Under the pieces are notes generated by a model that saw only the letters and a list, made by a program, of their open reading frames with translations, did not search any database and was not told the DNA's origin. This document shows, piece after piece, positions 1 to 64,000 of a stretch of DNA of 64,000 nucleotides (positions are counted from its first letter, which is position 1; every line of letters starts with the position of its first letter). The DNA comes from Endomicrobiia bacterium (GTDB lineage Bacteria > Elusimicrobiota > Endomicrobiia > DTEH01): the NCBI GenBank assembly GCA_039630545.1, contig JBCNUU010000002.1, positions 190,382 through 254,381 on the forward strand, written 5' to 3'. Both the position numbers and the translations under genes were made by a program.

Positions 1-1
1 A

Positions 2-919
2 AAAAAAGAACTTTTTGAATTAGTAGATGGCAACCCTAATGTAGATAAGATAATTTTTAAAGATAGCAGAGTTAACTTAATAAAAAATGTTGCGAAAACG
101 AAGCCTTATTGTATAGTTCTTTTTAGAACAACATTTTTTAATTCTTTAATAAGTTTTTTATTAAAACCAAAATTTTCTGTTGGAACGAATGAAGAGTTTA
201 GTAAGTTATTTTTGAAAAAGACAATAAATAAAAATTTGGATATTTCATATAGAGAGTTAGTTATGAAAATAGCTGAAAAAGTTTTAGATTATTTTAGCTT
301 AAACAAAAATGATATATTTTTAGAGATAAAAAAACTGGATTTTTGTGGATATGAAACTGAGGATGTTAAAAAAAATGTTATAAATAAATTAAAAGAAAGA
401 GGACTTGTCAACTCTAAGTTAATAGTTTTATCTCCATGCGCTACTAGGAAAACAAAAATGCTTACTGAAAACCAATATGTAGAGTTGATAAATGGTATAC
501 TAAAGAATCTGCCAGAGGGATATGTTATTGTTTTAACAGGTTCTCAGAAAGATGAATTTTTTATTGGTAAAATAGCAATAAAAATAAACGATAAAAGATT
601 AAGAAATTTTTGTGGAATTTTTAACTTGAAAGAGTTAGCATATTTTTTCAAAATTTCTAGTTTAGTAATTTCTCCAGATAGTGGACCTGCGTATATTTCC
701 GAGGCAGTTGGTACAAAGACGATCATATTTTTTACATCCACCTCTCCTTATAAATATGGTCCTTATCCAGATAATGTTGAGGTTTTATACAATTCGATTA
801 ATTGTAGTCCATGTTATAAAGAAACTTGTAGTAATTTTTTGTGTATTAAAGAATTTGATATAGAAAAATTGGTAGAAAAGATTTTTTTTATTTTAAAAAA
901 TGAAAAAAATTCTGATTAG
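2..919 (+). CDS. GT9 family glycosyltransferase (LPS heptosyltransferase-like), 5'-truncated by the window edge
   Basis: The frame is open from base 2 (KKELFELVDGNPNVDKIIF...). It contains GT9 motifs VISPDSGPAYISEAVG and C-terminal CSPC..C...C. Confidence 0.85.
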   Translation, partial: KKELFELVDGNPNVDKIIFKDSRVNLIKNVAKTKPYCIVLFRTTFFNSLISFLLKPKFSVGTNEEFSKLFLKKTINKNLDISYRELVMKIAEKVLDYFSLNKNDIFLEIKKLDFCGYETEDVKKNVINKLKERGLVNSKLIVLSPCATRKTKMLTENQYVELINGILKNLPEGYVIVLTGSQKDEFFIGKIAIKINDKRLRNFCGIFNLKELAYFFKISSLVISPDSGPAYISEAVGTKTIIFFTSTSPYKYGPYPDNVEVLYNSINCSPCYKETCSNFLCIKEFDIEKLVEKIFFILKNEKNSD

Positions 920-1874
920 AGGTCCAGATACAATTGGAAGTTTTATTCTGGCAACACCTTTTTATAGAGAGCTAAGAAATAATCTACCTAATGACTATAT
1001 TGCTTTATGTGTTAAACCATTAGTTTATGACTTAGCTAAAAACTGTCCATATGTGGATAAGGTGATACTTTATGAAAAAAATATACTTAGAAATTTAAAC
1101 AACATTAAAAATGAAAAATTTGATGAAGCTTATCTTTTATCAGGTAGTTTTGAATCAGCTTTAGTAAGTTTTTTAGCAGGAATAAAAGAAAGGATAGGAT
1201 ATCCTCATGATCATAGAGGAATATTTTTGACAAAAAAGATTGTTGATTTAAACACTCAACACTATATAGACTATACTCTTCATATTTTAGAATCTGTTGG
1301 GTTTTTGATCAAGAACAAAGAACCCGAAATATACATTAAAGATTACAATTCTGGTATATTCGCTAAATACAAAAATTTTTTTGAAAGCAATTCTAAAGTA
1401 GTAGGAATTACTTATACTTCTATTGCTAATGATGCAAGAAAATGGCCTGTAGAATATGTAATAGATTTGTCATATAAACTTATAGAAAAAGGTTACAAAG
1501 TGATTCTGCTTGGGAAAAACCAATCCCATTTAGGACTCAAGATTGAGAATGAGAATTTTTTGGATTTAATAAACAAAACTACAATTTTTGATTTTATTTA
1601 TCTTCTTAGAAATTTGTCAACTTATATATCAGTTGCTACTGGAGGAATTCATATAGCGGCAGTTTTAGGTATAAAAGTTATAGCTCTTTATATTCCTGGC
1701 GATGAGAGATGGTTACCTTACGGGCGAAATGTTTATGTTATTGTAAAACAGGTTGGATGTGCTCCATGCAATCAACACAAAATGAAGTATTGTAGAAATA
1801 ATATATGTTTAAAAACAATAACACCAGAAGAAGTTTTGGAGATAGTTTTAAAAACAGATCTTGATTTAGAATAA
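900..1874 (+). CDS. GT9 lipopolysaccharide heptosyltransferase II-like
   Basis: N-terminal KILIRGPDTIGSFILATPF, SFESAL, ERIGY, ATGGIHIAAVLG, CAPC. Overlaps the upstream GT9. Confidence 0.85.
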   Translation: MKKILIRGPDTIGSFILATPFYRELRNNLPNDYIALCVKPLVYDLAKNCPYVDKVILYEKNILRNLNNIKNEKFDEAYLLSGSFESALVSFLAGIKERIGYPHDHRGIFLTKKIVDLNTQHYIDYTLHILESVGFLIKNKEPEIYIKDYNSGIFAKYKNFFESNSKVVGITYTSIANDARKWPVEYVIDLSYKLIEKGYKVILLGKNQSHLGLKIENENFLDLINKTTIFDFIYLLRNLSTYISVATGGIHIAAVLGIKVIALYIPGDERWLPYGRNVYVIVKQVGCAPCNQHKMKYCRNNICLKTITPEEVLEIVLKTDLDLE

Positions 1875-1909
1875 GAAAATTTATATATAAAATTAAATTT
1901 TTACTGAAA

Positions 1910-2137
1910 ATGATAAAACTGCATAAACTTAATGGACAAGAAATACTTATAAATCTGGATTTAATAGAAAGTATAGAATCCATCCCAGAAACAAAAATTA
2001 TATTAACCACTGGTAATCAATATATAGTTAAAGAGTCTATTGATGATATTATAAAAAAAATTTCAGAATATAAAGCACAAATTGAGATAATAAAAGAAAA
2101 TATAAATAAAATTAAGTTTAAAATTGAAAACAAGTGA
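1910..2137 (+). CDS. flbD: FlbD family flagellar protein
   Basis: [43 protein letters not shown] matches the FlbD family pattern. Confidence 0.85.
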
Positions 2138-2150
2138 GGTAAGAACTCCA

Positions 2151-3908
2151 ATGAAAGAAAAGAAAAAAAGAGGAAGAAAAAGAACAAAGCATCTTGAAAA
2201 ATTAAATAAAAAACCAGAATTGTTAAAACAACTACATAGTGAAGAAATTAAAAAAGGTGCAACTAGAGCCCCTCATCGCGCATTACTTTATGCTGTAGGA
2301 TTATCCCATTCGGATTTACATAAACCATTTATAGGAATCGCTTCTGCTTTTAGTGATATAGTGCCAGGACACATTCATTTAAGAGAACTTGAAAGGTGGA
2401 TAGAAAGAGGGATAGCCGAAGCAGGTGGTGTTCCTTTTGTGTTTGGTGTTCCGGGGATATGTGATGGAATTTCCATGGGTCACAATGGTATGCATTATTC
2501 TTTACCTTCAAGAGAGATAATAGCAGATACTATTGAATCAATGGTTAAAGCGCATTGTTTTGATGGTTTAGTTTTGCTAGCTAGTTGTGATAAAATAGTT
2601 CCAGGTATGGTTATGGGTGCTGTAAGAGTCAACACTAATGTTCCTACTATTGTGGTGACAGGTGGTCCCATGCTTGCAGGTTTTTATAAGGGTAAAAGAA
2701 GATCTCTTGTGAGAGATACTTTTGAAGCTGTGGGACTTTATCAATCAGGACAAATTACAGATGAAGAATTATTTATGCTTGAATGCAATGCTTGTCCTAC
2801 AGCTGGTTCTTGTCAGGGACTTTACACAGCCAATACTATGGCTTGTTTGATGGAAGCTATGGGTTTTTCTTTACCTTATTGTGCAACAACTTTGGCTGTT
2901 TCTTCTGAGAAAAAAAGAATTGCATATGAGTCCGGCAAAAGAATAGTGCAGATGGTTTATGAAAATTTGACACCTTTTAGAATACTTAATTTTAATTCTC
3001 TTTATAATGCTATAGTTGTAGACTTAGCATTAGGAGGTTCGACTAATACAGTTTTACATCTTAAAGCTATAGCATATGAGGGAGGTGTAGAATTAGATCT
3101 AAAAGTTTTTGATGAAGTATCTAGGATGGTACCCAATATAGTGAAGTTAGAACCAGCTGGTGATCTTTATATGGAGGACCTGCATAAAGCTGGTGGAATT
3201 CCTGCTGTTTTAAATGTACTTCAGAAATTTTTGAAACCTAACATTACATGTAGTGGTAAAAACATAATGGAAATAGCACAAAGTGGCAAGGTTTTAGATG
3301 AAGAAGTAATAAGGTATAAAAAACCCTATTCTACAGAAGGTGGCATTGCAATACTTTATGGGAATTTAGCACCTGAGGGAGCTGTAGTTAAACAATCTGC
3401 AGTGGCTCCAGAGATGAGAAAATTTTCAGGTCCTGCTGTTGTGTTTGATTCTGAACAGGAAGCTATGAAGGCTATTTTAGGTGGAAAAATTAAAAAAGGA
3501 GATGTAATAGTAATAAGATATGAAGGGCCAAAAGGAGGTCCAGGTATGCGTGAAATGTTAGGACCTACAAGTGTTCTGCAAGGTATGGGTTTGGCTAACA
3601 AGGTAGCTTTGATTACAGATGGCAGATTTTCAGGAGGAACAAGAGGTCCATGTATAGGTCATGTTTCACCGGAAGCTGCAGCCGGAGGGCCTATAGGAGT
3701 GGTAAAAGATGGTGATATAATAGATATAGATATTCCTAATAGACAACTTAATATAAGATTAACTACTACTGAACTAAAAGCACGTTTAGCAAAACTTCAG
3801 GGAGAGTTAGAAGTTAGGCAAAAAAAATTCAAAACTGGTTGGCTTGCCAGATACTCTGAACTTGTAACTTCAGCATCAGAAGGTGCTGTTTTAAAACCTA
3901 AAAGATAA
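2151..3908 (+). CDS. ilvD: Dihydroxy-acid dehydratase
   Basis: [58 protein letters not shown] 2151 follows GAGG and is preferred over TTG 2124. Confidence 0.97.
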
Positions 3909-3981
3909 TTTTTTATAAGAATTTGTATTATGTTTTTAAAAATTTTCTGAATTTGGTTAATTTTATAAGGAGGAGTTACTA

Positions 3982-5715
3982 ATGGGGAGTAAAAAAAAAC
4001 TAGATGAAGAAAAAACTGGTGCTGAGATTTTTTTAGAATCTTTAGAAAGAGAGGGTGTTGAGATTATATTTGGTATTCCTGGAGGGGTTGTTTTGCCTAT
4101 ATTTGACAAAATTTATGATAGCAAAAAAATAAGGTTTATATTAACCCGTCACGAACAAGGTGCAGCTCACATGGCTGATGGATATGCAAGAGCTACAGGA
4201 AAAGTTGGTGTATGTATTGCTACTTCTGGACCTGGTGCTACTAATCTTACCACAGGAATTGCTACTGCTTATATGGATTCGGTTCCTATAGTTGCTTTTA
4301 CTGGACAGGTTGCTACTTATCTTATAGGAAATGATGCTTTCCAGGAGGCAGATACTACAGGAATAACTAGGCCTATTACTAAACATAACTATTTGTTAAA
4401 AGATGTAAAAGACATGGCAAAAACTATTAAAGAAGCATTTTATATAGCTTCCACAGGAAGACCCGGTCCTGTTTTAATTGATATACCTGTAGATGTTCAA
4501 AGATCAAAAACAAAATTTGTATGGCCTTCTAAGATAGACATCCCTTCGTATAAACCTACTTATAAAGGTCATCCTTTACAGATTAAAAAACTTGCAGATG
4601 CAATAGGTTCAGCAAAGCAACCAGTTCTTTATGTAGGAGGTGGTGTGGTAATATCTGGTGCTTCTGAAGAACTTAAAGAACTTGCTGAAAGGTGTGAGAT
4701 TCCAGTTACTACCACTCTTATGGCTATAGGAAGTTTTCCTTGTGAGCATCAGTTATCTTTGGGAATGTTAGGTATGCATGGAACTGTATATGCAAATTTA
4801 GCAATGCAAAATGCAGATTTAATAATAGCAGTAGGAGCTAGATTCGATGATAGATGCACTGGCAAACTTGCAGCATTCGCACCCAAAGCTAAGCATATAG
4901 CACACATAGATATTGATCCCACAAGCATTTCAAAAAATATAGTAGCTGATATTCCTGTAGTAGGTGATTGCAAAATGGTTTTACAAGACCTATTGAAAAT
5001 TATAAAACCTAAAAAACATCCTGAGTGGTTAAAACAAATAGAGGAATGGAAAAAGAAATATCCACTTTCCTATAAGAATGATGAGAAACTCCGGCCTCAA
5101 TATATTGTTGAAGAAATCTCGAAATTAACTAAAGGAGAAGCTATTGTGGTTACAGAAGTGGGTCAGCATCAAATGTGGGCTGCACAGTTTTATAAGCCTA
5201 AAGGACCAAGAAAATTTTTGTCTTCAGGTGGATTGGGAACTATGGGTTATGGATTTCCTGCTGGAATTGGAGCAAAATTAGGGAAACCTGATGATACAGT
5301 AATAGTAATAGCAGGGGATGGTTCTTTTCAGATGAATATTCAAGAGTTAGCCACTGCTGTAGTGAATGAAGTAAATGTTATAGTTTGTATTATTAATAAT
5401 GGATATTTAGGAATGGTAAGACAGTGGCAAGAGTTATTTTACAATAAAAGATATTCTCAAACTTATTTATGTACCAGAAAATTAGGTAAATTTTATTGTG
5501 AAGTTGTTCCAGATTTTATTGAGGTTGCTAAAGCATATAAAGCTGAGGGTTTTCGTGTTACTAAAAAAGAGGAAGTTGTTCCTGTTTTGAAGAAGGCTTT
5601 AGAAATAAAAAATAAACCCGTAATCATAGATTTTTGGGTAGAGGAAGAGGAAAATGTTTTTCCGATGGTTCCAGCAGGTGCACCATTAGATGAAGTAATT
5701 ACCGGTTTAGCATAA
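3982..5715 (+). CDS. ilvB: Acetolactate synthase large subunit
   Basis: [29 protein letters not shown] motif [23 protein letters not shown]. Confidence 0.97.
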
Positions 5716-5746
5716 ATTTAAATTTTTAAAATATTTGGAGAAAAAT

Positions 5747-6232
5747 ATGACAGAAATAAAAAGACATACAATTTCTGCTTTAGTTTACAATAAACCAGGA
5801 GTATTAGCTAGAATTGCTACGCTTTTTGCAGCTAGAGGTTACAATATAGATTCTTTAGCAGTAGGAGAAACAGAAAATCCTGAAATATCTAGGATGACCA
5901 TAGTAGTTCGTGGCGATGAAAAAATTTTGGAACAGGTAGAAAAACAATTAAATAAACTTATTGATGTTATAAAAGTTTATGAATTTTCAAAAGTACCACA
6001 TGTAGAAAGAGATCTTGCTTTGATAAAAGTGAACGCTACTAATAAAACACGAGCTGAAATAATAGAAATAGCAGAAATATTTCGTGCAAAGATTGTAGAT
6101 GTTTCTCATAAAACATTAGTGTTGGAGATCACCGGTGATGAAGAGAAAATTGCTGCATTCACGGAGTTAGTTAAGCCATATGGTATAAAGGAACTAGTTA
6201 GGACTGGGATAATAGCCATTGCTAGGGGATAA
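5747..6232 (+). CDS. ilvN: Acetolactate synthase small (regulatory) subunit
   Basis: ACT domain [44 protein letters not shown] 5747 follows GGAG. Confidence 0.96.
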
Positions 6233-6240
6233 GTTTTTGT

Positions 6241-7077
6241 ATGAGAATAATTGAGAAAGATGAGTTTTATTTCAATGTAAAAAACTTACTTATTCAAACA
6301 CATTATTTTCTTCCGGAAGATTTAATTTTAGCTATAAAGGAAGCCATAAAAATAGAAGAAGGACTGGCAAGAGATGCTTTGCTTAAAATTTTAGAAAATG
6401 CGGAAACTTCATCTCTTACGAAGTTACCTCTTTGCCAAGATACTGGCATTCCTCAATTTTTTTTAAATGTGGGTAAGGGTATTTGTTTTGATTTCAATTT
6501 GAAAGAAATTTTAGAGAAAATAACATTAGAGGTATATGAGGAAGAGAAATTAAGAAAATCATGTGTAGAGGATCCGTTGTTTAGAAAACAAAATTTTAAC
6601 TTTCCTACAATATTTGTAGAATATGATTCAGGTAAAGAAGAAAAATGTGAGGTTTCAGTTTTAATTCGTGGAGGTGGTTCTGAAAATATGACAAGTTTTA
6701 GTTTGTTTTTACCATCGGCAAATTTTCAAGAAGTTGTAAAATATATAATAAATGAAGTAAAAAACTTACTGAAATTTACATGTCCTCCTGTTGTAGTGGG
6801 TGTTGGAATAGGAGGAACTGTAGAAACAAGTATGTACGCTGCCAAAAAGTCTCTTTTAAGAAAAATAGGAGAGAGGAACAAAAATGAATTTTATTCTGAA
6901 ACTGAAGTGTTTCTTAAGCAACAACTTAACCTATCAAATATAGGGCCTCTTGGTTTAGGTGGCAAAACTACAGTGTTAGATGTTTTCATAGAAATTTTAC
7001 CTACTCATATCGCAACTTTGCCTGTGAGTGTTACTTTACAATGTCATTCATACAGAAGAAGAAGTATAGAAATATAG
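6241..7077 (+). CDS. Fe-S hydro-lyase (class I fumarate hydratase/tartrate dehydratase) alpha subunit
   Basis: PLCQDTG, GGGSEN, CPPVVVGVGIGG, GIGPLGLGG-like motif, THIATLPV, QCH. Confidence 0.9.
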   Translation: MRIIEKDEFYFNVKNLLIQTHYFLPEDLILAIKEAIKIEEGLARDALLKILENAETSSLTKLPLCQDTGIPQFFLNVGKGICFDFNLKEILEKITLEVYEEEKLRKSCVEDPLFRKQNFNFPTIFVEYDSGKEEKCEVSVLIRGGGSENMTSFSLFLPSANFQEVVKYIINEVKNLLKFTCPPVVVGVGIGGTVETSMYAAKKSLLRKIGERNKNEFYSETEVFLKQQLNLSNIGPLGLGGKTTVLDVFIEILPTHIATLPVSVTLQCHSYRRRSIEI

Positions 7078-7084
7078 AAAAAAT

Positions 7085-7633
7085 ATGAAATGTTTTAATT
7101 CTTTAGACATAAACAGTTATAAAATATTTGTTCCAATAAAAGATCTAGATGTACTTTTCTCTTTAAAAGTAAAAAATAAAGTGGTTATTAATGGAGAAAT
7201 TTTAGTATTCAGAGATCAGGTTCATAAAAAAATTGCCTCAGGAGACATGGATGGAATATCCAAAGATGAATTTTTAAATTCAGCAGTTTATTATTGTGCA
7301 GCTACTGAGCCTAAGAGTAATTTTGTTGTGGGTTCATGTGGGCCTACTTCTTCTTATAGAATGGATAAATATACAGAATCTATATTATCCTTAGGGGTAA
7401 AAATAATGATAGGTAAAGGTTACAGAAACGCCGATGTTGTTGAGCTCTGTAAGAAATATTCAGCAGTTTATTTAATCACATATGGAGGATGTGGCGCTCT
7501 TATAAGTAAATGGGTGAAAGAAGCAAAAATAATAGGATTTTCTGAGTTAGGAGTAGAAGCCATGTACAAATATAAAGTGGAAAATTTTGAAGCAATAGTA
7601 GCTATTGATGCGTATGGAAATACTTTATGGTGA
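7085..7633 (+). CDS. Fe-S hydro-lyase (class I fumarate hydratase/tartrate dehydratase) beta subunit
   Basis: RDQVHK, GPTSSYRMDKY, MIGKG, ELGVEA, AIDAYGN. Confidence 0.9.
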   Translation: MKCFNSLDINSYKIFVPIKDLDVLFSLKVKNKVVINGEILVFRDQVHKKIASGDMDGISKDEFLNSAVYYCAATEPKSNFVVGSCGPTSSYRMDKYTESILSLGVKIMIGKGYRNADVVELCKKYSAVYLITYGGCGALISKWVKEAKIIGFSELGVEAMYKYKVENFEAIVAIDAYGNTLW

Positions 7634-7694
7634 TTATTTTTATCCTTTAAGATTGTTGACAAAATATTAAAAAATAAATATATAAGATTTAAGG

Positions 7695-8645
7695 ATGAAA
7701 CTGTTAAAAAATTTAAAAAAGATTCTTTTTCAACCTATTACTTGCATGTTTGTTTTTCATTCTCCCAAAGGTCCCATTAAAAAAAATTTTTCTTTATTTT
7801 TTTTGATTTTTATTTTATTTATCTGGACAATTTTTACAGGTATTTCTGTCTATTTTTCTACTAAACATATAGATTATTGGTCTGCAAAAATCAAATGTTT
7901 GGTATTAGGCTCAAAGTATGAATATTTAAATAAAGAACTTTCAAAAACTTGGGAACTTTTAGCAAGAGTTGAAGAAAAAGAACGGTTGCTACGAAAGATG
8001 TTAGATATGAAGACAAAAAAGAATATAATATTAGGAATTTCAGAAGAAGAACTTGGAAAAGGTGGTCCTTTTTTTAATCAATCTAAGTTTTTACAGCAAA
8101 TTTCTAACTCACCGCAAGATGTTTCTTTGGTTGATTATAAGGAACATTTTGATTTAATTAAGAGATCCATAGAAGAAATTACAAAAAATTGCGATGAAAT
8201 TATTGATTATATAAAATATCAGAAATCTTTATATAAAGCTACTCCTCTTATATGGCCTTGTAATGGTAATGTTGTTTCACCTTTTGGAAGAAGAATTCAT
8301 CCAATTTACAAAATAGAACATTTTCATACAGGAATAGACATATCTAATCAAAAGGGGACTCCAATAGTGGCTACTGCAGATGGTGTAGTAAAATTTGCTG
8401 GCTGGCAAGAAGGATATGGAAAAGTAGTTGTACTGCAACATAATCATGGTTATCTTACTATATATGGTCATTTATCTTCTATAAAAGTTAAAGTAGGACA
8501 GAAAGTGACAAGAGGTGATGTATTAGGATTAATGGGTGAGACAGGAACAGCCACTGGTCCTCATCTTCATTATGAGATCTGGAAAGATAATAAACTTTGT
8601 AATCCAGTAAAATTTTTAGTGCCGGATAATTTTTTTAAAAGTTAA
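7695..8645 (+). CDS. M23 family peptidoglycan endopeptidase with N-terminal TM and coiled coil
   Basis: HTGIDI, YGH, TGPHLHYEI zinc-binding motifs. Confidence 0.92.
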   Translation: MKLLKNLKKILFQPITCMFVFHSPKGPIKKNFSLFFLIFILFIWTIFTGISVYFSTKHIDYWSAKIKCLVLGSKYEYLNKELSKTWELLARVEEKERLLRKMLDMKTKKNIILGISEEELGKGGPFFNQSKFLQQISNSPQDVSLVDYKEHFDLIKRSIEEITKNCDEIIDYIKYQKSLYKATPLIWPCNGNVVSPFGRRIHPIYKIEHFHTGIDISNQKGTPIVATADGVVKFAGWQEGYGKVVVLQHNHGYLTIYGHLSSIKVKVGQKVTRGDVLGLMGETGTATGPHLHYEIWKDNKLCNPVKFLVPDNFFKS

Positions 8646-8677
8646 GTTAAATAAAACAAAAAATCGAGGAGATAATT

Positions 8678-9085
8678 ATGTTTGCTAAAAAAACTACAAG
8701 TGTGCCTAAAGAAATAGAAACTATAATTGGGGAAGGAACAATTTTTCAGGGTAGCATAAAAAGCAAAGGTTCAATAAGAGTAGATGGAAGGTTGGAAGGC
8801 AATATAATAGAAGCATCTCAGGTAATAGTAGGTTCTAAGGGAGTAGTTCAAGGAGATATTACAGCTCATTCTGTAATTATTGGTGGAAAAGTTAATGGTA
8901 ACATTACAGCAATAGAAAGTATTGAAATACAACCCGGTGCACAACTTTTAGGAGATATTCATACATCTACTTTGGCTATTGGTGAGGGAGCAATTTTTGA
9001 GGGACATTGTGTAATGTCTTCTGAAAAGACAAAAGTAATAGAATTAGATAAAGAAATTCCACAAATTACTCAAAGAAAAATATAA
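8678..9085 (+). CDS. Bactofilin (polymer-forming cytoskeletal protein, CcmA family)
   Basis: TIIGEGTIFQGSI...RVDGRLEGNI...GAIFEGHC. Adjacent to M23, a known conserved gene pair. Confidence 0.92.
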   Translation: MFAKKTTSVPKEIETIIGEGTIFQGSIKSKGSIRVDGRLEGNIIEASQVIVGSKGVVQGDITAHSVIIGGKVNGNITAIESIEIQPGAQLLGDIHTSTLAIGEGAIFEGHCVMSSEKTKVIELDKEIPQITQRKI

Positions 9086-9090
9086 AAATT

Positions 9091-10020
9091 TTATTTTAAA
9101 ATTAGAAGAACTATTTCTAATATTTCAGATAAATAGGGTAATAAAAAAAGAACAATAGCTGTCCCCCAAAAAATCTCACCTAATGTAAAAGAAGTTTTTA
9201 TATTCATTTTTTCCAGTATAAGATAATTTATAATTGCTGATGGTAATATAGATGTTAAAATAACACTCTTAAACAATCTACAATCTAAGGTATAAATGGA
9301 GTTTATTATATATAATAAAGCAATTCCAGATATGAATATAATTATTACTTTTAGTAAATTAATAAAAATGTGAAGTCGGATATTACTTATCAGATCATTC
9401 CATTTTAAAGAATATCCTATATAACATAGCATTAGAGGTGAAATAAATGGTGAAAAACTTAGGTGTATTTCTTCCATAAGTTTGGGTATTTTTATAGAAG
9501 TTTTATTTAAAAGAAAAGCTATCAAAAACACATAGATAATTAAATAAAATTTTAGATCTAATATATTAAATTTTTTCTTGATTATGTATATACCGAAGGT
9601 AAATTTAAAAACAGTAACAATAACAGAGTAAATTATAGTATAATATGTTGCTTCTGAAGATACAAAATACTCAGTTACAGGTATTCCTAGATATAATGTA
9701 TTCATAAATGTTAGGGGGAAAAAAACTTCTTTAAAAGAAAAATCATAATTTTTTGTTATATAATTAGTAAGACAGTAGGAAGTTAAAACTACAATAGCAA
9801 ACACAGGTAAAATGGATATTAGTGCTTCTTTTTTTAATCCATACTTCCATAAATTTACACCGGTAAAATAAGGTACTATTCCGAAAATAATAAAGTTAAT
9901 TGCGTAATTTATAAAATGATTTATATATTTTGTCTTCAATTTTGCCAAAATAAGCTTTATTATAATACCCACAAATATCCAGAAAAAAATTTTAAGTGAT
10001 GAAAATATAAATTTTTCCAT
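9091..10020 (-). CDS. AEC (auxin efflux carrier)-family membrane transporter, divergent
   Basis: Multiple TM segments; NTLYLGIPV and LPSAI motifs typical of the AEC repeat. Confidence 0.7.
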   Translation of the reverse strand: MEKFIFSSLKIFFWIFVGIIIKLILAKLKTKYINHFINYAINFIIFGIVPYFTGVNLWKYGLKKEALISILPVFAIVVLTSYCLTNYITKNYDFSFKEVFFPLTFMNTLYLGIPVTEYFVSSEATYYTIIYSVIVTVFKFTFGIYIIKKKFNILDLKFYLIIYVFLIAFLLNKTSIKIPKLMEEIHLSFSPFISPLMLCYIGYSLKWNDLISNIRLHIFINLLKVIIIFISGIALLYIINSIYTLDCRLFKSVILTSILPSAIINYLILEKMNIKTSFTLGEIFWGTAIVLFLLPYLSEILEIVLLILK

Positions 10021-10074
10021 AAAATATATTGATTTAAATATAAATTTTTAGTATAAAAATCAACCTTAACTACT

Positions 10075-10683
10075 ATGGAAATAAAAATTTCTGCTAACAG
10101 AATGAATTTATTGAAACTTCGTAAGAAACTAAGACTTGCTCTTCGAGGTCATAAGTTACTTAAAGATAAACAAGAACAACTCACTAAAGAATTTAACAGC
10201 TTAATATTTAGACTTTTAAATTTGAGACATCTTATGGAGGAGCACCTTAAAGAGTTATATGAATATATAAAAGTAGTCTTGAAATATAAAAATTCTTATG
10301 AATTAACACAATTTTTTGAACATGTATTTGCATTTGGCAATTTTTGTTTAGAAGAAAAATTTTTAAATAAATATAATATAGAATTTAAAAACTATGAAAT
10401 TAAAGAGCAAAATTTTGATGTCTTATCAAGTTCTGATTTTTATCTCAATTATATTGTAAAAAAATTAAGACAACTTTATAATATTATAATAGAAACAAGT
10501 AATTTAGAAGTGTTATGTGAGTATATAGCTAAAGTGCTTCAAACTACAAGGAGGCGTGTAAATGCTTTAGAGTATATTTTAATTCCTCAAATTAAACAAA
10601 AAATAAATTTTATATCAAATAAACTTAATGAATTTGAAAGAACAAATATATCACAGTTAATGCGTATAAAACAGTTAATGTAA
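10075..10683 (+). CDS. V/A-type ATP synthase subunit D
   Basis: [22 protein letters not shown] and [15 protein letters not shown]. Confidence 0.9.
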
Positions 10684-10691
10684 AAGATATT

Positions 10692-11408
10692 ATGTTTAAA
10701 AAAATAAAAGAAGACATAGAAACCGTTTTTAAAAAAGATCCTGCAGCAAAAAGTGTATTGGAAGTGTTGCTTTGTTATCCGGGTTTACATGCAGTGTGGC
10801 TTCATAGAATTGCCCATTGGTTTTATAAGAAGAAAATGTATTTAATAGCACGGATTATCTCTCATATAAACAGATTCTTTACAGGAATAGAGATCCATCC
10901 GGGAGCGAAAATAGGCAGAAGGGTTTTTATTGATCATGGTATGGGAGTAGTGATAGGAGAAACAGCAGAAATAGGTGATGATGTTTTAATGTATCAGGGA
11001 GTCGTATTAGGCGGTGTGTCTTTTTCTAAAGGAAAACGACATCCCACAGTGGGAAATAATGTAATAATAGGTGCTGGTGCAATATTGTTGGGTAATATAA
11101 AAATTGGAGATAATGCCAGAATAGGTGCAGGTTCTGTAGTTGTAAAAGATGTGCCTAATGGAGCAACTGTGGTAGGTGTGCCTGGAAGAATAAGTCTTGG
11201 ATTTACTTTAGAACAGATACATCTTTTAGAACATAATAAACTGCCAGATCCTATAGCAGAAGGTTTTGAGTTTATAATAAAGGAAATTAACAGATTAGAA
11301 GAAAGAGTAAAAAAAATAGAAACACTTGAAGGAATAGCTACTCAAATAGATGAATATTTTGAAAAAAAGAAAAAAGAAATAGAAGAAATTTTTAAAGATA
11401 AAACTTGA
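10692..11408 (+). CDS. cysE: Serine O-acetyltransferase
   Basis: [47 protein letters not shown]. Confidence 0.96.
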
Positions 11409-11439
11409 AAAAAATAAATATATTTTTATATAAAAATTA

Positions 11440-11685
11440 ATGAAATCCTCTAAAACTACATATCTAAAAGAAAAAACAAAAAAACCACAAAGATACTTTT
11501 TACCCGAACAAGAAATAAGCCAAACAGGTAAAAAAATAATAATTTTTAGTGTAATATTGCTTACATGCGGTTTTATTTTATTAAAATTTACTAATCCAGA
11601 AGGAAATAATTGGGCAAGTGTACTATCTCCCTTTATAATAATTATTTCTTATATTCTTATAGGTATGGGAATAATGGCAAAGTAA
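11440..11685 (+). CDS. Small two-TM membrane protein, unknown function
   Basis: 81 aa ORF filling the gap, with two hydrophobic helices around TNPEGNNWAS. Confidence 0.65.
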   Translation: MKSSKTTYLKEKTKKPQRYFLPEQEISQTGKKIIIFSVILLTCGFILLKFTNPEGNNWASVLSPFIIIISYILIGMGIMAK

Positions 11686-11718
11686 AAATAAGAAAAATAA
11701 AACTATAGGAGTAAAATT

Positions 11719-12111
11719 ATGAATTTAGTAATTTTTTCTGGTAATTTAGCAAAAGATGCAAAAGTAGTAAGTACTTCTACAGGGAAACAGTTCTGTGTTA
11801 CCACATTGGCACTAAGGGAAGATCTAAGACCCGATAATAAACCGGCTGTTTTTGTAGATATTATTATCTGGGGTGAGAGAGCTACGAAGTTAGTAAAATA
11901 TCTTACTAAAGGTAAAGCAATATCTGTTACTGGCAGATTAGAAATTGTAAAGACACAAAAAAGCAATTATACATATGTATCTCCGAGAGTTGTAGTGGAA
12001 ACTTTAGAATTTTTAGGGAAAAAATCAATAGAAACAATCACAGCTGAAGAAAATAAAACAGCAGAAGTGTCTACCGGAGATAATATTCCTGAAGAAGAAG
12101 TTCCTTTTTAA
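11719..12111 (+). CDS. ssb: Single-stranded DNA-binding protein
   Basis: MNLVIFSGNL, YLTKGK.I.VTGRL, acidic C-terminal tail EEVPF. Confidence 0.9.
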   Translation: MNLVIFSGNLAKDAKVVSTSTGKQFCVTTLALREDLRPDNKPAVFVDIIIWGERATKLVKYLTKGKAISVTGRLEIVKTQKSNYTYVSPRVVVETLEFLGKKSIETITAEENKTAEVSTGDNIPEEEVPF

Positions 12112-12135
12112 ATAAATTTTAGGGGGTATAATTTT

Positions 12136-12765
12136 ATGAAGAAGCAATTTATTATAATAATATTTTTAGTATTTATTGTGTATTCATGTGGACCCAAAAA
12201 GGTACCAGATGTAAGAAAAGAAGTTGCTTCTGATTATGAAGAAGCTACACCATTTGTTCAGCTTCCTGAGGAAGTAACAGGTGAGATAATTACAGGGATT
12301 GGTTTTTCAGAAAAAAAAGCAAATTTATCATTAGCAAGAGAAGCAGCAATTACTTCAGCTATAGCTGACCTTGCAAGAAAAGTAGAAACTAAAGTTGAAG
12401 CTGTATGGAAACGAACAATGGCTGATTGGTCTGAGTATAAATTAGAAGAAGTAAATGAAGCAATGTCTATTGAAGAGATGAAAAGTATGGTTAAGAATAT
12501 TATAGATACTGAACTTAGAGGTCCATGGTTAATTCAGGAAAAGATTCAAAAGTCTACAGGAAGATATTGGGTAAGGATTTTGCTTTCTGGAGCTACTGTT
12601 GAGAAGTGGTTAAAACAAAGACTAAACACTGAGAGTTTACTTAAAAAATATATAATTGAATCCCAAATTAAAAAAGTTCAAGAAGATCTTCAAAAAGATC
12701 TTGATGCTTTAAAAGAAAAAGAATTAAAAGAAATTGAAAAAATTAAAAATATTACTACTAAATAA
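12136..12765 (+). CDS. Lipoprotein, LPP20-like
   Basis: Lipobox VYSC; GIGFS...AREAA...ADLARKV pattern. Confidence 0.6.
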   Translation: MKKQFIIIIFLVFIVYSCGPKKVPDVRKEVASDYEEATPFVQLPEEVTGEIITGIGFSEKKANLSLAREAAITSAIADLARKVETKVEAVWKRTMADWSEYKLEEVNEAMSIEEMKSMVKNIIDTELRGPWLIQEKIQKSTGRYWVRILLSGATVEKWLKQRLNTESLLKKYIIESQIKKVQEDLQKDLDALKEKELKEIEKIKNITTK

Positions 12766-12783
12766 TTTCAAAGGAGTTTTTTT

Positions 12784-13149
12784 ATGAAAATTTTAATAAT
12801 AGATGACGATACAGAAATTTTAGATTTGCTAAATACTTTTTTTTCTTCGTTAGGACATCAAGTTACAACAACTACTAATTCAATAGACGGTTTAAAATAC
12901 GTTGCTAAGGAAATTTATGATTTAGTAATGCTAGATATAAAACTTCCAGAAAAAGATGGGATAGAGGTATTAAAAGAAATTAAAAAAATAGATGCTAATT
13001 TACCTGTGGTGATGGTTACAGGTTATAAAGAAGCAGAAAAAGTAATAGAAGCTTTTAGACATGGTGCTTTGGATTGTTTACTTAAGCCATTTAATTTTGA
13101 TTATATTAAAAATAATATATTAACCCAAATAGTGGAAAGAAAAAAATAA
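12784..13149 (+). CDS. Single-domain response regulator (REC)
   Basis: ILIIDDD, LVMLDIKLP..DGIEVL, VMVTG, KPF. Confidence 0.93.
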   Translation: MKILIIDDDTEILDLLNTFFSSLGHQVTTTTNSIDGLKYVAKEIYDLVMLDIKLPEKDGIEVLKEIKKIDANLPVVMVTGYKEAEKVIEAFRHGALDCLLKPFNFDYIKNNILTQIVERKK

Positions 13150-13176
13150 TTTTTAAATTAGTTGAGATTTTATTAA

Positions 13177-13260
13177 GCCGTGGTGCTGGAATTGGCAGAC
13201 AGGTACCGCTCAGAACGGTATTCCCGTAAGGGAGTGGAGGTTCGAGTCCTCTCCACGGCA
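13177..13260 (+). tRNA. tRNA-Leu (anticodon CAG)
   Basis: Acceptor stem GCCGTGG/CCACGGC, anticodon arm TACCG-CTCAGAA-CGGTA, long variable arm TCCC-GTAA-GGGA, T-loop GGTTCGAGTCC, discriminator A. CCA is not encoded. Confidence 0.95.
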
Positions 13261-13310
13261 AGAAGGTATTTCTTAGTGGAAAAGTTTTTTATTAATTTTT
13301 AATTTTATAA

Positions 13311-13327
13311 ACATACAAGTTAATACA
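13311..13327 (+). promoter_or_regulatory. Candidate operator (direct-repeat motif copy 1), ACATACA-AGT-TAATACA
   Basis: Matches the motif also seen at 22879, 32823 and 58113. Lies upstream of the ABC/GH94 operon. Confidence 0.5.
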
Positions 13328-13352
13328 TATATTATTTAATACATATATTATT
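13321..13352. repeat. Perfect tandem 16-bp duplication TAATACATATATTATT x2
   Basis: Read directly at 13321-13336 and 13337-13352. Confidence 0.9.
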
Positions 13353-13372
13353 TTTTAGGGAGGTTTGAAAAA

Positions 13373-14788
13373 ATGAAAAAAAATAAATACAAATATGTTG
13401 TTTTAAATTTAATAGTTTTTCTATGTTTGTTTAGTTGCGGAAAAAAAACAAAAGAAGTTTCTGGTAAAAAGACTATAAACATATGGATAATGCCTAACAG
13501 TCCAAAACCAGTGATAGATTTAGAGGATGTTCTTAGTGAATTTAAAAAAGAAAATCCAGATATAGAGATAGTGATTACTGGAATTGATTGGGGAGCTGCG
13601 TGGAGTAAAATAACTGTAGCAGCAACAAGTGGTGTGGCTCCTGATATCTGTCAGCTTGGCACTACATGGGTTGGAACAATTGCTTCTATGGGAGCTTTGT
13701 TGCCTTTAAATGAGTATATAGATGAAATAGGAGGACCAAAAGCATTTTTGGAAGCCTCCTGGAATACTTCAGGTATAGAAGGTTCTGGAGTAGTGGTTTC
13801 TGTTCCATGGTTTGTGGATGTAAGGGGAATATATTATAGAAAAGATATATTTGAAAAACTAGGATTGACAAAAAAAGATCTGGATAGTTGGGAATCTTTT
13901 GAAGCAACTCTTAAGAAAATAAAAGATGCAAAAGTAGTTTCTGATAAAGAAGGAAATATTTATATAGGTAAAGAAGCAGAAAATATACTTAAAAAAGATC
14001 CTTCTTGTAAAATAGTAGAACCTTTAGGTATTCCGGGAAAAAATGATTGGAATGTGATTCATAATTTTGTTCCATGGATATGGTCTGCTGGAGGTGATTT
14101 GTTGTCCAAGGATAGAACAACAGCAATATTTAATACTCCTCAGGCAATGAAAGGAATTTTATTTTATACAGGTCTTGTAAGAAAAGGTTTAGTTTCTACT
14201 AAAACCTTAGAGTTAAATACAGCACAAGTTTCCACCAACTTTGTAAATGGTGATTATGCAATGTATTTTGACACATCACATATGGTTAAGTATATGAGTA
14301 TTCCTCAAAGTGAAGGAGGATTTGCTGAAGGTGTTGCTTCTAAAAATTATGATATTGCTTTGTTCCCAAAAGGTCCTGCAGGAAGATATCACTTCTTTGG
14401 TGGAAGTAACTTAGCAATTTTTAAATATACAAAATACCCAAAAGAAGCCTGGAAAGTTGTTGCTTATCTTTGTTCTAAAGAAGCTCAGATTAAGTATTCC
14501 CAAAAAACAGGTTTTATGCCTGCAAGAAAAGATGCTTTTGATGATCCTTACTTTGATAAAGATCCAAAAAGAAAAATATTTAAAGAAGCTACAAAATATG
14601 GTAAATCTTATCCTTGTATTCCATCATGGGGTCCTATTGAACCAATTCTTACAAGAAGATTAGGAATTCTATGGGATTATGTTGCTGGAGTTTATGGAGA
14701 ATGCACTGATGATATAATAAAGCAACAAGTTGATATGGCTGTTCAAGAAGTAAATTCTGTTCTTAAAACTACAATAAGCAAACAGTAA
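13373..14788 (+). CDS. Carbohydrate ABC transporter substrate-binding lipoprotein (CUT1 type)
   Basis: Lipobox LFSC, APDICQLGTTWV, VPWFVDVR..YYRKD, GGSNLAIF; GGGAGG RBS. Confidence 0.93.
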   Translation: MKKNKYKYVVLNLIVFLCLFSCGKKTKEVSGKKTINIWIMPNSPKPVIDLEDVLSEFKKENPDIEIVITGIDWGAAWSKITVAATSGVAPDICQLGTTWVGTIASMGALLPLNEYIDEIGGPKAFLEASWNTSGIEGSGVVVSVPWFVDVRGIYYRKDIFEKLGLTKKDLDSWESFEATLKKIKDAKVVSDKEGNIYIGKEAENILKKDPSCKIVEPLGIPGKNDWNVIHNFVPWIWSAGGDLLSKDRTTAIFNTPQAMKGILFYTGLVRKGLVSTKTLELNTAQVSTNFVNGDYAMYFDTSHMVKYMSIPQSEGGFAEGVASKNYDIALFPKGPAGRYHFFGGSNLAIFKYTKYPKEAWKVVAYLCSKEAQIKYSQKTGFMPARKDAFDDPYFDKDPKRKIFKEATKYGKSYPCIPSWGPIEPILTRRLGILWDYVAGVYGECTDDIIKQQVDMAVQEVNSVLKTTISKQ

Positions 14789-14817
14789 TTTTAACAAAGA
14801 AAGGAGTTCTATAAATT

Positions 14818-15951
14818 ATGAAAGATGTAGTAGAATTTGTTACTGTTATAGTTCCTATAAAAAATTCTGAGAGGACTTTAATTAAACACTTAGAATCTAT
14901 TGAAAATGTTGACTATCCTAGAGATAAATTTGAGGTAATATATGCAGATGGTGGAAGTAAAGACAGAACTTTAGAAATTTTAAAAGATTGGAAAAACAAA
15001 AGATTACCTCAAATTATAATAATAGAACTTAACAATTGTAAATCCCCTGGAGAAGCAAGAAATAAAGCTTTAGAAATAGCAAAAGGTAAATACATACTAT
15101 TTACTGACGCGGATTGCGTAGTAAAAAAAGATTGGATAAAACAGATAATTTCTCCATTTGAAAAAGATGAAAAAATTGGCATAGTAGGAGGAGAAATCCA
15201 TACTCTTACAGTTGAAGACGGAAACGATATAGAAAAATACCTGGAGTTTATTAAATTTTTAAGTGTGAATGGAAGATGTAATGTGAGACAGGAAGGATAT
15301 TTTCCAGATATTAAAAAATATCTACCTCATGAAGTGAATGGAAATATTCACAGTAGTTTCTTTGCCACAGCAAATCTAGCTGTAAAAAAAGAAGCATTGT
15401 TAAAAATAGGTAATAAATTCTGGGACGAGATAACGGGTGAAGATGTGGATTTTAATATAAGAATAAATAAAGAAGGTTACAAACTATATTATCTTCCTTC
15501 AGCTATAGTTTATCATATTCACAGAGCAAATTTGACACAGTTTAGAAAACAACTATATGGTTATGGTTATGGTCATCCTCTTCTTATTAAAAAACATGCA
15601 AAGCAGGTTCTGGAAATTTGTATTAATTTGAAAGGGAAATACATTTATCTACCCATACCGTTTTTCATAAAGGGGAATATTTATTTAGGTTCTTTTCATT
15701 TTATACATATATTTTTGGTTCTTACAATTTTAAGTTTAATTTTTAAATGGAGTGTTCTTTCTACGATAATATTTGCATTCCTTACTTTATTATTTAAATA
15801 TATTTATTTTGCTCCGCTTTTAAAGCTAAAACCATTAAGTAAATTTTTTAAGTGGTGTAAAATAAAATATCTTTCCAATTTGTCTTTCATATTAGGAGGT
15901 ATAAAAGGTTCATTTGTTTTTGGTGCTATAGACTTAGAAGACAGCTTTTAA
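14818..15951 (+). CDS. GT2 family glycosyltransferase with C-terminal TM helices
   Basis: VTVIVPIKN, ADGGSKD, ARNKAL, FTDADC (DxD), GEDVDF. Confidence 0.9.
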   Translation: MKDVVEFVTVIVPIKNSERTLIKHLESIENVDYPRDKFEVIYADGGSKDRTLEILKDWKNKRLPQIIIIELNNCKSPGEARNKALEIAKGKYILFTDADCVVKKDWIKQIISPFEKDEKIGIVGGEIHTLTVEDGNDIEKYLEFIKFLSVNGRCNVRQEGYFPDIKKYLPHEVNGNIHSSFFATANLAVKKEALLKIGNKFWDEITGEDVDFNIRINKEGYKLYYLPSAIVYHIHRANLTQFRKQLYGYGYGHPLLIKKHAKQVLEICINLKGKYIYLPIPFFIKGNIYLGSFHFIHIFLVLTILSLIFKWSVLSTIIFAFLTLLFKYIYFAPLLKLKPLSKFFKWCKIKYLSNLSFILGGIKGSFVFGAIDLEDSF

Positions 15952-15983
15952 ACTTCTAATGCTAAAAGAAAGGGACTATAGTT

Positions 15984-18344
15984 ATGAAAATAAAAAAGAA
16001 AAAAGACAAAGATTTTTATTTTGACAACGAAAATAAAGAATTTATTATTAATAACCCTCAAACACCAACCCCATGGCTTAATTATTTAGGTATAGATGAG
16101 TATTGTGCTATGATTTCTAATAATGCTGGTGGATATAGTTTTTATAAATCGCCAAAAAGTTATAGAATTTTAAGATACAGGTATAACAACATTACAATGG
16201 ATCGTCCTGGTAGATACATTTACATTAAAGAAAAAAAAGATATATGGTCGACATCTTGGCAGCCAATAAAATCAGACTTAAGAAAATATAGATACACAAC
16301 CATTCATGGCTTAAGTTATACAAAAATAATATGCGAACATAATTTTATAAAGTCAGAAGTTTTATATTTTGTTCCTCTCGGTGAGAATTTAGAATTATGG
16401 GTTTTGACTTTAGAAAATCTATCAAATAAGTTAAGAACTTTAGATATATTTTCATATGCGGAGTTTTGTTTGTTTGATGCAATGGGTGATCTTACTGATC
16501 TTCAATATATTCAAAATGTTGCCAGGACCAAAATAAATAAAGAAGGAATAATTGAACATTATTGTTTGTTTGCTGGGGGTGAAATAAAAAATGCTTATGC
16601 TTTTACTACAGAAAAATTCTTAGGATACGAAACAGACAGAGAAAAGTTTATAGGTTACCACAATGATGAATCTTCTCCATTAGCAGTTATATCAGGAAAA
16701 TGTAGCAATTCTTTGATTTCCGGTGGCAATCCTTGTGCTTGTTATCATTTAAGAGTTTCTTTGAATAAAAAAGAAGCTAAAAAAATTGTTTTTGCTGTAG
16801 GAGTTGGTTCTGCAGATGTGGAAGGAAAAAGATATAAAGAGAAATATTCAAATATTAAAAATGTAGAAGAAGAGTTTAAAAAACTTAAAAACTACTGGGA
16901 AAGTGTTCTTGGTAAATTACAGGTAAAAACTCCCGATAAGAATTTTGACACGGTTGTAAATATATGGTTGCCTTACCAATGTCATACTACTTTTAAATGG
17001 TCAAGATCTGCTTCTTACTATGAAACAGGTACTCATAGAGATGGTTTAGGTTATAGAGACAGCAATCAAGATGTTTTTTCTGTAATTCATGCAGAATCTC
17101 AAAGAGTAAGAAAAAGAATTCTTGATTTAGCCTCTGCTGTGTATAAAGAAGGATATGCATGTCATACATTTCAGCCAATAACCAATACAGGTACAGGAGG
17201 AACAGATTATTCCGATGATCATTTGTGGTTGGTTTTATCTACTACTGCTTATATAAAAGAAACTGGTGATTTTAAAATTTTAGAAGAAGAAGTCGGATAT
17301 TTTGATGGTGGTAAAGGAAGCTTGTTTGAACATCTTGAGAGAGTGTTGCAATATGGATTAAAGATGAGAGGGAAACACGGATTATCTTTAGCTTTAAGAG
17401 CGGACTGGAATGATTGTTTAAATATGAAAGAAGGGGGAGAAAGTGTCTGGACTACAGAACTTCTTTATAAAGCATTAAAAGAGTTCGTTGAATTGTGTGA
17501 GTATTTGGGTAAAAAAGATTTAGTTGCTACTTATAGTAACCATATGAAAGAAGTAAAAGAAGCTTTTGACAAATATTGTTGGGATGGGGAATGGTATCTT
17601 TGTGCTTATACAAATGAAGGAAGAAAAATAGGAACTAAAAACGAGAAATACTGCAAAATTTATTTAAACACAAATACCTGGGCTGTTATAAGTGGTATAG
17701 GTGATGAAGACAAAAATAAAAAAGCACTAGAAAGTGTTAATAAATATCTTTTCACAAAATATGGTTTGAAGTTATTTTCTCCATGTTATCAAGAATTTGA
17801 TAAAGATGTTGGTGCTATGAGTTCTTTTCCTGCTGGTTTAAAAGAAAATGGAAGTATTTTTTGTCATGCTAATACTTGGGCGATAATAAGTGAATGTATG
17901 CTCGGAAATTCTGAAGTAAGTTATAAATATTTTGATGCTTTAAATCCAATTCATAGATTAAAGAATATTAATATTCATAAAGTAGAACCATATGTTTACT
18001 GTCAAATGATTGCTTCAGATGAGCATCCAGAGTTTGGTCTTGGAAGAAACTCCTGGCTTACAGGAACCGCATCATGGATGTATGTTGCTGCTACTCAATA
18101 TATTCTTGGTATAGTTCCTACATATGAAGGATTATTGATAAAGCCATGTATTCCTTTAAAATGGAAAAAAATAAAAGTTAAAAGAGAATTTAGAGGATGT
18201 GTGTTTCACATAGAGATTGAAAGGGTTGCTAATAATAACGAAATAAAAGAAATTTTTGTAAATGATAGAAAAATAAATTCAAATATTATAAAAATTGACA
18301 AAGATTACAATTTTTATAATGTAAAAGTTGTATTAGGTAAGTAA
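15984..18344 (+). CDS. GH94 glycoside phosphorylase (cellobiose/cellodextrin/chitobiose phosphorylase family)
   Basis: TPTPWLNYLG, RYRYN...DRPGRYIY, GLGYRDSNQD, ADWNDCLN, KENGSIFCH, WLTGTASW. Confidence 0.93.
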   Translation: MKIKKKKDKDFYFDNENKEFIINNPQTPTPWLNYLGIDEYCAMISNNAGGYSFYKSPKSYRILRYRYNNITMDRPGRYIYIKEKKDIWSTSWQPIKSDLRKYRYTTIHGLSYTKIICEHNFIKSEVLYFVPLGENLELWVLTLENLSNKLRTLDIFSYAEFCLFDAMGDLTDLQYIQNVARTKINKEGIIEHYCLFAGGEIKNAYAFTTEKFLGYETDREKFIGYHNDESSPLAVISGKCSNSLISGGNPCACYHLRVSLNKKEAKKIVFAVGVGSADVEGKRYKEKYSNIKNVEEEFKKLKNYWESVLGKLQVKTPDKNFDTVVNIWLPYQCHTTFKWSRSASYYETGTHRDGLGYRDSNQDVFSVIHAESQRVRKRILDLASAVYKEGYACHTFQPITNTGTGGTDYSDDHLWLVLSTTAYIKETGDFKILEEEVGYFDGGKGSLFEHLERVLQYGLKMRGKHGLSLALRADWNDCLNMKEGGESVWTTELLYKALKEFVELCEYLGKKDLVATYSNHMKEVKEAFDKYCWDGEWYLCAYTNEGRKIGTKNEKYCKIYLNTNTWAVISGIGDEDKNKKALESVNKYLFTKYGLKLFSPCYQEFDKDVGAMSSFPAGLKENGSIFCHANTWAIISECMLGNSEVSYKYFDALNPIHRLKNINIHKVEPYVYCQMIASDEHPEFGLGRNSWLTGTASWMYVAATQYILGIVPTYEGLLIKPCIPLKWKKIKVKREFRGCVFHIEIERVANNNEIKEIFVNDRKINSNIIKIDKDYNFYNVKVVLGK

Positions 18345-18346
18345 AA

Positions 18347-19276
18347 ATGAAAATAAAATCTACTGTTGAAGAAATAAAACAGAAAAGTTATGCATATATG
18401 TTTATCTTGCCAATGGTGCTTGGAATGCTTATCATACATTTTATACCTATGATAATAGGTATAATAATGAGTTTTTTAGATTTAAATCAATATACATTAG
18501 CCCAATATTTATCAGCTCCATTTGTGGGTTTAAAAAATTACTTTGATGTTCTTTTTAATCCTAAAAGTACTATAAGAATAGGTTTATTACAAGCAGTTAG
18601 AAACACTATCATTTATACGATTGGAGTTACTTTAGGTACTTTAACAATAGGTATGATAGTAGCTTTGATGTTAAACAAAAACTTCATAGGGAGAAGATTA
18701 ATAAGGACATTATTTTTGTTTCCATGGATAGTTCCTACTTATGTTACTGGGCTTCTTTGGGCATTTATATGGAATCATGAAATAGGCGTAGTTAACTATG
18801 TTTTAACAAAGGTGTTACGTATTGTTGAAAAACCACCGTTTTGGCTTATGGGCCCAAATACTTTGTGGGCTATTATAGTACCAACTGTATGGAGATTCTG
18901 GCCATTTTCAATGCTTATGCTTTTAGCAGGACTTCAGACAATTCCAGATGAGTTATATGAATCGGCTTCAATTGATGGGGCAAATGAGTGGCAGAAGTTT
19001 TGGTATATTACCCTTCCTTCACTTAAACCTGTTTGGTCTACTTTGCTTCTTGTGAGTATTATTACAAATGTTTATTCTTTTAATATCGTAATAATGATGT
19101 TTGGACATGGTGCTGGTTTTCCTGGAGAGTGGGGAGATCTTCTTATGACGAATATATTTAGAAATTCATTTCAATTATGGCAATACAGTAAAGGAGCTGC
19201 TGCTTCTATTGTTTTGATGATAATGATGATAGGAGTAGTAGCTATCTGGTATAAATTATTCAGGGAGAAATGGTAA
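18347..19276 (+). CDS. Carbohydrate ABC transporter permease (MalF-like)
   Basis: EAA motif LYESASIDGA..WQKFWYITLP; multiple TM segments. Confidence 0.94.
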   Translation: MKIKSTVEEIKQKSYAYMFILPMVLGMLIIHFIPMIIGIIMSFLDLNQYTLAQYLSAPFVGLKNYFDVLFNPKSTIRIGLLQAVRNTIIYTIGVTLGTLTIGMIVALMLNKNFIGRRLIRTLFLFPWIVPTYVTGLLWAFIWNHEIGVVNYVLTKVLRIVEKPPFWLMGPNTLWAIIVPTVWRFWPFSMLMLLAGLQTIPDELYESASIDGANEWQKFWYITLPSLKPVWSTLLLVSIITNVYSFNIVIMMFGHGAGFPGEWGDLLMTNIFRNSFQLWQYSKGAAASIVLMIMMIGVVAIWYKLFREKW

Positions 19277-20118
19277 TGAAAAAGTTGTCCCAGAGTTTTC
19301 TTTTTTATTTTCTTCTTTTGACAATTTTGATAGGAACATTGTTTCCAATATATTGGATGATTATAAATTCTTTTAAAGATAACACTGAAATTTTAACAGG
19401 AAAAAGTTTGTTTTGGCCATCAAGATGGAGGATAGAAAATTACAGAGATATGTGGAAAAATATTAATTTTGGTTTGTATTTAAGAAACAGTTTTATAGTT
19501 TGTGGTAGTACTATGATAATAGCAATGGTTTTAGCAACATTGGCAGCATATAGCTTAAGTAGATTTAAATTTCCTGGGAAAAGAATTATAAATGATTCAA
19601 TTCTTGCTACACAGATGATTCCAGGGATAATGTTTTTGATACCAATTTATTTAATGTTTGTTAGATTTCATTCGTTAACTAATATTCAACTAATAGGGAC
19701 ATTTCCAGGTTTAATATTTGTTTATTCTACATTTTTTGTTCCGTTTAGTGTGTGGATTTTACAGGGATTTTTTGCAGCAATACCATATGAGATAGAAGAA
19801 GCTGCTTTGATAGACGGATGCAGTAGACTTCAAATTTTTTTAAAGATAGTACTACCTTTAGCAGCACCAGGAATTACTGCTACAGGGATTTATATCTTTC
19901 TTACTGCTTGGGACGAACTTATGTTTGCTTGGGTTTTAACCCAAGCAGACACAATTACCATTCCTGTAGGAATAAGGCTCTTTGTAGGCAATTACCAGAA
20001 CAGATACGATCTCATGATGGCAGCTTCTACAGTAGCAACCTTACCTGTTATTATATTATTTTTCGCAATGCAAAAACACATTATAAAAGGTCTTACTGCA
20101 GGTGCTGTAAAAGGATAA
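19270..20118 (+). CDS. Carbohydrate ABC transporter permease (MalG-like)
   Basis: EEAALIDGCSRLQIF..I.LPL, C-terminal GLTAGAVKG. The start could also be ATG 19276. Confidence 0.94.
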   Translation: MVMKKLSQSFLFYFLLLTILIGTLFPIYWMIINSFKDNTEILTGKSLFWPSRWRIENYRDMWKNINFGLYLRNSFIVCGSTMIIAMVLATLAAYSLSRFKFPGKRIINDSILATQMIPGIMFLIPIYLMFVRFHSLTNIQLIGTFPGLIFVYSTFFVPFSVWILQGFFAAIPYEIEEAALIDGCSRLQIFLKIVLPLAAPGITATGIYIFLTAWDELMFAWVLTQADTITIPVGIRLFVGNYQNRYDLMMAASTVATLPVIILFFAMQKHIIKGLTAGAVKG

Positions 20119-20140
20119 TATATAATTTTGTTTCCTGTTC

Positions 20141-21556
20141 ATGAAAGATTTTTTGTTTTTTCTACTAAGACTTTTTGTTTACTTACTTGTAGCGTTATCT
20201 ATCTGGTGGATTATAAAATATCCTCAATATGTAATTATCATATTTTTGATTTTTCATATAGCAGTTTTACTTGCTTATTTAGCGAATGACAAAGAAATTC
20301 AGATTTTTGTTGTACTGTCTTCTATCTTTATAGCAGGTTCTATTGTTCTTCTTCATAATTTTCAACCTAAATATAATGTTTTAATAGATAAGATAATAAT
20401 AATCATTGAAACTGCATTTATAATAGGCAGTTTTCTTTTTTTACAGAAAAAAAGTTGGGCATTGGAAGTTTACTCTACAAATTTTATAGAGAAGATAGAA
20501 AATTTTGAAAGAGAAATTTCTGAAATATCCGATAATATAAAAGAGATACAGAATAAGATTTCTAATATTAATGAGATAAAAAATAACTTTAAAATTTTAG
20601 AAGAAATGATCACAACTTTAAGTTCAGTATCTTCTATTTCAGTAATTAAAAATTATGTCGTTAATCTAATTCACAAACTATTACCTGGTGTACATATAAA
20701 TTTGTATCTTTCTTCTAAGGAAGTTCCTGAAAATACGTTAGAAGAAGAAATTGTAAAATATATTAATACAACTAATAAATATTTTTTTTCAAACGATGTT
20801 AGCTTTCTTCTAAATAAGTTTAAAACAAACTATTTATATTTTACTTCTTCTGAAATAAAAGCAATATTAGGATTTCCTATTAAAATTTACACTGGAAATG
20901 TTGAATCAACTGGATATTTTATATTTATTTCTCCAAATAAAATTACAGAAGAAAATTTAAGATTATTATCAATCTTTTCGAGTTATTTAGGAATAACTAT
21001 ATCTAATATAAAATTAATAGAATATACTCAAAATCTAGCAATAACAGATACACTTACAGGTCTTTATGTACATAAATATTTTAAAGAGTTATTGGAAGAA
21101 GAAATTAATAGAACTAAATATTATAACAGAATTTTCAGTTTAGCGATGTTTGATATAGATAATTTTAAACAAATAAATGACACCTATGGTCACAATGTGG
21201 GAGATATGGTGTTATTAAAATTTGCAGAAGTGTTAAGAAAAAGGTTAAGAGAAGTTGATAAAATTTTTAGATATGGAGGCGATGAATTTGCTATAATCTT
21301 TCCTGATACTAATGTTTCTAATGCATTAAAGATATGTGAAGAAATAAGAAATATAGTATTAAATGAAGTTATCGTTATAGGAAATGTTTTAGAAAGTAAT
21401 ATATCTTCTTTAAACAGGATTAAATTTACAGTTTCTGGTGGTGTAATGGAGTATGACAAAGAATATGACTTAGAAACATTTATAAATATGGTAGATAAAC
21501 TTCTTTACAAATCAAAAACTTCTGGAAAAAATAAAATAACATGCCCAAAGAAATAA
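20141..21556 (+). CDS. Membrane-anchored diguanylate cyclase (TM - coiled coil - GAF-like - GGDEF)
   Basis: AITDTLTGL, DIDNFKQINDTYGH, RYGGDEF with the RxxD I-site (REVD). Confidence 0.92.
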   Translation: MKDFLFFLLRLFVYLLVALSIWWIIKYPQYVIIIFLIFHIAVLLAYLANDKEIQIFVVLSSIFIAGSIVLLHNFQPKYNVLIDKIIIIIETAFIIGSFLFLQKKSWALEVYSTNFIEKIENFEREISEISDNIKEIQNKISNINEIKNNFKILEEMITTLSSVSSISVIKNYVVNLIHKLLPGVHINLYLSSKEVPENTLEEEIVKYINTTNKYFFSNDVSFLLNKFKTNYLYFTSSEIKAILGFPIKIYTGNVESTGYFIFISPNKITEENLRLLSIFSSYLGITISNIKLIEYTQNLAITDTLTGLYVHKYFKELLEEEINRTKYYNRIFSLAMFDIDNFKQINDTYGHNVGDMVLLKFAEVLRKRLREVDKIFRYGGDEFAIIFPDTNVSNALKICEEIRNIVLNEVIVIGNVLESNISSLNRIKFTVSGGVMEYDKEYDLETFINMVDKLLYKSKTSGKNKITCPKK

Positions 21557-22791
21557 TTTTTAGTATTTTAATAATGATATCCTACAGTGTTATAGAGTTT
21601 ATGTTTAAGTTTTTGATTTCTAAATATAAATATGAAATTATTTATGTCGTCTCTTTGATATTTTTATTTATCTTATACCTAAGCACACCTGTAAAAGAGT
21701 TTTTTATTTTTTCTTTGTTGATAATATTGGTTACTATTCTTTATAATTTAAATGAAGAAAATAGAAAACAGAAAATAGAAAATAATTATCTTCCACAAAT
21801 AAAAAGTTTGGAGGAAAAATTAAATGAATACTGTAAGAAAAAACAGGAGATATCTTCACAATGGGAAAATTTAGAAAAAGAAATGAGAAATATTTTTAAT
21901 ATGTTTTATTTAGTTGAAGAAATAAATAAAAATTTAAGTGTAGAAAAAATAATAAAAGAGGTATATGATGCAATAAAGGACACATATCCCAACTTAATAA
22001 AATATATTGGATTGATAAAAGGTTCGAAAAGAGAGATAACATCTATTGTCGAATATCCTCAACCTAGGAGATATATCAGTGAGTTAGCACTTTTTAATGT
22101 CAGAAAAGATATAATAGTATTTGGTGAGTTTAATATTTATGTTTTTGATTTTGCATTTAATGGTGAAGAGTTGAAAATTTTAGTGGAGTATCAACCTGTA
22201 GAGTTAGATGTGGAATTTTTAGGATTTATTGATTTTATTTTTTCAAAGATAAAGTTAACTTTAAAACGAGCATTGCTTTTTAAGGAAATAGAGGAACTTT
22301 CAAGGATAGATGGTTTAACTTCTTTATATTTGAGAAGATATATACTAAAAAAATTACAGGAAGAAACTATTAGGTCATATAGATATAATACAGTGTATTC
22401 TCTTCTTATGATTGATATAGATTTCTTTAAAAAAGTAAATGATACATATGGACATCTTGTAGGAGATAAAGTTTTAGTTGAACTATCCAGAATATTGAAA
22501 GAATATATAGGGGGAAAAGGTTTAATTTCAAGATGGGGAGGCGAGGAGTTTTTGGTTTTGCTTCCCTATACAGAAAAAAAAGAAGCTCATTTAATTGCTG
22601 AAAATTTAAGAAAAATAGTGGAAGAAACAAAATTTTGTATGGATGATGTTAGTTTAAATATTACAGTTAGTATAGGAGTAAGTTGCTTCCCTCAAGATGG
22701 TGTAGACTACAATCAAGTAATTACTGTAGCTGATGGGATGTTGTATGAAGCTAAAAAATCTGGAAGAAATAAAGTAATAAGTAGTAGATAA
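21541..22791 (+). CDS. Membrane-anchored diguanylate cyclase (GGEEF)
   Basis: RIDGLTSL, DIDFFKKVNDTYGH, RWGGEEF, no RxxD. Overlaps the previous gene by 16 nt. Confidence 0.92.
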   Translation: MPKEIIFSILIMISYSVIEFMFKFLISKYKYEIIYVVSLIFLFILYLSTPVKEFFIFSLLIILVTILYNLNEENRKQKIENNYLPQIKSLEEKLNEYCKKKQEISSQWENLEKEMRNIFNMFYLVEEINKNLSVEKIIKEVYDAIKDTYPNLIKYIGLIKGSKREITSIVEYPQPRRYISELALFNVRKDIIVFGEFNIYVFDFAFNGEELKILVEYQPVELDVEFLGFIDFIFSKIKLTLKRALLFKEIEELSRIDGLTSLYLRRYILKKLQEETIRSYRYNTVYSLLMIDIDFFKKVNDTYGHLVGDKVLVELSRILKEYIGGKGLISRWGGEEFLVLLPYTEKKEAHLIAENLRKIVEETKFCMDDVSLNITVSIGVSCFPQDGVDYNQVITVADGMLYEAKKSGRNKVISSR

Positions 22792-22846
22792 AATACATCT
22801 CTTTTATTTTTTCTTATTTAAGTTTACCCTAAAATTTACATAACTA

Positions 22847-22875
22847 TTGACATGCTAATTTTTTATTTATATAAT
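22847..22875 (+). promoter_or_regulatory. Consensus sigma70 promoter for the GH9 block
   Basis: TTGACA (22847-22852), 17-bp spacer, TATAAT (22870-22875): a perfect consensus. Confidence 0.85.
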
Positions 22876-22878
22876 TAT

Positions 22879-22895
22879 TAATACAGGTAATAACA
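22879..22895 (+). promoter_or_regulatory. Candidate operator (motif copy 2), TAATACA-GGT-AATAACA, over the predicted transcription start
   Basis: Starts 4 nt after the -10 box; shared with three other intergenic sites. Confidence 0.6.
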
Positions 22896-22921
22896 AGTTT
22901 AAATAATGGAGAAAAATAAAA

Positions 22922-25900
22922 ATGAAGATAAATTTTTTGTGCTTAATGATTTTTTTAACTTTAAATTTATACTCTCTTCCTTCCATAAATAATATTACAG
23001 TACAAAATAATCCTAAATATTTGCTTAAAGGTCAATCCTATGTGGTAAGTTTTTCTTATTCAGGAGGTAATCAACCAAATCAAGATACTATTTTTTATGC
23101 TATTGGACTTTCTACTAACACTATAGCAGAAAAGACTAATTCTCAAACTACTCCGGCACCGGATTATTATCTTACTACTGATGATGGAAGCTCCTCAGTT
23201 AACAGCAATGGTACAGGAATTGTAAGTAGTAACTATGGTAAAAGACTTCCTGGTGATTCTGGGACTAAAACCATCACAATAACGATTCCTACACATATTC
23301 CTGATGGAGAATACTATATAGTTGTAATAGCAAGAGATTACTACTTAGATCAAGCAACAGATTTTAGCTATGGAGTTTCAAATACTAAGTTTGTTGTAGC
23401 TTTTAATCAACCACCTAAGATATTTGATTTGAGTTTTCCTTTGATAGGTAGTACTTCTACAATATTTAATTTCTCTGCAAGAATAGAAGATCCAGAAGAA
23501 CAAACCGTTAGTTGTAGTTTATATATTGATAATCAATTAGTTCTTCCATTTCAGGCTAAATCTTCAGGAGAGACTTGGAGTTATCAGACTTCTCTTTCTT
23601 TAGGAGAACATTCTTATAAGTGGGTTGCTTACGATATTTTTAATTCTACTTCAGTTTATACAGGAGTTTTAAAAGTAACTCAAAATTTTCCTGAAATACA
23701 GGATTTAACTTCTCCTTCAACAGGTAGCATTCATACTACTTTTAATTTTAAATGTATAGTTATAGATCCTGAAAATGAAAATGTAAAAGTCGTTTTGAAA
23801 ATCAATGACAGAGAAGTGTTTAATGACACAAAACCATCGGGATCAGAATTTTTTTATATAATTTCTGGAAATCAACTTGGAGGAATAGGGGATTATACCT
23901 ATCGTTGGGAAGCCGAGGATATAAACGGCAACAAATCCTCTGCAGTTGTAGGATTAGTGAGTGTAAGAGGAGATTCTCCTCCAATTTTAGAAAATAAAGT
24001 ATCACCTTTAGCACCACTTTATGGAGACTTTGATACGCAATTTTTATTAGAGGTTAAAGCAGTCCCAACTGATAATCCGATAAGTAAAGTTGAGCTCTAC
24101 ATAGATGGTAGTTTAAAGACACCAACTTTTGATAGTAATTCTCAAACTTACAAATTTCAAATTCAAGGAAGCCAACTTGGATGGGGAGAACACAAGTATA
24201 GGTGGATAGCTTTTGACTCTAAAAATAATCAGTCTAACCCAGTAGAGGGTTTAATTAGAGTAGCTTCTAATAGAATAAAAGTTAATCAGATAGGATATCT
24301 TCCCAACTATAAAAAAATTGCCTTTGTTACTTACTCAGATACCAAACTATGGAATAGTTATTCATCTCAAGGTACTCCTCCTACTAATCCAGCCAGTATA
24401 GCTAGAGTAATAGATGTTAAAACAGGCAGGGTGGTTTTAGATAATATATCGCTTCCAACTCCAGAATGGGATGAAAATTCTTGGGACTATGTTCAGGAAA
24501 TTGATTTTTCTAGTTTAACACAAGAAGGAATCTATTGTATAGAAGTTCCAGGTATAGGAAGATCATGTTGGTTTAGGATTTCTAACAATGTATATTACGA
24601 TGTATTTAAGACAGTTTTCAGATCTTATTATCTTCAAAGATGTGGTATAAGTATAAACGACAAGATAAGTGGAGTTTATCATGATGTTTGTCATGTAAAT
24701 GATGCTTTATATTTTAGAAGAAACGATGCTCCTACTTTAAAATTCGATGCTGGAACTCCTAATAAAGGAGGAAGTGATACTATAGGAACTGCTCTTAAGG
24801 TGGTCCCTTCAGGATATTTTAGAGGAGGTTGGCATGATGCAGGAGATTATAATAAATATGCTACTACTATAGCTACAGTTCTTTTACAATTTTTCTGGAA
24901 ATATGAAAAGTTTCATTATCTTTTTCAAGATGACGATTTAGATATACCTGAAAGTGGTAATGGAATCCCAGACATTTTAGACGAAGCGAAATATGCAGTT
25001 GAATTTTTACTTAAAATGCAGATACCCAGAGGTGGGTTAGGTGATCCTTCAATAGGAATATATGTTGACTCTAAATATGCTGGAGCTGTATATCATAAAT
25101 GTACTAATTATGATTTTGGTCCGTTTATTACTCCTGACATAGACGGATTAGCAAGATATATAGCAGGAATAACACCTACTGATGTTGGTTTATTTGCAGG
25201 TTGTATGGCACAAGCAGCAAGAATATACAAAGATTACTTCCCAGAACTTGCTCAAAGAGCAAAGCAAGCAGCTATTTTTGCTTGGGAGTGGTTAGAGACT
25301 ATTCCAGAAAATGATCCTTCGTGGATAGCTGGAGGTACAGGTCAACAACCAGAAAATATGCATACAGGTCCATATCTTTCGCGTGCAGGAGATATAGATG
25401 AAAGATTTGTTGCAGCTGTTGAGTTGTTTAAACTTACAGGTGAAAAAAAATATGAGGATTACATACTTTCAAAATATCAAGATGAAAATAACTGGAAGAC
25501 AGAATTGGGAGCTCCTGTAGATACCATTTATCCTTTTAATTGGGCAGATATGCATACTTTAGGAATGTTTGATTATTTTGATCTGTTACAAGAAAAAATT
25601 GATAAAAACGAAGTTCTTACTCCAGCTCAACAACAAGCATACAATTTTATTAAAGAAAAAATATTTGCTACTGCAGACAGAGTAGTTAAGGTTGTAAACA
25701 ACCAGTACGTTTTTCCTACAACTCCCTATAACTATCCATCAGATGGGAAAAAATATAACAACAAATATAGAGTAGCTTTAGTGGGAGGATATAAGTTTAG
25801 CGGATATGGAGAAGGAGATTGGCCTTATTACAATGAGTTTGTGTGGGCATCAAACAAATTAGCTGTTGCTTATGCTGAAATTTTGATTTTCGCTTATGAG

Positions 25901-28876
25901 CTTTCAAAAAAGTTGGGTCAACCTAAGCCAGAATATATAGATGCCGCACTCGATCAATTGCACTATGTACTAGGTAGAAATGCTGTTAATAAGTGTTTTG
26001 TTACAGGCATAGGTTGGAATCAAGTTGCTAAGCCTCATCATAGATATTGTCAGCCTGCTCAGGTTATGATCCCGGGACAGTTAGTAGGAGGGCCAAACAA
26101 AGATGGTGCTGATTATACGAAACCTAATGAAACTTCATCTGTAGATTTAAAATCACCTGCAGGAGATCCAATGGAGACAACACCTCATCCTTATCCAAGA
26201 TATGATCATCCTTATGGAATTTTAAAAAAAGGAGATCCTTATCCTATAGCTAAGAGTTACTTTGATGATTGGAATGCTTATGCTTCCAACGAGTATGCTA
26301 TTGATTATCCGATAGGTTTAGTATTAGTTGCTAAATATTTTTCTCCTAAAGGACCTTCCTTGCCAAAAGTTAGGATACTATCTCCAACCGAAAACACACC
26401 TGTAGACAGTTACTCAATGATAATAAAAGCGTCTGTTGATAATCCTTCAAAAGTAAAAATCGTACAGTTTAATGTAGATGGTGGCACATGGCAAACAATG
26501 AAAGATGAAGGTGGTGGAGTTTACTCTGCTTTTTATAATGATGGTTCCAACAAACCTTATAACCCTAATGAAGATTTTGTTGTTACTAGATGGGATCACC
26601 AGGGAGCTAATTTTCAGACATTAGGTAGAGGCTGGAGTGGAGTATACGGAGATGATGGAGGTTCTTTGGTTAATGGAAGAAATTTACAAGGAGCAGGAGC
26701 TGATGCTTTATTGGTTTCTTCTTTACCGGATGGTAGTTCTCCTAGATCTGGTAATTATTGTGCTTTGTTTTCTTGGGATTTTAGACCGTTTGATCCTATA
26801 AGAAGTAGTATAGGATATGCTTATGCTGGTCAAGCAGCATTTTTTTATTCTGGAGAAACTAGTTATCATGATATTTCTAATTATACAGGACTTTACGTAT
26901 GGTTATGGGGTGATTATAGTAATATTGAGAATGGTGATGACTCAGTGGGTGCCTTAGTAAGAGTGCAACTTACAGATATTACAAAAGGCTCCACCAAAGA
27001 ATCTGGGTGTGAGTGGTGGGGAGTAAATTTAATGGTAAAACCAGGATGGAACAGATATGTAATACCTCTTTCTAAGTTTAGGGTTCCTGCTTGGGCTACT
27101 CCTGGAAATGGTTTAGATGATGGTATATTTAACACTAAAAGGATAAGAGGAGTTGAGTTTGTAGCAGAAACCGCTGATGTAAAAGGAACAATAGCAATAG
27201 ATGACATAGTTTTCTATAAAGGTTATCTTCCTCCTACAGAAAACGTAGATTTAGAAATATCAGATTTGGAATTTGAACAAAATGGTGTAAAAATTTCTGT
27301 AGGAGAAGTAAATAAAGAAATTAAAATAAATGCTTTGTTGAAAAATAAAACTTTCTGTCATGTTATAAATGTAAGGGTAATAGATGAAAACGATATGATC
27401 TGTGCTGATAGTGTGGTGGTTCCTTCAAGAAACAATGTTAATTTAAACCTTACATACACATTTTTTATAGACATAAATAAAAATGGAAAATATGATAGTT
27501 CCATTGATACCATTCTGCACACAAAACAAACTTCTTTTAAAGGTTCAGTAGTGCTTTCCGCTAGTTATACTCCTACCAATACTGGAGAATATATCATAGG
27601 TTTGATAGTAGATCCTTTAAACGAAATACCAGAAGATTCAGAACTCAATAACGTTATTACTAAAGCTCTTTATGTAGGAACTACTGCGATAGGTGGTTCT
27701 GATAATAACCAACAAAACACAGATTCCTCAGGGTCAGGAGGTAGTGGTGGAAATACAGGAGGGAATAATTCTATTACAGATACTACTCCACCTTCTAAAA
27801 TTACAAATCTTGCTGTAACATTAATTAACAACAAGGTAGGAAGAGTTCTTCTAACCTGGAGTTCTCCAGGGGATGACGGAAATAGTGGAAATTTTACAGG
27901 TGTTTTTATCTTGAAGTACTTAAGAACTGAAAGTTTGCCAGAAAATTATAACTGGCAGGATGAAAATGTAGTGACCATAAGTATTTCTACTTCAAATGTT
28001 AACGTTGGCAGTTTGCAACAATTTACTTTAGGACCTCTTGTGTTGAATTCTACTTATTATTTTAGGATATGGTCAAAAGATGATTCTAATAATTTATCTG
28101 AAGGTTCAAATATCGTTGGTATTTATGTGCCGTATACGGTAGAATCAACTACTAAGACTATTCAAAACACTACTTCTTTGCCTTATGCAGAAATAATTCC
28201 TAATTTAGGTTTTGTTAATGAAAGAAGAAGTTTTACATTAATAATAAATCCTAATGTCATACAAGGAGAAGGAATTGACTACATTCTTATAAGTGTACCT
28301 TTATGCAACACTCCTATATTGAAAAATATAATTATTAATAATCAAGTGGTAAAACCAAAACAAGTAAAAATATTTTCTAACCAAATAGAAATTTTACTTA
28401 GCTCAAAAGTTTCTTCTTTAATAAAAATTGAATTTTCTGTAAATTTACCTTCTTATACAAACAATATACAACTCATAGTGGAAACAGGTTTAAGTGAATA
28501 TCTAACAGATACATTTGTTTGTGTTGGAAAAGATACAGATGGAATAAATGGTAACTCAGACGATCTTTATATTAAAGTTAATCCAAGAAGTTTTGAAATA
28601 GATAACATAGTAGCATATCCATCGCCAGTTAAAGCCGATAAGATATACTTTATTTATAGACTTTCTCAAACCTCAAAACAAGTAAAAATCTATATCTTTA
28701 GCATGTTTGGAATTCTTATAGATGTAATAGATGGTAGCTGTCAAGGTGGCTACAATGAAGTTTTGTGGGAAAAAGTTAATAAGATTGGTAATGGTGTATA
28801 TCTTTATAAAATAGAAGCTGAAAGTTTAAATGGAGAAAAGGTTGTAAGGTGGGATAAGTTTTCAGTTTTAAGATAA
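22922..28876 (+). CDS. Large secreted multidomain GH9: signal, three Ig-like repeats, CelD-N Ig, GH9, Ig/CBM11-like/CARDB-like, Gly/Ser linker, FN3-like, C-terminal sorting-like domain
   Basis: IKVNQIGY, YYLQRCG, GGWHDAGDYNKY, LHYVLGRN, PHHR, YASNEYAIDY; C-terminus YPSPV...GVYLYKI...KFSVLR. Confidence 0.9.
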   Translation: MKINFLCLMIFLTLNLYSLPSINNITVQNNPKYLLKGQSYVVSFSYSGGNQPNQDTIFYAIGLSTNTIAEKTNSQTTPAPDYYLTTDDGSSSVNSNGTGIVSSNYGKRLPGDSGTKTITITIPTHIPDGEYYIVVIARDYYLDQATDFSYGVSNTKFVVAFNQPPKIFDLSFPLIGSTSTIFNFSARIEDPEEQTVSCSLYIDNQLVLPFQAKSSGETWSYQTSLSLGEHSYKWVAYDIFNSTSVYTGVLKVTQNFPEIQDLTSPSTGSIHTTFNFKCIVIDPENENVKVVLKINDREVFNDTKPSGSEFFYIISGNQLGGIGDYTYRWEAEDINGNKSSAVVGLVSVRGDSPPILENKVSPLAPLYGDFDTQFLLEVKAVPTDNPISKVELYIDGSLKTPTFDSNSQTYKFQIQGSQLGWGEHKYRWIAFDSKNNQSNPVEGLIRVASNRIKVNQIGYLPNYKKIAFVTYSDTKLWNSYSSQGTPPTNPASIARVIDVKTGRVVLDNISLPTPEWDENSWDYVQEIDFSSLTQEGIYCIEVPGIGRSCWFRISNNVYYDVFKTVFRSYYLQRCGISINDKISGVYHDVCHVNDALYFRRNDAPTLKFDAGTPNKGGSDTIGTALKVVPSGYFRGGWHDAGDYNKYATTIATVLLQFFWKYEKFHYLFQDDDLDIPESGNGIPDILDEAKYAVEFLLKMQIPRGGLGDPSIGIYVDSKYAGAVYHKCTNYDFGPFITPDIDGLARYIAGITPTDVGLFAGCMAQAARIYKDYFPELAQRAKQAAIFAWEWLETIPENDPSWIAGGTGQQPENMHTGPYLSRAGDIDERFVAAVELFKLTGEKKYEDYILSKYQDENNWKTELGAPVDTIYPFNWADMHTLGMFDYFDLLQEKIDKNEVLTPAQQQAYNFIKEKIFATADRVVKVVNNQYVFPTTPYNYPSDGKKYNNKYRVALVGGYKFSGYGEGDWPYYNEFVWASNKLAVAYAEILIFAYELSKKLGQPKPEYIDAALDQLHYVLGRNAVNKCFVTGIGWNQVAKPHHRYCQPAQVMIPGQLVGGPNKDGADYTKPNETSSVDLKSPAGDPMETTPHPYPRYDHPYGILKKGDPYPIAKSYFDDWNAYASNEYAIDYPIGLVLVAKYFSPKGPSLPKVRILSPTENTPVDSYSMIIKASVDNPSKVKIVQFNVDGGTWQTMKDEGGGVYSAFYNDGSNKPYNPNEDFVVTRWDHQGANFQTLGRGWSGVYGDDGGSLVNGRNLQGAGADALLVSSLPDGSSPRSGNYCALFSWDFRPFDPIRSSIGYAYAGQAAFFYSGETSYHDISNYTGLYVWLWGDYSNIENGDDSVGALVRVQLTDITKGSTKESGCEWWGVNLMVKPGWNRYVIPLSKFRVPAWATPGNGLDDGIFNTKRIRGVEFVAETADVKGTIAIDDIVFYKGYLPPTENVDLEISDLEFEQNGVKISVGEVNKEIKINALLKNKTFCHVINVRVIDENDMICADSVVVPSRNNVNLNLTYTFFIDINKNGKYDSSIDTILHTKQTSFKGSVVLSASYTPTNTGEYIIGLIVDPLNEIPEDSELNNVITKALYVGTTAIGGSDNNQQNTDSSGSGGSGGNTGGNNSITDTTPPSKITNLAVTLINNKVGRVLLTWSSPGDDGNSGNFTGVFILKYLRTESLPENYNWQDENVVTISISTSNVNVGSLQQFTLGPLVLNSTYYFRIWSKDDSNNLSEGSNIVGIYVPYTVESTTKTIQNTTSLPYAEIIPNLGFVNERRSFTLIINPNVIQGEGIDYILISVPLCNTPILKNIIINNQVVKPKQVKIFSNQIEILLSSKVSSLIKIEFSVNLPSYTNNIQLIVETGLSEYLTDTFVCVGKDTDGINGNSDDLYIKVNPRSFEIDNIVAYPSPVKADKIYFIYRLSQTSKQVKIYIFSMFGILIDVIDGSCQGGYNEVLWEKVNKIGNGVYLYKIEAESLNGEKVVRWDKFSVLR

Positions 28877-28905
28877 TATAAAAATAGTTTTTTTCCTTCT
28901 CTATT

Positions 28906-31900
28906 ATGAACAGCAAAAAATCGATTTTAATTTTGTTTTTTAGTATTGTTTTTAGTATTATAAAAGCTGGTGATTATAACTATGTAGATGCAATGGCTAA
29001 AACTCTTATGTTTTTTGAAGCTAACAGATGTGGAAAAAAGGTCAACATTTATAATAGATTTAACTGGAGAGGCCCATGTCATATATATGATGGTATAGAT
29101 ATAGGTGAAGACCTCGAAGGAGGTTATCACGATGCTGGAGATCATGTGATATTTGGTATGCCACAAACATATTCATTTAGTACTCTTGGATGGGCGTATT
29201 ATGAAACTAAAGATGTATACGAAAGAACAGGACAGAAAGTCTGGATGCTAAGAACTTTAAAGTATTTTTCAGATTTTTTTATGAAATGTCATAGGAACCC
29301 TGATATATTTTACTATCAAAAAGGTGATGGAACAATAGATCATAACTATTGGGGACCTCCTGAAATTCAAACATATGATGACTACAAAATAGCAAGAGCC
29401 ATCAAACATAAAGCATCATCAGATACACCAGCAGGAGATGTAGCAGCAAATGCTGCAGCAGGTATGGCTTTGATGTATTTAAATTACAAAGATGAGGATT
29501 ATAATTATGCTGTTGATTGTTTAACACATTCTTTAACTCTTTATAGGTTAGCTAGAAAGTATGAAGGATTAGGAACGGGTGACGGGTTTTATACTCATGA
29601 CACATTTGAGGACGATATGTCATTTGCTGCAGTTTGGCTTGCAAGAGCCTCAAAAGATTATGGAGATCAACAAATAAAACAAGACTTTGGAAGTATATTA
29701 AACTCAATCTTTGAAGAAAATGTAGTTGACAGTACTGTTACTATTTATCAAAGGTTTTTAGACGACGCAAAACTTTATTTAAGAAGAAAAGCAGGAACTC
29801 AAGACCCTGATGATTTTCAATACGAACCTTTCTGGCCTTATTGTTGGGGAAACATTTTTATGGGTTCTGTATTACTTTATGGGTTGGAAGTTGATTCTTA
29901 TCTTAAATCCTTAGGAAAATCAAATCCATATTTAGCTCAAATAAGAAAAGTTTTAGGAAATTATGCTTCAGGAACTTCTTATTTTTCTAAAACTCCAGGA
30001 GGACTTACCTATCCTAATACCTGGGGTGTTTTAAGATATGTATCTGCTGCAATGTTTTGTTTTGGAGTTTATCTTAAATATAATCCACAAGAACCGAACT
30101 ATCAAAGTTGGCTTCAATATATTAAATCTCAGATTGATTATATTTTAGGAGATAATCCAAGAGTTACAATTGATGTAGATCATCCAGAAGGTTTTTCCAA
30201 TCCTGGTTCTTATATAGTAGGTTGGGGTAAAAACCCACCTAAACATCCACATCATAGAGCAGCTCATGGAAGCAGAACCAACAATATGAATCAACCAAGA
30301 TATCATAAACACACACTTTATGGTGCATTAGTAGGGGGACCTAATTCGAATGACGTTCATAATGATGTCACTACAGATTATGTATTGAATGAAGTAGCAA
30401 TCGATTATAATGCCTCAGCTGTTGCAGGTTTAAGTATCGCTTCATACTTCTGGGGAAACCAGCAAATGCCGCTGCCTGATCCAGAACCAGAACCTCATCC
30501 TGGTGATGAGATTTATATAACAGCAGTTATGGGACAGGATTCTGGACAAAGATCACAACCTGCTGTGTATCTATATGTAGATACTAACTATCCACCGCAG
30601 TTTGTGTCTGATTTATCTTATAAGTATTTTTTCGACATTACAGAAATATTGAAAGCTAGTTCTACTTATTCTCATCAAAATATTAAAGTAGAAACAGCAT
30701 ATAATCCAGTTTCTTCTGCTACAATTTCTTCAGTCTTACCGTATGATATTTCCAGAAATATTTACTATGTAGAAGTTAAGTATAATCAACCATTACCATT
30801 TTGTATTACTACACCTATATTTTCTCCATATGCACCATATCAGTTTGCTTTAGTATTTCAAAGTCCAACATGGGAAGAAATATGGGATTCAAGAAATGAT
30901 TATTCAAGAATAGCACTTTCTACAGGAAGCACAGCTCAGGAAGCTGTTAAAACATATAGAATTCCTGTTTATAAAAATGGAGTCCTTATTTATGGGACTG
31001 AACCTGCAAGGAGATTTGATCCATTGGACGAGCCTCCTAGAATTTTTATTTCTCGACCTTATCCAAACACAACCTTAAGTGGTAATATTTATTTAGAAGG
31101 TTCTGCAGTAGATGATAAAGGAATAGAAAATTTTGTTTTTTACATCCATAATCCAGATACCATGCAGATATTATATGTCTCTACAATTACTCAGTATGTA
31201 CAAGCTCACACTACTTATACATTTAACACTTTTTGGGACTCTAAAAATTATCCTAATGGTGTATACCTTGTCAGAATGTTAACCACAGATACAAATGGTC
31301 AAACAGCAGTAGCTATTGAGTGGATAAACATAGACCACACTTTTTCATCATCCCAAAATTCTTATCCTCAAGTAAAGATTGTGTTTCCTGAAAATAATAC
31401 TTCAATTCAAAATAATTTTGAAGTTAGAGCGAACATCACTGATTATACTTCTGTTGCCTATGCAGAGTTGTGGATAAATGGTATATTTGTAAGTTCAAAA
31501 ACATCCTCTCCATATAACTGGTTGATAAACATTTCAAGTTTTGTCGTAGGTTCTACTGTAAGCATAAAAGTAGTAGGTGTTAACATACTTGGTTTATCTA
31601 GTTTTGATGAAATAAAAATCTTTATATCTTCGTCTCCATTATCCGAATTTATAGCAGATATTATTTTTGTTTCTCCTTCCAGTGGAAGTGTAGTTTCTAG
31701 ACAGGTGGAAATAAATGTGAATATCATTTCTTCTTCTACGATTTCTAAAGTTGAATTTTATATAGATGGTATCTTGAAATTTACAGATACTATTTCTCCA
31801 TACATCTATCTCTGGAACACTTTAGAGATATCAAATGGTTCTCATACTATAACTGTATATGCCTATGATTTTTATGGAAGAGTTTCTTCTAAAACGATTT

Positions 31901-32481
31901 CTGTAGAAGTTTTAAATATTATAAATGATAACCCACCACAGATTTCAATTTTAAATCTCATGAATGGTGAAACTATAAACGCAGATAAAACAGTTACGAT
32001 CAATGTAAAAGATGACAAAAAAATAGATAAAGTAAAAATTAAAGTCGGCAATAAACCTGAAGTTGAATATGATCTATCTCAAGAAAATTTAAAAGAAGTA
32101 AATATTAATTATACAATAAACCTAACTTTTTTCTTACCAAATCTTTCTTATATTTTTCAAGTTTATGCTGTGGACAGTTCCAGTCAATCTTCATATTTAA
32201 ATTACTATTTCAGTATAGCAACATCCTCTCAAGAAACTGAAGATGGTGGTTTTAAGAAAATATATGTGATCTCAAATAATAAAGATCATATAAACGAAAA
32301 AATAGAATTTCCGTTTTCGGTAGATTTATTTGAAGTATTTGACTCAAGAGGCAAAAAAGTATCTTCTCAAAAAAATGTATTAAAATGGGAACCATCTAAA
32401 GAGATAAAAAGTGGTTTTTATAGTTATGTAATTTCACACCAATCTAAAACTTATAAGGGGATTATAATTATTTGCAGGTAA
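28906..32481 (+). CDS. Secreted GH9-CBM3(c) endoglucanase (processive type) with about four Big domains and a C-terminal sorting-like domain
   Basis: NYVDAMAKTLMFFEANRCG, GGYHDAGDH, WGVLRY, HPHHRAAHGS, NEVAIDYNA; CBM3 motifs YKYFFDITE, WDSRNDYS, IPVYKNGVLIYGTEP. Confidence 0.92.
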   Translation: MNSKKSILILFFSIVFSIIKAGDYNYVDAMAKTLMFFEANRCGKKVNIYNRFNWRGPCHIYDGIDIGEDLEGGYHDAGDHVIFGMPQTYSFSTLGWAYYETKDVYERTGQKVWMLRTLKYFSDFFMKCHRNPDIFYYQKGDGTIDHNYWGPPEIQTYDDYKIARAIKHKASSDTPAGDVAANAAAGMALMYLNYKDEDYNYAVDCLTHSLTLYRLARKYEGLGTGDGFYTHDTFEDDMSFAAVWLARASKDYGDQQIKQDFGSILNSIFEENVVDSTVTIYQRFLDDAKLYLRRKAGTQDPDDFQYEPFWPYCWGNIFMGSVLLYGLEVDSYLKSLGKSNPYLAQIRKVLGNYASGTSYFSKTPGGLTYPNTWGVLRYVSAAMFCFGVYLKYNPQEPNYQSWLQYIKSQIDYILGDNPRVTIDVDHPEGFSNPGSYIVGWGKNPPKHPHHRAAHGSRTNNMNQPRYHKHTLYGALVGGPNSNDVHNDVTTDYVLNEVAIDYNASAVAGLSIASYFWGNQQMPLPDPEPEPHPGDEIYITAVMGQDSGQRSQPAVYLYVDTNYPPQFVSDLSYKYFFDITEILKASSTYSHQNIKVETAYNPVSSATISSVLPYDISRNIYYVEVKYNQPLPFCITTPIFSPYAPYQFALVFQSPTWEEIWDSRNDYSRIALSTGSTAQEAVKTYRIPVYKNGVLIYGTEPARRFDPLDEPPRIFISRPYPNTTLSGNIYLEGSAVDDKGIENFVFYIHNPDTMQILYVSTITQYVQAHTTYTFNTFWDSKNYPNGVYLVRMLTTDTNGQTAVAIEWINIDHTFSSSQNSYPQVKIVFPENNTSIQNNFEVRANITDYTSVAYAELWINGIFVSSKTSSPYNWLINISSFVVGSTVSIKVVGVNILGLSSFDEIKIFISSSPLSEFIADIIFVSPSSGSVVSRQVEINVNIISSSTISKVEFYIDGILKFTDTISPYIYLWNTLEISNGSHTITVYAYDFYGRVSSKTISVEVLNIINDNPPQISILNLMNGETINADKTVTINVKDDKKIDKVKIKVGNKPEVEYDLSQENLKEVNINYTINLTFFLPNLSYIFQVYAVDSSSQSSYLNYYFSIATSSQETEDGGFKKIYVISNNKDHINEKIEFPFSVDLFEVFDSRGKKVSSQKNVLKWEPSKEIKSGFYSYVISHQSKTYKGIIIICR

Positions 32482-32576
32482 AATTTTTTGTGTATTTATT
32501 GATAAAATTTCAAAAAAATTGTAAATAATCTTAACAAATATAACTCTAGCATTTTTAGGAAGGAGGTTTTGTAATT

Positions 32577-32768
32577 ATGATGAAAGTAAAAATGTTAATT
32601 TTAGTTTTTCTTTTATCAGTGTTGATTTTCAATATAATCACTCAACCTATGCTTCTTTTTGCTGAAAGTTCTTCATCACAAACAGAAAAAAAAGAAACAG
32701 TTGAAATTGGAAAAACAGATCTCATTCTTATCTTGTTAGCTGTTATTCTTATAATTCTTATACTTTAA
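32577..32768 (+). CDS. Small protein: signal peptide, short polar segment, C-terminal hydrophobic helix
   Basis: Strong RBS AGGAAGGAGG; 63 aa; ends in LILILLAVILIILIL. Confidence 0.7.
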   Translation: MMKVKMLILVFLLSVLIFNIITQPMLLFAESSSSQTEKKETVEIGKTDLILILLAVILIILIL

Positions 32769-32822
32769 AAGTATTTTTTAATTTCAATGTTTCAATTTCA
32801 AATTTTTTGTTTACATTTAGAT

Positions 32823-32839
32823 TATAACAGGATAATACA
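32823..32839 (+). promoter_or_regulatory. Candidate operator (motif copy 3), TATAACA-GGA-TAATACA
   Basis: Upstream of the GH9 at 32863; same 10-bp-period direct repeat. Confidence 0.55.
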
Positions 32840-32862
32840 ACTAAATTATCTAAGGAGGAAAT

Positions 32863-35800
32863 GTGAAAAAGAATAGCAAACTTCTATTTTTATTTGTTTT
32901 TTATATTTTAATAAAAAGAAATATCTTTTCAGAGGAACTAATACTTCAAGCAGAAAAGACAAAAATACCTTCAAGACCTATAATAATTGATGAAACGGAA
33001 CCATTATATGGGACTTTAAATAAAGAATTTAATTTTAGAGCCAGAATAATTGAGACAGCTGACTCAGTAAAGGAAGTAAGCTTATATATTAATGATAAAA
33101 AATATGATGTAAAGCTTAAACCTTCAGGTTTTTATGAGTATCAAGTCAAAGGTTCTCAGTTAGGATATGGGATGCATTTTTATAAGTGGTATGTTGTTGA
33201 TAAAAAAGATAGGGTTGCTACTCCAGTATATGGAGTAATAAAAATTGCCTCTAATAGAATAAAAGTAAACCAGGTAGGATATAGAACAAAAGCAAAAAAA
33301 ATAGCTTTTATAACTTACAGTGACACAACAGACTGGACTGGTGAGGATGAAGGGGTTCCTCCTAAAAATTTTGCTAATAAATTTAAAGTAATCAATGCAA
33401 TTACTAAAAATCCAATTTATGAGGGTAGTCTAACTAAACCTAAATGGGACGAAAATTCATGGGATTATGTTCAAAAGGCAGATTTTAGCTCTGTAGTTAC
33501 ACCAGGGATTTATTATATTAAGGTTGAAGGCATAGGAGAATCGTGCTGGTTTTTAATAGACGATAACGTCTATTCTGATGTGGCAAAGACATTGATGAGG
33601 TCTTATTATCTTCAAAGATGTGGTGTATATATAAATGATTCTTTAAGTGGAGTATATCACAAAGCATGTCATCTATTTGATGCTTTATATTTTAACAGAG
33701 ATGATGCTCCTTCTAAAATGTGGGATGCAGGCACTCCGAATAAGCTGAACCCTGACGGTACTCCTGCGCTTGGAATTTCGCAAAAGGTGGTGCCATTAGG
33801 TTTCTTTAATGGAGGATGGCACGATGCAGGAGATTATAATAAATATGCTACAAGTGGTCTTTTTAGTTGTGCTGTTCTTCTTTGGTGTTATGAGAAGATG
33901 CCAGAAAAGTTTACAGATGGAGAGCTTGAAATTCCTGAATCAGGAAATGGTGTCCCTGATTTACTAGATGAGGTTAAGGTATATCTTGATTGGATACTTA
34001 AATGTCAAATTAAAGAAGGTGGTCTGGGACATCCATCTATTGGAATATACAAAGACAAAAAAGAAGTTGGTGCTGTATATCACAAAGTATCAACTTTTGA
34101 TTTTGGAGAATTTGTTCCTCCAGATCAAGAAGGCCTTCCCCGATATGTAGCAGGCATTACTACTACAGACGCTGCTCTTTTTGCAGGAGTAATGGCACAA
34201 GCAGCAAGAGTATATAAAAAATTTTACCCTTTATTTTCTCAAAAATACCTGGAAGCAGCAGAACTTGCCTGGAGGTGGTTAAAAACTAAAAAAGAAAATG
34301 ATCCAAAATGGATTGGAGGTGATGAAGGACAACAGCCTGAAAATATGAATACAGGTCCCTATGTAAGCAAAGCTGGAGATGTGGATGAAAGATTTTTTGC
34401 TGCTGTAGAGCTCTATAGAACAACAGGTAAACAGGAGTATGAAGATTATGTATTGTCTAAGTATGCAGATGAGAATAACTGGAAAACCGAGCTTGGTGCT
34501 CCAAGAGCTACTATTAGTGCATTTGATTGGGCTGATGTTCACACTATTGGTATGTGGCGATATTATGAGGTTCTTTTAACCAAAAAAGAACTTACAACAC
34601 AACAAAAAGAAGCAAAAGAATTTATAGAATCAAAAGCAAAAGAATACATGGATAGGATTCTTAAAATATACAGGGGAGAATATATTTATCCGGAAGGTCA
34701 TCCCCAAGAAGGAAAAAGATATGCAAATGAGTATAACATAGTACTATTAGGTGGCTACAAGTTTAAACCATATCATCCAACTAAACCAGATCATCAATGG
34801 CCACAAGATAATGAGTTTGTATGGGCTTCCAACAGAGTTATAACATCACATGGAATAAATTTGCTGATGCTTTATGAAGTTACTAAAAACAAAGAATTGT
34901 TGGAAATAGCAGAAGAACAAATTCATTATGTTCTTGGAAGAAATGCTGTAAACAAATGCTTCGTTACAGGAATAGGGTGGAATTATCCGTTTAAAACTCA
35001 CCATAGATATGTCCAACCCACAGGCATAATGATACCTGGCCTTGTAGTTGGTGGTTGTAATAGAGATGGAGCTGATTATACCAAACCCACTCAAACCTCA
35101 GCAATAGACAAAATAAAACCAGCTGGTGATCATGTTGAACTAACTCCACATCCATATGCAAGATTTAAACCCGTGCTTAAAACAAGAGGGGATGATATTT
35201 TCCCAGACATTCCACAAAATAAAGATTCAAATTATCCCTTACTTAAAAGTTACATAGATGAATGGAATGCATACGCCTCAAATGAATATGCTGTCGATTA
35301 TAATCCTGGTTTAATATTTTTAACCAAGTACTTTTCTTCACCTGCTTCTAAGAAGGAGTTAAGAGTAAAAATTCAACAACCTCAAGAAAATAGTTCACAT
35401 TTATTATCCGGTTTAACAATCAAAGCAGAAGTTATATCTTCTAATAAATTGCTTTTAGTTGAATATAACATAAATGGTGAAAAATGGAGAAGTTTAATAA
35501 ACACAAAAGGAAATGAGTATGAAGCTTTTTATAACGATGAAAGTGGACTTCCACTTAAAGAAAAAATATTAATAAGTGACTGTGAAATAAAAGATGTTAG
35601 AGCAAGAATTACTGATTTAGGTGGAGGATGGCTAGGTGCATATGGTGACGCAGGTGGTTCTATAGTTAATGGTAAAGATATGAAGGGAGAAGGAGGAGCT
35701 GCTTTGTTTGACTATGTAAATAGTAGACCAGATTCTTATAAACCTGGATCTGTGCTTTTTACCTGGGATTTTACTAAATTTAATCCCGCAAGGGTTCCAG

Positions 35801-36654
35801 CAGATAATCCTTCTGGTCCTTATGCATATGCTGGAAGTGGTTTTCAGATTGCACCAAGGCCTGGATATTATGATTGTAGAAAATTTAATGGAGTATCTGT
35901 GTGGATTTATGGAAGAGATGCTTCACCTGAAGTTGGAAAAGATGCTGTTGGGAATATGCTAAGAATTCAACTCAACGATTTTAATGATTTTAAAGGTCCA
36001 AAACAGGAAGGTGTTGAATACTGGGGGTATACTGTTTATGTAAGGCCTGGATGGAATCATTTTGTTGTTCCTTTTTACAAATTTAAAATTCCTGCATGGT
36101 GTACACCAAATAATGGAAGAGCAAATGAAGTTTTAGATTTAGACAAAATTCAAGCTGTGGAGTTTATTGCTTTAACTTCTGACCTTAAAGGAGAGGTTTC
36201 AATAGATGACTTAGAATTTTATATAGGTTACTTAGAGCCAACTTATGAACCTGATATTGAAGTACAAAAGATAGAAATATACGATAAAAACAATGAGTTA
36301 CTTCATTATATTCCAGCAAATCAAAAAGTTTATATTGTAGCAAAGGTAGTAAATTTAAATTCTGCGTGTTTTTTAAATGTAAGAGCAATTGATATTAAAG
36401 GTAATATTTCTTCAGACCAGATAATATTTCATAATATTAAAAAACCTGTTGAAAAAGTCAATGTAGCATTAGTTGTTGATGGGAAAGAAATAGATAAAAA
36501 AGAAGTGGATGTTAAAGCTGTAAAATTTGTAAAATTTGATTTTTCAACAGATGAAAAAGATGTAATAAAAGAAATTTCAGTAGTGGCATATAAATTACCT
36601 AAAGAAAAGATATATGAAAATAATACAAAAAAAGAGCAGATTGAGATAAGATAG
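32863..36654 (+). CDS. Secreted GH9, paralog of 22922..28876 (Ig, CelD-N, GH9, Ig/CBM11-like/CARDB-like), with no sorting-like CTD
   Basis: GTG start after AGGAGG; IKVNQVGY, GGWHDAGDYNKY, YASNEYAVDY; long near-identical blocks shared with the 1984-aa protein. Confidence 0.9.
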   Translation: MKKNSKLLFLFVFYILIKRNIFSEELILQAEKTKIPSRPIIIDETEPLYGTLNKEFNFRARIIETADSVKEVSLYINDKKYDVKLKPSGFYEYQVKGSQLGYGMHFYKWYVVDKKDRVATPVYGVIKIASNRIKVNQVGYRTKAKKIAFITYSDTTDWTGEDEGVPPKNFANKFKVINAITKNPIYEGSLTKPKWDENSWDYVQKADFSSVVTPGIYYIKVEGIGESCWFLIDDNVYSDVAKTLMRSYYLQRCGVYINDSLSGVYHKACHLFDALYFNRDDAPSKMWDAGTPNKLNPDGTPALGISQKVVPLGFFNGGWHDAGDYNKYATSGLFSCAVLLWCYEKMPEKFTDGELEIPESGNGVPDLLDEVKVYLDWILKCQIKEGGLGHPSIGIYKDKKEVGAVYHKVSTFDFGEFVPPDQEGLPRYVAGITTTDAALFAGVMAQAARVYKKFYPLFSQKYLEAAELAWRWLKTKKENDPKWIGGDEGQQPENMNTGPYVSKAGDVDERFFAAVELYRTTGKQEYEDYVLSKYADENNWKTELGAPRATISAFDWADVHTIGMWRYYEVLLTKKELTTQQKEAKEFIESKAKEYMDRILKIYRGEYIYPEGHPQEGKRYANEYNIVLLGGYKFKPYHPTKPDHQWPQDNEFVWASNRVITSHGINLLMLYEVTKNKELLEIAEEQIHYVLGRNAVNKCFVTGIGWNYPFKTHHRYVQPTGIMIPGLVVGGCNRDGADYTKPTQTSAIDKIKPAGDHVELTPHPYARFKPVLKTRGDDIFPDIPQNKDSNYPLLKSYIDEWNAYASNEYAVDYNPGLIFLTKYFSSPASKKELRVKIQQPQENSSHLLSGLTIKAEVISSNKLLLVEYNINGEKWRSLINTKGNEYEAFYNDESGLPLKEKILISDCEIKDVRARITDLGGGWLGAYGDAGGSIVNGKDMKGEGGAALFDYVNSRPDSYKPGSVLFTWDFTKFNPARVPADNPSGPYAYAGSGFQIAPRPGYYDCRKFNGVSVWIYGRDASPEVGKDAVGNMLRIQLNDFNDFKGPKQEGVEYWGYTVYVRPGWNHFVVPFYKFKIPAWCTPNNGRANEVLDLDKIQAVEFIALTSDLKGEVSIDDLEFYIGYLEPTYEPDIEVQKIEIYDKNNELLHYIPANQKVYIVAKVVNLNSACFLNVRAIDIKGNISSDQIIFHNIKKPVEKVNVALVVDGKEIDKKEVDVKAVKFVKFDFSTDEKDVIKEISVVAYKLPKEKIYENNTKKEQIEIR

Positions 36655-36661
36655 AGAAATA

Positions 36662-38935
36662 ATGTTTGTTAAATTTTTATTTATTTTAATTTGTTGTATT
36701 TTCATTTTATTTAAATATCTTGCTTCTTCTGAATTTATAAAGATAAACCAGCTTGGTTTTTTGCCCCACGAACAAAAAATTTTTTTTGTTTCAACTCACC
36801 CTGTGAGTTTAGAGTTTAAAGTTAAAAATCTAAATAATGAAACAGTATACCAAAGCACTTTAACTTATCGCGGATATGATTCATCTTCAGGTGATGAAAT
36901 TTATTCAGGAGATTTTTCAGCTTTATCTTTAAAAGGAACTTACTATATTGAAATACAAGGTTTAGAAAAATCGCATTTATTTACTATAAGTGAAGATGTG
37001 TATTTTGAGTTATTTATTAAATCATTAAGAGCATTTCTTTTACAAAGATGTGGTTGTGAGTTAAAAGAACCTGAACTTACCCATAAAGCTTGCCACACAA
37101 AAGACGGAGAGTTATTTTTGAGCGGTATGCCTTTTAAAGTTAACGCGGTTGGTGGTTGGCATGACGCTGGAGATTATGGTAAGTATATTGTTAATCTTGG
37201 TGTTTCTGTAGGTACTTTAATTCATATATATGAACTCTGCAAGGATAAATTTAAAGACAGACAACTTAATCTCCCAGATGTAGAAAGTTATGATAATGTT
37301 CCAGATATCTTAAACGAAGTAAAATATGGTATAAACTGGGTTTTCAGTATGCAAAATAAAAATACCGGTGGAGTTTACCATAAGCTCACAGCTAAAAATT
37401 TTGAACCATTAAATATTCTACCGGAAGAGGATTTTTCTGAAAGATACATTATTGATTTATCAAGAGGAACCACTTATTCTACAGAAACAACAGCAGCCAC
37501 AGGAAACTTTATTGGTATGCTTGCAGCTTTTTATAGAGTGTTTAAAGATTATGACTATGAATATGCTATAAAGTGTTTATCTTCTGCAATAAAAGCATGG
37601 GAGTTTTTAGAAAAAAATCCAGGTATAGTTCCTCCATATGGTTTTAGAAACCCGGAAGGGGTAGCTACTGGAGAGTATGGTGACAGCAACGATTCAGATG
37701 AAAGACTATGGGCTGCAGCTGAGCTTTTTCGTTCTACTTTAGAGAAAAAATATTCAGATTATTTTATCCAATATTATACTTCAATAAATTCTCCGCTTTC
37801 CTGGCAAAATTTAAAAAACTTAGCAGTTTACACATATTATTTTTCTTCTTCTGCAGATGAAAATATGAAACAAAGAATAAAAGAAGATGTTAAAAACTAC
37901 GCTGATTCTTTAATTTCAAGAATCCAAAACAACTGCTATAGTATAGTTTTAAGAAACACAGAATACTATTGGGGTTCAAATAGTGTATTGCTAAACTATG
38001 CTATTGATTTGATTTACGCATATGAGATAACAAGAGAGGAAAAATATAAAAAAGCTGCTTTAGAACAACTTCATTACATTTTGGGAAGAAACCCTACAGG
38101 TTACTGCTATGTAACAGGTATAGGTAAAAAATCTCCAAAAAATATTCATCATAGACCCTCAATAGCTATAAATAAGACAATTCCAGGTTTTCTTGTAGGT
38201 GGTCCTAACAGTCGTGGGAACGATCCTTTGCTTGCTGAATACATAAGGACTTACAACCCACCACCAGCAAAGTGTTATATTGATCACCAGGAAGCATATT
38301 CCTGTAATGAAATAGCGATAAACTGGAATGCACCTTTAGTTTTTTTGGTTGGATATTTTTTGCCGTATGAAAGTAGTAATATGACAGGTCCACCAATTGA
38401 TGTAGAATTAAAATTTCCTTCTAATAACTCAAAAGTTAGGGGCGAAATAAAATTAGATTTTACTATCCTTTGTAGCAGTGAAATAAAAAAAGTGGAGATA
38501 TGGTTAAACGATTATAAAGAGGTCACACTTTATTCAAATGTTTCAAATTATTTTTTGGATACAACTAAATATCCTGACGGAGTTTATTCTTTAAAAATAA
38601 AAGTAGAGGATATATTAGGCAATTATGTAGAAAAAAGTATCTTGATAGAAATTATCAACAAGTATTTTTCAAAATTTTCCAACAAGATGTTGTTAACATT
38701 GAACAATGATAATATAAATGACTCTGTAGATTTTTCAGATAATTCAAAATTAGAGATAAAACAAGTAAATATTTATGATACAAAGGGTTCTTTAGTAAAA
38801 AATATAAAAAAAGCACCATTTATATGGGATGGAAAAGATAACAAAAATAGAAAATTACCAAATGGAATTTATTTGTATTTAATTGAAACAAAAAATAACA
38901 GTACAATAAAAGGTATGATTGTTCTTGTAGATTGA
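36662..38935 (+). CDS. Secreted GH9 (CelD-N Ig, GH9, Big) with C-terminal sorting-like domain
   Basis: IKINQLGF, GGWHDAGDYGKY, YYWGSN, IHHRPS, YSCNEIAINWNA; tail IYDTKG...WDGKD...NGIYLY. Confidence 0.92.
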   Translation: MFVKFLFILICCIFILFKYLASSEFIKINQLGFLPHEQKIFFVSTHPVSLEFKVKNLNNETVYQSTLTYRGYDSSSGDEIYSGDFSALSLKGTYYIEIQGLEKSHLFTISEDVYFELFIKSLRAFLLQRCGCELKEPELTHKACHTKDGELFLSGMPFKVNAVGGWHDAGDYGKYIVNLGVSVGTLIHIYELCKDKFKDRQLNLPDVESYDNVPDILNEVKYGINWVFSMQNKNTGGVYHKLTAKNFEPLNILPEEDFSERYIIDLSRGTTYSTETTAATGNFIGMLAAFYRVFKDYDYEYAIKCLSSAIKAWEFLEKNPGIVPPYGFRNPEGVATGEYGDSNDSDERLWAAAELFRSTLEKKYSDYFIQYYTSINSPLSWQNLKNLAVYTYYFSSSADENMKQRIKEDVKNYADSLISRIQNNCYSIVLRNTEYYWGSNSVLLNYAIDLIYAYEITREEKYKKAALEQLHYILGRNPTGYCYVTGIGKKSPKNIHHRPSIAINKTIPGFLVGGPNSRGNDPLLAEYIRTYNPPPAKCYIDHQEAYSCNEIAINWNAPLVFLVGYFLPYESSNMTGPPIDVELKFPSNNSKVRGEIKLDFTILCSSEIKKVEIWLNDYKEVTLYSNVSNYFLDTTKYPDGVYSLKIKVEDILGNYVEKSILIEIINKYFSKFSNKMLLTLNNDNINDSVDFSDNSKLEIKQVNIYDTKGSLVKNIKKAPFIWDGKDNKNRKLPNGIYLYLIETKNNSTIKGMIVLVD

Positions 38936-39032
38936 TTATTAACTTTTTTAACTATTGAAATTTTAAATGTAATTTTATATTACTCTAAGCAGAATTAATC
39001 TCTTCGTTTTTATAAGGTTATTAACTTAAATT

Positions 39033-39075
39033 TGCTCTTTTCAAAATTATAAAAGCTCTCAATGTTCTTTTCAAA
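39033..39075. repeat. Direct repeat TG(C/T)TCTTTTCAAA x2 with a 30-bp period
   Basis: 39033-39045 and 39063-39075, one mismatch, in the leader of the repeat lipoprotein. Confidence 0.6.
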
Positions 39076-39091
39076 CACATAAAATTTTAAT

Positions 39092-40360
39092 ATGAAAAAA
39101 CAATATTTACTTTTAATTTCTTTTCTTCTTTTTGCATGCCCTCAGCAAGAAAAGTCCCCATCTGATAAAACTTCTACTCAAACTCAAGTATATTCTCTTA
39201 ATTTTATAGTTAATCCTTTAGGAAGTGGAAGTATTAAAGTTACTCCTGAGACACCGGGTTACAAATACTTAGCAGGTACTGCAGTTACTTTAGAAGCATC
39301 CCCTACCAGTGGCTGGAAGTTTTCTTACTGGAGTGGAGATGTGGCTAAAGATACATCAACTGTTATTGTTATTATAATGAACTCAGATAAGACCGTTATT
39401 GCTAATTTTACAAAAATTCAATCAACCTATACTCCAACTTATACATTAACTATAACTATACAACCTCCAGATGGAGGTGAAGTTGAAAAGACACCTGACC
39501 TGGTTTCGTATCAGGAAGGTACATCTGTTACGCTTCAAGCAATAAGTGCTACAGGTTATGTTTTTGTAAACTGGACAGGAGATATCCCAACAAATCTTCA
39601 AAATCAAAATCCTGTTACTATAACAATGAATTCTAACAAACAAATAACTGCAAACTTTCAAGAAATACCTCAAGGTGCTACCTACTATAGTTTAGAAATA
39701 TACATAGAACCCTCAGATGGAGGAACAGTTACAAAGACTCCAAATAAGCTCTATTATGAGCTAAATGAAGAAGTAACACTTAAAGCTTCTGCTTACGAAG
39801 GATTTTCTTTTGATGGTTGGAGTGGTAACTTATCCGGGAATCAAAATCCAGTTGTGATAAAGATTACAGGAAATTTAAGAATTACTGCTAATTTTTCAAG
39901 ATCTCAATATGTGCTTAATACTTCAGTTAATCCTCCTAACACCGGGCAGGTACATAAAAATCCAAACTATGAGTGGTATTATCCTCAAACAGAAGTTGAG
40001 CTTCGTGCTGTTCCGCTTCAAGGCTATAGGTTTGTAAGTTGGTCTGGAGATATTTCCGTAAGCACTAACCCAGTAATTATTGTAATGGATTCGGATAAGA
40101 ATATTACAGCTAACTTTGAAAAGATAAATCAAGAACAATATACTTTGATAATTCAACTTTCTCCTAATTCTGCTTCTCCTGATTGGGTGGAAAAAAAACC
40201 ATACAAGCCATTTTACAGCTATGGAGAACAAGTAACCTTACAAGCAAAACCTCCAAGTGGATGGAAGTTTGTAGGATGGGGAGGAGACATAAATACCACT
40301 GAGAATCCTGTAACTATAACTATTACCAAAAATACTACTGTAATAGCTTATTTTGAATAA
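39092..40360 (+). CDS. Lipoprotein made of five InlB-B/Flg_new-like repeats (non-catalytic)
   Basis: Lipobox LFAC; five ~75-aa repeats Y.L.....P...G.V...P....Y..G..VTL.A.P..G..F..W.GD.....NP..I.M..N..I.ANF. Confidence 0.85.
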   Translation: MKKQYLLLISFLLFACPQQEKSPSDKTSTQTQVYSLNFIVNPLGSGSIKVTPETPGYKYLAGTAVTLEASPTSGWKFSYWSGDVAKDTSTVIVIIMNSDKTVIANFTKIQSTYTPTYTLTITIQPPDGGEVEKTPDLVSYQEGTSVTLQAISATGYVFVNWTGDIPTNLQNQNPVTITMNSNKQITANFQEIPQGATYYSLEIYIEPSDGGTVTKTPNKLYYELNEEVTLKASAYEGFSFDGWSGNLSGNQNPVVIKITGNLRITANFSRSQYVLNTSVNPPNTGQVHKNPNYEWYYPQTEVELRAVPLQGYRFVSWSGDISVSTNPVIIVMDSDKNITANFEKINQEQYTLIIQLSPNSASPDWVEKKPYKPFYSYGEQVTLQAKPPSGWKFVGWGGDINTTENPVTITITKNTTVIAYFE

Positions 40361-40402
40361 TGTAAAATTAAATTTATAAAAAGATACAATTAATTAAATT
40401 AT

Positions 40403-40573
40403 ATGAAAAAATTCTTAAAGTACTTCTTATATATAGGTTTCTGTATTTATCTTATACTTATATTATACTTGATTTTTTTTGTAAAAATACCCTTGAATCT
40501 TAGAAACACTCTTATATATATAGGTGCAGGAGTTGCTGTATTGGTTTTAATAATAGAAATTTTCTGGAGTTAA
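40403..40573 (+). CDS. Small two-TM membrane protein (56 aa, below the ORF-track cutoff)
   Basis: Hand translation: MKKFLKYFLYIGFCIYLILILYLIFFVKIPLNLRNTLIYIGAGVAVLVLIIEIFWS*. Fills the gap exactly. Confidence 0.5.
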   Translation: MKKFLKYFLYIGFCIYLILILYLIFFVKIPLNLRNTLIYIGAGVAVLVLIIEIFWS

Positions 40574-40581
40574 CTTTTTTA

Positions 40582-41334
40582 TTATTTAATAGGTTCCCTG
40601 CAGATAGGACAAAATCTTTCTCCTTTTATTACCTCTGCTCCACAATTTTTACAGGTAGTAATTTCTTCCGAGACATCTGTTTGTTTTTCTATTTTTTTAG
40701 GAGTTGTAATTTCTGAAGATGTTGTTGGTGTTTTTTCCTGTGGAGTTTCTTGAGGGTGAGTCTCTGTTTTTGTAGAAGAAGCAGGTTTTGTTTCTTTTTT
40801 AGGTTTACTTAAAGGTGTAGTGGTTTGTTTTTTGTTTATTTCTTGTTTTATAATTTCAGGAGGTTCATCAGTAGCAGCCGGAGTTTCTTCAAACACAGAA
40901 ATTACAGATGAGGGAATTTTCCCATTGGATGATAAATCTTCATACTGAGTTAAAGCTTCTTCTTTAGAAGGTGCAGGTTCTTGCTGTTGGGTAGTTTCTT
41001 TCTTTGTAGTAGCAGGTGGTTGCTCTTTTAAGGAAGCCATTAAAACCCATCCAGAAACTCCTGCTGGTGTTTTTATTTTAACCCATTTATCTTGAACTTG
41101 AAGAACACCAACTTCTGTGTTTCTTTTTAATGTTCCTAAAATTTCAGAAGTTTCTGCTGGTTCTTTTTTAACATATACCAATCTTGGTTTTATATACATA
41201 ACTTTTATTATTGTTTCTTCAGGTTTTCCTTTAAACGGAGCAATTAACTTTTCTTTTAAAGTAGGATTGTTAATAATAGCAGATACTATATAAGTTATTG
41301 CTATTACAATTAGATAAGAAAAAATTTTTTTCAT
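40582..41334 (-). CDS. Membrane-anchored SH3b-domain protein with a P/T/E-rich linker and C-terminal zinc ribbon
   Basis: N-terminal hydrophobic helix; SH3b EILGTLKRNTEV...WVKI....GWV; CKNC..(10)..CPIC; GGAGG RBS on the minus strand. Confidence 0.8.
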   Translation of the reverse strand: MKKIFSYLIVIAITYIVSAIINNPTLKEKLIAPFKGKPEETIIKVMYIKPRLVYVKKEPAETSEILGTLKRNTEVGVLQVQDKWVKIKTPAGVSGWVLMASLKEQPPATTKKETTQQQEPAPSKEEALTQYEDLSSNGKIPSSVISVFEETPAATDEPPEIIKQEINKKQTTTPLSKPKKETKPASSTKTETHPQETPQEKTPTTSSEITTPKKIEKQTDVSEEITTCKNCGAEVIKGERFCPICREPIK

Positions 41335-41427
41335 ATCTTTTATTAAACCTCCACCATTAAATTGTTAAAAATAAAATAACAAATTTTTTTTAATAAAGCA
41401 ATACTTTTTAAATTTTTTTTTAAACAC

Positions 41428-41475
41428 TTGACAAATTTTTAAAGATTATGTAAACATTTACTGAAAACGATTACA
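41428..41475 (+). promoter_or_regulatory. lacI promoter (-35 TTGACA) with two tandem LacI-family operators
   Basis: TTGACA 41428-41433; TGTAAACATTTACT 41449-41462 and TGAAAACGATTACA 41462-41475 resemble the LacI/CcpA palindrome TGWAANCGNTNWCA. Confidence 0.7.
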
Positions 41476-41477
41476 AA

Positions 41478-42551
41478 ATGAAAAACAAAAAAATAACAAT
41501 TAAAGAAATAGCTAAACTTGCAAAAGTTTCTGTAGCAACAGTATCAAGAGTAATAAACAATTTACCTTATGTGAATGAAGAAACTAAAAAGAAAGTACTT
41601 AAGTTAATAGAAGAATACAACTACATTCCTAATCCCGCAGCAAAAGCTCTGTCTTCAAAAACTGCTACTCTTCCTTATAAAAAATGCATCACTACAGTAA
41701 TATCAGACACAGCAAAACATGGTTTTGCTAATTTGTTTTTTTCAAAAGTTTTTTATGGAATAATGGAAGAAGCTGTTGAACATAGATATAACTTATTTAC
41801 AAGAATAATAAAAGCTTCTGAAGTTAACTTATTTAATGAAATCAGTTTAATAATGAACAACTCTGACGGAATTGTTGCTGTAGGGCACGGAGTAGAAGAT
41901 TTTATAGATGAAATACTAAAAAGAGATATTTTATTTCCAATAGTTTTGATAGAAGGTTACCCTAAAAGTTCATCTATGAAGGTTAACTCTGTTTTAGTTA
42001 ATAACTTTGAAGCTGCATATTTTGCTACTAAGTATTTGATAAACTGTGGACATAAAAAAATAGCAATAATTAAAGGTCCAGATGAATATATTTCTGCTCT
42101 GGATAGATTTAAAGGATTTTTAAAAGCTTTAAAAGAAAGTAATATTTATATACCTAAACAATATATTGAAACAGGTAATCTTGAATATACTGGTGGATAT
42201 GAAGCAGCTTTGCGAATGATAGAAAACTTAAAAAAGAAAGATTTTCCTACAGCCATTTTTTGTGTAAATGATTTTACTGCTATTGGTGCAAAAGATGCTT
42301 TAGAGAAAAATGGGTTTAATATTCCTGAAGATATAAGCATAGTAGGTTTTGATAATATAGAATTAACTCAACAAATAATTCCTCGTTTGACTACTGTGGA
42401 TGTTCCTAAGGAAGAACTTGGTAGAATAGCAATAAGAAGATTAAATGATTTAATTTATGGTAAAGACCGTTCCAGTATAACTTTTACAGTTTCTGCTAAG
42501 CTTATAGAACGAGAATCTGTCAAAATTTTAAAATCACACAGGAGGAGCTAA
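41478..42551 (+). CDS. LacI family transcriptional regulator
   Basis: TIKEIAKLAKVSVATVSRVIN HTH, YIPNPAAKAL hinge, DISIVGFDN, LTTV. Confidence 0.96.
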   Translation: MKNKKITIKEIAKLAKVSVATVSRVINNLPYVNEETKKKVLKLIEEYNYIPNPAAKALSSKTATLPYKKCITTVISDTAKHGFANLFFSKVFYGIMEEAVEHRYNLFTRIIKASEVNLFNEISLIMNNSDGIVAVGHGVEDFIDEILKRDILFPIVLIEGYPKSSSMKVNSVLVNNFEAAYFATKYLINCGHKKIAIIKGPDEYISALDRFKGFLKALKESNIYIPKQYIETGNLEYTGGYEAALRMIENLKKKDFPTAIFCVNDFTAIGAKDALEKNGFNIPEDISIVGFDNIELTQQIIPRLTTVDVPKEELGRIAIRRLNDLIYGKDRSSITFTVSAKLIERESVKILKSHRRS

Positions 42552-42554
42552 CAA

Positions 42555-45500
42555 ATGTATTATATACCTTTTTTGATATTTATACTCTCTGGAGTTTCTT
42601 TTTCAGATGAACTCATAATAAGCCAGGCAGGTTATAGTTTATACGAAGAAAAACTTGCTTATTTTTGTTCAAAGGAAAAACTTAAAGATATAAGTTTTTT
42701 AGTGTTGGATAAGAAAACAAAAAAAGAAGTTGCAAAAGATACTATGAGTTTTTATGGAAAATATTTTGACAAATACTTTTATATTATAGATTTAACTTCT
42801 TTAAAGGAAGGTGAATATATCTTAAAAACCAACCAGAAAGAGACATCCTTTTTTGTTAAAAAAGATATTTATAGAAACCTTTATTTAGATACCATAAAGA
42901 ATTATTTTTACATTCAAAGATGCGGTATGGAGATTCCAGGATGGCATAAACCTTGTCATTTGGATGATGCTGTTGTACCTTTTTCAGACAAAAAATTAGT
43001 AGATTCTTTAATTTTAACTCAACTTCCATGTTATCATCCTAACACCCATATAGATGTAACAGGTGGTTGGCATGATGCTGGTGACTATAATAAATACATG
43101 GGTAATTTAGCAGTAGCAGTAGGTATTTTGGGCGTTGCGTTTGAAGAGTTTAACTTAGTCGATGATTTTAACCACAATGATTATCCTGATATATTAGAAG
43201 AACTAAAGTACGCAATAGATTGGATGTTGAAAATGCAGGATAAAGATGGCGGAGTTTTTGAGAGAGTTTTTTCTGGATATGAATATAAAGGATTGCCTGA
43301 AAAAGAAACAGATAACAAGCCAAAAACTTCTGATGATAGATATTTAGATATAGATAAGTTTACTGATATAGCTGGAAAGTTTTTAGCAGCTTCTGCGATA
43401 TGTAGTAGAATATTTGAAAAATACGATAAAACATATTCACAAAACATCTTACAGGCAGCTTTAAAAACCTGAAAGTGGATAAAGAAAAATCCAAACAAAT
43501 ACGATTTAGAACCCTGGAGTTTTGGAAGATACCCGGGAGATAAATCTGCTGTAGTATGGGGAGCTGTTGAGATGCACCAGACGACAAAAAATTTTGAATT
43601 TTTGGATTTTGCAGAAAGGAGAGTTTTAGAAATAAAAGCGGTAGGAGGAAGTTTAAACCATATGAGCTGGTTATTCCAGCCAGTCATAGCTTTAAGCAAA
43701 GTTTATATGTTTACAAACCATGATGGTATAAAAAAAGTAATTAAGAGAGAACTAAACAATTACTTTAAAAAGTATGTTGAATTTTCAGCAGAAAATCCTT
43801 TTTATTTAAGAACAGGTTTTATAGATGCATGGGAATGGGGGACTAACGCGCTTGTGTTAGGAACAGGTTTTGATCTTTATTGGATAAGTAAAGTTTTGCA
43901 GGATAATTCAATTATTAATTCAGCAATTAAATCCAGACAGTGGGTTTTAGGACTTAATTATATGGGAAAATCATTTGTGGTAGGTGTGGGAAATTCTATA
44001 GAAAATCCATATAGTTTGCTTGCCTTATCTTCACAGAATAAAAAAAGAATTTTAGGAGCGGTTCTTCCTGGTATGTATATATTACAAGGAAAACCATTTT
44101 ATACTGAACAACAGGGCAGTTTCAAATGTAACGAAGCTACTATAGATGCCGCTGCTTTATATGTGTTTAATGTAGCTATTCCAGAAAGTGATGTGTGTAT
44201 AAATTTACTTTCACCAAAAAGAAATGCAGTAGTTAAAGGTGTAATTGAGTTAAAACTTGAAGTTTTAACAAATAAGGAAATAAAGGAAGTGTTATACAAA
44301 ATTGATGATGAAGAATTCAAAGTATTGCCTTATCGTGATGGCTATTTTTCTACCAGAATAGATACAACACTTTTAGAAGATGGTGAGCATATCATATATA
44401 TAAAGGTAAAGAATGACCAAAAAATAATAGGAGGTAATTTTTTTAAGATAAATGTTGATAATGTAGAAGAACCTCTTAAAATCTATATAATAAGTCCTCA
44501 AAATGGTGAAGTTTATGTAGGAGGTTGTGAGATATTATGTAAAATAAATGACGATAAGATTCACAACTATGAATTATTTTACAGTGTTGACAATGCAAAA
44601 TCCTGGAATAAACTAAAAACTAAAGACAGAGAATTTTATAGTGAGTTTATACCCACAAATCCAAAAGAAACCACTATTCAACTAAAAGCCGTTGATATAA
44701 CCACTCAAAAGACAACTTTTTCAGATAAAATAAGCTTCACAGTTGTTAGAACTGGAAGATTACAAACAGAACAAAACTATAAAGTCTTAGAAGATTCCTC
44801 GCAAACTCCCATAGGTCAAGAAAAAAGAAAATATGATGATTCAGGCTGTGTAGTTTTACCGGATGAAAAAGATTCCATATCTATTGAGTTTTTCATATGT
44901 CAAGATGGCAATTATATTTTAAGACATAGAGAACGATCTGGAGATGTGTATTGGAAGTCCCCTACATCCAGATGGGATCAAGATACTTACATCTACTATC
45001 TTGATGGCAAAGAATTGAAGTTTAAAGCATTACCTGATTCTGTTACTAAAGAAAGTGACTTATATGGAGAATATTGGGGAATTAGAGAAACTGATAAAAT
45101 TTATTTAACAAAAGGTAAACATACTTTTACAGTAAAAACCAAACAGGTTTGGGCATATTCTGATTATTTAGATGTAATTTATGAATCAGACATAGACAAA
45201 AAATTTTTAGAGTCAAAAGTGAAAATTTTAGATAACTTTGAAAAAGTAAAACTTGACTGGGGTTCTTATAAAGGTCCTGCTTCAGAAATAAATCTTCAAA
45301 TTACAAATCTAAATCAAAAATTTGGTGAAAAATGTCTTAAATTTGATTGCGTGAATAAGGATTACGCAGGCATAGTCTATAATAATAAATTTGATTGGTC
45401 AAGTTATAAATTCATAGAAATGTGGTTGTACTCTACACAAGACTGCAAAATACATTTTGTCATAGAAGAGAGAAAAGAAAAAACATTTTGGGGTAGTGAC

Positions 45501-45701
45501 TATGAAATAACTGAAAAAAACAAATGGATATACTTGAAGCTACCATTTGAAGATTTTAGTGTAGATACAGAATATCAACCTGGCAATAAAGATGATAAAG
45601 TATTGAATCTGGAAGATGTTATGACTTTTCATGTTTCTTTAAAAACACAATCTGATAAAAAAATAACTATTTTCATAGATGATCTTAGATTAACCAAATG
45701 A
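42555..45701 (+). pseudogene. Secreted GH9 with Big domains and a C-terminal CBM11-like domain, interrupted by an in-frame TGA at 43470-43472
   Basis: ORFs 42555..43472 and 43572..45701 share a frame. The first part has GGWHDAGDYNKY and the second has the catalytic FKCNEATID. The linker reads AALKT*KWIKKNP. Read through it would be 1048 aa. Confidence 0.8.
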
Positions 45702-45711
45702 GGAGGAAAAA

Positions 45712-47841
45712 ATGTCGCTTTTATATGAAACAGTTCTTGGCAAATTAGGAGGCGGTTTAACTTTGCACTTTAAGCCTAAACATAAAAAAGTTTTTATATC
45801 TCCTTTTGGTATATTATGTGAGGAAGCTTTTGATTTTGTTTTGGGTGTAAAAACTGATTCAGGTAAAGCATTTCTTCCTCTGGCTGATAAAAATGAAATT
45901 TTTGAACACATTGAACAAGAAATATCACTTACTTCTTTGAAATACAAAGCAAAAAGTACGAAATTAGGAGTTATTTTTGAAGTAAAGTTTATCTCGCCTT
46001 TTTATCCTGAAGATACTGAGGTTTCTATTTCGCCATTTCTATATATAGATATTGCTATTGAGAAAATACCATATAAATACGATGATAATAAAAGTATCTG
46101 TGGCAATTTAATCATAGATCTGGAAAATATAAAAAAAACAGGGATGATAAGTAAAATTAGAGATAAAATTTATATTAAAGACATGTTTTATGCAAAGTTT
46201 AAAGTAAATAAAAACACAGGTTTAATGGACCTGATTGAAGATAAATCAAAAAAAATCAATGCAGAGATTTTACTTAAGAATATGGATAATTTTGATATTA
46301 ATAATATAAAGTTTAAAATTGACAAAGACCACAAATTTAAAACCATGTTTATTTTTGCCGTTTATTGTAAAGATGTTATTGTTGTTAAAGATAAAAAAGA
46401 AAATTTTAGTTTATTTTATACAAATTTTTTCAAAAACATAGATGAGGTTATCAACTATGGCATCATAAATGAAAAACATATAATGGAAAAAGTAGATGCA
46501 TTTGAATATATAATTAACATAACCTCTTTAAGTAAAACTCAAAAAGACTTTCTTGCTTATACATTTCATTCATATTTGATAAATACTTGCTGGTTGTTTA
46601 ATTATGAAACTTTAAAAGATATATTTACAGTAATTGAAGGTAATTGTGGTTATCATTCAACCGTAGATGTTGAATACAATGTGGCTTTATTTTATTTGTT
46701 GTTTTGGCCTGAATTATTAAAAAAAGAATTAGAATTATGGTATGAATATGTAAAAGAAAACTGGATGTTACATGATATAGGGGCTCTGTTTGAGATAGGT
46801 ACACAGATATATCCTCACAATATGGAAGTTGAAGAAAATTGCAATCTGATATTGTTAAGTTACGCTTACTGGAAACATACAGCTGATTCTTCGTTAATCA
46901 CAAAAAAATATGATTTGCTTAAAAAGTTAGCAAACTTTATTGTCAAATGTGACAAAAACAAAGATGGCATACCTGACGAGAAAACAGCTAATACTATAGA
47001 CGATGCATCTGCTGCTGTTCAGTTTTCCAAAGAACAAATTTATCTTGGTTTAAAAACTTATTCAGCTTTAAAAGCTTTATCTGAAATTGCTAATTTTTTA
47101 AAAGATAACACATTTGTAAAATTTATCAAAAAGATAACAAAAAAAATAAAAAGTACAATAGAAAAGAAAGCATGGTTAAAAGATCACTATGTCGTATGTT
47201 TAGATAAAATAGCAAAAAATTTAATTGATGTATGGAGTGGCAAAAAAATAAATGGTATTTTAGAAGGATGGGACGCCTACTCTATTTATACATCAAATGG
47301 TCTGTTGTATCTTTTGATCTCAAATGCTGAAATTGATCTTAATAAAGAAAAAATAAAACTAGATATATTAAACAGTAAAAAGTATAACATGACAGAGTAT
47401 GGTTGTACTCATACAAGCAAAGATAAATCAAACATTTGGATTTCACAAAATTTATGGCATGATTTTGTGGGTATGTATTTTGGTTTAGATTTTTCTGATA
47501 ATATTGAAAGATATTGGCAGTTTGAACTATTTGAAAACACTCAAGGAAGAGGTGGTTGTTTTGTAGATACATATGGCTGGAATCATTTACACTACTATCC
47601 CAGAGGTGTCACTTCATTTGGTTTATATTACGGAATTTTAGGTTTAAAAGTTGATAGAATTAAAAAGGAAATAAAATTATCCCCTGTTAAAGTTCCTTTG
47701 AAAGTTCCGTTAGTTTGTTTTGCTAATTGGAAAGAAAAAAAATTTCCAGTTGTGGAATGTTATATAAGAAATAAAAAACTGGTGATTAAATTCTATAATA
47801 AAGAATTGCTTGATGGTTATAAAATTTTTATTGAAGGCTAA
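45712..47841 (+). CDS. Cytoplasmic (alpha/alpha)6 glycoside-hydrolase-like protein (DUF4965 'glutaminase'/GH52-related)
   Basis: Motifs EGNCGYHSTVDVEY, HDIG, MEVEENCN, NTIDDA; no signal peptide. Confidence 0.6.
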   Translation: MSLLYETVLGKLGGGLTLHFKPKHKKVFISPFGILCEEAFDFVLGVKTDSGKAFLPLADKNEIFEHIEQEISLTSLKYKAKSTKLGVIFEVKFISPFYPEDTEVSISPFLYIDIAIEKIPYKYDDNKSICGNLIIDLENIKKTGMISKIRDKIYIKDMFYAKFKVNKNTGLMDLIEDKSKKINAEILLKNMDNFDINNIKFKIDKDHKFKTMFIFAVYCKDVIVVKDKKENFSLFYTNFFKNIDEVINYGIINEKHIMEKVDAFEYIINITSLSKTQKDFLAYTFHSYLINTCWLFNYETLKDIFTVIEGNCGYHSTVDVEYNVALFYLLFWPELLKKELELWYEYVKENWMLHDIGALFEIGTQIYPHNMEVEENCNLILLSYAYWKHTADSSLITKKYDLLKKLANFIVKCDKNKDGIPDEKTANTIDDASAAVQFSKEQIYLGLKTYSALKALSEIANFLKDNTFVKFIKKITKKIKSTIEKKAWLKDHYVVCLDKIAKNLIDVWSGKKINGILEGWDAYSIYTSNGLLYLLISNAEIDLNKEKIKLDILNSKKYNMTEYGCTHTSKDKSNIWISQNLWHDFVGMYFGLDFSDNIERYWQFELFENTQGRGGCFVDTYGWNHLHYYPRGVTSFGLYYGILGLKVDRIKKEIKLSPVKVPLKVPLVCFANWKEKKFPVVECYIRNKKLVIKFYNKELLDGYKIFIEG

Positions 47842-47876
47842 ATAAATTATTTTTTTAACAAAAGGAGATTAAAAAA

Positions 47877-49271
47877 ATGTATAAGATTAAAATTTTTTTA
47901 TATTTGATTTTTGTTATGATTAATTTTACCAGTTGTAAAAAGCCAATTCAATCTCAAAATAAAATTACCTTGAATATATGGATAATGCCTAACAGTTCTG
48001 AACCACAAATTACATTTGAAAATATCCTTGAGGAGTTTAAAAAAGAAAATCCAAATATAGATTTAATAGTAAACGTAATAGATTGGGGATCTGCGTGGTC
48101 TAAAATTACTACAGCAGCAACCAGTGGTACGGGTCCTGATATATGTCAACTAGGTACAACCTGGGTTGGAACTGTAACTTCCATGGGGGCTTTAGTTGAT
48201 TTGACAGACTGGGTTAAAAACGATTTAGGAACAGATAAGTTTGTTCCCAATGTGTTACCAACAGGAGGCATAGCAGGAAATTTTACATCAGTTCCGTGGA
48301 TAATAGATGCGAGAGCTTTATTTTACAGGAAAGACATTTTTGATAAGTTAGGAATAAAACCACAGGATATGAATGATTGGAGTGGTTTTGAAAAAGTGTT
48401 AAAGAAAATCTATGATGCGTATGTTGTGTCTGATGAAAATGCTAATTTGTATTTTGGTGAAGAAGCAAAAAAGTTAGAAAGTAAACAGGGATACTTTAGA
48501 GTTTATCCTATAGGAGTACCTGGCAAAAACGATTGGAATGTGATTTACAATTTTGATCCCTGGATTTGGTCTGCTGGAGGTGACTGGCTTACTTCTGACA
48601 ATAAACCTTTTAATAATGCTAAAGAAATTTTAGATGGGATTATATTTTATACATCTATAGCTAAAAAATATACAACAAAATCTTGTTTAGAATTAAATAG
48701 TAGCCAAGTTGAAACATGGTTTGCTAATGGTAGGTTTGCCATTATCCCATCTGGTGCATGGACTGTAAGAAACCTTACTTTACCTCCAGAGAAAGGTGGT
48801 TTTAATAATCTGCCTGTAGCTTCTAAATTTGGTGTAGTTCATTACCCTGAAGGTCCAAAGGGAAGATATACCTTCCTTGGAGGTAGTAATTTTGTAATTT
48901 TTAAGTCTTGCAAATATCCTCAGATTGCGTGGAAAGTCATTAAGTATTTATTAGAAAAAAAACAACAACTAGATTACGCTAAAAATTCTGGATTTTTACC
49001 AGCAACTATAGATTCCTACAATGATCCGTATTTTGACAAAAATCCTCATCTGAAAGTATTCAAAGAAACAGTAAAATATGGTAGAGTTCACCCATGTATT
49101 CCTTTGTGGGGTCCTGCAGAGGTGATATTGATAAGAAGATTAGGTACAATATGGGATTATGTATCAGGAGTTTATGGAGAAATAGATGTTGAAAGAAAGA
49201 TAAAAGAAGAAGTTGCAAATATTCAAAAAGATTTAATGACATTATTTGAACAAGATAAAACTAAAATGTAA
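47877..49271 (+). CDS. Carbohydrate ABC substrate-binding lipoprotein, paralog of 13373..14788
   Basis: Lipobox FTSC; shares WIMPNS, DWG.AWSKIT.AATSG..PDICQLGTTWV, PGKNDWNVI and RRLG..WDYV.GVYGE. Confidence 0.93.
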   Translation: MYKIKIFLYLIFVMINFTSCKKPIQSQNKITLNIWIMPNSSEPQITFENILEEFKKENPNIDLIVNVIDWGSAWSKITTAATSGTGPDICQLGTTWVGTVTSMGALVDLTDWVKNDLGTDKFVPNVLPTGGIAGNFTSVPWIIDARALFYRKDIFDKLGIKPQDMNDWSGFEKVLKKIYDAYVVSDENANLYFGEEAKKLESKQGYFRVYPIGVPGKNDWNVIYNFDPWIWSAGGDWLTSDNKPFNNAKEILDGIIFYTSIAKKYTTKSCLELNSSQVETWFANGRFAIIPSGAWTVRNLTLPPEKGGFNNLPVASKFGVVHYPEGPKGRYTFLGGSNFVIFKSCKYPQIAWKVIKYLLEKKQQLDYAKNSGFLPATIDSYNDPYFDKNPHLKVFKETVKYGRVHPCIPLWGPAEVILIRRLGTIWDYVSGVYGEIDVERKIKEEVANIQKDLMTLFEQDKTKM

Positions 49272-49294
49272 GTTTAAGGAGGTGGTTTTAGAAG

Positions 49295-50824
49295 ATGACG
49301 GAGTATTTCATAGGAATAGATAGTGGAACCCAAAGCACGAAAGCAGTTGTTTTAGATATTAAAGAAAAAAAAATTATTCAGCAAGCATCTTCACCTCATG
49401 ATATAATAGAAGATGTTTATGGAAAAAAAGAGCAACATCCTCAATGGTGGATTGATGCTTGTGATAAAGTTTTATTTGAAGTATTATCCAAAATAGATAA
49501 ATCAAAAGTTAAAGGAATAGGAGTTTCTGCACAACAACATGGATTTGTCGCATTGGACAAAAACGGTTATCCTATAAGGCCTGCTAAGTTATGGAATGAT
49601 ACTACCACATCTAAAGAATGCAAATACCTTATAAAAAAACTGGGTGGTCTAAAAAGAGTTATATCTTTGACTGGAAATAGTATACCAGCTGGCTTTACGG
49701 TTTCTAAAATTTTATGGTTTAAAAGAAACGAACCTGATAATTATAAAAAGTTACATATTGTTTTGCTACCTCACAATTATATAAATTATTATCTTACTGG
49801 AGAACTAAAAATTGAGTATGGAGACACTTCTGGTACTGGAATGTTTGATGTCAGAAAAAGAATCTGGGTCAAAGAAATTCTTGATATAATAGATCCTGAA
49901 CTAATTAATAAATTGCCACCGTTTCAAAAACCATATGAAATATGTGGATATATAAAAAAAGAAATTTCAGAAAAATTTGGATTAAACAAAGATGTAATTG
50001 TGTCAGCGGGTGGAGGAGATAACATGATGTCAGCTATAGGGACTGGAAATGTTGAAGAAGGAGTGGTAACATTAAGTTTAGGTACTTCAGGAACGATTTT
50101 TGCTTACTCTTCAAAACCCGTATACGATAAACAAAAAGGCGAAATTGCAGCTTTTTGTGATTCAACGGGAGGTTGGCTTCCTCTGGTTTGTACCATGAAT
50201 GTTACAGTAGCCACCGAGCTTATAAGAAAAACGTTTGACATGTCTATAGAAGAGATGAACATTTTAATAGAAAACACACCTCCAGGTAGTAGTGGTCTGG
50301 TTTTGATACCATATTTAAGTGGCGAAAGAACACCAGATATTCCTGATGGGACAGGAGTATTTTTTGGAGTCAACACCATTACATTTGATAAAAAATATTT
50401 ATGTAGATCTGCTATGGAAGGAGTAACTTTAGGTCTAAAATATGGTTTTGAGAAGTTAAAAAAATTAGGTATCAAACCTAAACAGATAAGGCTAACAGGA
50501 GGTGGAGCTAAAAGTAAAGTTTGGAGACAAATTGTAAGTGATGTTTTTAATTGTGAAGTGGTTTGTATGGAAGTAGAAGAATCTGCAGCTTTTGGAGCGG
50601 CTTTACAGGCTTATTGGGCTTATTTAAATTTGAGAGGTAAAATATCTATTAAAGAAATTACAGATGAATTTTGTAAAGTCAAAATTGATACAACTACCCA
50701 GCCAAAAAAAAGTAATGTTATTAAATATGAATATTTATACGATCTACAACAAAAAATTACTAACAAAATAATGTCTGTTTTTGGATTTCACAAAAAGATA
50801 TTGAAAAAATTAGAATCAATTTAG
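49295..50824 (+). CDS. xylB: Xylulokinase (FGGY kinase)
   Basis: IGIDSGTQSTKA, QQHG, RPAKLWND, GGGDNM, LSLGTSGT, GERTP, TGGGAKS..WRQI. Confidence 0.9.
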   Translation: MTEYFIGIDSGTQSTKAVVLDIKEKKIIQQASSPHDIIEDVYGKKEQHPQWWIDACDKVLFEVLSKIDKSKVKGIGVSAQQHGFVALDKNGYPIRPAKLWNDTTTSKECKYLIKKLGGLKRVISLTGNSIPAGFTVSKILWFKRNEPDNYKKLHIVLLPHNYINYYLTGELKIEYGDTSGTGMFDVRKRIWVKEILDIIDPELINKLPPFQKPYEICGYIKKEISEKFGLNKDVIVSAGGGDNMMSAIGTGNVEEGVVTLSLGTSGTIFAYSSKPVYDKQKGEIAAFCDSTGGWLPLVCTMNVTVATELIRKTFDMSIEEMNILIENTPPGSSGLVLIPYLSGERTPDIPDGTGVFFGVNTITFDKKYLCRSAMEGVTLGLKYGFEKLKKLGIKPKQIRLTGGGAKSKVWRQIVSDVFNCEVVCMEVEESAAFGAALQAYWAYLNLRGKISIKEITDEFCKVKIDTTTQPKKSNVIKYEYLYDLQQKITNKIMSVFGFHKKILKKLESI

Positions 50825-50841
50825 AAAGGAAATTTCTAAAT

Positions 50842-52857
50842 ATGCAAAAAGAAGATATCGTTAAAAAAACGATAAACTGTATAAGAATTCTTTCTTTAGA
50901 ATGCGTAGAAGAAGCAAAATCCGGTCATCCTGGACTTCCGTTAGGAGCTGCTGAAATATTTTATGTGCTATGGCATAAACATCTGATATTTTGTCCGGAA
51001 GACCCAAAATGGCTCAACAGAGATAGGTTTATTCTTTCTGCAGGACATGGCTCAGCTGGTCTTTATTCTTTGCTATATATGTATGGTTTTCTATCAATAG
51101 AAGATTTAAAAAGGTTTAGACAGTTTAAAAGTAAAACACCTGGTCATCCAGAATATGGTTTGACACCTGGAGTTGAAACTACCACAGGACCTCTAGGACA
51201 AGGTTTTGCCACAGCTGTAGGTATCGCTTTAGGCCAGCGTATATTACAGCAGAAGCTAAAAATAATTTCTTCTGAACTTTCTGAACTTATTAATCATAAA
51301 GTTTATGTTTTAGTGGGAGACGGTGATTTAATGGAGGGAGTTTCCTATGAGGCTGGCAGTTTGGCAGGACATCTATGTTTGAATAATCTTATTGTGATAT
51401 ATGATAGCAACAAAACAACAATAGATGGTTCAACTGATTTGACTTTCACTGAGGATGTTGATTTGAGATTTAAAGCCTTTGGGTGGGAAGTGGTTAAAAT
51501 AGATGGTCATAACTTAGAACAATTAGATAGTAGTTTGAACTTTGCTAAAAAATCTACAAAACCTTTTTTAATCATAGCATCTACCAAAATAGCAAAATGC
51601 AGCCCTAATTTTGAAGGCTCACATAAAGCACATGGAGCACCTTTAGGTGAAGATGAAGTCTGTAAAATTAAAGAAAAACTTATGTGGAGTAAAGAAAAAT
51701 TTTATGTTCCGGATGATGTTAAAAATTATATTAGCTTGAGATTAAAAGAACTAAAAAAAGAGTATGAAAGATGGCAAGATAATCTTAAAAATTGTTTAAA
51801 AAAATATCCAAAGTTGAAAAGTTTGTTAGATGATTACTTATCAACCGACTTAGATAAATCACAACTTAATGATTTGTTGCTTGAGTTAAAAAATTTAAAA
51901 TTTGATAAGGAATTTTTATCTACAAGAACTGCTTTTGGGAATGTTCTTCAAATAGTTGCAAAAAAAATAGATAAAGTAATAGTAGGCTCTGCTGATTTAG
52001 CACATTCCACAAATGCGTTAATTAAGGATTCAGGTGCAATACAAAAAGATAATTTTAATGCTAAAAACATCTACTTTGGAGTAAGAGAGCATGCAATGGG
52101 ATGTATTTCAAATGGTCTTGCGTTATATAACTTTAGGCCCATATGTTCAACTTTTCTTGTTTTTTCTGACTATATGAGACCACCTATAAGACTTGCCTCA
52201 ATGATGAAACTTCCTGTGGTTTTTGTTTTTAGTCACGATAGTGTTTTTATAGGAGAAGACGGACCTACACATCAACCGGTAGAACATCTGATAAGTTTAA
52301 GAGCAATTCCTGGTTTATATGTTATAAGACCTGCTGATGCGTATGAAACATTATATGCTGTGTATTTCGCATTGAGGTCAAAAGACAAACCAGTTGCTTT
52401 GATACTTACAAGACAAGATGTAGCTGTATTAGATAGAAAAAAATTTTCATCTGCTTCTGGTTTATTAAAAGGAGGATATATAATATCAAAAGAGAAAAAT
52501 AAAACCTGCGATATTATTTTAATAGCAACGGGTTCTGAAGTGTATTTAGCTATTCAAGTGCAAGAACTTTTACAAAAAGATGGTTTTTCTGTAAGAGTGG
52601 TAAGTATGCCAAGCGTAGAACTGTTTGAAGAACAACCTCAAAACTACAGAGATGAAGTAATACCTCAGGATGTTAAAATTAAAGTTGTTATAGAGGCTTC
52701 CAGAACCATAGGATGGCAAAAATATGCAGGAGACAATGGTTTGATAATAGGAATAGATCACTTTGGAAACTCAGCTCCTTACAAAATTTTACAGCAGGAA
52801 TACGGATTTACTGCTGAAAAAATTTATGAAAAACTAAGAAAGCATTTTAAAATCTAA
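50842..52857 (+). CDS. tkt: Transketolase
   Basis: SGHPGLPLG, RDRFILSAGH, TTGPLGQG, GDGDLMEG, FGVREHAM, GEDGPTHQP. Confidence 0.97.
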   Translation: MQKEDIVKKTINCIRILSLECVEEAKSGHPGLPLGAAEIFYVLWHKHLIFCPEDPKWLNRDRFILSAGHGSAGLYSLLYMYGFLSIEDLKRFRQFKSKTPGHPEYGLTPGVETTTGPLGQGFATAVGIALGQRILQQKLKIISSELSELINHKVYVLVGDGDLMEGVSYEAGSLAGHLCLNNLIVIYDSNKTTIDGSTDLTFTEDVDLRFKAFGWEVVKIDGHNLEQLDSSLNFAKKSTKPFLIIASTKIAKCSPNFEGSHKAHGAPLGEDEVCKIKEKLMWSKEKFYVPDDVKNYISLRLKELKKEYERWQDNLKNCLKKYPKLKSLLDDYLSTDLDKSQLNDLLLELKNLKFDKEFLSTRTAFGNVLQIVAKKIDKVIVGSADLAHSTNALIKDSGAIQKDNFNAKNIYFGVREHAMGCISNGLALYNFRPICSTFLVFSDYMRPPIRLASMMKLPVVFVFSHDSVFIGEDGPTHQPVEHLISLRAIPGLYVIRPADAYETLYAVYFALRSKDKPVALILTRQDVAVLDRKKFSSASGLLKGGYIISKEKNKTCDIILIATGSEVYLAIQVQELLQKDGFSVRVVSMPSVELFEEQPQNYRDEVIPQDVKIKVVIEASRTIGWQKYAGDNGLIIGIDHFGNSAPYKILQQEYGFTAEKIYEKLRKHFKI

Positions 52858-52875
52858 GGAGGAAAAAAATAATCT

Positions 52876-54000
52876 ATGAAAGAAGAATACGAACTTAGAG
52901 ATCTTTCATATCAAAAAAACTTTCCTAAAGACAAAGAATCTCTACTAGCCCATATGAAAAACTTCAAACTGGAGCTTAAGTTTTCTGTAGGAATTTGGTA
53001 TTTTACACCTGGTGGTGGAAGGTTTCACGACAGATATGTTCCAGAAAAATCAATAAAAGAACGACTTAAAATGGCAGAAGAATTTGCTGAATATGGTGTT
53101 ACAGGTATAGAGGCACATTATCCCTCAGAAGTTAATGAAGATAATTTAGATCTTTATTTGGACTTGTATAAAAAAGCAGGTATAAAACTTATAGGAGTGC
53201 CTTTTTCACATTTTTTTGACAAGGAGTTTGAATTTGGAGCGTTGTCTAACCCATATAAAAAAGTTAGAGACAAAGCAATAGAAATAGCAATAAATGGTTT
53301 AAAACTTGTAAAAAAAGTTGGTGCAAATTGTGCTATTTCCTGGCCTGGGATAGATGGATACACTTATCCATTAGGCACCATATTTCCCTGGATGTGGAAC
53401 TTTTTTGAAGAATCATTAGCAACTGCAATGGATGAAGTCCCTGGCGTAAGAGTTGCAATAGAACCCAAACCCTACGAACCCGCTCCAAATAATATATATA
53501 AAACCACGGCAGAAGGTATTCTTGCTGCACAGAGAATTGAAAAAAGGTTAAAAAATTCAGTTAATAAAGACTTATTAGATAAAGGACAACCATTAGTTGG
53601 ACTTAACCCAGAGATAGGGCATATTCGTATGGGTTACGAAGAAGCAGCAGCTTCATATGCTATGGTATGTTACGAAGGAAGATTAGCACATGTACATTTT
53701 AACAGTCAGCCGCTTGGTAACTATGACCAGGATCTTAATGTTGGAGTAGTTGAATGGCAACAAGCAGAAGCAGCACTATATGTGTTGAAAATGTTTGGAT
53801 ATAAAGAATATATAGGTATAGACATAAATCCAGAAAGAATGCCTGTAAAAAAAGCAATTGAGATAAACACTAAAGTTATAAAGATTATGAATGAAAGAAT
53901 AGAGCAACTACCGCACGAGAAAATAATTGATTGCTATTTAGACCCAGCAAATCATCGAGGAGAATTAGAATTAATTTTAGCAGAGTCAATGAGGAGATAA
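52876..54000 (+). CDS. Xylose isomerase-like TIM-barrel sugar isomerase (short, class I-like)
   Basis: IEPKPYEP, LNPEIGH, HVHFNSQ..GNYDQDL metal-binding motifs; next to xylB and tkt. Confidence 0.8.
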   Translation: MKEEYELRDLSYQKNFPKDKESLLAHMKNFKLELKFSVGIWYFTPGGGRFHDRYVPEKSIKERLKMAEEFAEYGVTGIEAHYPSEVNEDNLDLYLDLYKKAGIKLIGVPFSHFFDKEFEFGALSNPYKKVRDKAIEIAINGLKLVKKVGANCAISWPGIDGYTYPLGTIFPWMWNFFEESLATAMDEVPGVRVAIEPKPYEPAPNNIYKTTAEGILAAQRIEKRLKNSVNKDLLDKGQPLVGLNPEIGHIRMGYEEAAASYAMVCYEGRLAHVHFNSQPLGNYDQDLNVGVVEWQQAEAALYVLKMFGYKEYIGIDINPERMPVKKAIEINTKVIKIMNERIEQLPHEKIIDCYLDPANHRGELELILAESMRR

Positions 54001-54004
54001 TTTT

Positions 54005-54856
54005 ATGAAAGTAACAAAGCAAGAAATAAGATATAATGGATACAACTGCATAAGAATAACTAATGGAACATTGGAATTAGTTATACCTATAGACTTTGGC
54101 CCAAGAATACTACATTTTAGTTTTGTAGGTGAAAAGAATCTTTTTGGTATTATTGAAGATGTTGAGTTCAAAAATAAATATGGTGTTTGGAAAATTTACG
54201 GTGGACATAGATTATGGACAGCTCCTGAAAGTTTAGAAACCTACTATCCTGATAACACTAAAGTTGATTTTTTAGAAAAAAAAGATTACTTTCGTATCTC
54301 TAAAAATTTTGAAAAAATAGGGATTAGAAAAGAGATTTATTTGAAATTTATTTCCAAAAACGAACTTGAAGTTATACACAGATTAGTTAACATATCTAAA
54401 AAAACTAAAAAAATTTCTTTGTGGACGCTTTCTGTAATGTGCAAAGGTGGCATGGCAATTTTACCACAAAACGATGTTTCTACAGATAAATATGGGTTTT
54501 TGCCTAACAGAAATATAGTATTTTGGAAATATACAGATGTAAAAGACAAAAGATTATCTTTAGATAACGATTTTATATACATAAAACAAGATACTAAAAG
54601 CAAAACAGCATTCAAAATAGGACAATTTCTTTTGAAAGGTTGGATTTCATATAAGGTAGATAAATATCTTATGGTAAAAAAATTCAAAACGCCATTGGTT
54701 AAAACATTAGATGTTTATCCAGACTTTTTTTGCAATGTAGAAATTTACAGTTGTCCTAAATTTTTAGAATTAGAATTACTAACTCCGTTGAAAGTTCTAA
54801 ATAAAAGTGAGTCTATACAACATAATGAAATATGGCAGCTTTATAAAGATAACTAA
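54005..54856 (+). CDS. Conserved protein, DUF4380/aldose-epimerase-like fold (putative)
   Basis: DFGPRI, YGGHRLWTAPE...YYPDN, YPD...VEIY...LELE. Confidence 0.55.
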   Translation: MKVTKQEIRYNGYNCIRITNGTLELVIPIDFGPRILHFSFVGEKNLFGIIEDVEFKNKYGVWKIYGGHRLWTAPESLETYYPDNTKVDFLEKKDYFRISKNFEKIGIRKEIYLKFISKNELEVIHRLVNISKKTKKISLWTLSVMCKGGMAILPQNDVSTDKYGFLPNRNIVFWKYTDVKDKRLSLDNDFIYIKQDTKSKTAFKIGQFLLKGWISYKVDKYLMVKKFKTPLVKTLDVYPDFFCNVEIYSCPKFLELELLTPLKVLNKSESIQHNEIWQLYKDN

Positions 54857-54861
54857 CAATT

Positions 54862-56865
54862 ATGAAAAAAATAAAGTGGGGAATAATAGGTACAGGAAGC
54901 ATTGCTAAAAAATTTGCTTTTGATTTAAAATTTTCTCAGTTAGGGGAACTTTATGCAATAGCAAGCAGAGATATAAAAAAAGCTCAAGAGTTTTCCAAAG
55001 AGTTTTTATGCGAGAAATTTTATGGAAGTTATGACGGATTATTGAAAGATGAAGATGTTGAAGTTGTTTATATATCTTTGCCTCATGTATACCATGCAGA
55101 GTGGACAATAAAATCTGCGAGAGCAGGTAAACACATACTTTGTGAAAAGCCTCTTACTGTAAATTACGCAGAAGCAGAAGCGGTAATTTATGAAGTAGCT
55201 AAACACAAAGTTTTTTTAATGGAAGCTTTTATGTATAGGTGTCATCCCCAAATTAGAAAATTGATAGAACTTTTAAATGCAAAAAACAGGGTAATAGGAG
55301 ATGTAAAAATTATAGAAGCATCATTTGGTTTTAAAGGTTGGTTTGATCCTGACGGAAGGCTTTTTAACCATTCATTAGCAGGAGGAGGAATTTTAGATGT
55401 TGGATGCTACCCAGTTTCAATAGCAAGACTAATAGCAGGAGTAGCTAACAATAAACTATTTGATGAACCGAAAGAGGTTATAGGTGTTGGAAAAATAGGT
55501 TCTACAAATGTTGATGAATATGCCTTTGGACTTTTAAAGTTTGAAAATGATATTATAGCTAAAATATCCTGTAGTATTACATTTTGGCAAGAAAATTCAG
55601 TAAAAATTTTTGGGACAGAAGGAAGCATAACACTTAAAAATCCGTGGCTTGCCGGATTAGAGGGAAAAATTCCATCCGTAATTGTTGTACAAAAAGAAAA
55701 CAACACAGAAGAAATAAAAATAGACACACATCTTCCACTTTACACTTTAGAAGCAGATATAGTTAATAGAAGTATTTTAGAAAATAAAACTCAACCAGAT
55801 TATCCAGCTATGAGCTGGCAGGATAGTTTAGGTAATATGAAAACATTAGATAAATGGAGGAAAGCAATAGGGTTAGAATATGATTTTGAAAAACCAACAG
55901 TATATATTTCTACTGTGGATAAAGAACCTTTGAAAAGATATGAAGATATTAAAATGGAGTATTTAAAAATCCCTGGTTTAGAAAAACCAGTTTCAAGATT
56001 AATTCTGGGTGCTGACGTTCACATAGAACTTCCATATGCTACAGTAATGTTTGATGAATTTTACAGGTTGGGAGGAAATTGTTTTGACACAGCACATATC
56101 TACTATGAAGGCAAAAGTGAAAGAGTGTTAGGACAATGGATTAAGAATAGAAATTTAAGAGAAGAAATTGTAATTTTAGATAAAGGTGCTCATACTCCAT
56201 GGTGTGATCCTCAAAATCTAACAAAGCAATTATTAGAAAGCCTTGAAAGATTACAGGTGGATTACATAGATATATACTTACTACACAGAGATAATCTTGA
56301 AATTCCAGTTGGAGAGTTTATAGAAGTGCTAAACGAACACAAAAAACTTGGAAGAATAAAAATTTTTGGATGTTCAAACTGGACCATACAGAGAATAGAA
56401 GAAGCAAACAATTACGCAAGAAAAAGAAATTTAGAAGGTTTTTCAGTTGTAAGCAATAACTTTTCGTTAGCAAAAATGGTTTCTGCTGTGTGGGAAGGTT
56501 GTATAAGTTCTTCTAATAAAGAGGATATAGAGTGGTTTAAGAAAACACAGATTCCTTTGTTTTCATGGTCTTCTCAAGCAAGGGGTTTTTTTAGTGGAAA
56601 AGCTTCACCTGATAATTTTGAAGATAAAGAACTTGTAAGATGCTGGTATAGCAAAGAAAATTTTGAAAGATTAGAAAGAGCCAGAATTCTTGCATCAAAA
56701 AAGAATATAAAACCTATAAACATAGCTTTAGCATATGTATTATCTCAAAAATTTCCAACGGCTGCCTTAATTGGGCCAAGAAATTTATTTGAGTTAAAAG
56801 ATTGTATGGTAGCATTTGATATAAAACTTACTGAAGAAGAGATCAGGTATTTAGAAGAAGGATAA
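54862..56865 (+). CDS. Fusion of a Gfo/Idh/MocA oxidoreductase and an aldo/keto reductase
   Basis: N-half WGIIGTGSIA, HILCEKP, EAFMYR.HP, GGGILDVGCY; C-half FDTAHIY, SLERLQVDYIDIYLLHRD, GCSNW. Confidence 0.9.
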   Translation: MKKIKWGIIGTGSIAKKFAFDLKFSQLGELYAIASRDIKKAQEFSKEFLCEKFYGSYDGLLKDEDVEVVYISLPHVYHAEWTIKSARAGKHILCEKPLTVNYAEAEAVIYEVAKHKVFLMEAFMYRCHPQIRKLIELLNAKNRVIGDVKIIEASFGFKGWFDPDGRLFNHSLAGGGILDVGCYPVSIARLIAGVANNKLFDEPKEVIGVGKIGSTNVDEYAFGLLKFENDIIAKISCSITFWQENSVKIFGTEGSITLKNPWLAGLEGKIPSVIVVQKENNTEEIKIDTHLPLYTLEADIVNRSILENKTQPDYPAMSWQDSLGNMKTLDKWRKAIGLEYDFEKPTVYISTVDKEPLKRYEDIKMEYLKIPGLEKPVSRLILGADVHIELPYATVMFDEFYRLGGNCFDTAHIYYEGKSERVLGQWIKNRNLREEIVILDKGAHTPWCDPQNLTKQLLESLERLQVDYIDIYLLHRDNLEIPVGEFIEVLNEHKKLGRIKIFGCSNWTIQRIEEANNYARKRNLEGFSVVSNNFSLAKMVSAVWEGCISSSNKEDIEWFKKTQIPLFSWSSQARGFFSGKASPDNFEDKELVRCWYSKENFERLERARILASKKNIKPINIALAYVLSQKFPTAALIGPRNLFELKDCMVAFDIKLTEEEIRYLEEG

Positions 56866-56893
56866 ATTTCTTTATATAAAAAGGACATTAAAA

Positions 56894-58087
56894 ATGTTAC
56901 AAATAAAACAAGAAAAAATAATAGAAGAAACAACATCCACAGAAATAAGACTTCGTGGTGTAAACTTAGGTGGGTGGTTGATGATGGAAGGATATATTCT
57001 TGGTGGAAGAAATATTACAGAAACAGAGTTTAAAAATAAATTTAAAAAAATAAATGGTAAGAAAGCTCTAATTGATTTTGAAAATTCATTTAGAAAAAAT
57101 TTTATTAACGAACATGATATAAAATATATAAAAAATTTAAACTTTAACTGTATAAGAGTTCCATTTCATTGGAAGATAGCAGATAAAGATATATATTGGT
57201 TAAAAAGGATAATAGAATGGTGTAAAAAACATAAAATTTATTGTATTCTGGATATGCATAGTGTTCCTGGTTCACAAAATGGCGATTGGCACTCAGATCC
57301 TCCTGAGCCATCTAAAAGTTTGTTCTGGTTTAATAAAAAATTTCACAGCATCTACTATAGCTTATGGGATAAAATTTCAAAAATGTTTAAAGACGAAGAA
57401 ATAATTGCAGGTTATGATATAATGAATGAGCCGGTGATAAGGAAGAAAAATTGGGCAAAGATATTAGCCGAAGTTTATAATAATGTAATTAAAGTAATAA
57501 GAAAAAATTCTGACAGACACATTATATTTGTGGAAGGCAACATGTGGGCATCTATGTGCGATTTTTTTAAATATTTAAAACATAAAGAAAATATAGCAAT
57601 AAGCATACATTTTTATCATCCAGTAGATTATACATTTAATTTAAATCATGATCTTAAATATCCAGATGCCAATTTTAATAAAGATAAACTCTATAAGATG
57701 TTAAAAGAGTATAAAGAAATCTCCATGAAACATAAAGTTCCTATATATGTAGGAGAGTTTGGTATTAATTTAAGGTGTGACAATGGGTGTTCTGGAGAGA
57801 AGGAGTATTTAAGGGACCTAATATCCGCTTTTGAAAAATTTGACTTCCACTGGACAATATGGACCTATAAAACCATATATATTCATGTTCAACCTACTGG
57901 ACTTTTGGTATATAATAAGAATCCGGATTTTATATCTCGCCAGGAGAATGATTTTGGATGGGAAAGATATATTTTAAGCTGGAAAAAATATTCTTCAGAG
58001 ATAAAATCTTCCTGGCTTTCAAGAAATTTTTCTTATGGAGTTTTAAAAATTCTAAAAGATAAATTTTTTGTTTTAAAAACCTCTTGA
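56894..58087 (+). CDS. GH5 glycoside hydrolase without a signal peptide
   Basis: LRGVNLGGWLMMEGY, RVPFHW, LDMHSVPGSQN, MNEP (acid/base), HFY, VGEFG (nucleophile), WTYK. Confidence 0.9.
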   Translation: MLQIKQEKIIEETTSTEIRLRGVNLGGWLMMEGYILGGRNITETEFKNKFKKINGKKALIDFENSFRKNFINEHDIKYIKNLNFNCIRVPFHWKIADKDIYWLKRIIEWCKKHKIYCILDMHSVPGSQNGDWHSDPPEPSKSLFWFNKKFHSIYYSLWDKISKMFKDEEIIAGYDIMNEPVIRKKNWAKILAEVYNNVIKVIRKNSDRHIIFVEGNMWASMCDFFKYLKHKENIAISIHFYHPVDYTFNLNHDLKYPDANFNKDKLYKMLKEYKEISMKHKVPIYVGEFGINLRCDNGCSGEKEYLRDLISAFEKFDFHWTIWTYKTIYIHVQPTGLLVYNKNPDFISRQENDFGWERYILSWKKYSSEIKSSWLSRNFSYGVLKILKDKFFVLKTS

Positions 58088-58129
58088 CAACTATATTTTG
58101 TTTTTGTATATCTAATACAGGTTAACACA
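58084..58129 (+). promoter_or_regulatory. Promoter (-35 TTGACA) plus candidate operator (motif copy 4) TAATACA-GGT-TAACACA at 58113-58129
   Basis: TTGACA 58084-58089, imperfect -10 TATATC after 17 bp. The motif ends on the A of the regulator's ATG. Confidence 0.6.
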
Positions 58130-59259
58130 TGATGAAAGATTCTGTTTTACCAAAGTATAAAACAATAGCTAAAATATTATCACAAAAAATTCAAAAAGGA
58201 GAATATAAGAAAAATACTTTTCTACCTTCAGAAGCTGAACTCTCAAAAATGTTTAAAGTAAGCAGAGTCACAATCAGACAGGCACTCAACATTCTTATAC
58301 ATGAGAATCTCATAAAGCCAATCGCAGGAGTAGGAAGTGTCGTGATCAATGAAACACCTTCAAAATTTTCTGAAATTTCTGTTGATAAAACAAAAAGTAT
58401 ATATTTTGTGTTAATTCTGTCTAAAAGTGTAAAGTGGGGAATAGAAAATCCATTTTATGCAGAGATAATCAGTGGAGCAGAACAGAGAGTAAGAGAAAAT
58501 GGATATCATCTTTTGTTTACTTTATATGAAGATATAAGAAGAGCTTCTGACCTTTCAGATTTGATGATTAAAAAACACATTAATGGTTTTTTATTGGTAG
58601 GTGATATGGATGAAAAATTTATAAATCTAGTCAAAAAATCAGGTCTTCCTTCAGTAATTATTAACAACCCTATAGGTGAAAAATATGAACTGCCGACCAT
58701 TATAAATGATGATTTTAGAGGTGGATTTGAAGCTACAAAATTTCTTTACAATACAGGTTGTAGAAAGATTGCATGTATTAAAGGACCTTCTTCATCTCTA
58801 AGTTGTGAAGAAAGATATAGAGGTTATATATCTGCATTAAAAAATTTTGGTTTAGAAGTTACTTCAAATTTAGTGGTTGAAGGAAATCTTGAGTTTGAAA
58901 GTGGTTATGATGCTGTTAAAAAAATTTTTAGCTCAAAAATTTTGCCTGATGGTATATTTGCGATTAACGACACTATGGCAATAGGAGCTTTAAAGTTTTT
59001 AATAGAAAAAGGTGTAGAGATTCCTAAAGAAATAAGCATTATAGGTTTTGACAATATAGCTCAAAGCGCTCAAGTGGTCCCTTCGCTTACCACTGTAAAT
59101 GTAGAAAGAAAAGAGATGGGTTATTTAGCTACAGGAAAACTTATTGAGTTCATAGAAAATAAAACTCAGTATTTTCCTATAAGGGTAATTCTACCCTGCA
59201 GAATCATAGAAAGAGAGACTACAAGAAAAATAGAAAAAAATTCTAACACTAAATTTTAA
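58129..59259 (+). CDS. GntR-HTH plus LacI-type sugar-binding domain regulator (AraR-like)
   Basis: PKY..I, LPSEAELSKMFKVSRVTIRQAL..L (GntR wHTH), followed by a periplasmic-binding-fold domain with SIIGFDN and LTTV. Confidence 0.93.
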   Translation: MMKDSVLPKYKTIAKILSQKIQKGEYKKNTFLPSEAELSKMFKVSRVTIRQALNILIHENLIKPIAGVGSVVINETPSKFSEISVDKTKSIYFVLILSKSVKWGIENPFYAEIISGAEQRVRENGYHLLFTLYEDIRRASDLSDLMIKKHINGFLLVGDMDEKFINLVKKSGLPSVIINNPIGEKYELPTIINDDFRGGFEATKFLYNTGCRKIACIKGPSSSLSCEERYRGYISALKNFGLEVTSNLVVEGNLEFESGYDAVKKIFSSKILPDGIFAINDTMAIGALKFLIEKGVEIPKEISIIGFDNIAQSAQVVPSLTTVNVERKEMGYLATGKLIEFIENKTQYFPIRVILPCRIIERETTRKIEKNSNTKF

Positions 59260-59272
59260 AGGAGCAAATCGT

Positions 59273-62200
59273 ATGAAAAATAAAAAATTCCTAATATTTT
59301 TTATATCTCTTTTCATGATATTACAGGTATTAACAACTATACCATCTTTTTGTGACTTATATAAAGATAGGTTCTTAGAGCTATATAATTGTATAAAAAC
59401 TAATGGTTGTTTGTCTCCTGAAGGTATTCCTTATCATTCAAGAGAAAAAAGAATTGTAGAAGCTACAGACTACGGTCACTGCTCTACATCAGAAGGAATT
59501 TCTTTTTTGATATGGTTAGAGGCAATGTATGACTATATTACCAACAATTCAAACTGGAGTAATTTTTCAAGAGCCTGGGACATATGTGAACGGTATTATA
59601 TTCCACCTTCTTCAGAACAACCAAATTTTGCCTATAATTCTTCAAAACCAGCTTCAGTTGTAGATGAACATGATTCACCAACAGCATATCCTTCCAGTGT
59701 AGATACAAACGCTCCTGTAGGAAACGACCCAATTTGGAGTTCAGTTACATCAGCTACTGGAAGGCAGATACCTTATCTTCTTCATTGGTACTTAGATGTA
59801 GACGATTGGTTGGGATTTGGTCAAGCATTTAATATAGGAATTTCAGGAAAAGATGGAAGAAGAATAGTAAAAACAAACACATTCCAAAGAGGCCCTAACG
59901 AATCTACCTGGGAAACAATTCATCATCCTTCTTTTGATAAAAAACCAGATTACAACACATTTTATGTTCCTTTATTTGTTCAATCAGATTCAGCTCAATG
60001 GAGGTATACTTCAGCTCCTGATGCAGAAGCAAGGATAGCTCAAGCTATGTGGTGGGCAGAGTTGTGGGCTGCACAAAAAGGTGTAAACATTAACAACTAT
60101 ATAACAAAAACTCGTAATTTAGGTCACTGGATGAGATATTGTTTATTTGACAAGTATTTTAGAAGAATAGGACAAGCTGGTTCAGCAGGAAGTGGTTATA
60201 ACAGCTGTCATTATTTAATAAGTTGGTACATTGCTTGGGGCGGTCCTGTTCAACAATCTGAAAGATGGGGTTTTCTTATTGGTTGTCATTCTGCACATAC
60301 TGGATATCAAAATCCACTGGGTGCTTATTATTGGGCACAAAAAGGAGTTCCTGATTGGGAAAAAAGTTTAAGAACACAGCTTGCTTTAGCAAAATGGCTT
60401 CAAGTTCCGAAGGGAAATTTAGGGGAAGGTGCATTTGGAGGAGGTGTATGTAATGACTATCCAGATGATGATGTAGAATACACAGCATCTGATGCACCTA
60501 CTTTTAACCCACCTACTTACACAGATGGTCAGATGCCTTTAAGATACACTCACCATCCAGTATACTGGGATCCAGGTAGCAACACCTGGTGTGGTTGGCA
60601 GTACTGGTTTTCAGAACGTCTTGCACAGTTTTATTTTATACTTCCCTCTACAAGTCCATATCTATCTGACACATATTCTATTTTAAAAAACTGGATGGAT
60701 TTGTGGGCAGTTCCTAATTTCAAAGTTAAAATTAACGGTCAGTGGTATACAGCAGATACTCTTACAACATCACAATTAAGAAACACAGATCTCATTGAAG
60801 ATGTAAACATTCCTATAAGTTTTGTAAATTGGGATTGGTTAAATCCTCAAAATAACAATCCCTTAGATGCACCTGGTCCTCGTCAATCTTCTACTCGGTG
60901 GCAAGGTTGGAATGGAAAGGGTCCTGGAGACCCAAATTATGGAGCCAAAGTAGAGGCATGGGGGCACGATGTAGGGCTTATGGGAGCATTTGTAAAATGC
61001 TTAATTTTTTATAAACAAGGACTTCAAAAACACAACCACCAATCCAGATTTGAACCAGATTTTTATAAATACTTAGCAAAAACAATACTTGATGTAATGT
61101 GGAAAAATTTCAAAACAGACCTTGGTATTTCTGCACCAGAAATAAGGACAGATTATGTAAGATTTACTGATACCACCATATCCACTGTATATGTTCCTCA
61201 ATCCAAACGGTTTCCCAACATAGGCTTGGTAAACCAGGGAAATCGTGCCTTTAAAGATACAAGACCTGATTATGGAGAACCAATTCCGCAAGATTACAAA
61301 TTCACATATCACAGAACCTGGCAACAAGCGGCGTTTGCTTTAGCTTTAGGGTATTATTCTTTATATGAAAACAGAGATAATCCTCCATCAATAACCCTGA
61401 TTTCACCATCCACATCTACTATATTAACTGGAAGTGTAGAAGTTCGTGCAAATATTACAGATGATATTGAACTACGAAAAGTTGAACTTTATGTGAACAA
61501 TAACTTAAAATATGAAACAATACTTACTACTAATACTTATTTACTTAACTGGATATGGAATACTTCTGAACTTTTAGATTCAACACATACATTAAAAATT
61601 GTTGCTGTAGATAGCAGTTCACAAACATTTACTTATCAGGCAGTATTTAGAACAGATAATAATACTCCTCCAACAGTCTCAATCGTTAATCCTTTGAATA
61701 ACTCAAATGTTTCCGGAGTTGTAAACATAGAAATCCAAGCACAAGATCAGGCTCCGGGATATGTAGAAAGGGTGGTTTTAAGCATCACTAACCCTTCTCA
61801 AAGTTATACTTTGCAGTATACATTTTTACAACCACCCTACACCTATAGTTGGGATACTACATCTCTTTCAACAGGAAGTTATATAATTCGTGCAATCGCC
61901 TATGACAATATGCAAGAATTTTCGCAAGCTCAAATAAATATAAGGATATTTAGAATAGAAGGAGATAATCCTCCTCAAATCACTATAATTTCACCACAAA
62001 ATAATGCTACATACTATCTTACAGACACTATAAATCTTCACTACCAAGCAACTGATGATAATCTTCTTAGTGTGTTAGAAATATTTATTGACAATATTTT
62101 GTTTAGCAGCACAACACTAAACTTATCCTCTTATCAAACTACAACTTCTATTTACGCAAACAATCTATCCACTGGAACTCACTGGTTAGTTGCGGAAGAG

Positions 62201-62559
62201 TAAAAGACAACTCTTCACAACAAAACTCAGCTTCAGTAATGATTAGAATTCTTTCATCTCAATTCTATCCTACAACCAACAATCTGATGGAGGTTCAACT
62301 CCTTATAGATGATATAGATGAAGACTATACTTTAATTTCTGATTACTTGATACTTACTCCTAACAATGACGGTATAAACGACAAAATTGTTTTTTCTGAA
62401 AATATTCCTTATGAGATATTTACAAAAGATGGACAAAAAATTTTCTCTGATATATCTAATAATTGGGATGGTAAGGATTACTATAACTTAATAGTCCAGA
62501 ATGGTCTTTATTTGCTAAAAACTGACACAAAAATTTATTTTGTATTAGTAGCAAGATAA
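59273..62559 (+). CDS. GH48 cellobiohydrolase-type cellulase with three Big domains and a C-terminal sorting-like domain; frameshift near 62195
   Basis: GIPYHS, VEATDYGH.STSE, HW.LDVD, NTFQRG..ESTWETI, WRYTSAPDAEAR, HYLISWYIAWGG, YHRTWQQ. The frame of ORF 62239..62559 is open back to the break (RVKDNSSQQNSASVMIRI). Confidence 0.9.
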
Positions 62560-62653
62560 ATTTTTTTGGGAACAAAATAATTTTTGAAAGTGTCTGATTA
62601 TAAAAAAAAAGGAGGATATTTTATAGGATTTTATAGGGAAATAATGAAAATTT

Positions 62654-64000
62654 ATGAAAATAAAAATTAATCTATTATTTCTTGCAGTTATATCTAATTT
62701 AATATCCTTTTCATTTTCACAAACACCCGTACAGGTTCATGGACAACTGAGAGTTTCTGGTAGGTATCTTGTTGACCGAAATGGAGTTCCTGTGGTTTTA
62801 AGAGGTATGAGTTTGTTTTGGAGCCAGTGGGGAAGCAAATATTGGAATTCCTCTGTTATTGACTGGGTAGCAACTGATTGGAAGGTAAATGTAATTAGAG
62901 CAGCTATGGGGATAGAAGATGGTGGATACTTAACATACCCTACAACTCACAAAAATTTAGTAAAAACAGTAGTTCAAGCATGCATAGACAGAGGCATTTA
63001 TGTAATAATTGACTGGCATGACCACAACGCACCAGCACACCAGAGTCAAGCAATAGAGTTTTTTAGGGAGATGGCACAAACTTATGGCAACACTCCAAAT
63101 GTTATATACGAAATCTTTAACGAACCAGATCTGGATGATAACTGGAACGGAATAAAAAGTTATGCTCAAGCAGTAATTCAAGCTATCCGACAATATGACC
63201 CAGACAATGTAATTTTAGTAGGAACACCAAACTGGTGCCAGTATGTGGATGTAGCAGCGGGTTCTCCACTTACAGGGGTAAGTAATGTGATGTATGTGTT
63301 ACATTTCTATGCAGCAACACATGGATCAAATTACAGACACAAAGCACAGACAGCAATAAACGCAGGACTTCCTCTTTTTGTAAGTGAATTTGGGACCTGT
63401 GAGTATACAGGTAATGGTAGATATGATTTTAATGAAACAGACGCATGGATTAATTTTTTAGAACAATACAAAATCTCCTGGGTCAACTGGTCATTAAATG
63501 ATAAACCTGAATCATGTTCTGCTTTAGTTCCAGGAGCTTCGGCATCTGGTGGTTGGCTTGAATCTCAACTTACTCAATCAGGAAGATATATAAGAAACAA
63601 AATAAGATCCTACAATCAAAGCACAGGAGGTATTGTAGCTTATCTTACAACTTGTTCTTCAGGAAGCATTGTTTGGGCAAGCACTAATGTTTCTGTTTAT
63701 GTTTCAGCAGGAAACAGTATTTCAAAAGTTGAGTTTTATGTAGATGGTACACTAAAATATACAGACAATTCTTCTCCATATAGCTGGGTGTGGGATACAA
63801 CTCAATACTCAGATGGCTGGCATAATTTAAAAGTAGTTGCCTATGACACACAAAACAATACATCTCAAGTTCAAACAAGTGTAGTAGTATATAACTCTAC
63901 TTTGCCTTCTATTAATATTACTAATCCACAAAATGGTTCTATTATTTATGGAAATTCAGCGATGGTATATGTGGAAGCAAATAAAGGATATGAGGTAACA
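62654..64000 (+). CDS. Secreted GH5 endoglucanase (subfamily 2-like) with Big domain(s), 3'-truncated; absent from the ORF track
   Basis: Hand translation: MKIKINLLFLAVISNLISFSFSQTPVQVHGQLRVSG...LRGMSLFWSQW...IRAAMG...YVIIDWH...YEIFNEP...LHFYAATH...FVSEFG...WVNWS, then KVEFYVDGTLKYTDNSSPYSWVWDTT. No stop before the window end. Confidence 0.92.
   Translation, partial: MKIKINLLFLAVISNLISFSFSQTPVQVHGQLRVSGRYLVDRNGVPVVLRGMSLFWSQWGSKYWNSSVIDWVATDWKVNVIRAAMGIEDGGYLTYPTTHKNLVKTVVQACIDRGIYVIIDWHDHNAPAHQSQAIEFFREMAQTYGNTPNVIYEIFNEPDLDDNWNGIKSYAQAVIQAIRQYDPDNVILVGTPNWCQYVDVAAGSPLTGVSNVMYVLHFYAATHGSNYRHKAQTAINAGLPLFVSEFGTCEYTGNGRYDFNETDAWINFLEQYKISWVNWSLNDKPESCSALVPGASASGGWLESQLTQSGRYIRNKIRSYNQSTGGIVAYLTTCSSGSIVWASTNVSVYVSAGNSISKVEFYVDGTLKYTDNSSPYSWVWDTTQYSDGWHNLKVVAYDTQNNTSQVQTSVVVYNSTLPSINITNPQNGSIIYGNSAMVYVEANKGYEVT

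Follow-up and report, generated by a model that had tools for sequence, protein, structure and literature searches.

A probable cellulose-degrading gene block in Elusimicrobiota whose tailed enzymes may leave the cell by a T9SS-like route

Introduction

How might a diderm bacterium that shows no sign of a cellulosome or a SusCD-type locus bring enzymes associated with crystalline cellulose to its substrate? The question is raised by a 64,000-nucleotide stretch (the window) of contig JBCNUU010000002.1 from an Endomicrobiia bacterium, in which a preliminary description had seen a large cellulose- and hemicellulose-degrading block (13373..64000). GH48 together with GH9-CBM3c is an established pair for crystalline cellulose. 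Known non-cellulosomal clostridial systems include Thermoclostridium CelY/CelZ and Caldicellulosiruptor, and C. thermocellum has CbpB and a cellobiose phosphorylase.

Elusimicrobia are stated in the main text of PMC7031533 to be largely without cellulase machinery; the same text reports a hot-spring member enriched about 500-fold on cellulose particles, which it may bind rather than degrade. Type IX secretion (T9SS) is placed in the FCB superphylum by the available text of PMC12618676, PMC9127263 and PMC9143113.

Results

The host belongs to the Elusimicrobiota, as the preliminary description had suspected, and its 1.6-Mb genome is 95.5% complete with 0.17% contamination. An LpxC score over cut-off supports the proposed diderm envelope and is better ground for lipopolysaccharide than the GT9 genes from which it had been deduced, whose matches fall under the NCBIfam cut-offs. 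The claim of more than 50 kb of nearly co-oriented genes holds: 27 of the 28 retained ORFs (at least 100 aa, kept as genes) lie on the plus strand, as do all genes below unless stated. The contig ends where the window ends, within the second GH5 gene. Immediately upstream of the block is a tRNA-Leu(CAG) (13177..13260, plus strand), found in the same place in the relative G003; in G004, G007 and G008 the genes that come after it are unrelated. Insertion targeted to tRNA genes was considered; the block follows tRNA-Leu in the host (G000) and G003 and tRNA-Arg in G002, with gene order shuffled across the genus. Rfam at the gathering threshold returned no matches, missing even the tRNA detected by ARAGORN, and a search for reverse gyrase gave no match over cut-off.

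Two genes of the block are broken in this assembly: the fifth GH9 by an in-frame TGA (43470-43472), and the GH48, which loses its tail through a frameshift near 62195. Both breaks are missing from the contigs of three of three public runs and from the G002 orthologues. An alternative genetic code for the GH9 codon was ruled out, as TGA terminates 255 of 1022 long ORFs and the public contigs show TGG. The breaks, together with clustered differences near 62193-62303, point to an imperfect assembly, and one 1983-aa GH9 homologue (P0259) carries the label WOR-3; both would fit a binning or assembly chimera in which the block came from a cellulolytic Firmicute or Goldbacterium. We find that origin scarcely credible and already largely refuted: the gene blocks of the window recur with different flanks in the sister species G002, G003 and G005, which makes chimerism unlikely, contamination is low, read depth is even, a single run contig covers 43200-59379, and the SprA homologue described below lies on the window's own contig. 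The window also matches the host in GC3 (0.195 vs 0.188) and codon usage (r=0.996), values that likewise leave a recent island, judged by composition, unsupported. The chimeric contig that the preliminary description had contemplated is unlikely.

Pfam bore out the earlier inventory of the block (five GH9, one GH48, two GH5, GH94, ABC uptake, pentose genes and two regulators) and added the GT2, GGDEF, GH52-like, InlB-repeat, SH3, mutarotase and Gfo/AKR genes described below. Catalytic motifs are present in the block's enzymes, together with N-terminal hydrophobic leaders as judged by eye. The Pfam GH9 starts are at 22922, 28906 (with CBM3), 32863, 36662 and 42555/43572. The first enzyme (22922..28876, 1984 aa) combines Ig domains, CelD_N, GH9, a CBM11-like module and a C-terminal tail (Pfam, tail HMM). 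The second (28906..32481), Cel9G-like by homology, carries CBM3c directly after a GH9 domain with DAGD, His and Glu motifs, followed by four Big_7 domains and a tail (Pfam, tail HMM). After a 63-aa ORF with two hydrophobic stretches (32577..32768, kept in G002) comes a tail-less, 1263-aa GH9 with a CBM11-like module (32863..36654; Pfam), a paralogue of the first at 48% identity. The fourth (36662..38935, 757 aa) ends in a type-B-like tail (Pfam, NCBIfam, structure model), and the fifth (42555..45701, 1048 aa), with CBM11, is tail-less, its internal stop being confined to this assembly.

The GH48 (59273..62559) has three Big_7 domains and the tail, which the frameshift, again in this assembly only, detaches as ORF 62239-62559. 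Its TSEG at 72 and APDA at 248, which we take to be the catalytic Glu and Asp motifs, and its tunnel tryptophans align to solved GH48s. At only 35-38% identity to clostridial relatives, it forms a separate branch of the GH48 tree, outside the sampled clostridial and actinobacterial sequences. The earlier label 'Gram-positive-type' therefore suits just part of the enzyme set: the GH9-CBM3c is clostridial-like and the binding protein CbpB-like, but the GH48 falls elsewhere. A GH5 without signal peptide (56894..58087; Pfam) has a putative beta-xylosidase as its top structure-database match, and a second GH5 with signal peptide and Big_7 (62654..64000) is truncated by the contig end; its 1011-aa orthologue in G005 has a terminal tail. 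Across the host genome there are at least three cellulase clusters, the window being one, with two GH48 genes and eight GH9 loci in all. GH48 is present in 4 of 401 Elusimicrobiota genomes, all four of the host's genus.

Genes for sugar uptake and use surround these enzymes. An ABC solute-binding lipoprotein (13373..14788) probably binds cellodextrins or beta-glucosides (Pfam; 7c63, E 7e-113; CbpB 7x0i, E 2e-87). Between it and a GH94 phosphorylase (15984..18344) lies a GT2 glycosyltransferase (14818..15951; Pfam) in a conserved position. The GH94 (Pfam) is likely a cellobiose or cellodextrin phosphorylase, its scores being nearly equal for cellobiose (647 bits) and chitobiose phosphorylase (628 bits). 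At the site that we take to tell glucoside from GlcNAc specificity it has Phe, where cellobiose phosphorylase has Tyr and chitobiose phosphorylase Val, and the insertion of cellobiose phosphorylase is missing. Pfam further assigns two ABC permeases (18347..20118) and two GGDEF proteins with motifs GGDEF and GGEEF (20141..22791). The window holds no ABC ATPase; a MalK-type ATPase is encoded elsewhere in the host genome (G000:C56:39506-40621). Downstream, Pfam identifies a lipoprotein with five InlB-B-type repeats (39092..40360) and an SH3 and zinc-ribbon protein (40582..41334, minus strand). A LacI regulator (41478..42551; Pfam, NCBIfam) heads a run containing a GH52-like protein, possibly a beta-xylosidase by weak Pfam and structure-database matches (45712..47841), a second solute-binding lipoprotein with 48% identity to the first (47877..49271; Pfam), xylulokinase, transketolase, xylose-isomerase-like and mutarotase-like proteins (49295..54856; Pfam, NCBIfam), and a fusion of Gfo/Idh/MocA with an aldo-keto reductase (54862..56865; Pfam).

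These genes bear on what the exported enzymes attack. The main substrates of these enzymes might be soluble or amorphous beta-glucans, hemicellulose, or oligomers released by a partner, for instance Goldbacteria, making the organism a cellulose-attached scavenger and not a primary degrader of crystalline cellulose. The window's sole CBM3 is of the catalytic-helper CBM3c type and CBM11-like modules predominate, the block also encodes xylose genes alongside enzymes resembling xylosidases, and the main text of PMC7031533 reports that 15 of 19 cellulose-sorted Elusimicrobia cells were accompanied by Goldbacterium. We nevertheless consider scavenging rather unlikely. In both GH48 genes the catalytic Glu and Asp motifs and the tunnel tryptophans line up with those of solved GH48s, the GH48 and GH9-CBM3c pair is the established one for crystalline cellulose, and eight GH9 loci are packed into 1.6 Mb.

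A common operator-like motif connects the window to the host's other cellulase clusters. Seed sites, of about ACAWGT-N4-ACAWGT, were found by motif search at 13313..13330, at 32825..32842, at 58115..58132 by the start of a gene for a GntR DNA-binding and LacI-type sensor regulator (58129..59259; Pfam), and at 22881-22898 behind a 12/12 sigma-70 promoter match (22847..22898, plus strand). The promoter scan as a whole is near chance (118 vs 105.7), and this 12/12 match is the only site relied on. The second and third of these sites are kept in G002, as is a LacI-type palindrome (41462..41475). The GntR-LacI protein is likely to bind the shared motif.

Cohesin, dockerin, SLH and SusD, which the preliminary description had not seen, were also lacking in whole-genome searches for which control genomes were positive. 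Profile searches found cohesin scaffoldins in 0 of 10 family genomes and no SLH domain in the host (controls positive in 4). Dockerin gave one host match below cut-off (E 0.16), outside the clusters, and none by Pfam in the window; SusD (PF07980) had no match in the host, with the B. thetaiotaomicron control over cut-off. Pfam showed no TonB-dependent receptor in the window, and LPxTG is missing from the C-termini of its 28 retained ORFs. The locus is accordingly non-cellulosomal and non-PUL, as had been proposed.

The tail shared by several of the enzymes was found on 33 host proteins (in-genome HMM, E<1e-13), always at the terminus, on carriers of up to 6690 aa. That of the 757-aa GH9 scores 42.1 bits against TIGR04131 (cut-off 35), and TIGR04183 exceeds its cut-off in five other host proteins. 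The tail is retained in five of five GH48 orthologues, and orthologues of the untailed enzymes also lack it. A hydrolase-specific tail clade seen in the alignment was set aside, its support being just 84-89. For the tail model (pLDDT 90.5), T9SS CTDs take ranks 1, 3 and 4 in Foldseek (E 0.0015-0.003) and ranks 3-7 in VIA (Z 7.3-7.8); the best VIA matches are Ig-like domains of streptococcal proteases (Z 9.4-9.6), and by itself the fold is therefore unspecific.

A SprA homologue of 1733 aa, compared with 2403 aa for SprA, is encoded in the host (TIGR04189, E 1.3e-22, 79 bits, cut-off 200). As a single sequence it found no PDB match; a profile was required, and with 80 sequences the PDB matches were SprA only (E 1.2e-50). 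Its model (residues 1-1200, pTM 0.59) matched SprA at E 1e-50, the next fold following at 2e-5. SprA-like matches occur in 177 of 201 Elusimicrobiota genomes. The host also has 20 PorV/PorP-like barrels (in-genome HMM), three over the PorV_fam cut-off and the others weaker, and 14 of these 20 genes lie immediately behind a tail gene, against a mean of 0.49 and a maximum of 4 at random. None of the 10 glycoside-hydrolase tail genes has a barrel gene directly after it. Candidates for a dedicated cellulase carrier were rejected: among 10 family genomes, C12:19160 has orthologues in 2 and C6:12205 in 3, and neither barrel covers all four genomes with GH48.

A complex model of the 757-aa GH9 tail with one barrel scored 0.69, against 0.20 for the best of 3 controls, with contact agreement of at least 84% and partner pLDDT of at least 77, and passed on conserved tail residues; of 157 solved pairs 116 attain the mark used, as do 2 of 215 mismatched ones. 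PorV-CTD complexes have already been solved, so this pass may reflect likeness to them, and the predicted complex leaves the true carrier unspecified. GldK and GldM had no match in the host genome and GldL gave 0/121 over cut-off, which suggests that canonical T9SS energisation is missing; no control genome passed these cut-offs either. The PorU sortase (peptidase C25) had no match in the host or in the control genomes.

The tail could instead be a FlgD-like Ig module for stability or for periplasmic or peptidoglycan tethering, with the SprA-like barrel not exporting these enzymes. It does match FlgD_ig and generic Ig folds, the hydrolase tail genes have no barrel gene directly downstream, and the Gld and PorU searches were negative, with silent controls. 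We nonetheless hold this to be improbable in view of the invariably terminal position on even very large proteins, the pairing of tail and barrel genes, the homology to SprA in both sequence and fold, and the complex model. The 'Bacteroidota-like' sorting tag of the preliminary description thus stands as T9SS-like, but not as something borrowed with the enzymes; the tail appears to be part of a system found across the phylum, which has a SprA-like translocon and barrels of its own.

Discussion

We favour, with a probability of roughly 70%, the reading that the block works as a regulon for cellulose degradation and that its tailed enzymes leave the cell via the phylum's own T9SS-like translocon. 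Sec would carry the enzymes into the periplasm, from which the tailed 1984-aa GH9, GH9-CBM3c, 757-aa GH9, GH48 and probably the GH5 at 62654 would cross the SprA-like barrel and pass to a PorV/PorP-like barrel. Because PorU was not found, the tail is probably uncleaved, and the enzymes may remain on the surface via their Ig stalks. The untailed GH9s (1263 and 1048 aa) and the second GH48 would shorten oligomers in the periplasm; no outer-membrane cellodextrin channel was identified. The CbpB-like ABC system with the distant MalK-type ATPase would bring in cellodextrins for phosphorolysis by GH94, the LacI-headed run would process xylosides and xylose, and the GntR-LacI protein may repress every cellulase cluster via one motif.

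The closest parallels agree with the block in part. Cytophaga hutchinsonii and 'Ca. Paraporphyromonas polyenzymogenes' are likewise diderm, lack SusCD PULs and cellulosomes, and have CTD-tailed multimodular GH5/GH9 enzymes; the available text of PMC5831590 describes T9SS-linked, non-PUL cellulases in the latter, clustered with GH94 and divided between surface and periplasm, with GH6 and GH48 not found. Here, in contrast, there are two GH48 genes, inner-membrane uptake is of the ABC type where those bacteria have a GPH symporter, the host's phylum is not part of FCB, and the searches for GldK/L/M and PorU came back negative (controls also silent). With type IX secretion through type B CTDs and PorP/SprF shuttles, as covered in the available text of PMC12618676, PMC9127263 and PMC9143113, the host shares a SprA-like translocon, terminal Ig-like tails, tail-barrel gene pairs and 'orphan' tails needing a shared shuttle, whereas its translocon is shorter and far under the family cut-off, its barrels are closer to PorV/PorQ than to PorP, and Gld motor and sortase were undetected here and in the controls. 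The neighbouring Goldbacteria, through 'Ca. Cellulosimonas argentiregionis', offer GH5, 8, 9 and 44, many CBM11 and cellobiose phosphorylase; the main text of PMC7031533 mentions neither GH48 nor a secretion route.

Clostridial systems resemble the block in GH48 with GH9-CBM3c, cellodextrin ABC uptake, GH94 phosphorolysis and LacI-type control, but here there is an outer membrane to cross, SLH and the CBM3a/b tandem are absent, and the GH48 is divergent.

A wider proposal, possible but tentative, is that Elusimicrobiota have a second, Gld-free type IX branch (short SprA, many PorV-like carriers, and another ion-driven motor, either the flagellum-free FliG/MotAB set or ExbBD), to which one genus added two GH48 and a GH9 arsenal. 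The result would be a surface system for crystalline cellulose, distinct from cellulosome, PUL and canonical T9SS alike. Our literature search, with subscription journals mostly outside it, found no paper on Elusimicrobiota that describes GH48 or any SprA/T9SS-like system.

The divergent, possibly thermostable GH48 and GH9 enzymes are assayable candidates for biomass conversion. With T9SS placed in FCB, a phylum-wide SprA homologue with no Gld motor detected would widen the system and put its source of power to the test. The host genus shows that some Elusimicrobiota do possess a full cellulase set, making the bind-or-degrade question of PMC7031533 directly testable.

Cellulase genes of the window

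Domain searches bore out every gene type that the preliminary description had named in the window, namely GH9, GH48, GH5, GH94, uptake, pentose and regulator genes. The GH9 DAGD and Glu motifs are present in all five GH9 proteins (GH9-1984 at 22922, GH9-CBM3c at 28906, a 1263-aa protein at 32863, GH9-757 at 36662 and a fifth at 42555), and the His motif pattern in four; the GH48 (59273) carries TSEG and APDA motifs, and the GH5s (56894 and 62654) NEP and EFG motifs. Cel9G aligns with the protein at 28906 across both the catalytic domain and CBM3c (E 1e-103).

Two genes are broken in the assembly of the host genome, G000: the fifth GH9 is interrupted by an in-frame TGA at 43470–43472, and the GH48 is severed from its C-terminal tail by a frameshift near 62195. 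Both are absent from the contigs of all three public runs inspected (representing at most two samples). The orthologue of the fifth GH9 in the related genome G002 is intact at 1052 aa, and the five GH48 orthologues measure 1084–1101 aa, that of G002 being 1087 aa long. Each break is therefore either an error of assembly or a variant private to this genome. The GH48 stretch occurs in three public runs, all hot-spring metagenomes of one study, among which the source sample may lie.

Elsewhere in G000, a scan of 63 of the 1411 ORFs, picked near tail genes and giving a partial inventory of hydrolases, revealed three further GH9s, a second GH48, two GH8s, a GH44, two GH5s, a GH10 and a GH16. G002 additionally encodes a GH26-CBM35, a GH81, a BNR-repeat (GH74-like) protein and a further GH9-CBM3 (L045, L046, L049), most of them tailed. 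Between two of the window GH9 genes lies a 63-aa ORF (32577–32768) with a signal-like stretch and a C-terminal hydrophobic stretch; its 60-aa G002 orthologue occupies the same place and is near-identical in the C-terminal half.

Host genome, synteny and distribution

The G000 assembly comprises 1.60 Mb (95.5% complete, 0.17% contaminated, GC about 29%), and the window stops at a contig end (G000:C12:190382–254381). A protein of the core genome has close homologues labelled Endomicrobia, and P0009, a GH48 from the same genus, is labelled Elusimicrobiota. LpxC scored above cut-off, in agreement with the earlier proposal of an LPS-bearing diderm host, and an amino-acid formula gave a rough figure of about 64 °C. 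V-ATPase subunit D (window 10075–10683) is separated from subunit B (contig C77), the two being adjacent in G008, and a lipoprotein without a Pfam match (12136–12765) is found in nine of ten family genomes; a 78% paralogue lies at G000:C3:463.

A chimeric contig, which the preliminary description had considered, was not borne out, as the blocks recur in related genomes and codon usage matches that of the rest of G000. The first block, from the ABC binding protein (13373) to GH9-757, keeps its gene order in G002 and, over the part compared, in G003, with a rearranged subset in G005; the LacI-xylose run and the GH5-GntR-GH48-GH5 run share one 85-kb contig in G002. The block is thus native to these genomes and of long standing in part of the genus, having been either gained there or lost from the other species.

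Of 401 phylum genomes, four have a GH48, and all four belong to the window's genus (which has eight genomes); the GH94 (15984) has orthologues in the same four, G006 holding two weaker GH94s. GH9 is found in 11 of the 401, and in five of the eight within the genus. One 98%-complete relative (G001; L098, G001:C43) has a partial set, with two tailed GH9s and no GH48 or GH94 match. An SprA-like protein (P0128) and two GH9s (P0256, P0266) agree in the length of the longest contig, 1,101,983, as do both GH48 types (P0231, P0244) with each other at 1,187,668, which suggests near-complete genomes carrying the whole system.

Among its best 120 matches, the window GH48 shares 78–88% identity with five orthologues, 44% with the second GH48 and 35–42% with all others. 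An IQ-TREE phylogeny of 22 rows chosen among these matches, with a midpoint root only and no donor claimed, separated both Elusimicrobiota GH48s plus four other proteins from 13 clostridial, actinobacterial, beetle and other rows at 100/100, and a 47-row FastTree agreed. The four proteins carry CBM64, a dockerin, or a dockerin plus a T9SS tail; one GH48 in the sister group, P0013, combines a dockerin with a T9SS type A tail, so a tailed GH48 is not unique to this genus. The 1263-aa GH9 and GH9-1984 share only 27–36% identity with proteins outside their own group. A 1983-aa homologue of GH9-1984, P0259, is labelled candidate division WOR-3, through misbinning or transfer.

A T9SS-like tail and a proposed export system

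An HMM grown from 17 C-termini identified 33 G000 proteins bearing the tail at E<1e-13, including GH9-1984, GH9-CBM3c, GH9-757 and the GH48 tail ORF in the window. The pattern is kept among orthologues: those of tailed proteins have the tail, and it is lacking in those of the second GH48, the fifth GH9 and the 1263-aa GH9. The GH9-757 tail passed the T9SS type B cut-off; its structural model (pLDDT 90.5) had T9SS CTDs among the top matches, but no Foldseek match fell below E 0.001, and by VIA the CTDs were outscored by two Ig-like domains of streptococcal origin. Taken by itself, the predicted fold is no more than suggestive. The largest candidate cargo is a 6690-aa open frame with the same tail (G000:C34:121050–141122, L029).

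A 1733-aa protein encoded at C12:74846–80047 showed three colinear weak matches to SprA. A profile of 80 of its relatives matched SprA alone in the PDB (E 1.2e-50), SprA was the only strong match to a model of residues 1–1200 (E 1e-50, TM about 0.4), and its Atlas neighbours carry SprA_N. SprA-like matches, none above cut-off, were seen in 177 of 201 phylum genomes, and homologues of the 1733-aa protein are labelled Firestonebacteria too.

G000 also encodes 20 PorV/PorP-like barrels, 14 directly after a tail gene. Fifteen of the 20 served as seeds, having been chosen for their nearness to tail genes, and 11 of these are paired; of the five found afresh, three are paired. No barrel gene directly follows any of the ten hydrolase tail genes in G000. 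In this they resemble the orphan type B cargo of F. johnsoniae, which share one shuttle (PMC12618676). When the GH9-757 tail was modelled in complex with C6:12205, an unpaired barrel, the score was 0.69 and that of the best control 0.20, with contacts on conserved tail residues, at least 84% contact agreement between runs and a partner pLDDT of at least 77; among reference pairs, 116 of 157 solved and 2 of 215 mismatched ones attained the score mark. Since like complexes have already been solved, this modelled score shows likeness to known complexes, not binding.

Searches for GldK, GldM, GldL and PorU gave no match, and control genomes gave no positive control either. The loci L026:4393–6288 and L028:12028–13542 have a FliG-domain/TPR protein downstream of a tail gene and a PorV-TPR barrel, and MotA and MotB are encoded elsewhere in G000. 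A cluster on contig C6, colinear in G002, encodes a TPR protein, ExbB, two ExbDs and a PorV-like barrel among tailed proteins (L014:16577–19594, L015:617–3454), and this set may energise export or import. The tail, SprA-like protein and barrels would work like a T9SS, and we do not class them as a canonical T9SS.

Sugar import and putative regulation

The best matches of the first binding protein are 7c63 and CbpB, whose ligands are beta-glucosides and cellodextrins; the ABC ATPase gene lies outside the window, elsewhere in G000. The GH94 sequence leans toward a preference for glucosides. The uptake operon also contains a GT2 gene (14818–15951), conserved in G002, G003 and G005, and two motif-intact diguanylate cyclases (20141–22791), conserved in G002 and G003, which could couple substrate sensing with adhesion. 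On contig C6, a protein combining CBM11 with a 500-aa region ending in Phe (L014:2779–4953; 82% identical in G002) has an operator-like site upstream and, with Atlas DUF6029 at 0.94, is a candidate outer-membrane cellodextrin channel, as a lead only.

Four 18-bp window sites (13313, 22881, 32825 and 58115) have a common motif. When a matrix built from them was run over 548 upstream regions, the top eight comprised three seeds and five non-seed sites, all five located at other polysaccharide genes, the fourth seed's region being absent from the top rows; 14.6 bits or more were reached in seven upstream regions, compared with zero to one in five shuffles. Matching sites lie upstream of orthologues in G002 and G003. 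One site follows a 12/12 promoter and another extends into the beginning of the GntR-LacI gene (58129), an arrangement that suggests repression and autoregulation. A single LacI-type palindrome, conserved in G002, precedes the LacI gene (41478).

Discussion

Taken together, the gene set is real and not chimeric, and amounts to a predicted cellulase system of the non-PUL, T9SS-like kind that includes GH48 and takes up sugars by ABC transport and GH94, its functions being predicted throughout. The T9SS has been assigned to the FCB superphylum (PMC9127263), and T9SS-linked cellulases have been described with no GH48 (PMC5831590). The partial text of PMC11257099 contains neither 'secretion system' nor 'glycoside hydrolase', the available sections of PMC12204202, PMC8857248 and PMC12297393 hold nothing on a GH48/T9SS-like system, and our literature searches found no description of this Elusimicrobiota system. 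One hot-spring Elusimicrobia enriched on cellulose (a 1.53-Mb, 80% complete genome) is described in PMC7031533 as an organism that may bind cellulose, not degrade it. To the system the window contributes an uptake and phosphorolysis block, a tailed GH48, GH9-CBM3c, a xylose run and a likely regulator with its motif. The genes place a predicted cellulase system, absent from the literature searched, in a phylum reported to lack one.

Follow-up and report, generated by a model that had tools for sequence, protein, structure and literature searches.

The closest described export route, Bacteroidota's type IX secretion system (T9SS), combines the SprA/Sov translocon and PorV with cargo bearing type A and type B C-terminal domains (CTDs) (PMC10202324, PMC10994853). 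In Flavobacterium johnsoniae, a 2024 structure paper describes release as requiring the motor together with SprE/SkpA, motor-driven release being the energy-requiring step (PMC10994853). The 2023 review restricts CTD proteins to Bacteroidota and places the GldLM motor and GldKN ring in the core of the system (PMC10202324). Literature searches, whose reach excluded subscription papers and supplements, found no paper on a T9SS in Elusimicrobiota.

The window analysed here, the whole stretch of 64,000 nucleotides, comes from a member of the Endomicrobiia (Elusimicrobiota) with a 1.6-Mb, 95.5% complete genome. Its relevant features are:
22922..28876, + strand: GH9 cellulase W1, 1,984 aa
28592..28876, + strand: tag 1 of W1, type-A-like CTD (YPSP...GxY...terminal R)
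28906..32481, + strand: GH9-CBM3c cellulase W2, 1,191 aa, with four Big_7 spacers and a tag
32254..32481, + strand: tag 2 of W2, type-B-like "enzyme-class" CTD
32863..36654, + strand: untagged GH9 paralogue of W1, 1,263 aa, absent from the leave-out tag matches
36662..38935, + strand: GH9 cellulase W3, 757 aa, with CelD_N, GH9, Big_7 and a tag
38684..38935, + strand: tag 3 of W3, type-B-like "enzyme-class" CTD, last residue D
42555..45701, + strand: untagged GH9-CBM11 gene, interrupted by an in-frame TGA at 43470-43472
59273..62203, + strand: W4, a GH48 exoglucanase carrying Big_7 spacers and cut short where the frame shifts near 62195
62341..62559, + strand: tag 4, the detached GH48 C-terminus, in the separate ORF 62239-62559
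62654..64000, + strand: GH5-Big_7 cellulase, incomplete because the contig ends within it

W1 runs from a signal-like N-terminus through Ig repeats, CelD_N, GH9, Big_7 and more Ig-like modules to its tag, and its orthologues in the related genomes G002 and G003 carry the tag as well. The preliminary description had four enzymes ending in a related tail, which holds for W1, W2 and W3; tail 4 is out of frame with GH48 in this assembly, where the GH48 ORF ends ahead of the tail, which a 106-aa ORF of its own encodes. Related hot-spring contigs (three runs, from at most two samples of one study) have two bases fewer near 62195, so that GH48 reads through, and the tail is present in five full-length orthologues (P0122-P0126, 1,084-1,101 aa) and in G002. 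The GH5-Big_7 cellulase, whose 1,011-aa orthologue in G005 has a tag at its end, is predicted to be a fifth tagged enzyme. Not all cellulases of the window are tagged, as the GH9s at 32863-36654 and 42555-45701 have none. Orthologues of the former in G002 and G005 likewise lack a tag, and this enzyme is predicted to stay periplasmic; in the latter gene, related contigs read through the TGA, G003 having one untagged ORF of 1,061 aa, and TGA recoding was dropped as an explanation because those contigs differ at that codon.

The motifs by which the four tails had been recognised are all present at the positions given for them, and the earlier division, with one tail type-A-like and the other three type-B-like, agrees with the family scores and the tag grouping, in which tag 1 clusters with YPNP-type tags outside the enzyme clade. 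Of the four tails, only tail 3 scored above the cut-offs of the families proposed for checking, and it did so in all four: TIGR04131 (47.7 bits, cut-off 35), PF13585 (51.5, cut-off 27), PF13860 (30.3, cut-off 27) and TIGR04183 (24.6, cut-off 23). Tails 1, 2 and 4 matched the same families under cut-off, tail 1 falling slightly below that of TIGR04183 (21.9 bits against 23, E 1e-4) and tails 2 and 4 matching PF13585 at E 5e-4 and 2e-5. A leave-out profile of the 29 other tags, originally gathered by iterating from the four tails themselves, recovered each of the four at the very end of its protein (E 1e-15, 3e-7, 1e-5 and 1e-5; tag 1 1e-5, tag 2 3e-7, tag 4 1e-5) and nothing further among the 45 window ORFs, with a best match of E 0.18 in a reversed proteome. 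Tag 2 is retained in P0002-P0005 at 38-55% identity; among orthologues, tails in this range of identity are about as diverged as the Ig spacers and much more so than the catalytic domains, yet the tail is kept.

An AlphaFold2 model of tail 3, the one tail that was folded, is a beta-sandwich (pLDDT 90) resembling solved T9SS CTDs (Z 7.6-8.1, rmsd 2.4-4.1, 70-83 residues aligned), including RemZ (Z 8.1), PorU (7.9) and RemA (7.8). The tag profile likewise matches PorU (E 2e-6), NucA-CTD (E 3e-6), FspA-CTD and PorZ. Fold alone is not diagnostic, since tag 3 scores higher still with internal Fn domains from streptococcal proteases (Z 9.6) and flagellar FlgD ranks first in sequence comparison; Foldseek returned no match for the tag at E 1e-3. 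The tails align and one folds like CTDs, where the preliminary description had allowed that they might do neither, and the four tails are members of the T9SS CTD fold family.

A genome scan with an iterated tag profile, following the earlier proposal of an HMM built from the four tails, found 33 tagged ORFs. The shared tag is real, and its set is larger than the four cellulases for which it had been described. TIGR04183 alone matched 25, 22 of them over cut-off. The tag is strictly terminal in these 33 ORFs of unrelated cargo, two of which are tag-only proteins, and ends in K or R in 31, compared with 27% of 1,154 ORFs; further copies of the domain lie within the chain of two PorV-like proteins and of one cargo. 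Against an equal occurrence on cytoplasmic proteins, the N-terminus looks signal-like in all 28 tagged ORFs in which it is intact (23 of the 33 by a hydrophobicity heuristic and 5 more by eye, the remaining 5 lacking an N-terminus). Enzyme-class tags number 18 in G002, 11 in G005 and 3 each in G004, G006 and G009, paralleling GH9 content; these counts are circular, the profile including G002 and G005 sequences, and are not counted as evidence.

The search for T9SS components suggested at the outset recovered a divergent SprA homologue elsewhere in the genome:
G000:C12:74846-80047: SprA-like gene, 1,733 aa

This protein falls about 670 aa short of its F. johnsoniae counterpart (2,403 aa) and matches TIGR04189 in three collinear stretches; SprA scores are 45-79 bits against a cut-off of 200, and 17 of 17 aligned homologues match the model. 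The single sequence gave empty results in phmmer against the PDB and in Pfam, and the alignment alone reached SprA: its profile matched F. johnsoniae SprA (6h3i/6h3j) in four stretches at E 3e-25, with no other match below E 0.5. ESM Atlas places the protein in SprA_N clusters (0.98-0.99). The corresponding search for PorV found 22 PorV-like barrels, 14 of them directly behind a tagged gene, and their alignment matches PorV (6h3i_F) at E 7e-20. NF033709 matches 14 ORFs, 3 over the subfamily cut-off and none at the PorV or PorQ equivalog cut-off. For PorP/SprF, the same check gave one weak TIGR03519 match and nothing else.

A PorV-like gene lies directly downstream of 13 of the 33 tagged genes (14 including a pair on contig C5 removed by the ORF filter), where shuffled gene orders gave 0.5-1.5 expected pairs and at most 6 in 3,000 shuffles, and of 67 sprA-like loci, 29 lie no more than 3 kb from a tag or PorV-like gene. 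None of the four tagged window genes adjoins a PorV-like gene. Such a gene follows 0 of the 12 type-B-like enzyme-class tags versus 14 of the 21 others, a contrast between paralogues that are not independent (clade support 85/84). The PorV-like gene at C12:19160 was considered as a shared enzyme carrier and is not favoured, being in place in G003 and absent in G005.

The comparison within the phylum covered 151 genomes, among which kin do not count as independent. Of these, 143 have SprA-like genes, and tags are absent from all 8 genomes without SprA and from one of two with a SprA remnant. In family f4, tags occur in 36 of 37 genomes with strong SprA versus 1 of 9 without; in family f18, SprA is found in 45 of 46 genomes and the tag, by a profile built here, in only 10. 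The four genomes without PorV-like genes all lack SprA. Because a SprA homologue and 22 PorV-like barrels are linked to the tags and lost together with them, the route, earlier proposed as T9SS-like or analogous, appears homologous and not merely analogous. Cellulases are limited to one genus, and their distribution shows export machinery ancestral to the phylum with the cellulase cargo as a genus-level addition. Outside the lineage, W2 and W4 have their closest catalytic domains in Bacillota-like enzymes (35-44% identity) that bear a dockerin or CBM and of which 0 of 115 and 1 of 114, respectively, are tagged; in both W2 and W4 the native tag stands where these relatives have a dockerin or CBM. 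The nearest relatives of W3 outside the lineage belong to the Ignavibacteria-type GH9s, and a T9SS tag is present in 94 of 108. Among orthologues the state is kept, tagged enzymes staying tagged and untagged paralogues untagged.

Taking these observations together, we consider it probable, at roughly three in four, that the tails are T9SS tags serving a reduced T9SS of SprA and carriers, with the cellulases predicted to be exported and the tags likely uncleaved. Against this reading stand the three tails under curated cut-offs, the short and sub-threshold SprA, the fold shared with other proteins, the internal copies of the domain, the weak SprE matches, the scarcity of tags in f18 and the terminal D of tail 3. 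It is improbable that the tails are instead ordinary Ig/Fn3-like modules acting as spacer, stabiliser or carbohydrate binder, with exit through a type IV pilus/T2SS-type secretin or vesicles, even though the non-signal Fn domains top the structural matches, internal copies exist, a PilQ-type secretin is present in the genome and the four window genes stand apart from PorV-like genes; strictly terminal placement on unrelated cargo, the K/R bias, the tag-only proteins, the PorV-like linkage, co-loss with SprA and retention of so diverged a tail all argue against it. More improbable still is a complete T9SS with motor, ring and sortase diverged beyond the reach of curated models, and with tags cleaved and cargo attached in the manner of Bacteroidota. 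Such divergence would suit a SprA so far under its cut-off and the ExbB-ExbD-ExbD-TPR cassette inside a tag/PorV gene cluster on contig C6, in a genome 95.5% complete with 57 heuristic exported ORFs outside the family scan, which covered 148 exported or candidate proteins and found no PorZ among them. However, the proposed searches for PorU and PorKLMN came back empty: peptidase C25 (PF01364) is absent from this genome and present in 2 of 151, so the search works and yet finds none here; the FGE-sulfatase domain expected of GldK was not found in this genome, although three controls pass the cut-off; and GldM and GldN gave 0 of 151 at E 1e-3 and GldL 0 of 151 over cut-off (one weak match), these three models having no positive control (one for GldM was sought in five other genomes, none giving a match). 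G026, G030 and G078 hold nothing equivalent to the C6 cassette, which was rejected as a general energiser, four of five genomes having no counterpart beyond a TolQ-like gene or MotA. Two 940-aa TPR proteins matched the SprE/PorW model at 92 and 65 bits, under its cut-off of 250 and lower than they score as generic TPR proteins. With GldKLMN and PorU not found, CTD cleavage is predicted not to occur.

Another source of energy is conceivable on the same route. A FliF_C-TM-FliG fusion, recognised by Pfam, Atlas and fold (FliG E 1e-12, FliF MS-ring E 4e-4), occurs in 54 of 151 genomes, of which 53 have MotB as well, and FlhA (PF00771) is missing from this genome and found in only 4 of 151, with four controls matching. 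The 40 loci chosen for having the fusion, some with neighbours known beforehand, contain 42 fusion genes, and 31 of these have a PorV-like gene directly upstream (3 of the 11 misses have less than 600 bp upstream); a frequent order is tag gene, PorV-TPR, fusion, motA, motB. That the FliF-FliG ring with MotA/MotB replaces GldLM/GldKN and powers the release of carrier-cargo complexes, those of the cellulases among them, from SprA is nevertheless unlikely, though less so than the two readings above. A single protein query found the fusion in 1 of 46 f4 and 0 of 46 f18 genomes (MotB in 1 and 3, weak matches), though SprA persists in most of them and tags persist in f4; the motor goes with a single PorV-TPR paralogue and that paralogue's own cargo, and with sprA in 0 of 67 loci; and of the two motB genes in the cassette here, one carries a frameshift and one an N in place of the conserved D. 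SprA and tags occur without the motor in 36 genomes, and G026 and G030, with SprA, 7-13 PorV-like genes and 7-8 tags, have only one MotA/ExbB-family gene, adjoining tolB. Because the motor is absent from many SprA-positive genomes, release is probably not motor-dependent.

Under the reduced T9SS that we favour, the cellulases, with their signal-like N-termini, would be exported by Sec to the periplasm. The folded tag may then enter SprA and bind loops of a PorV-like carrier through its terminal Lys/Arg, by homology to the F. johnsoniae translocon, and carrier and cargo would leave by the lateral gate. As there is no PorU to remove the tag, tag and carrier would hold the enzyme at the surface, with the Ig spacers raising it, or the enzyme would be shed still tagged. 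Structural and adhesin cargo mostly appear, from gene order, to have their own adjacent carrier gene; the enzyme-class tags (tails 2-4), none with a carrier gene directly downstream, likely share one carrier. Untagged GH9/GH48 paralogues would complete digestion in the periplasm. GldKLMN, not found, are taken to play no part, and the FliF-FliG/MotAB motor more likely acts on cargo of the PorV-TPR carrier.

More tentatively, and at somewhat under even odds for the whole, we speculate that the type IX translocon of Elusimicrobiota lacks the Gld motor and sortase and amounts to a minimal exporter of SprA and carriers, one per cargo class; that some lineages have no dedicated energiser and others a repurposed flagellar rotor-stator; and that a hot-spring genus put the tag on borrowed GH9/GH48, giving the phylum's first cellulose degrader with a clostridial-type enzyme pair displayed on a Gram-negative surface. 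If true, a phylum-wide SprA/PorV/CTD set without Gld parts would show a minimal T9SS of deeper origin and make the motor's role in secretion testable in a simpler system, and a portable surface-display tag on hot-spring cellulases would be of practical interest.

The system shares with the Bacteroidota T9SS a beta-sandwich tag that closes the protein, marked by GxY and a last K/R, on cargo with a putative Sec signal here, a SprA-family pore, PorV-family barrels, and polysaccharide-degrading and adhesin cargo. It differs in its phylum, in a SprA of about 1,730 rather than 2,403 aa, in GldL/M/N, GldK and PorU not being found and SprE not being convincing, and in about 20 PorV-like paralogues in 1.6 Mb, several with periplasmic TPR, LysM or OmpA extensions. 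As in the type B CTD/PorP-SprF arrangement (SprB-SprF of F. johnsoniae), cargo genes cluster with their own carrier and the tag is probably uncleaved (PMC10202324). By contrast, the paired carriers here score as PorV/PorQ family rather than PorP, and the pairing is the other way round: a neighbouring carrier accompanies most YPNP (type-A-like) tags and is directly downstream of none of the 12 type-B-like enzyme-class tags. The fusion and stators, encoded outside the window, resemble the flagellar motor core in FliF RBM3, FliG and MotA/MotB domains and fold, and depart from it as a single-chain fusion linked to a PorV-TPR barrel, with FlhA absent in 147 of 151 genomes. W2 and W4, in their nearest outside catalytic domains, resemble the free or cellulosomal GH9-CBM3c and GH48 enzymes of clostridia, whose dockerin or CBM2/3 tail is here replaced by Big_7 spacers and a putative outer-membrane export tag.

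The four tail motifs named in the preliminary description were present where it had placed them, but only three close intact enzymes, the GH9 cellulases W1 to W3. The GH48 ORF (W4) stops at 62203, and tail 4 lies in a separate 106-aa ORF downstream. Two bases near 62195 are missing from related contigs, which come from three hot-spring runs representing no more than two samples of one study; this joins GH48 to tail 4. Five GH48 orthologues, 1,084-1,101 aa long, likewise carry the tail at their C-terminus. In the assembly of this genome, G000, the following envelope genes are broken or split, the GH48 gene included:

Broken genes
window 43470-43472, stop in GH9 gene
window 62195, GH48 frameshift
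G000:C2:17241-17900, motB frameshift
G000:C12:170967-178121, split BNR adhesin
G000:C67:17232-18149, stop in the leader of a PorV-like gene

Because the related contigs carry neither window break, the broken envelope genes may reflect assembly error or strain-level decay. Among the compared loci, L039:3994-5010 encodes a class A beta-lactamase-like protein scoring 127 bits against a family cut-off of 200.

In searches with curated CTD families, tail 3 exceeded both the type B and type A cut-offs, whereas tails 1, 2 and 4 matched below cut-off. A leave-out profile built from 29 other tags of the genome (best reversed-proteome match, E 0.18) detected all four tails and no other among the 45 window ORFs. 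The AlphaFold2 model of tail 3 (pLDDT 90) aligned with solved T9SS CTDs at Z 7.6-8.1; however, internal Fn domains of streptococcal proteases aligned better (Z 9.6) and FlgD was the best sequence match, so the CTD-type fold is necessary but not sufficient as evidence for a tag.

G000 (1.60 Mb, 29% GC, 95.5% complete), in which the window forms the end of contig C12, is a diderm with BamA, LptC, LpxK and Tol-Pal. The terminal tag occurs on 33 ORFs genome-wide, comprising GH9, GH48, GH8, GH5 and GH114-GH16 enzymes, M6 peptidases, a PLD, fn3/PKD/beta-helix proteins, one protein of at least 6,718 aa and two tag-only proteins. The last residue is K or R in 31 of the 33, versus 27% of 1,154 ORFs; in F. 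johnsoniae, a conserved terminal Lys binds PorV, according to passages of PMC10994853. A tree of the 33 tags places tails 2-4 within a 12-member clade borne mainly by hydrolases (support 85/84, rough) and tail 1 with YPNP-type tags. Immediately downstream of the giant tagged protein (C34:120306-141206) a secreted cyclophilin PPIase is encoded; a PPIase is likewise part of the F. johnsoniae translocon. Lipoproteins with Flg_new_2 (InlB B-like) repeats adjoin tagged glycoside hydrolases (window 39092-40360; G000:C1:111950-115399), and their relatives in another Elusimicrobiota genome, G002, end in the tag instead.

Pore and carrier candidates in G000
C12:74846-80047, SprA-like protein, 1,733 aa, barrel signature at end
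C1:33695-36435, fused PorV-like barrel
C56:45118-46464, fused PorV-like barrel
C23:186027-187460, fused PorV-like barrel
C5:8250-9365, fused PorV-like barrel

TIGR04189 matched three collinear segments of the SprA-like protein, though below its cut-off, a profile of 17 aligned homologues retrieved F. johnsoniae SprA at E 3e-25, and an ESM Atlas lookup adds to this evidence; the closest loci, at 50-79% identity, are from Endomicrobia/Elusimicrobia. In most relatives (L052-L071) the gene adjoins, usually divergently, what we take to be lptF/lptG-like genes, and it often lies upstream of a presumed ComF-like gene. There are 22 PorV-like ORFs, of which 3 run off the end of a contig, and their alignment matched PorV at E 7e-20. 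Of the 33 tagged genes, 13 have a PorV-like gene directly after them, or 14 when a pair dropped by the ORF filter is counted, against 0.5-1.5 such adjacencies expected under shuffled gene order; this arrangement occurs in 0/12 of the enzyme clade versus 14/21 of the others (p 2e-4, the genes not being independent). The fused barrels carry either internal tag-like domains together with OmpA, or LysM, or helix-hairpin-helix (ComEA-like) domains, suggesting wall-anchoring and DNA-binding variants. C6:4977-26101 (L017, L018) may be a module for sugar uptake or an accessory of export: a single strand bears four PorV-like genes as well as tagged genes, a TPR protein of 945 aa, ExbB, two ExbD, GH8, GH9 and three putative outer-membrane barrels (649, 724 and 176 aa).

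Of 151 genomes sampled evenly across Elusimicrobiota, an SprA-like gene was present in 143, PorV-like genes in 147 and tags in 106; none of the 8 SprA-less genomes had a tag. In family f4, tags occurred in 36 of 37 genomes with strong SprA versus 1 of 9 with none or a remnant. The losses fall in four genera, and kin genomes do not count as independent. Family f18 kept SprA in 45/46 genomes with tags detected in 10/46, perhaps through divergence from the profile used.

Other T9SS parts were not found. GldM and GldN were each at 0/151 and GldL had no match over cut-off, in a search run without a positive control; the GldK-type FGE-sulfatase domain was missing from G000 with positive controls, as was peptidase C25, present in 2/151 genomes. 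In NCBIfam scans of 134 + 14 proteins, neither PorU nor PorZ nor a Gld core component was detected; SprE drew only weak scores of the generic-TPR kind, and a Skp adjoins bamA; 57 further heuristic candidates, outside these scans, were judged by reading only.

In F. johnsoniae, cargo loading is energy-free and release needs the motor, as parts of PMC10994853 describe. A FliF-FliG fusion with MotA/MotB occurs in 53-54 of the 151 genomes (FlhA in 4), and a PorV-like gene, mostly TPR-extended (PorV-TPR), precedes 31 of 42 fusion genes.

Motor-related loci in G000
C12:54296-65569 (L013), tag-only gene, PorV-TPR, FliF-FliG-TPR fusion, two giant coiled coils
C2:16520-20230 (L142), another fusion, accompanied by motA and two motB genes
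C34:12028-13542 (L029), motA-motB pair; downstream of it, an ECF sigma factor and a tagged protein of 2,500 aa

Since f4 and f18 almost entirely lack this motor, since it stands beside none of 67 sprA loci, and since in G026 and G030 SprA, carriers and tags coexist with a tolB-linked TolQ-like gene as the sole motor-family gene, we read the motor as an add-on for PorV-TPR cargo rather than a general energiser. Release of ordinary cargo is likely motor-independent or Tol-assisted, the weakest step of our account. Flagellum-free motor genes are kept across most families of the phylum, and proteins resembling the fusion form clusters in Cloacimonadota, Bdellovibrionota and Bacteroidota too.

Elusimicrobia are largely without cellulases, according to parts of PMC7031533. 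GH9 occurred in 9/251 phylum genomes, with strong matches only in the genus of G000 (5/7, including G000), and GH48 in 2/5 congeners searched plus G002. By sequence similarity, without a tree and with no donor claimed, the closest matches outside the lineage of W2 and W4 were dockerin/CBM-bearing enzymes, the named ones mostly Bacillota (0/115 and 1/114 tagged, respectively), and those of W3 were Ignavibacteria-type GH9s, tagged in 94/108; two named Goldbacteria matches of W3 lacked the tag. Paralogues keep their tagged or untagged state in congeners, which would fit a division into surface and periplasmic enzymes, a division that has a parallel in the periplasmic cellulases of Cytophaga. Sugar-use genes flank the cellulases (window 13373-20118 and 41478-59259), several of them presumptively named: a cellobiose-phosphorylase-like gene accompanying an ABC transporter, regulators of the LacI and GntR types, genes resembling those for xylulokinase, transketolase and xylose isomerase, one GH52/GH116-like gene and a signal-less GH5. 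They are in keeping with genuine use of the products of cellulose and xylan.

Our literature search found no published account of a T9SS-type system in Elusimicrobiota. In the portions consulted, CTD proteins are said to be restricted to Bacteroidota (PMC10202324), a CTD is described on a Cloacimonadota scaffoldin (PMC8542988), and Elusimicrobia are mentioned for Tol-Pal only (PMC12204202). Because ring and sortase were not found in G000 and a motor could not be demonstrated, we do not class its system with the canonical T9SS. Rhodothermus, Chlorobi and Fibrobacter have been noted to carry sprA but not gldKLMN, and automatic database labels place such tails in many phyla, so that a set lacking the motor is no complete surprise. 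The likeness lies in the pore, carriers and tags, which are predicted to work alike, and the SprA/PorV/tag set is a variant of the known T9SS type.
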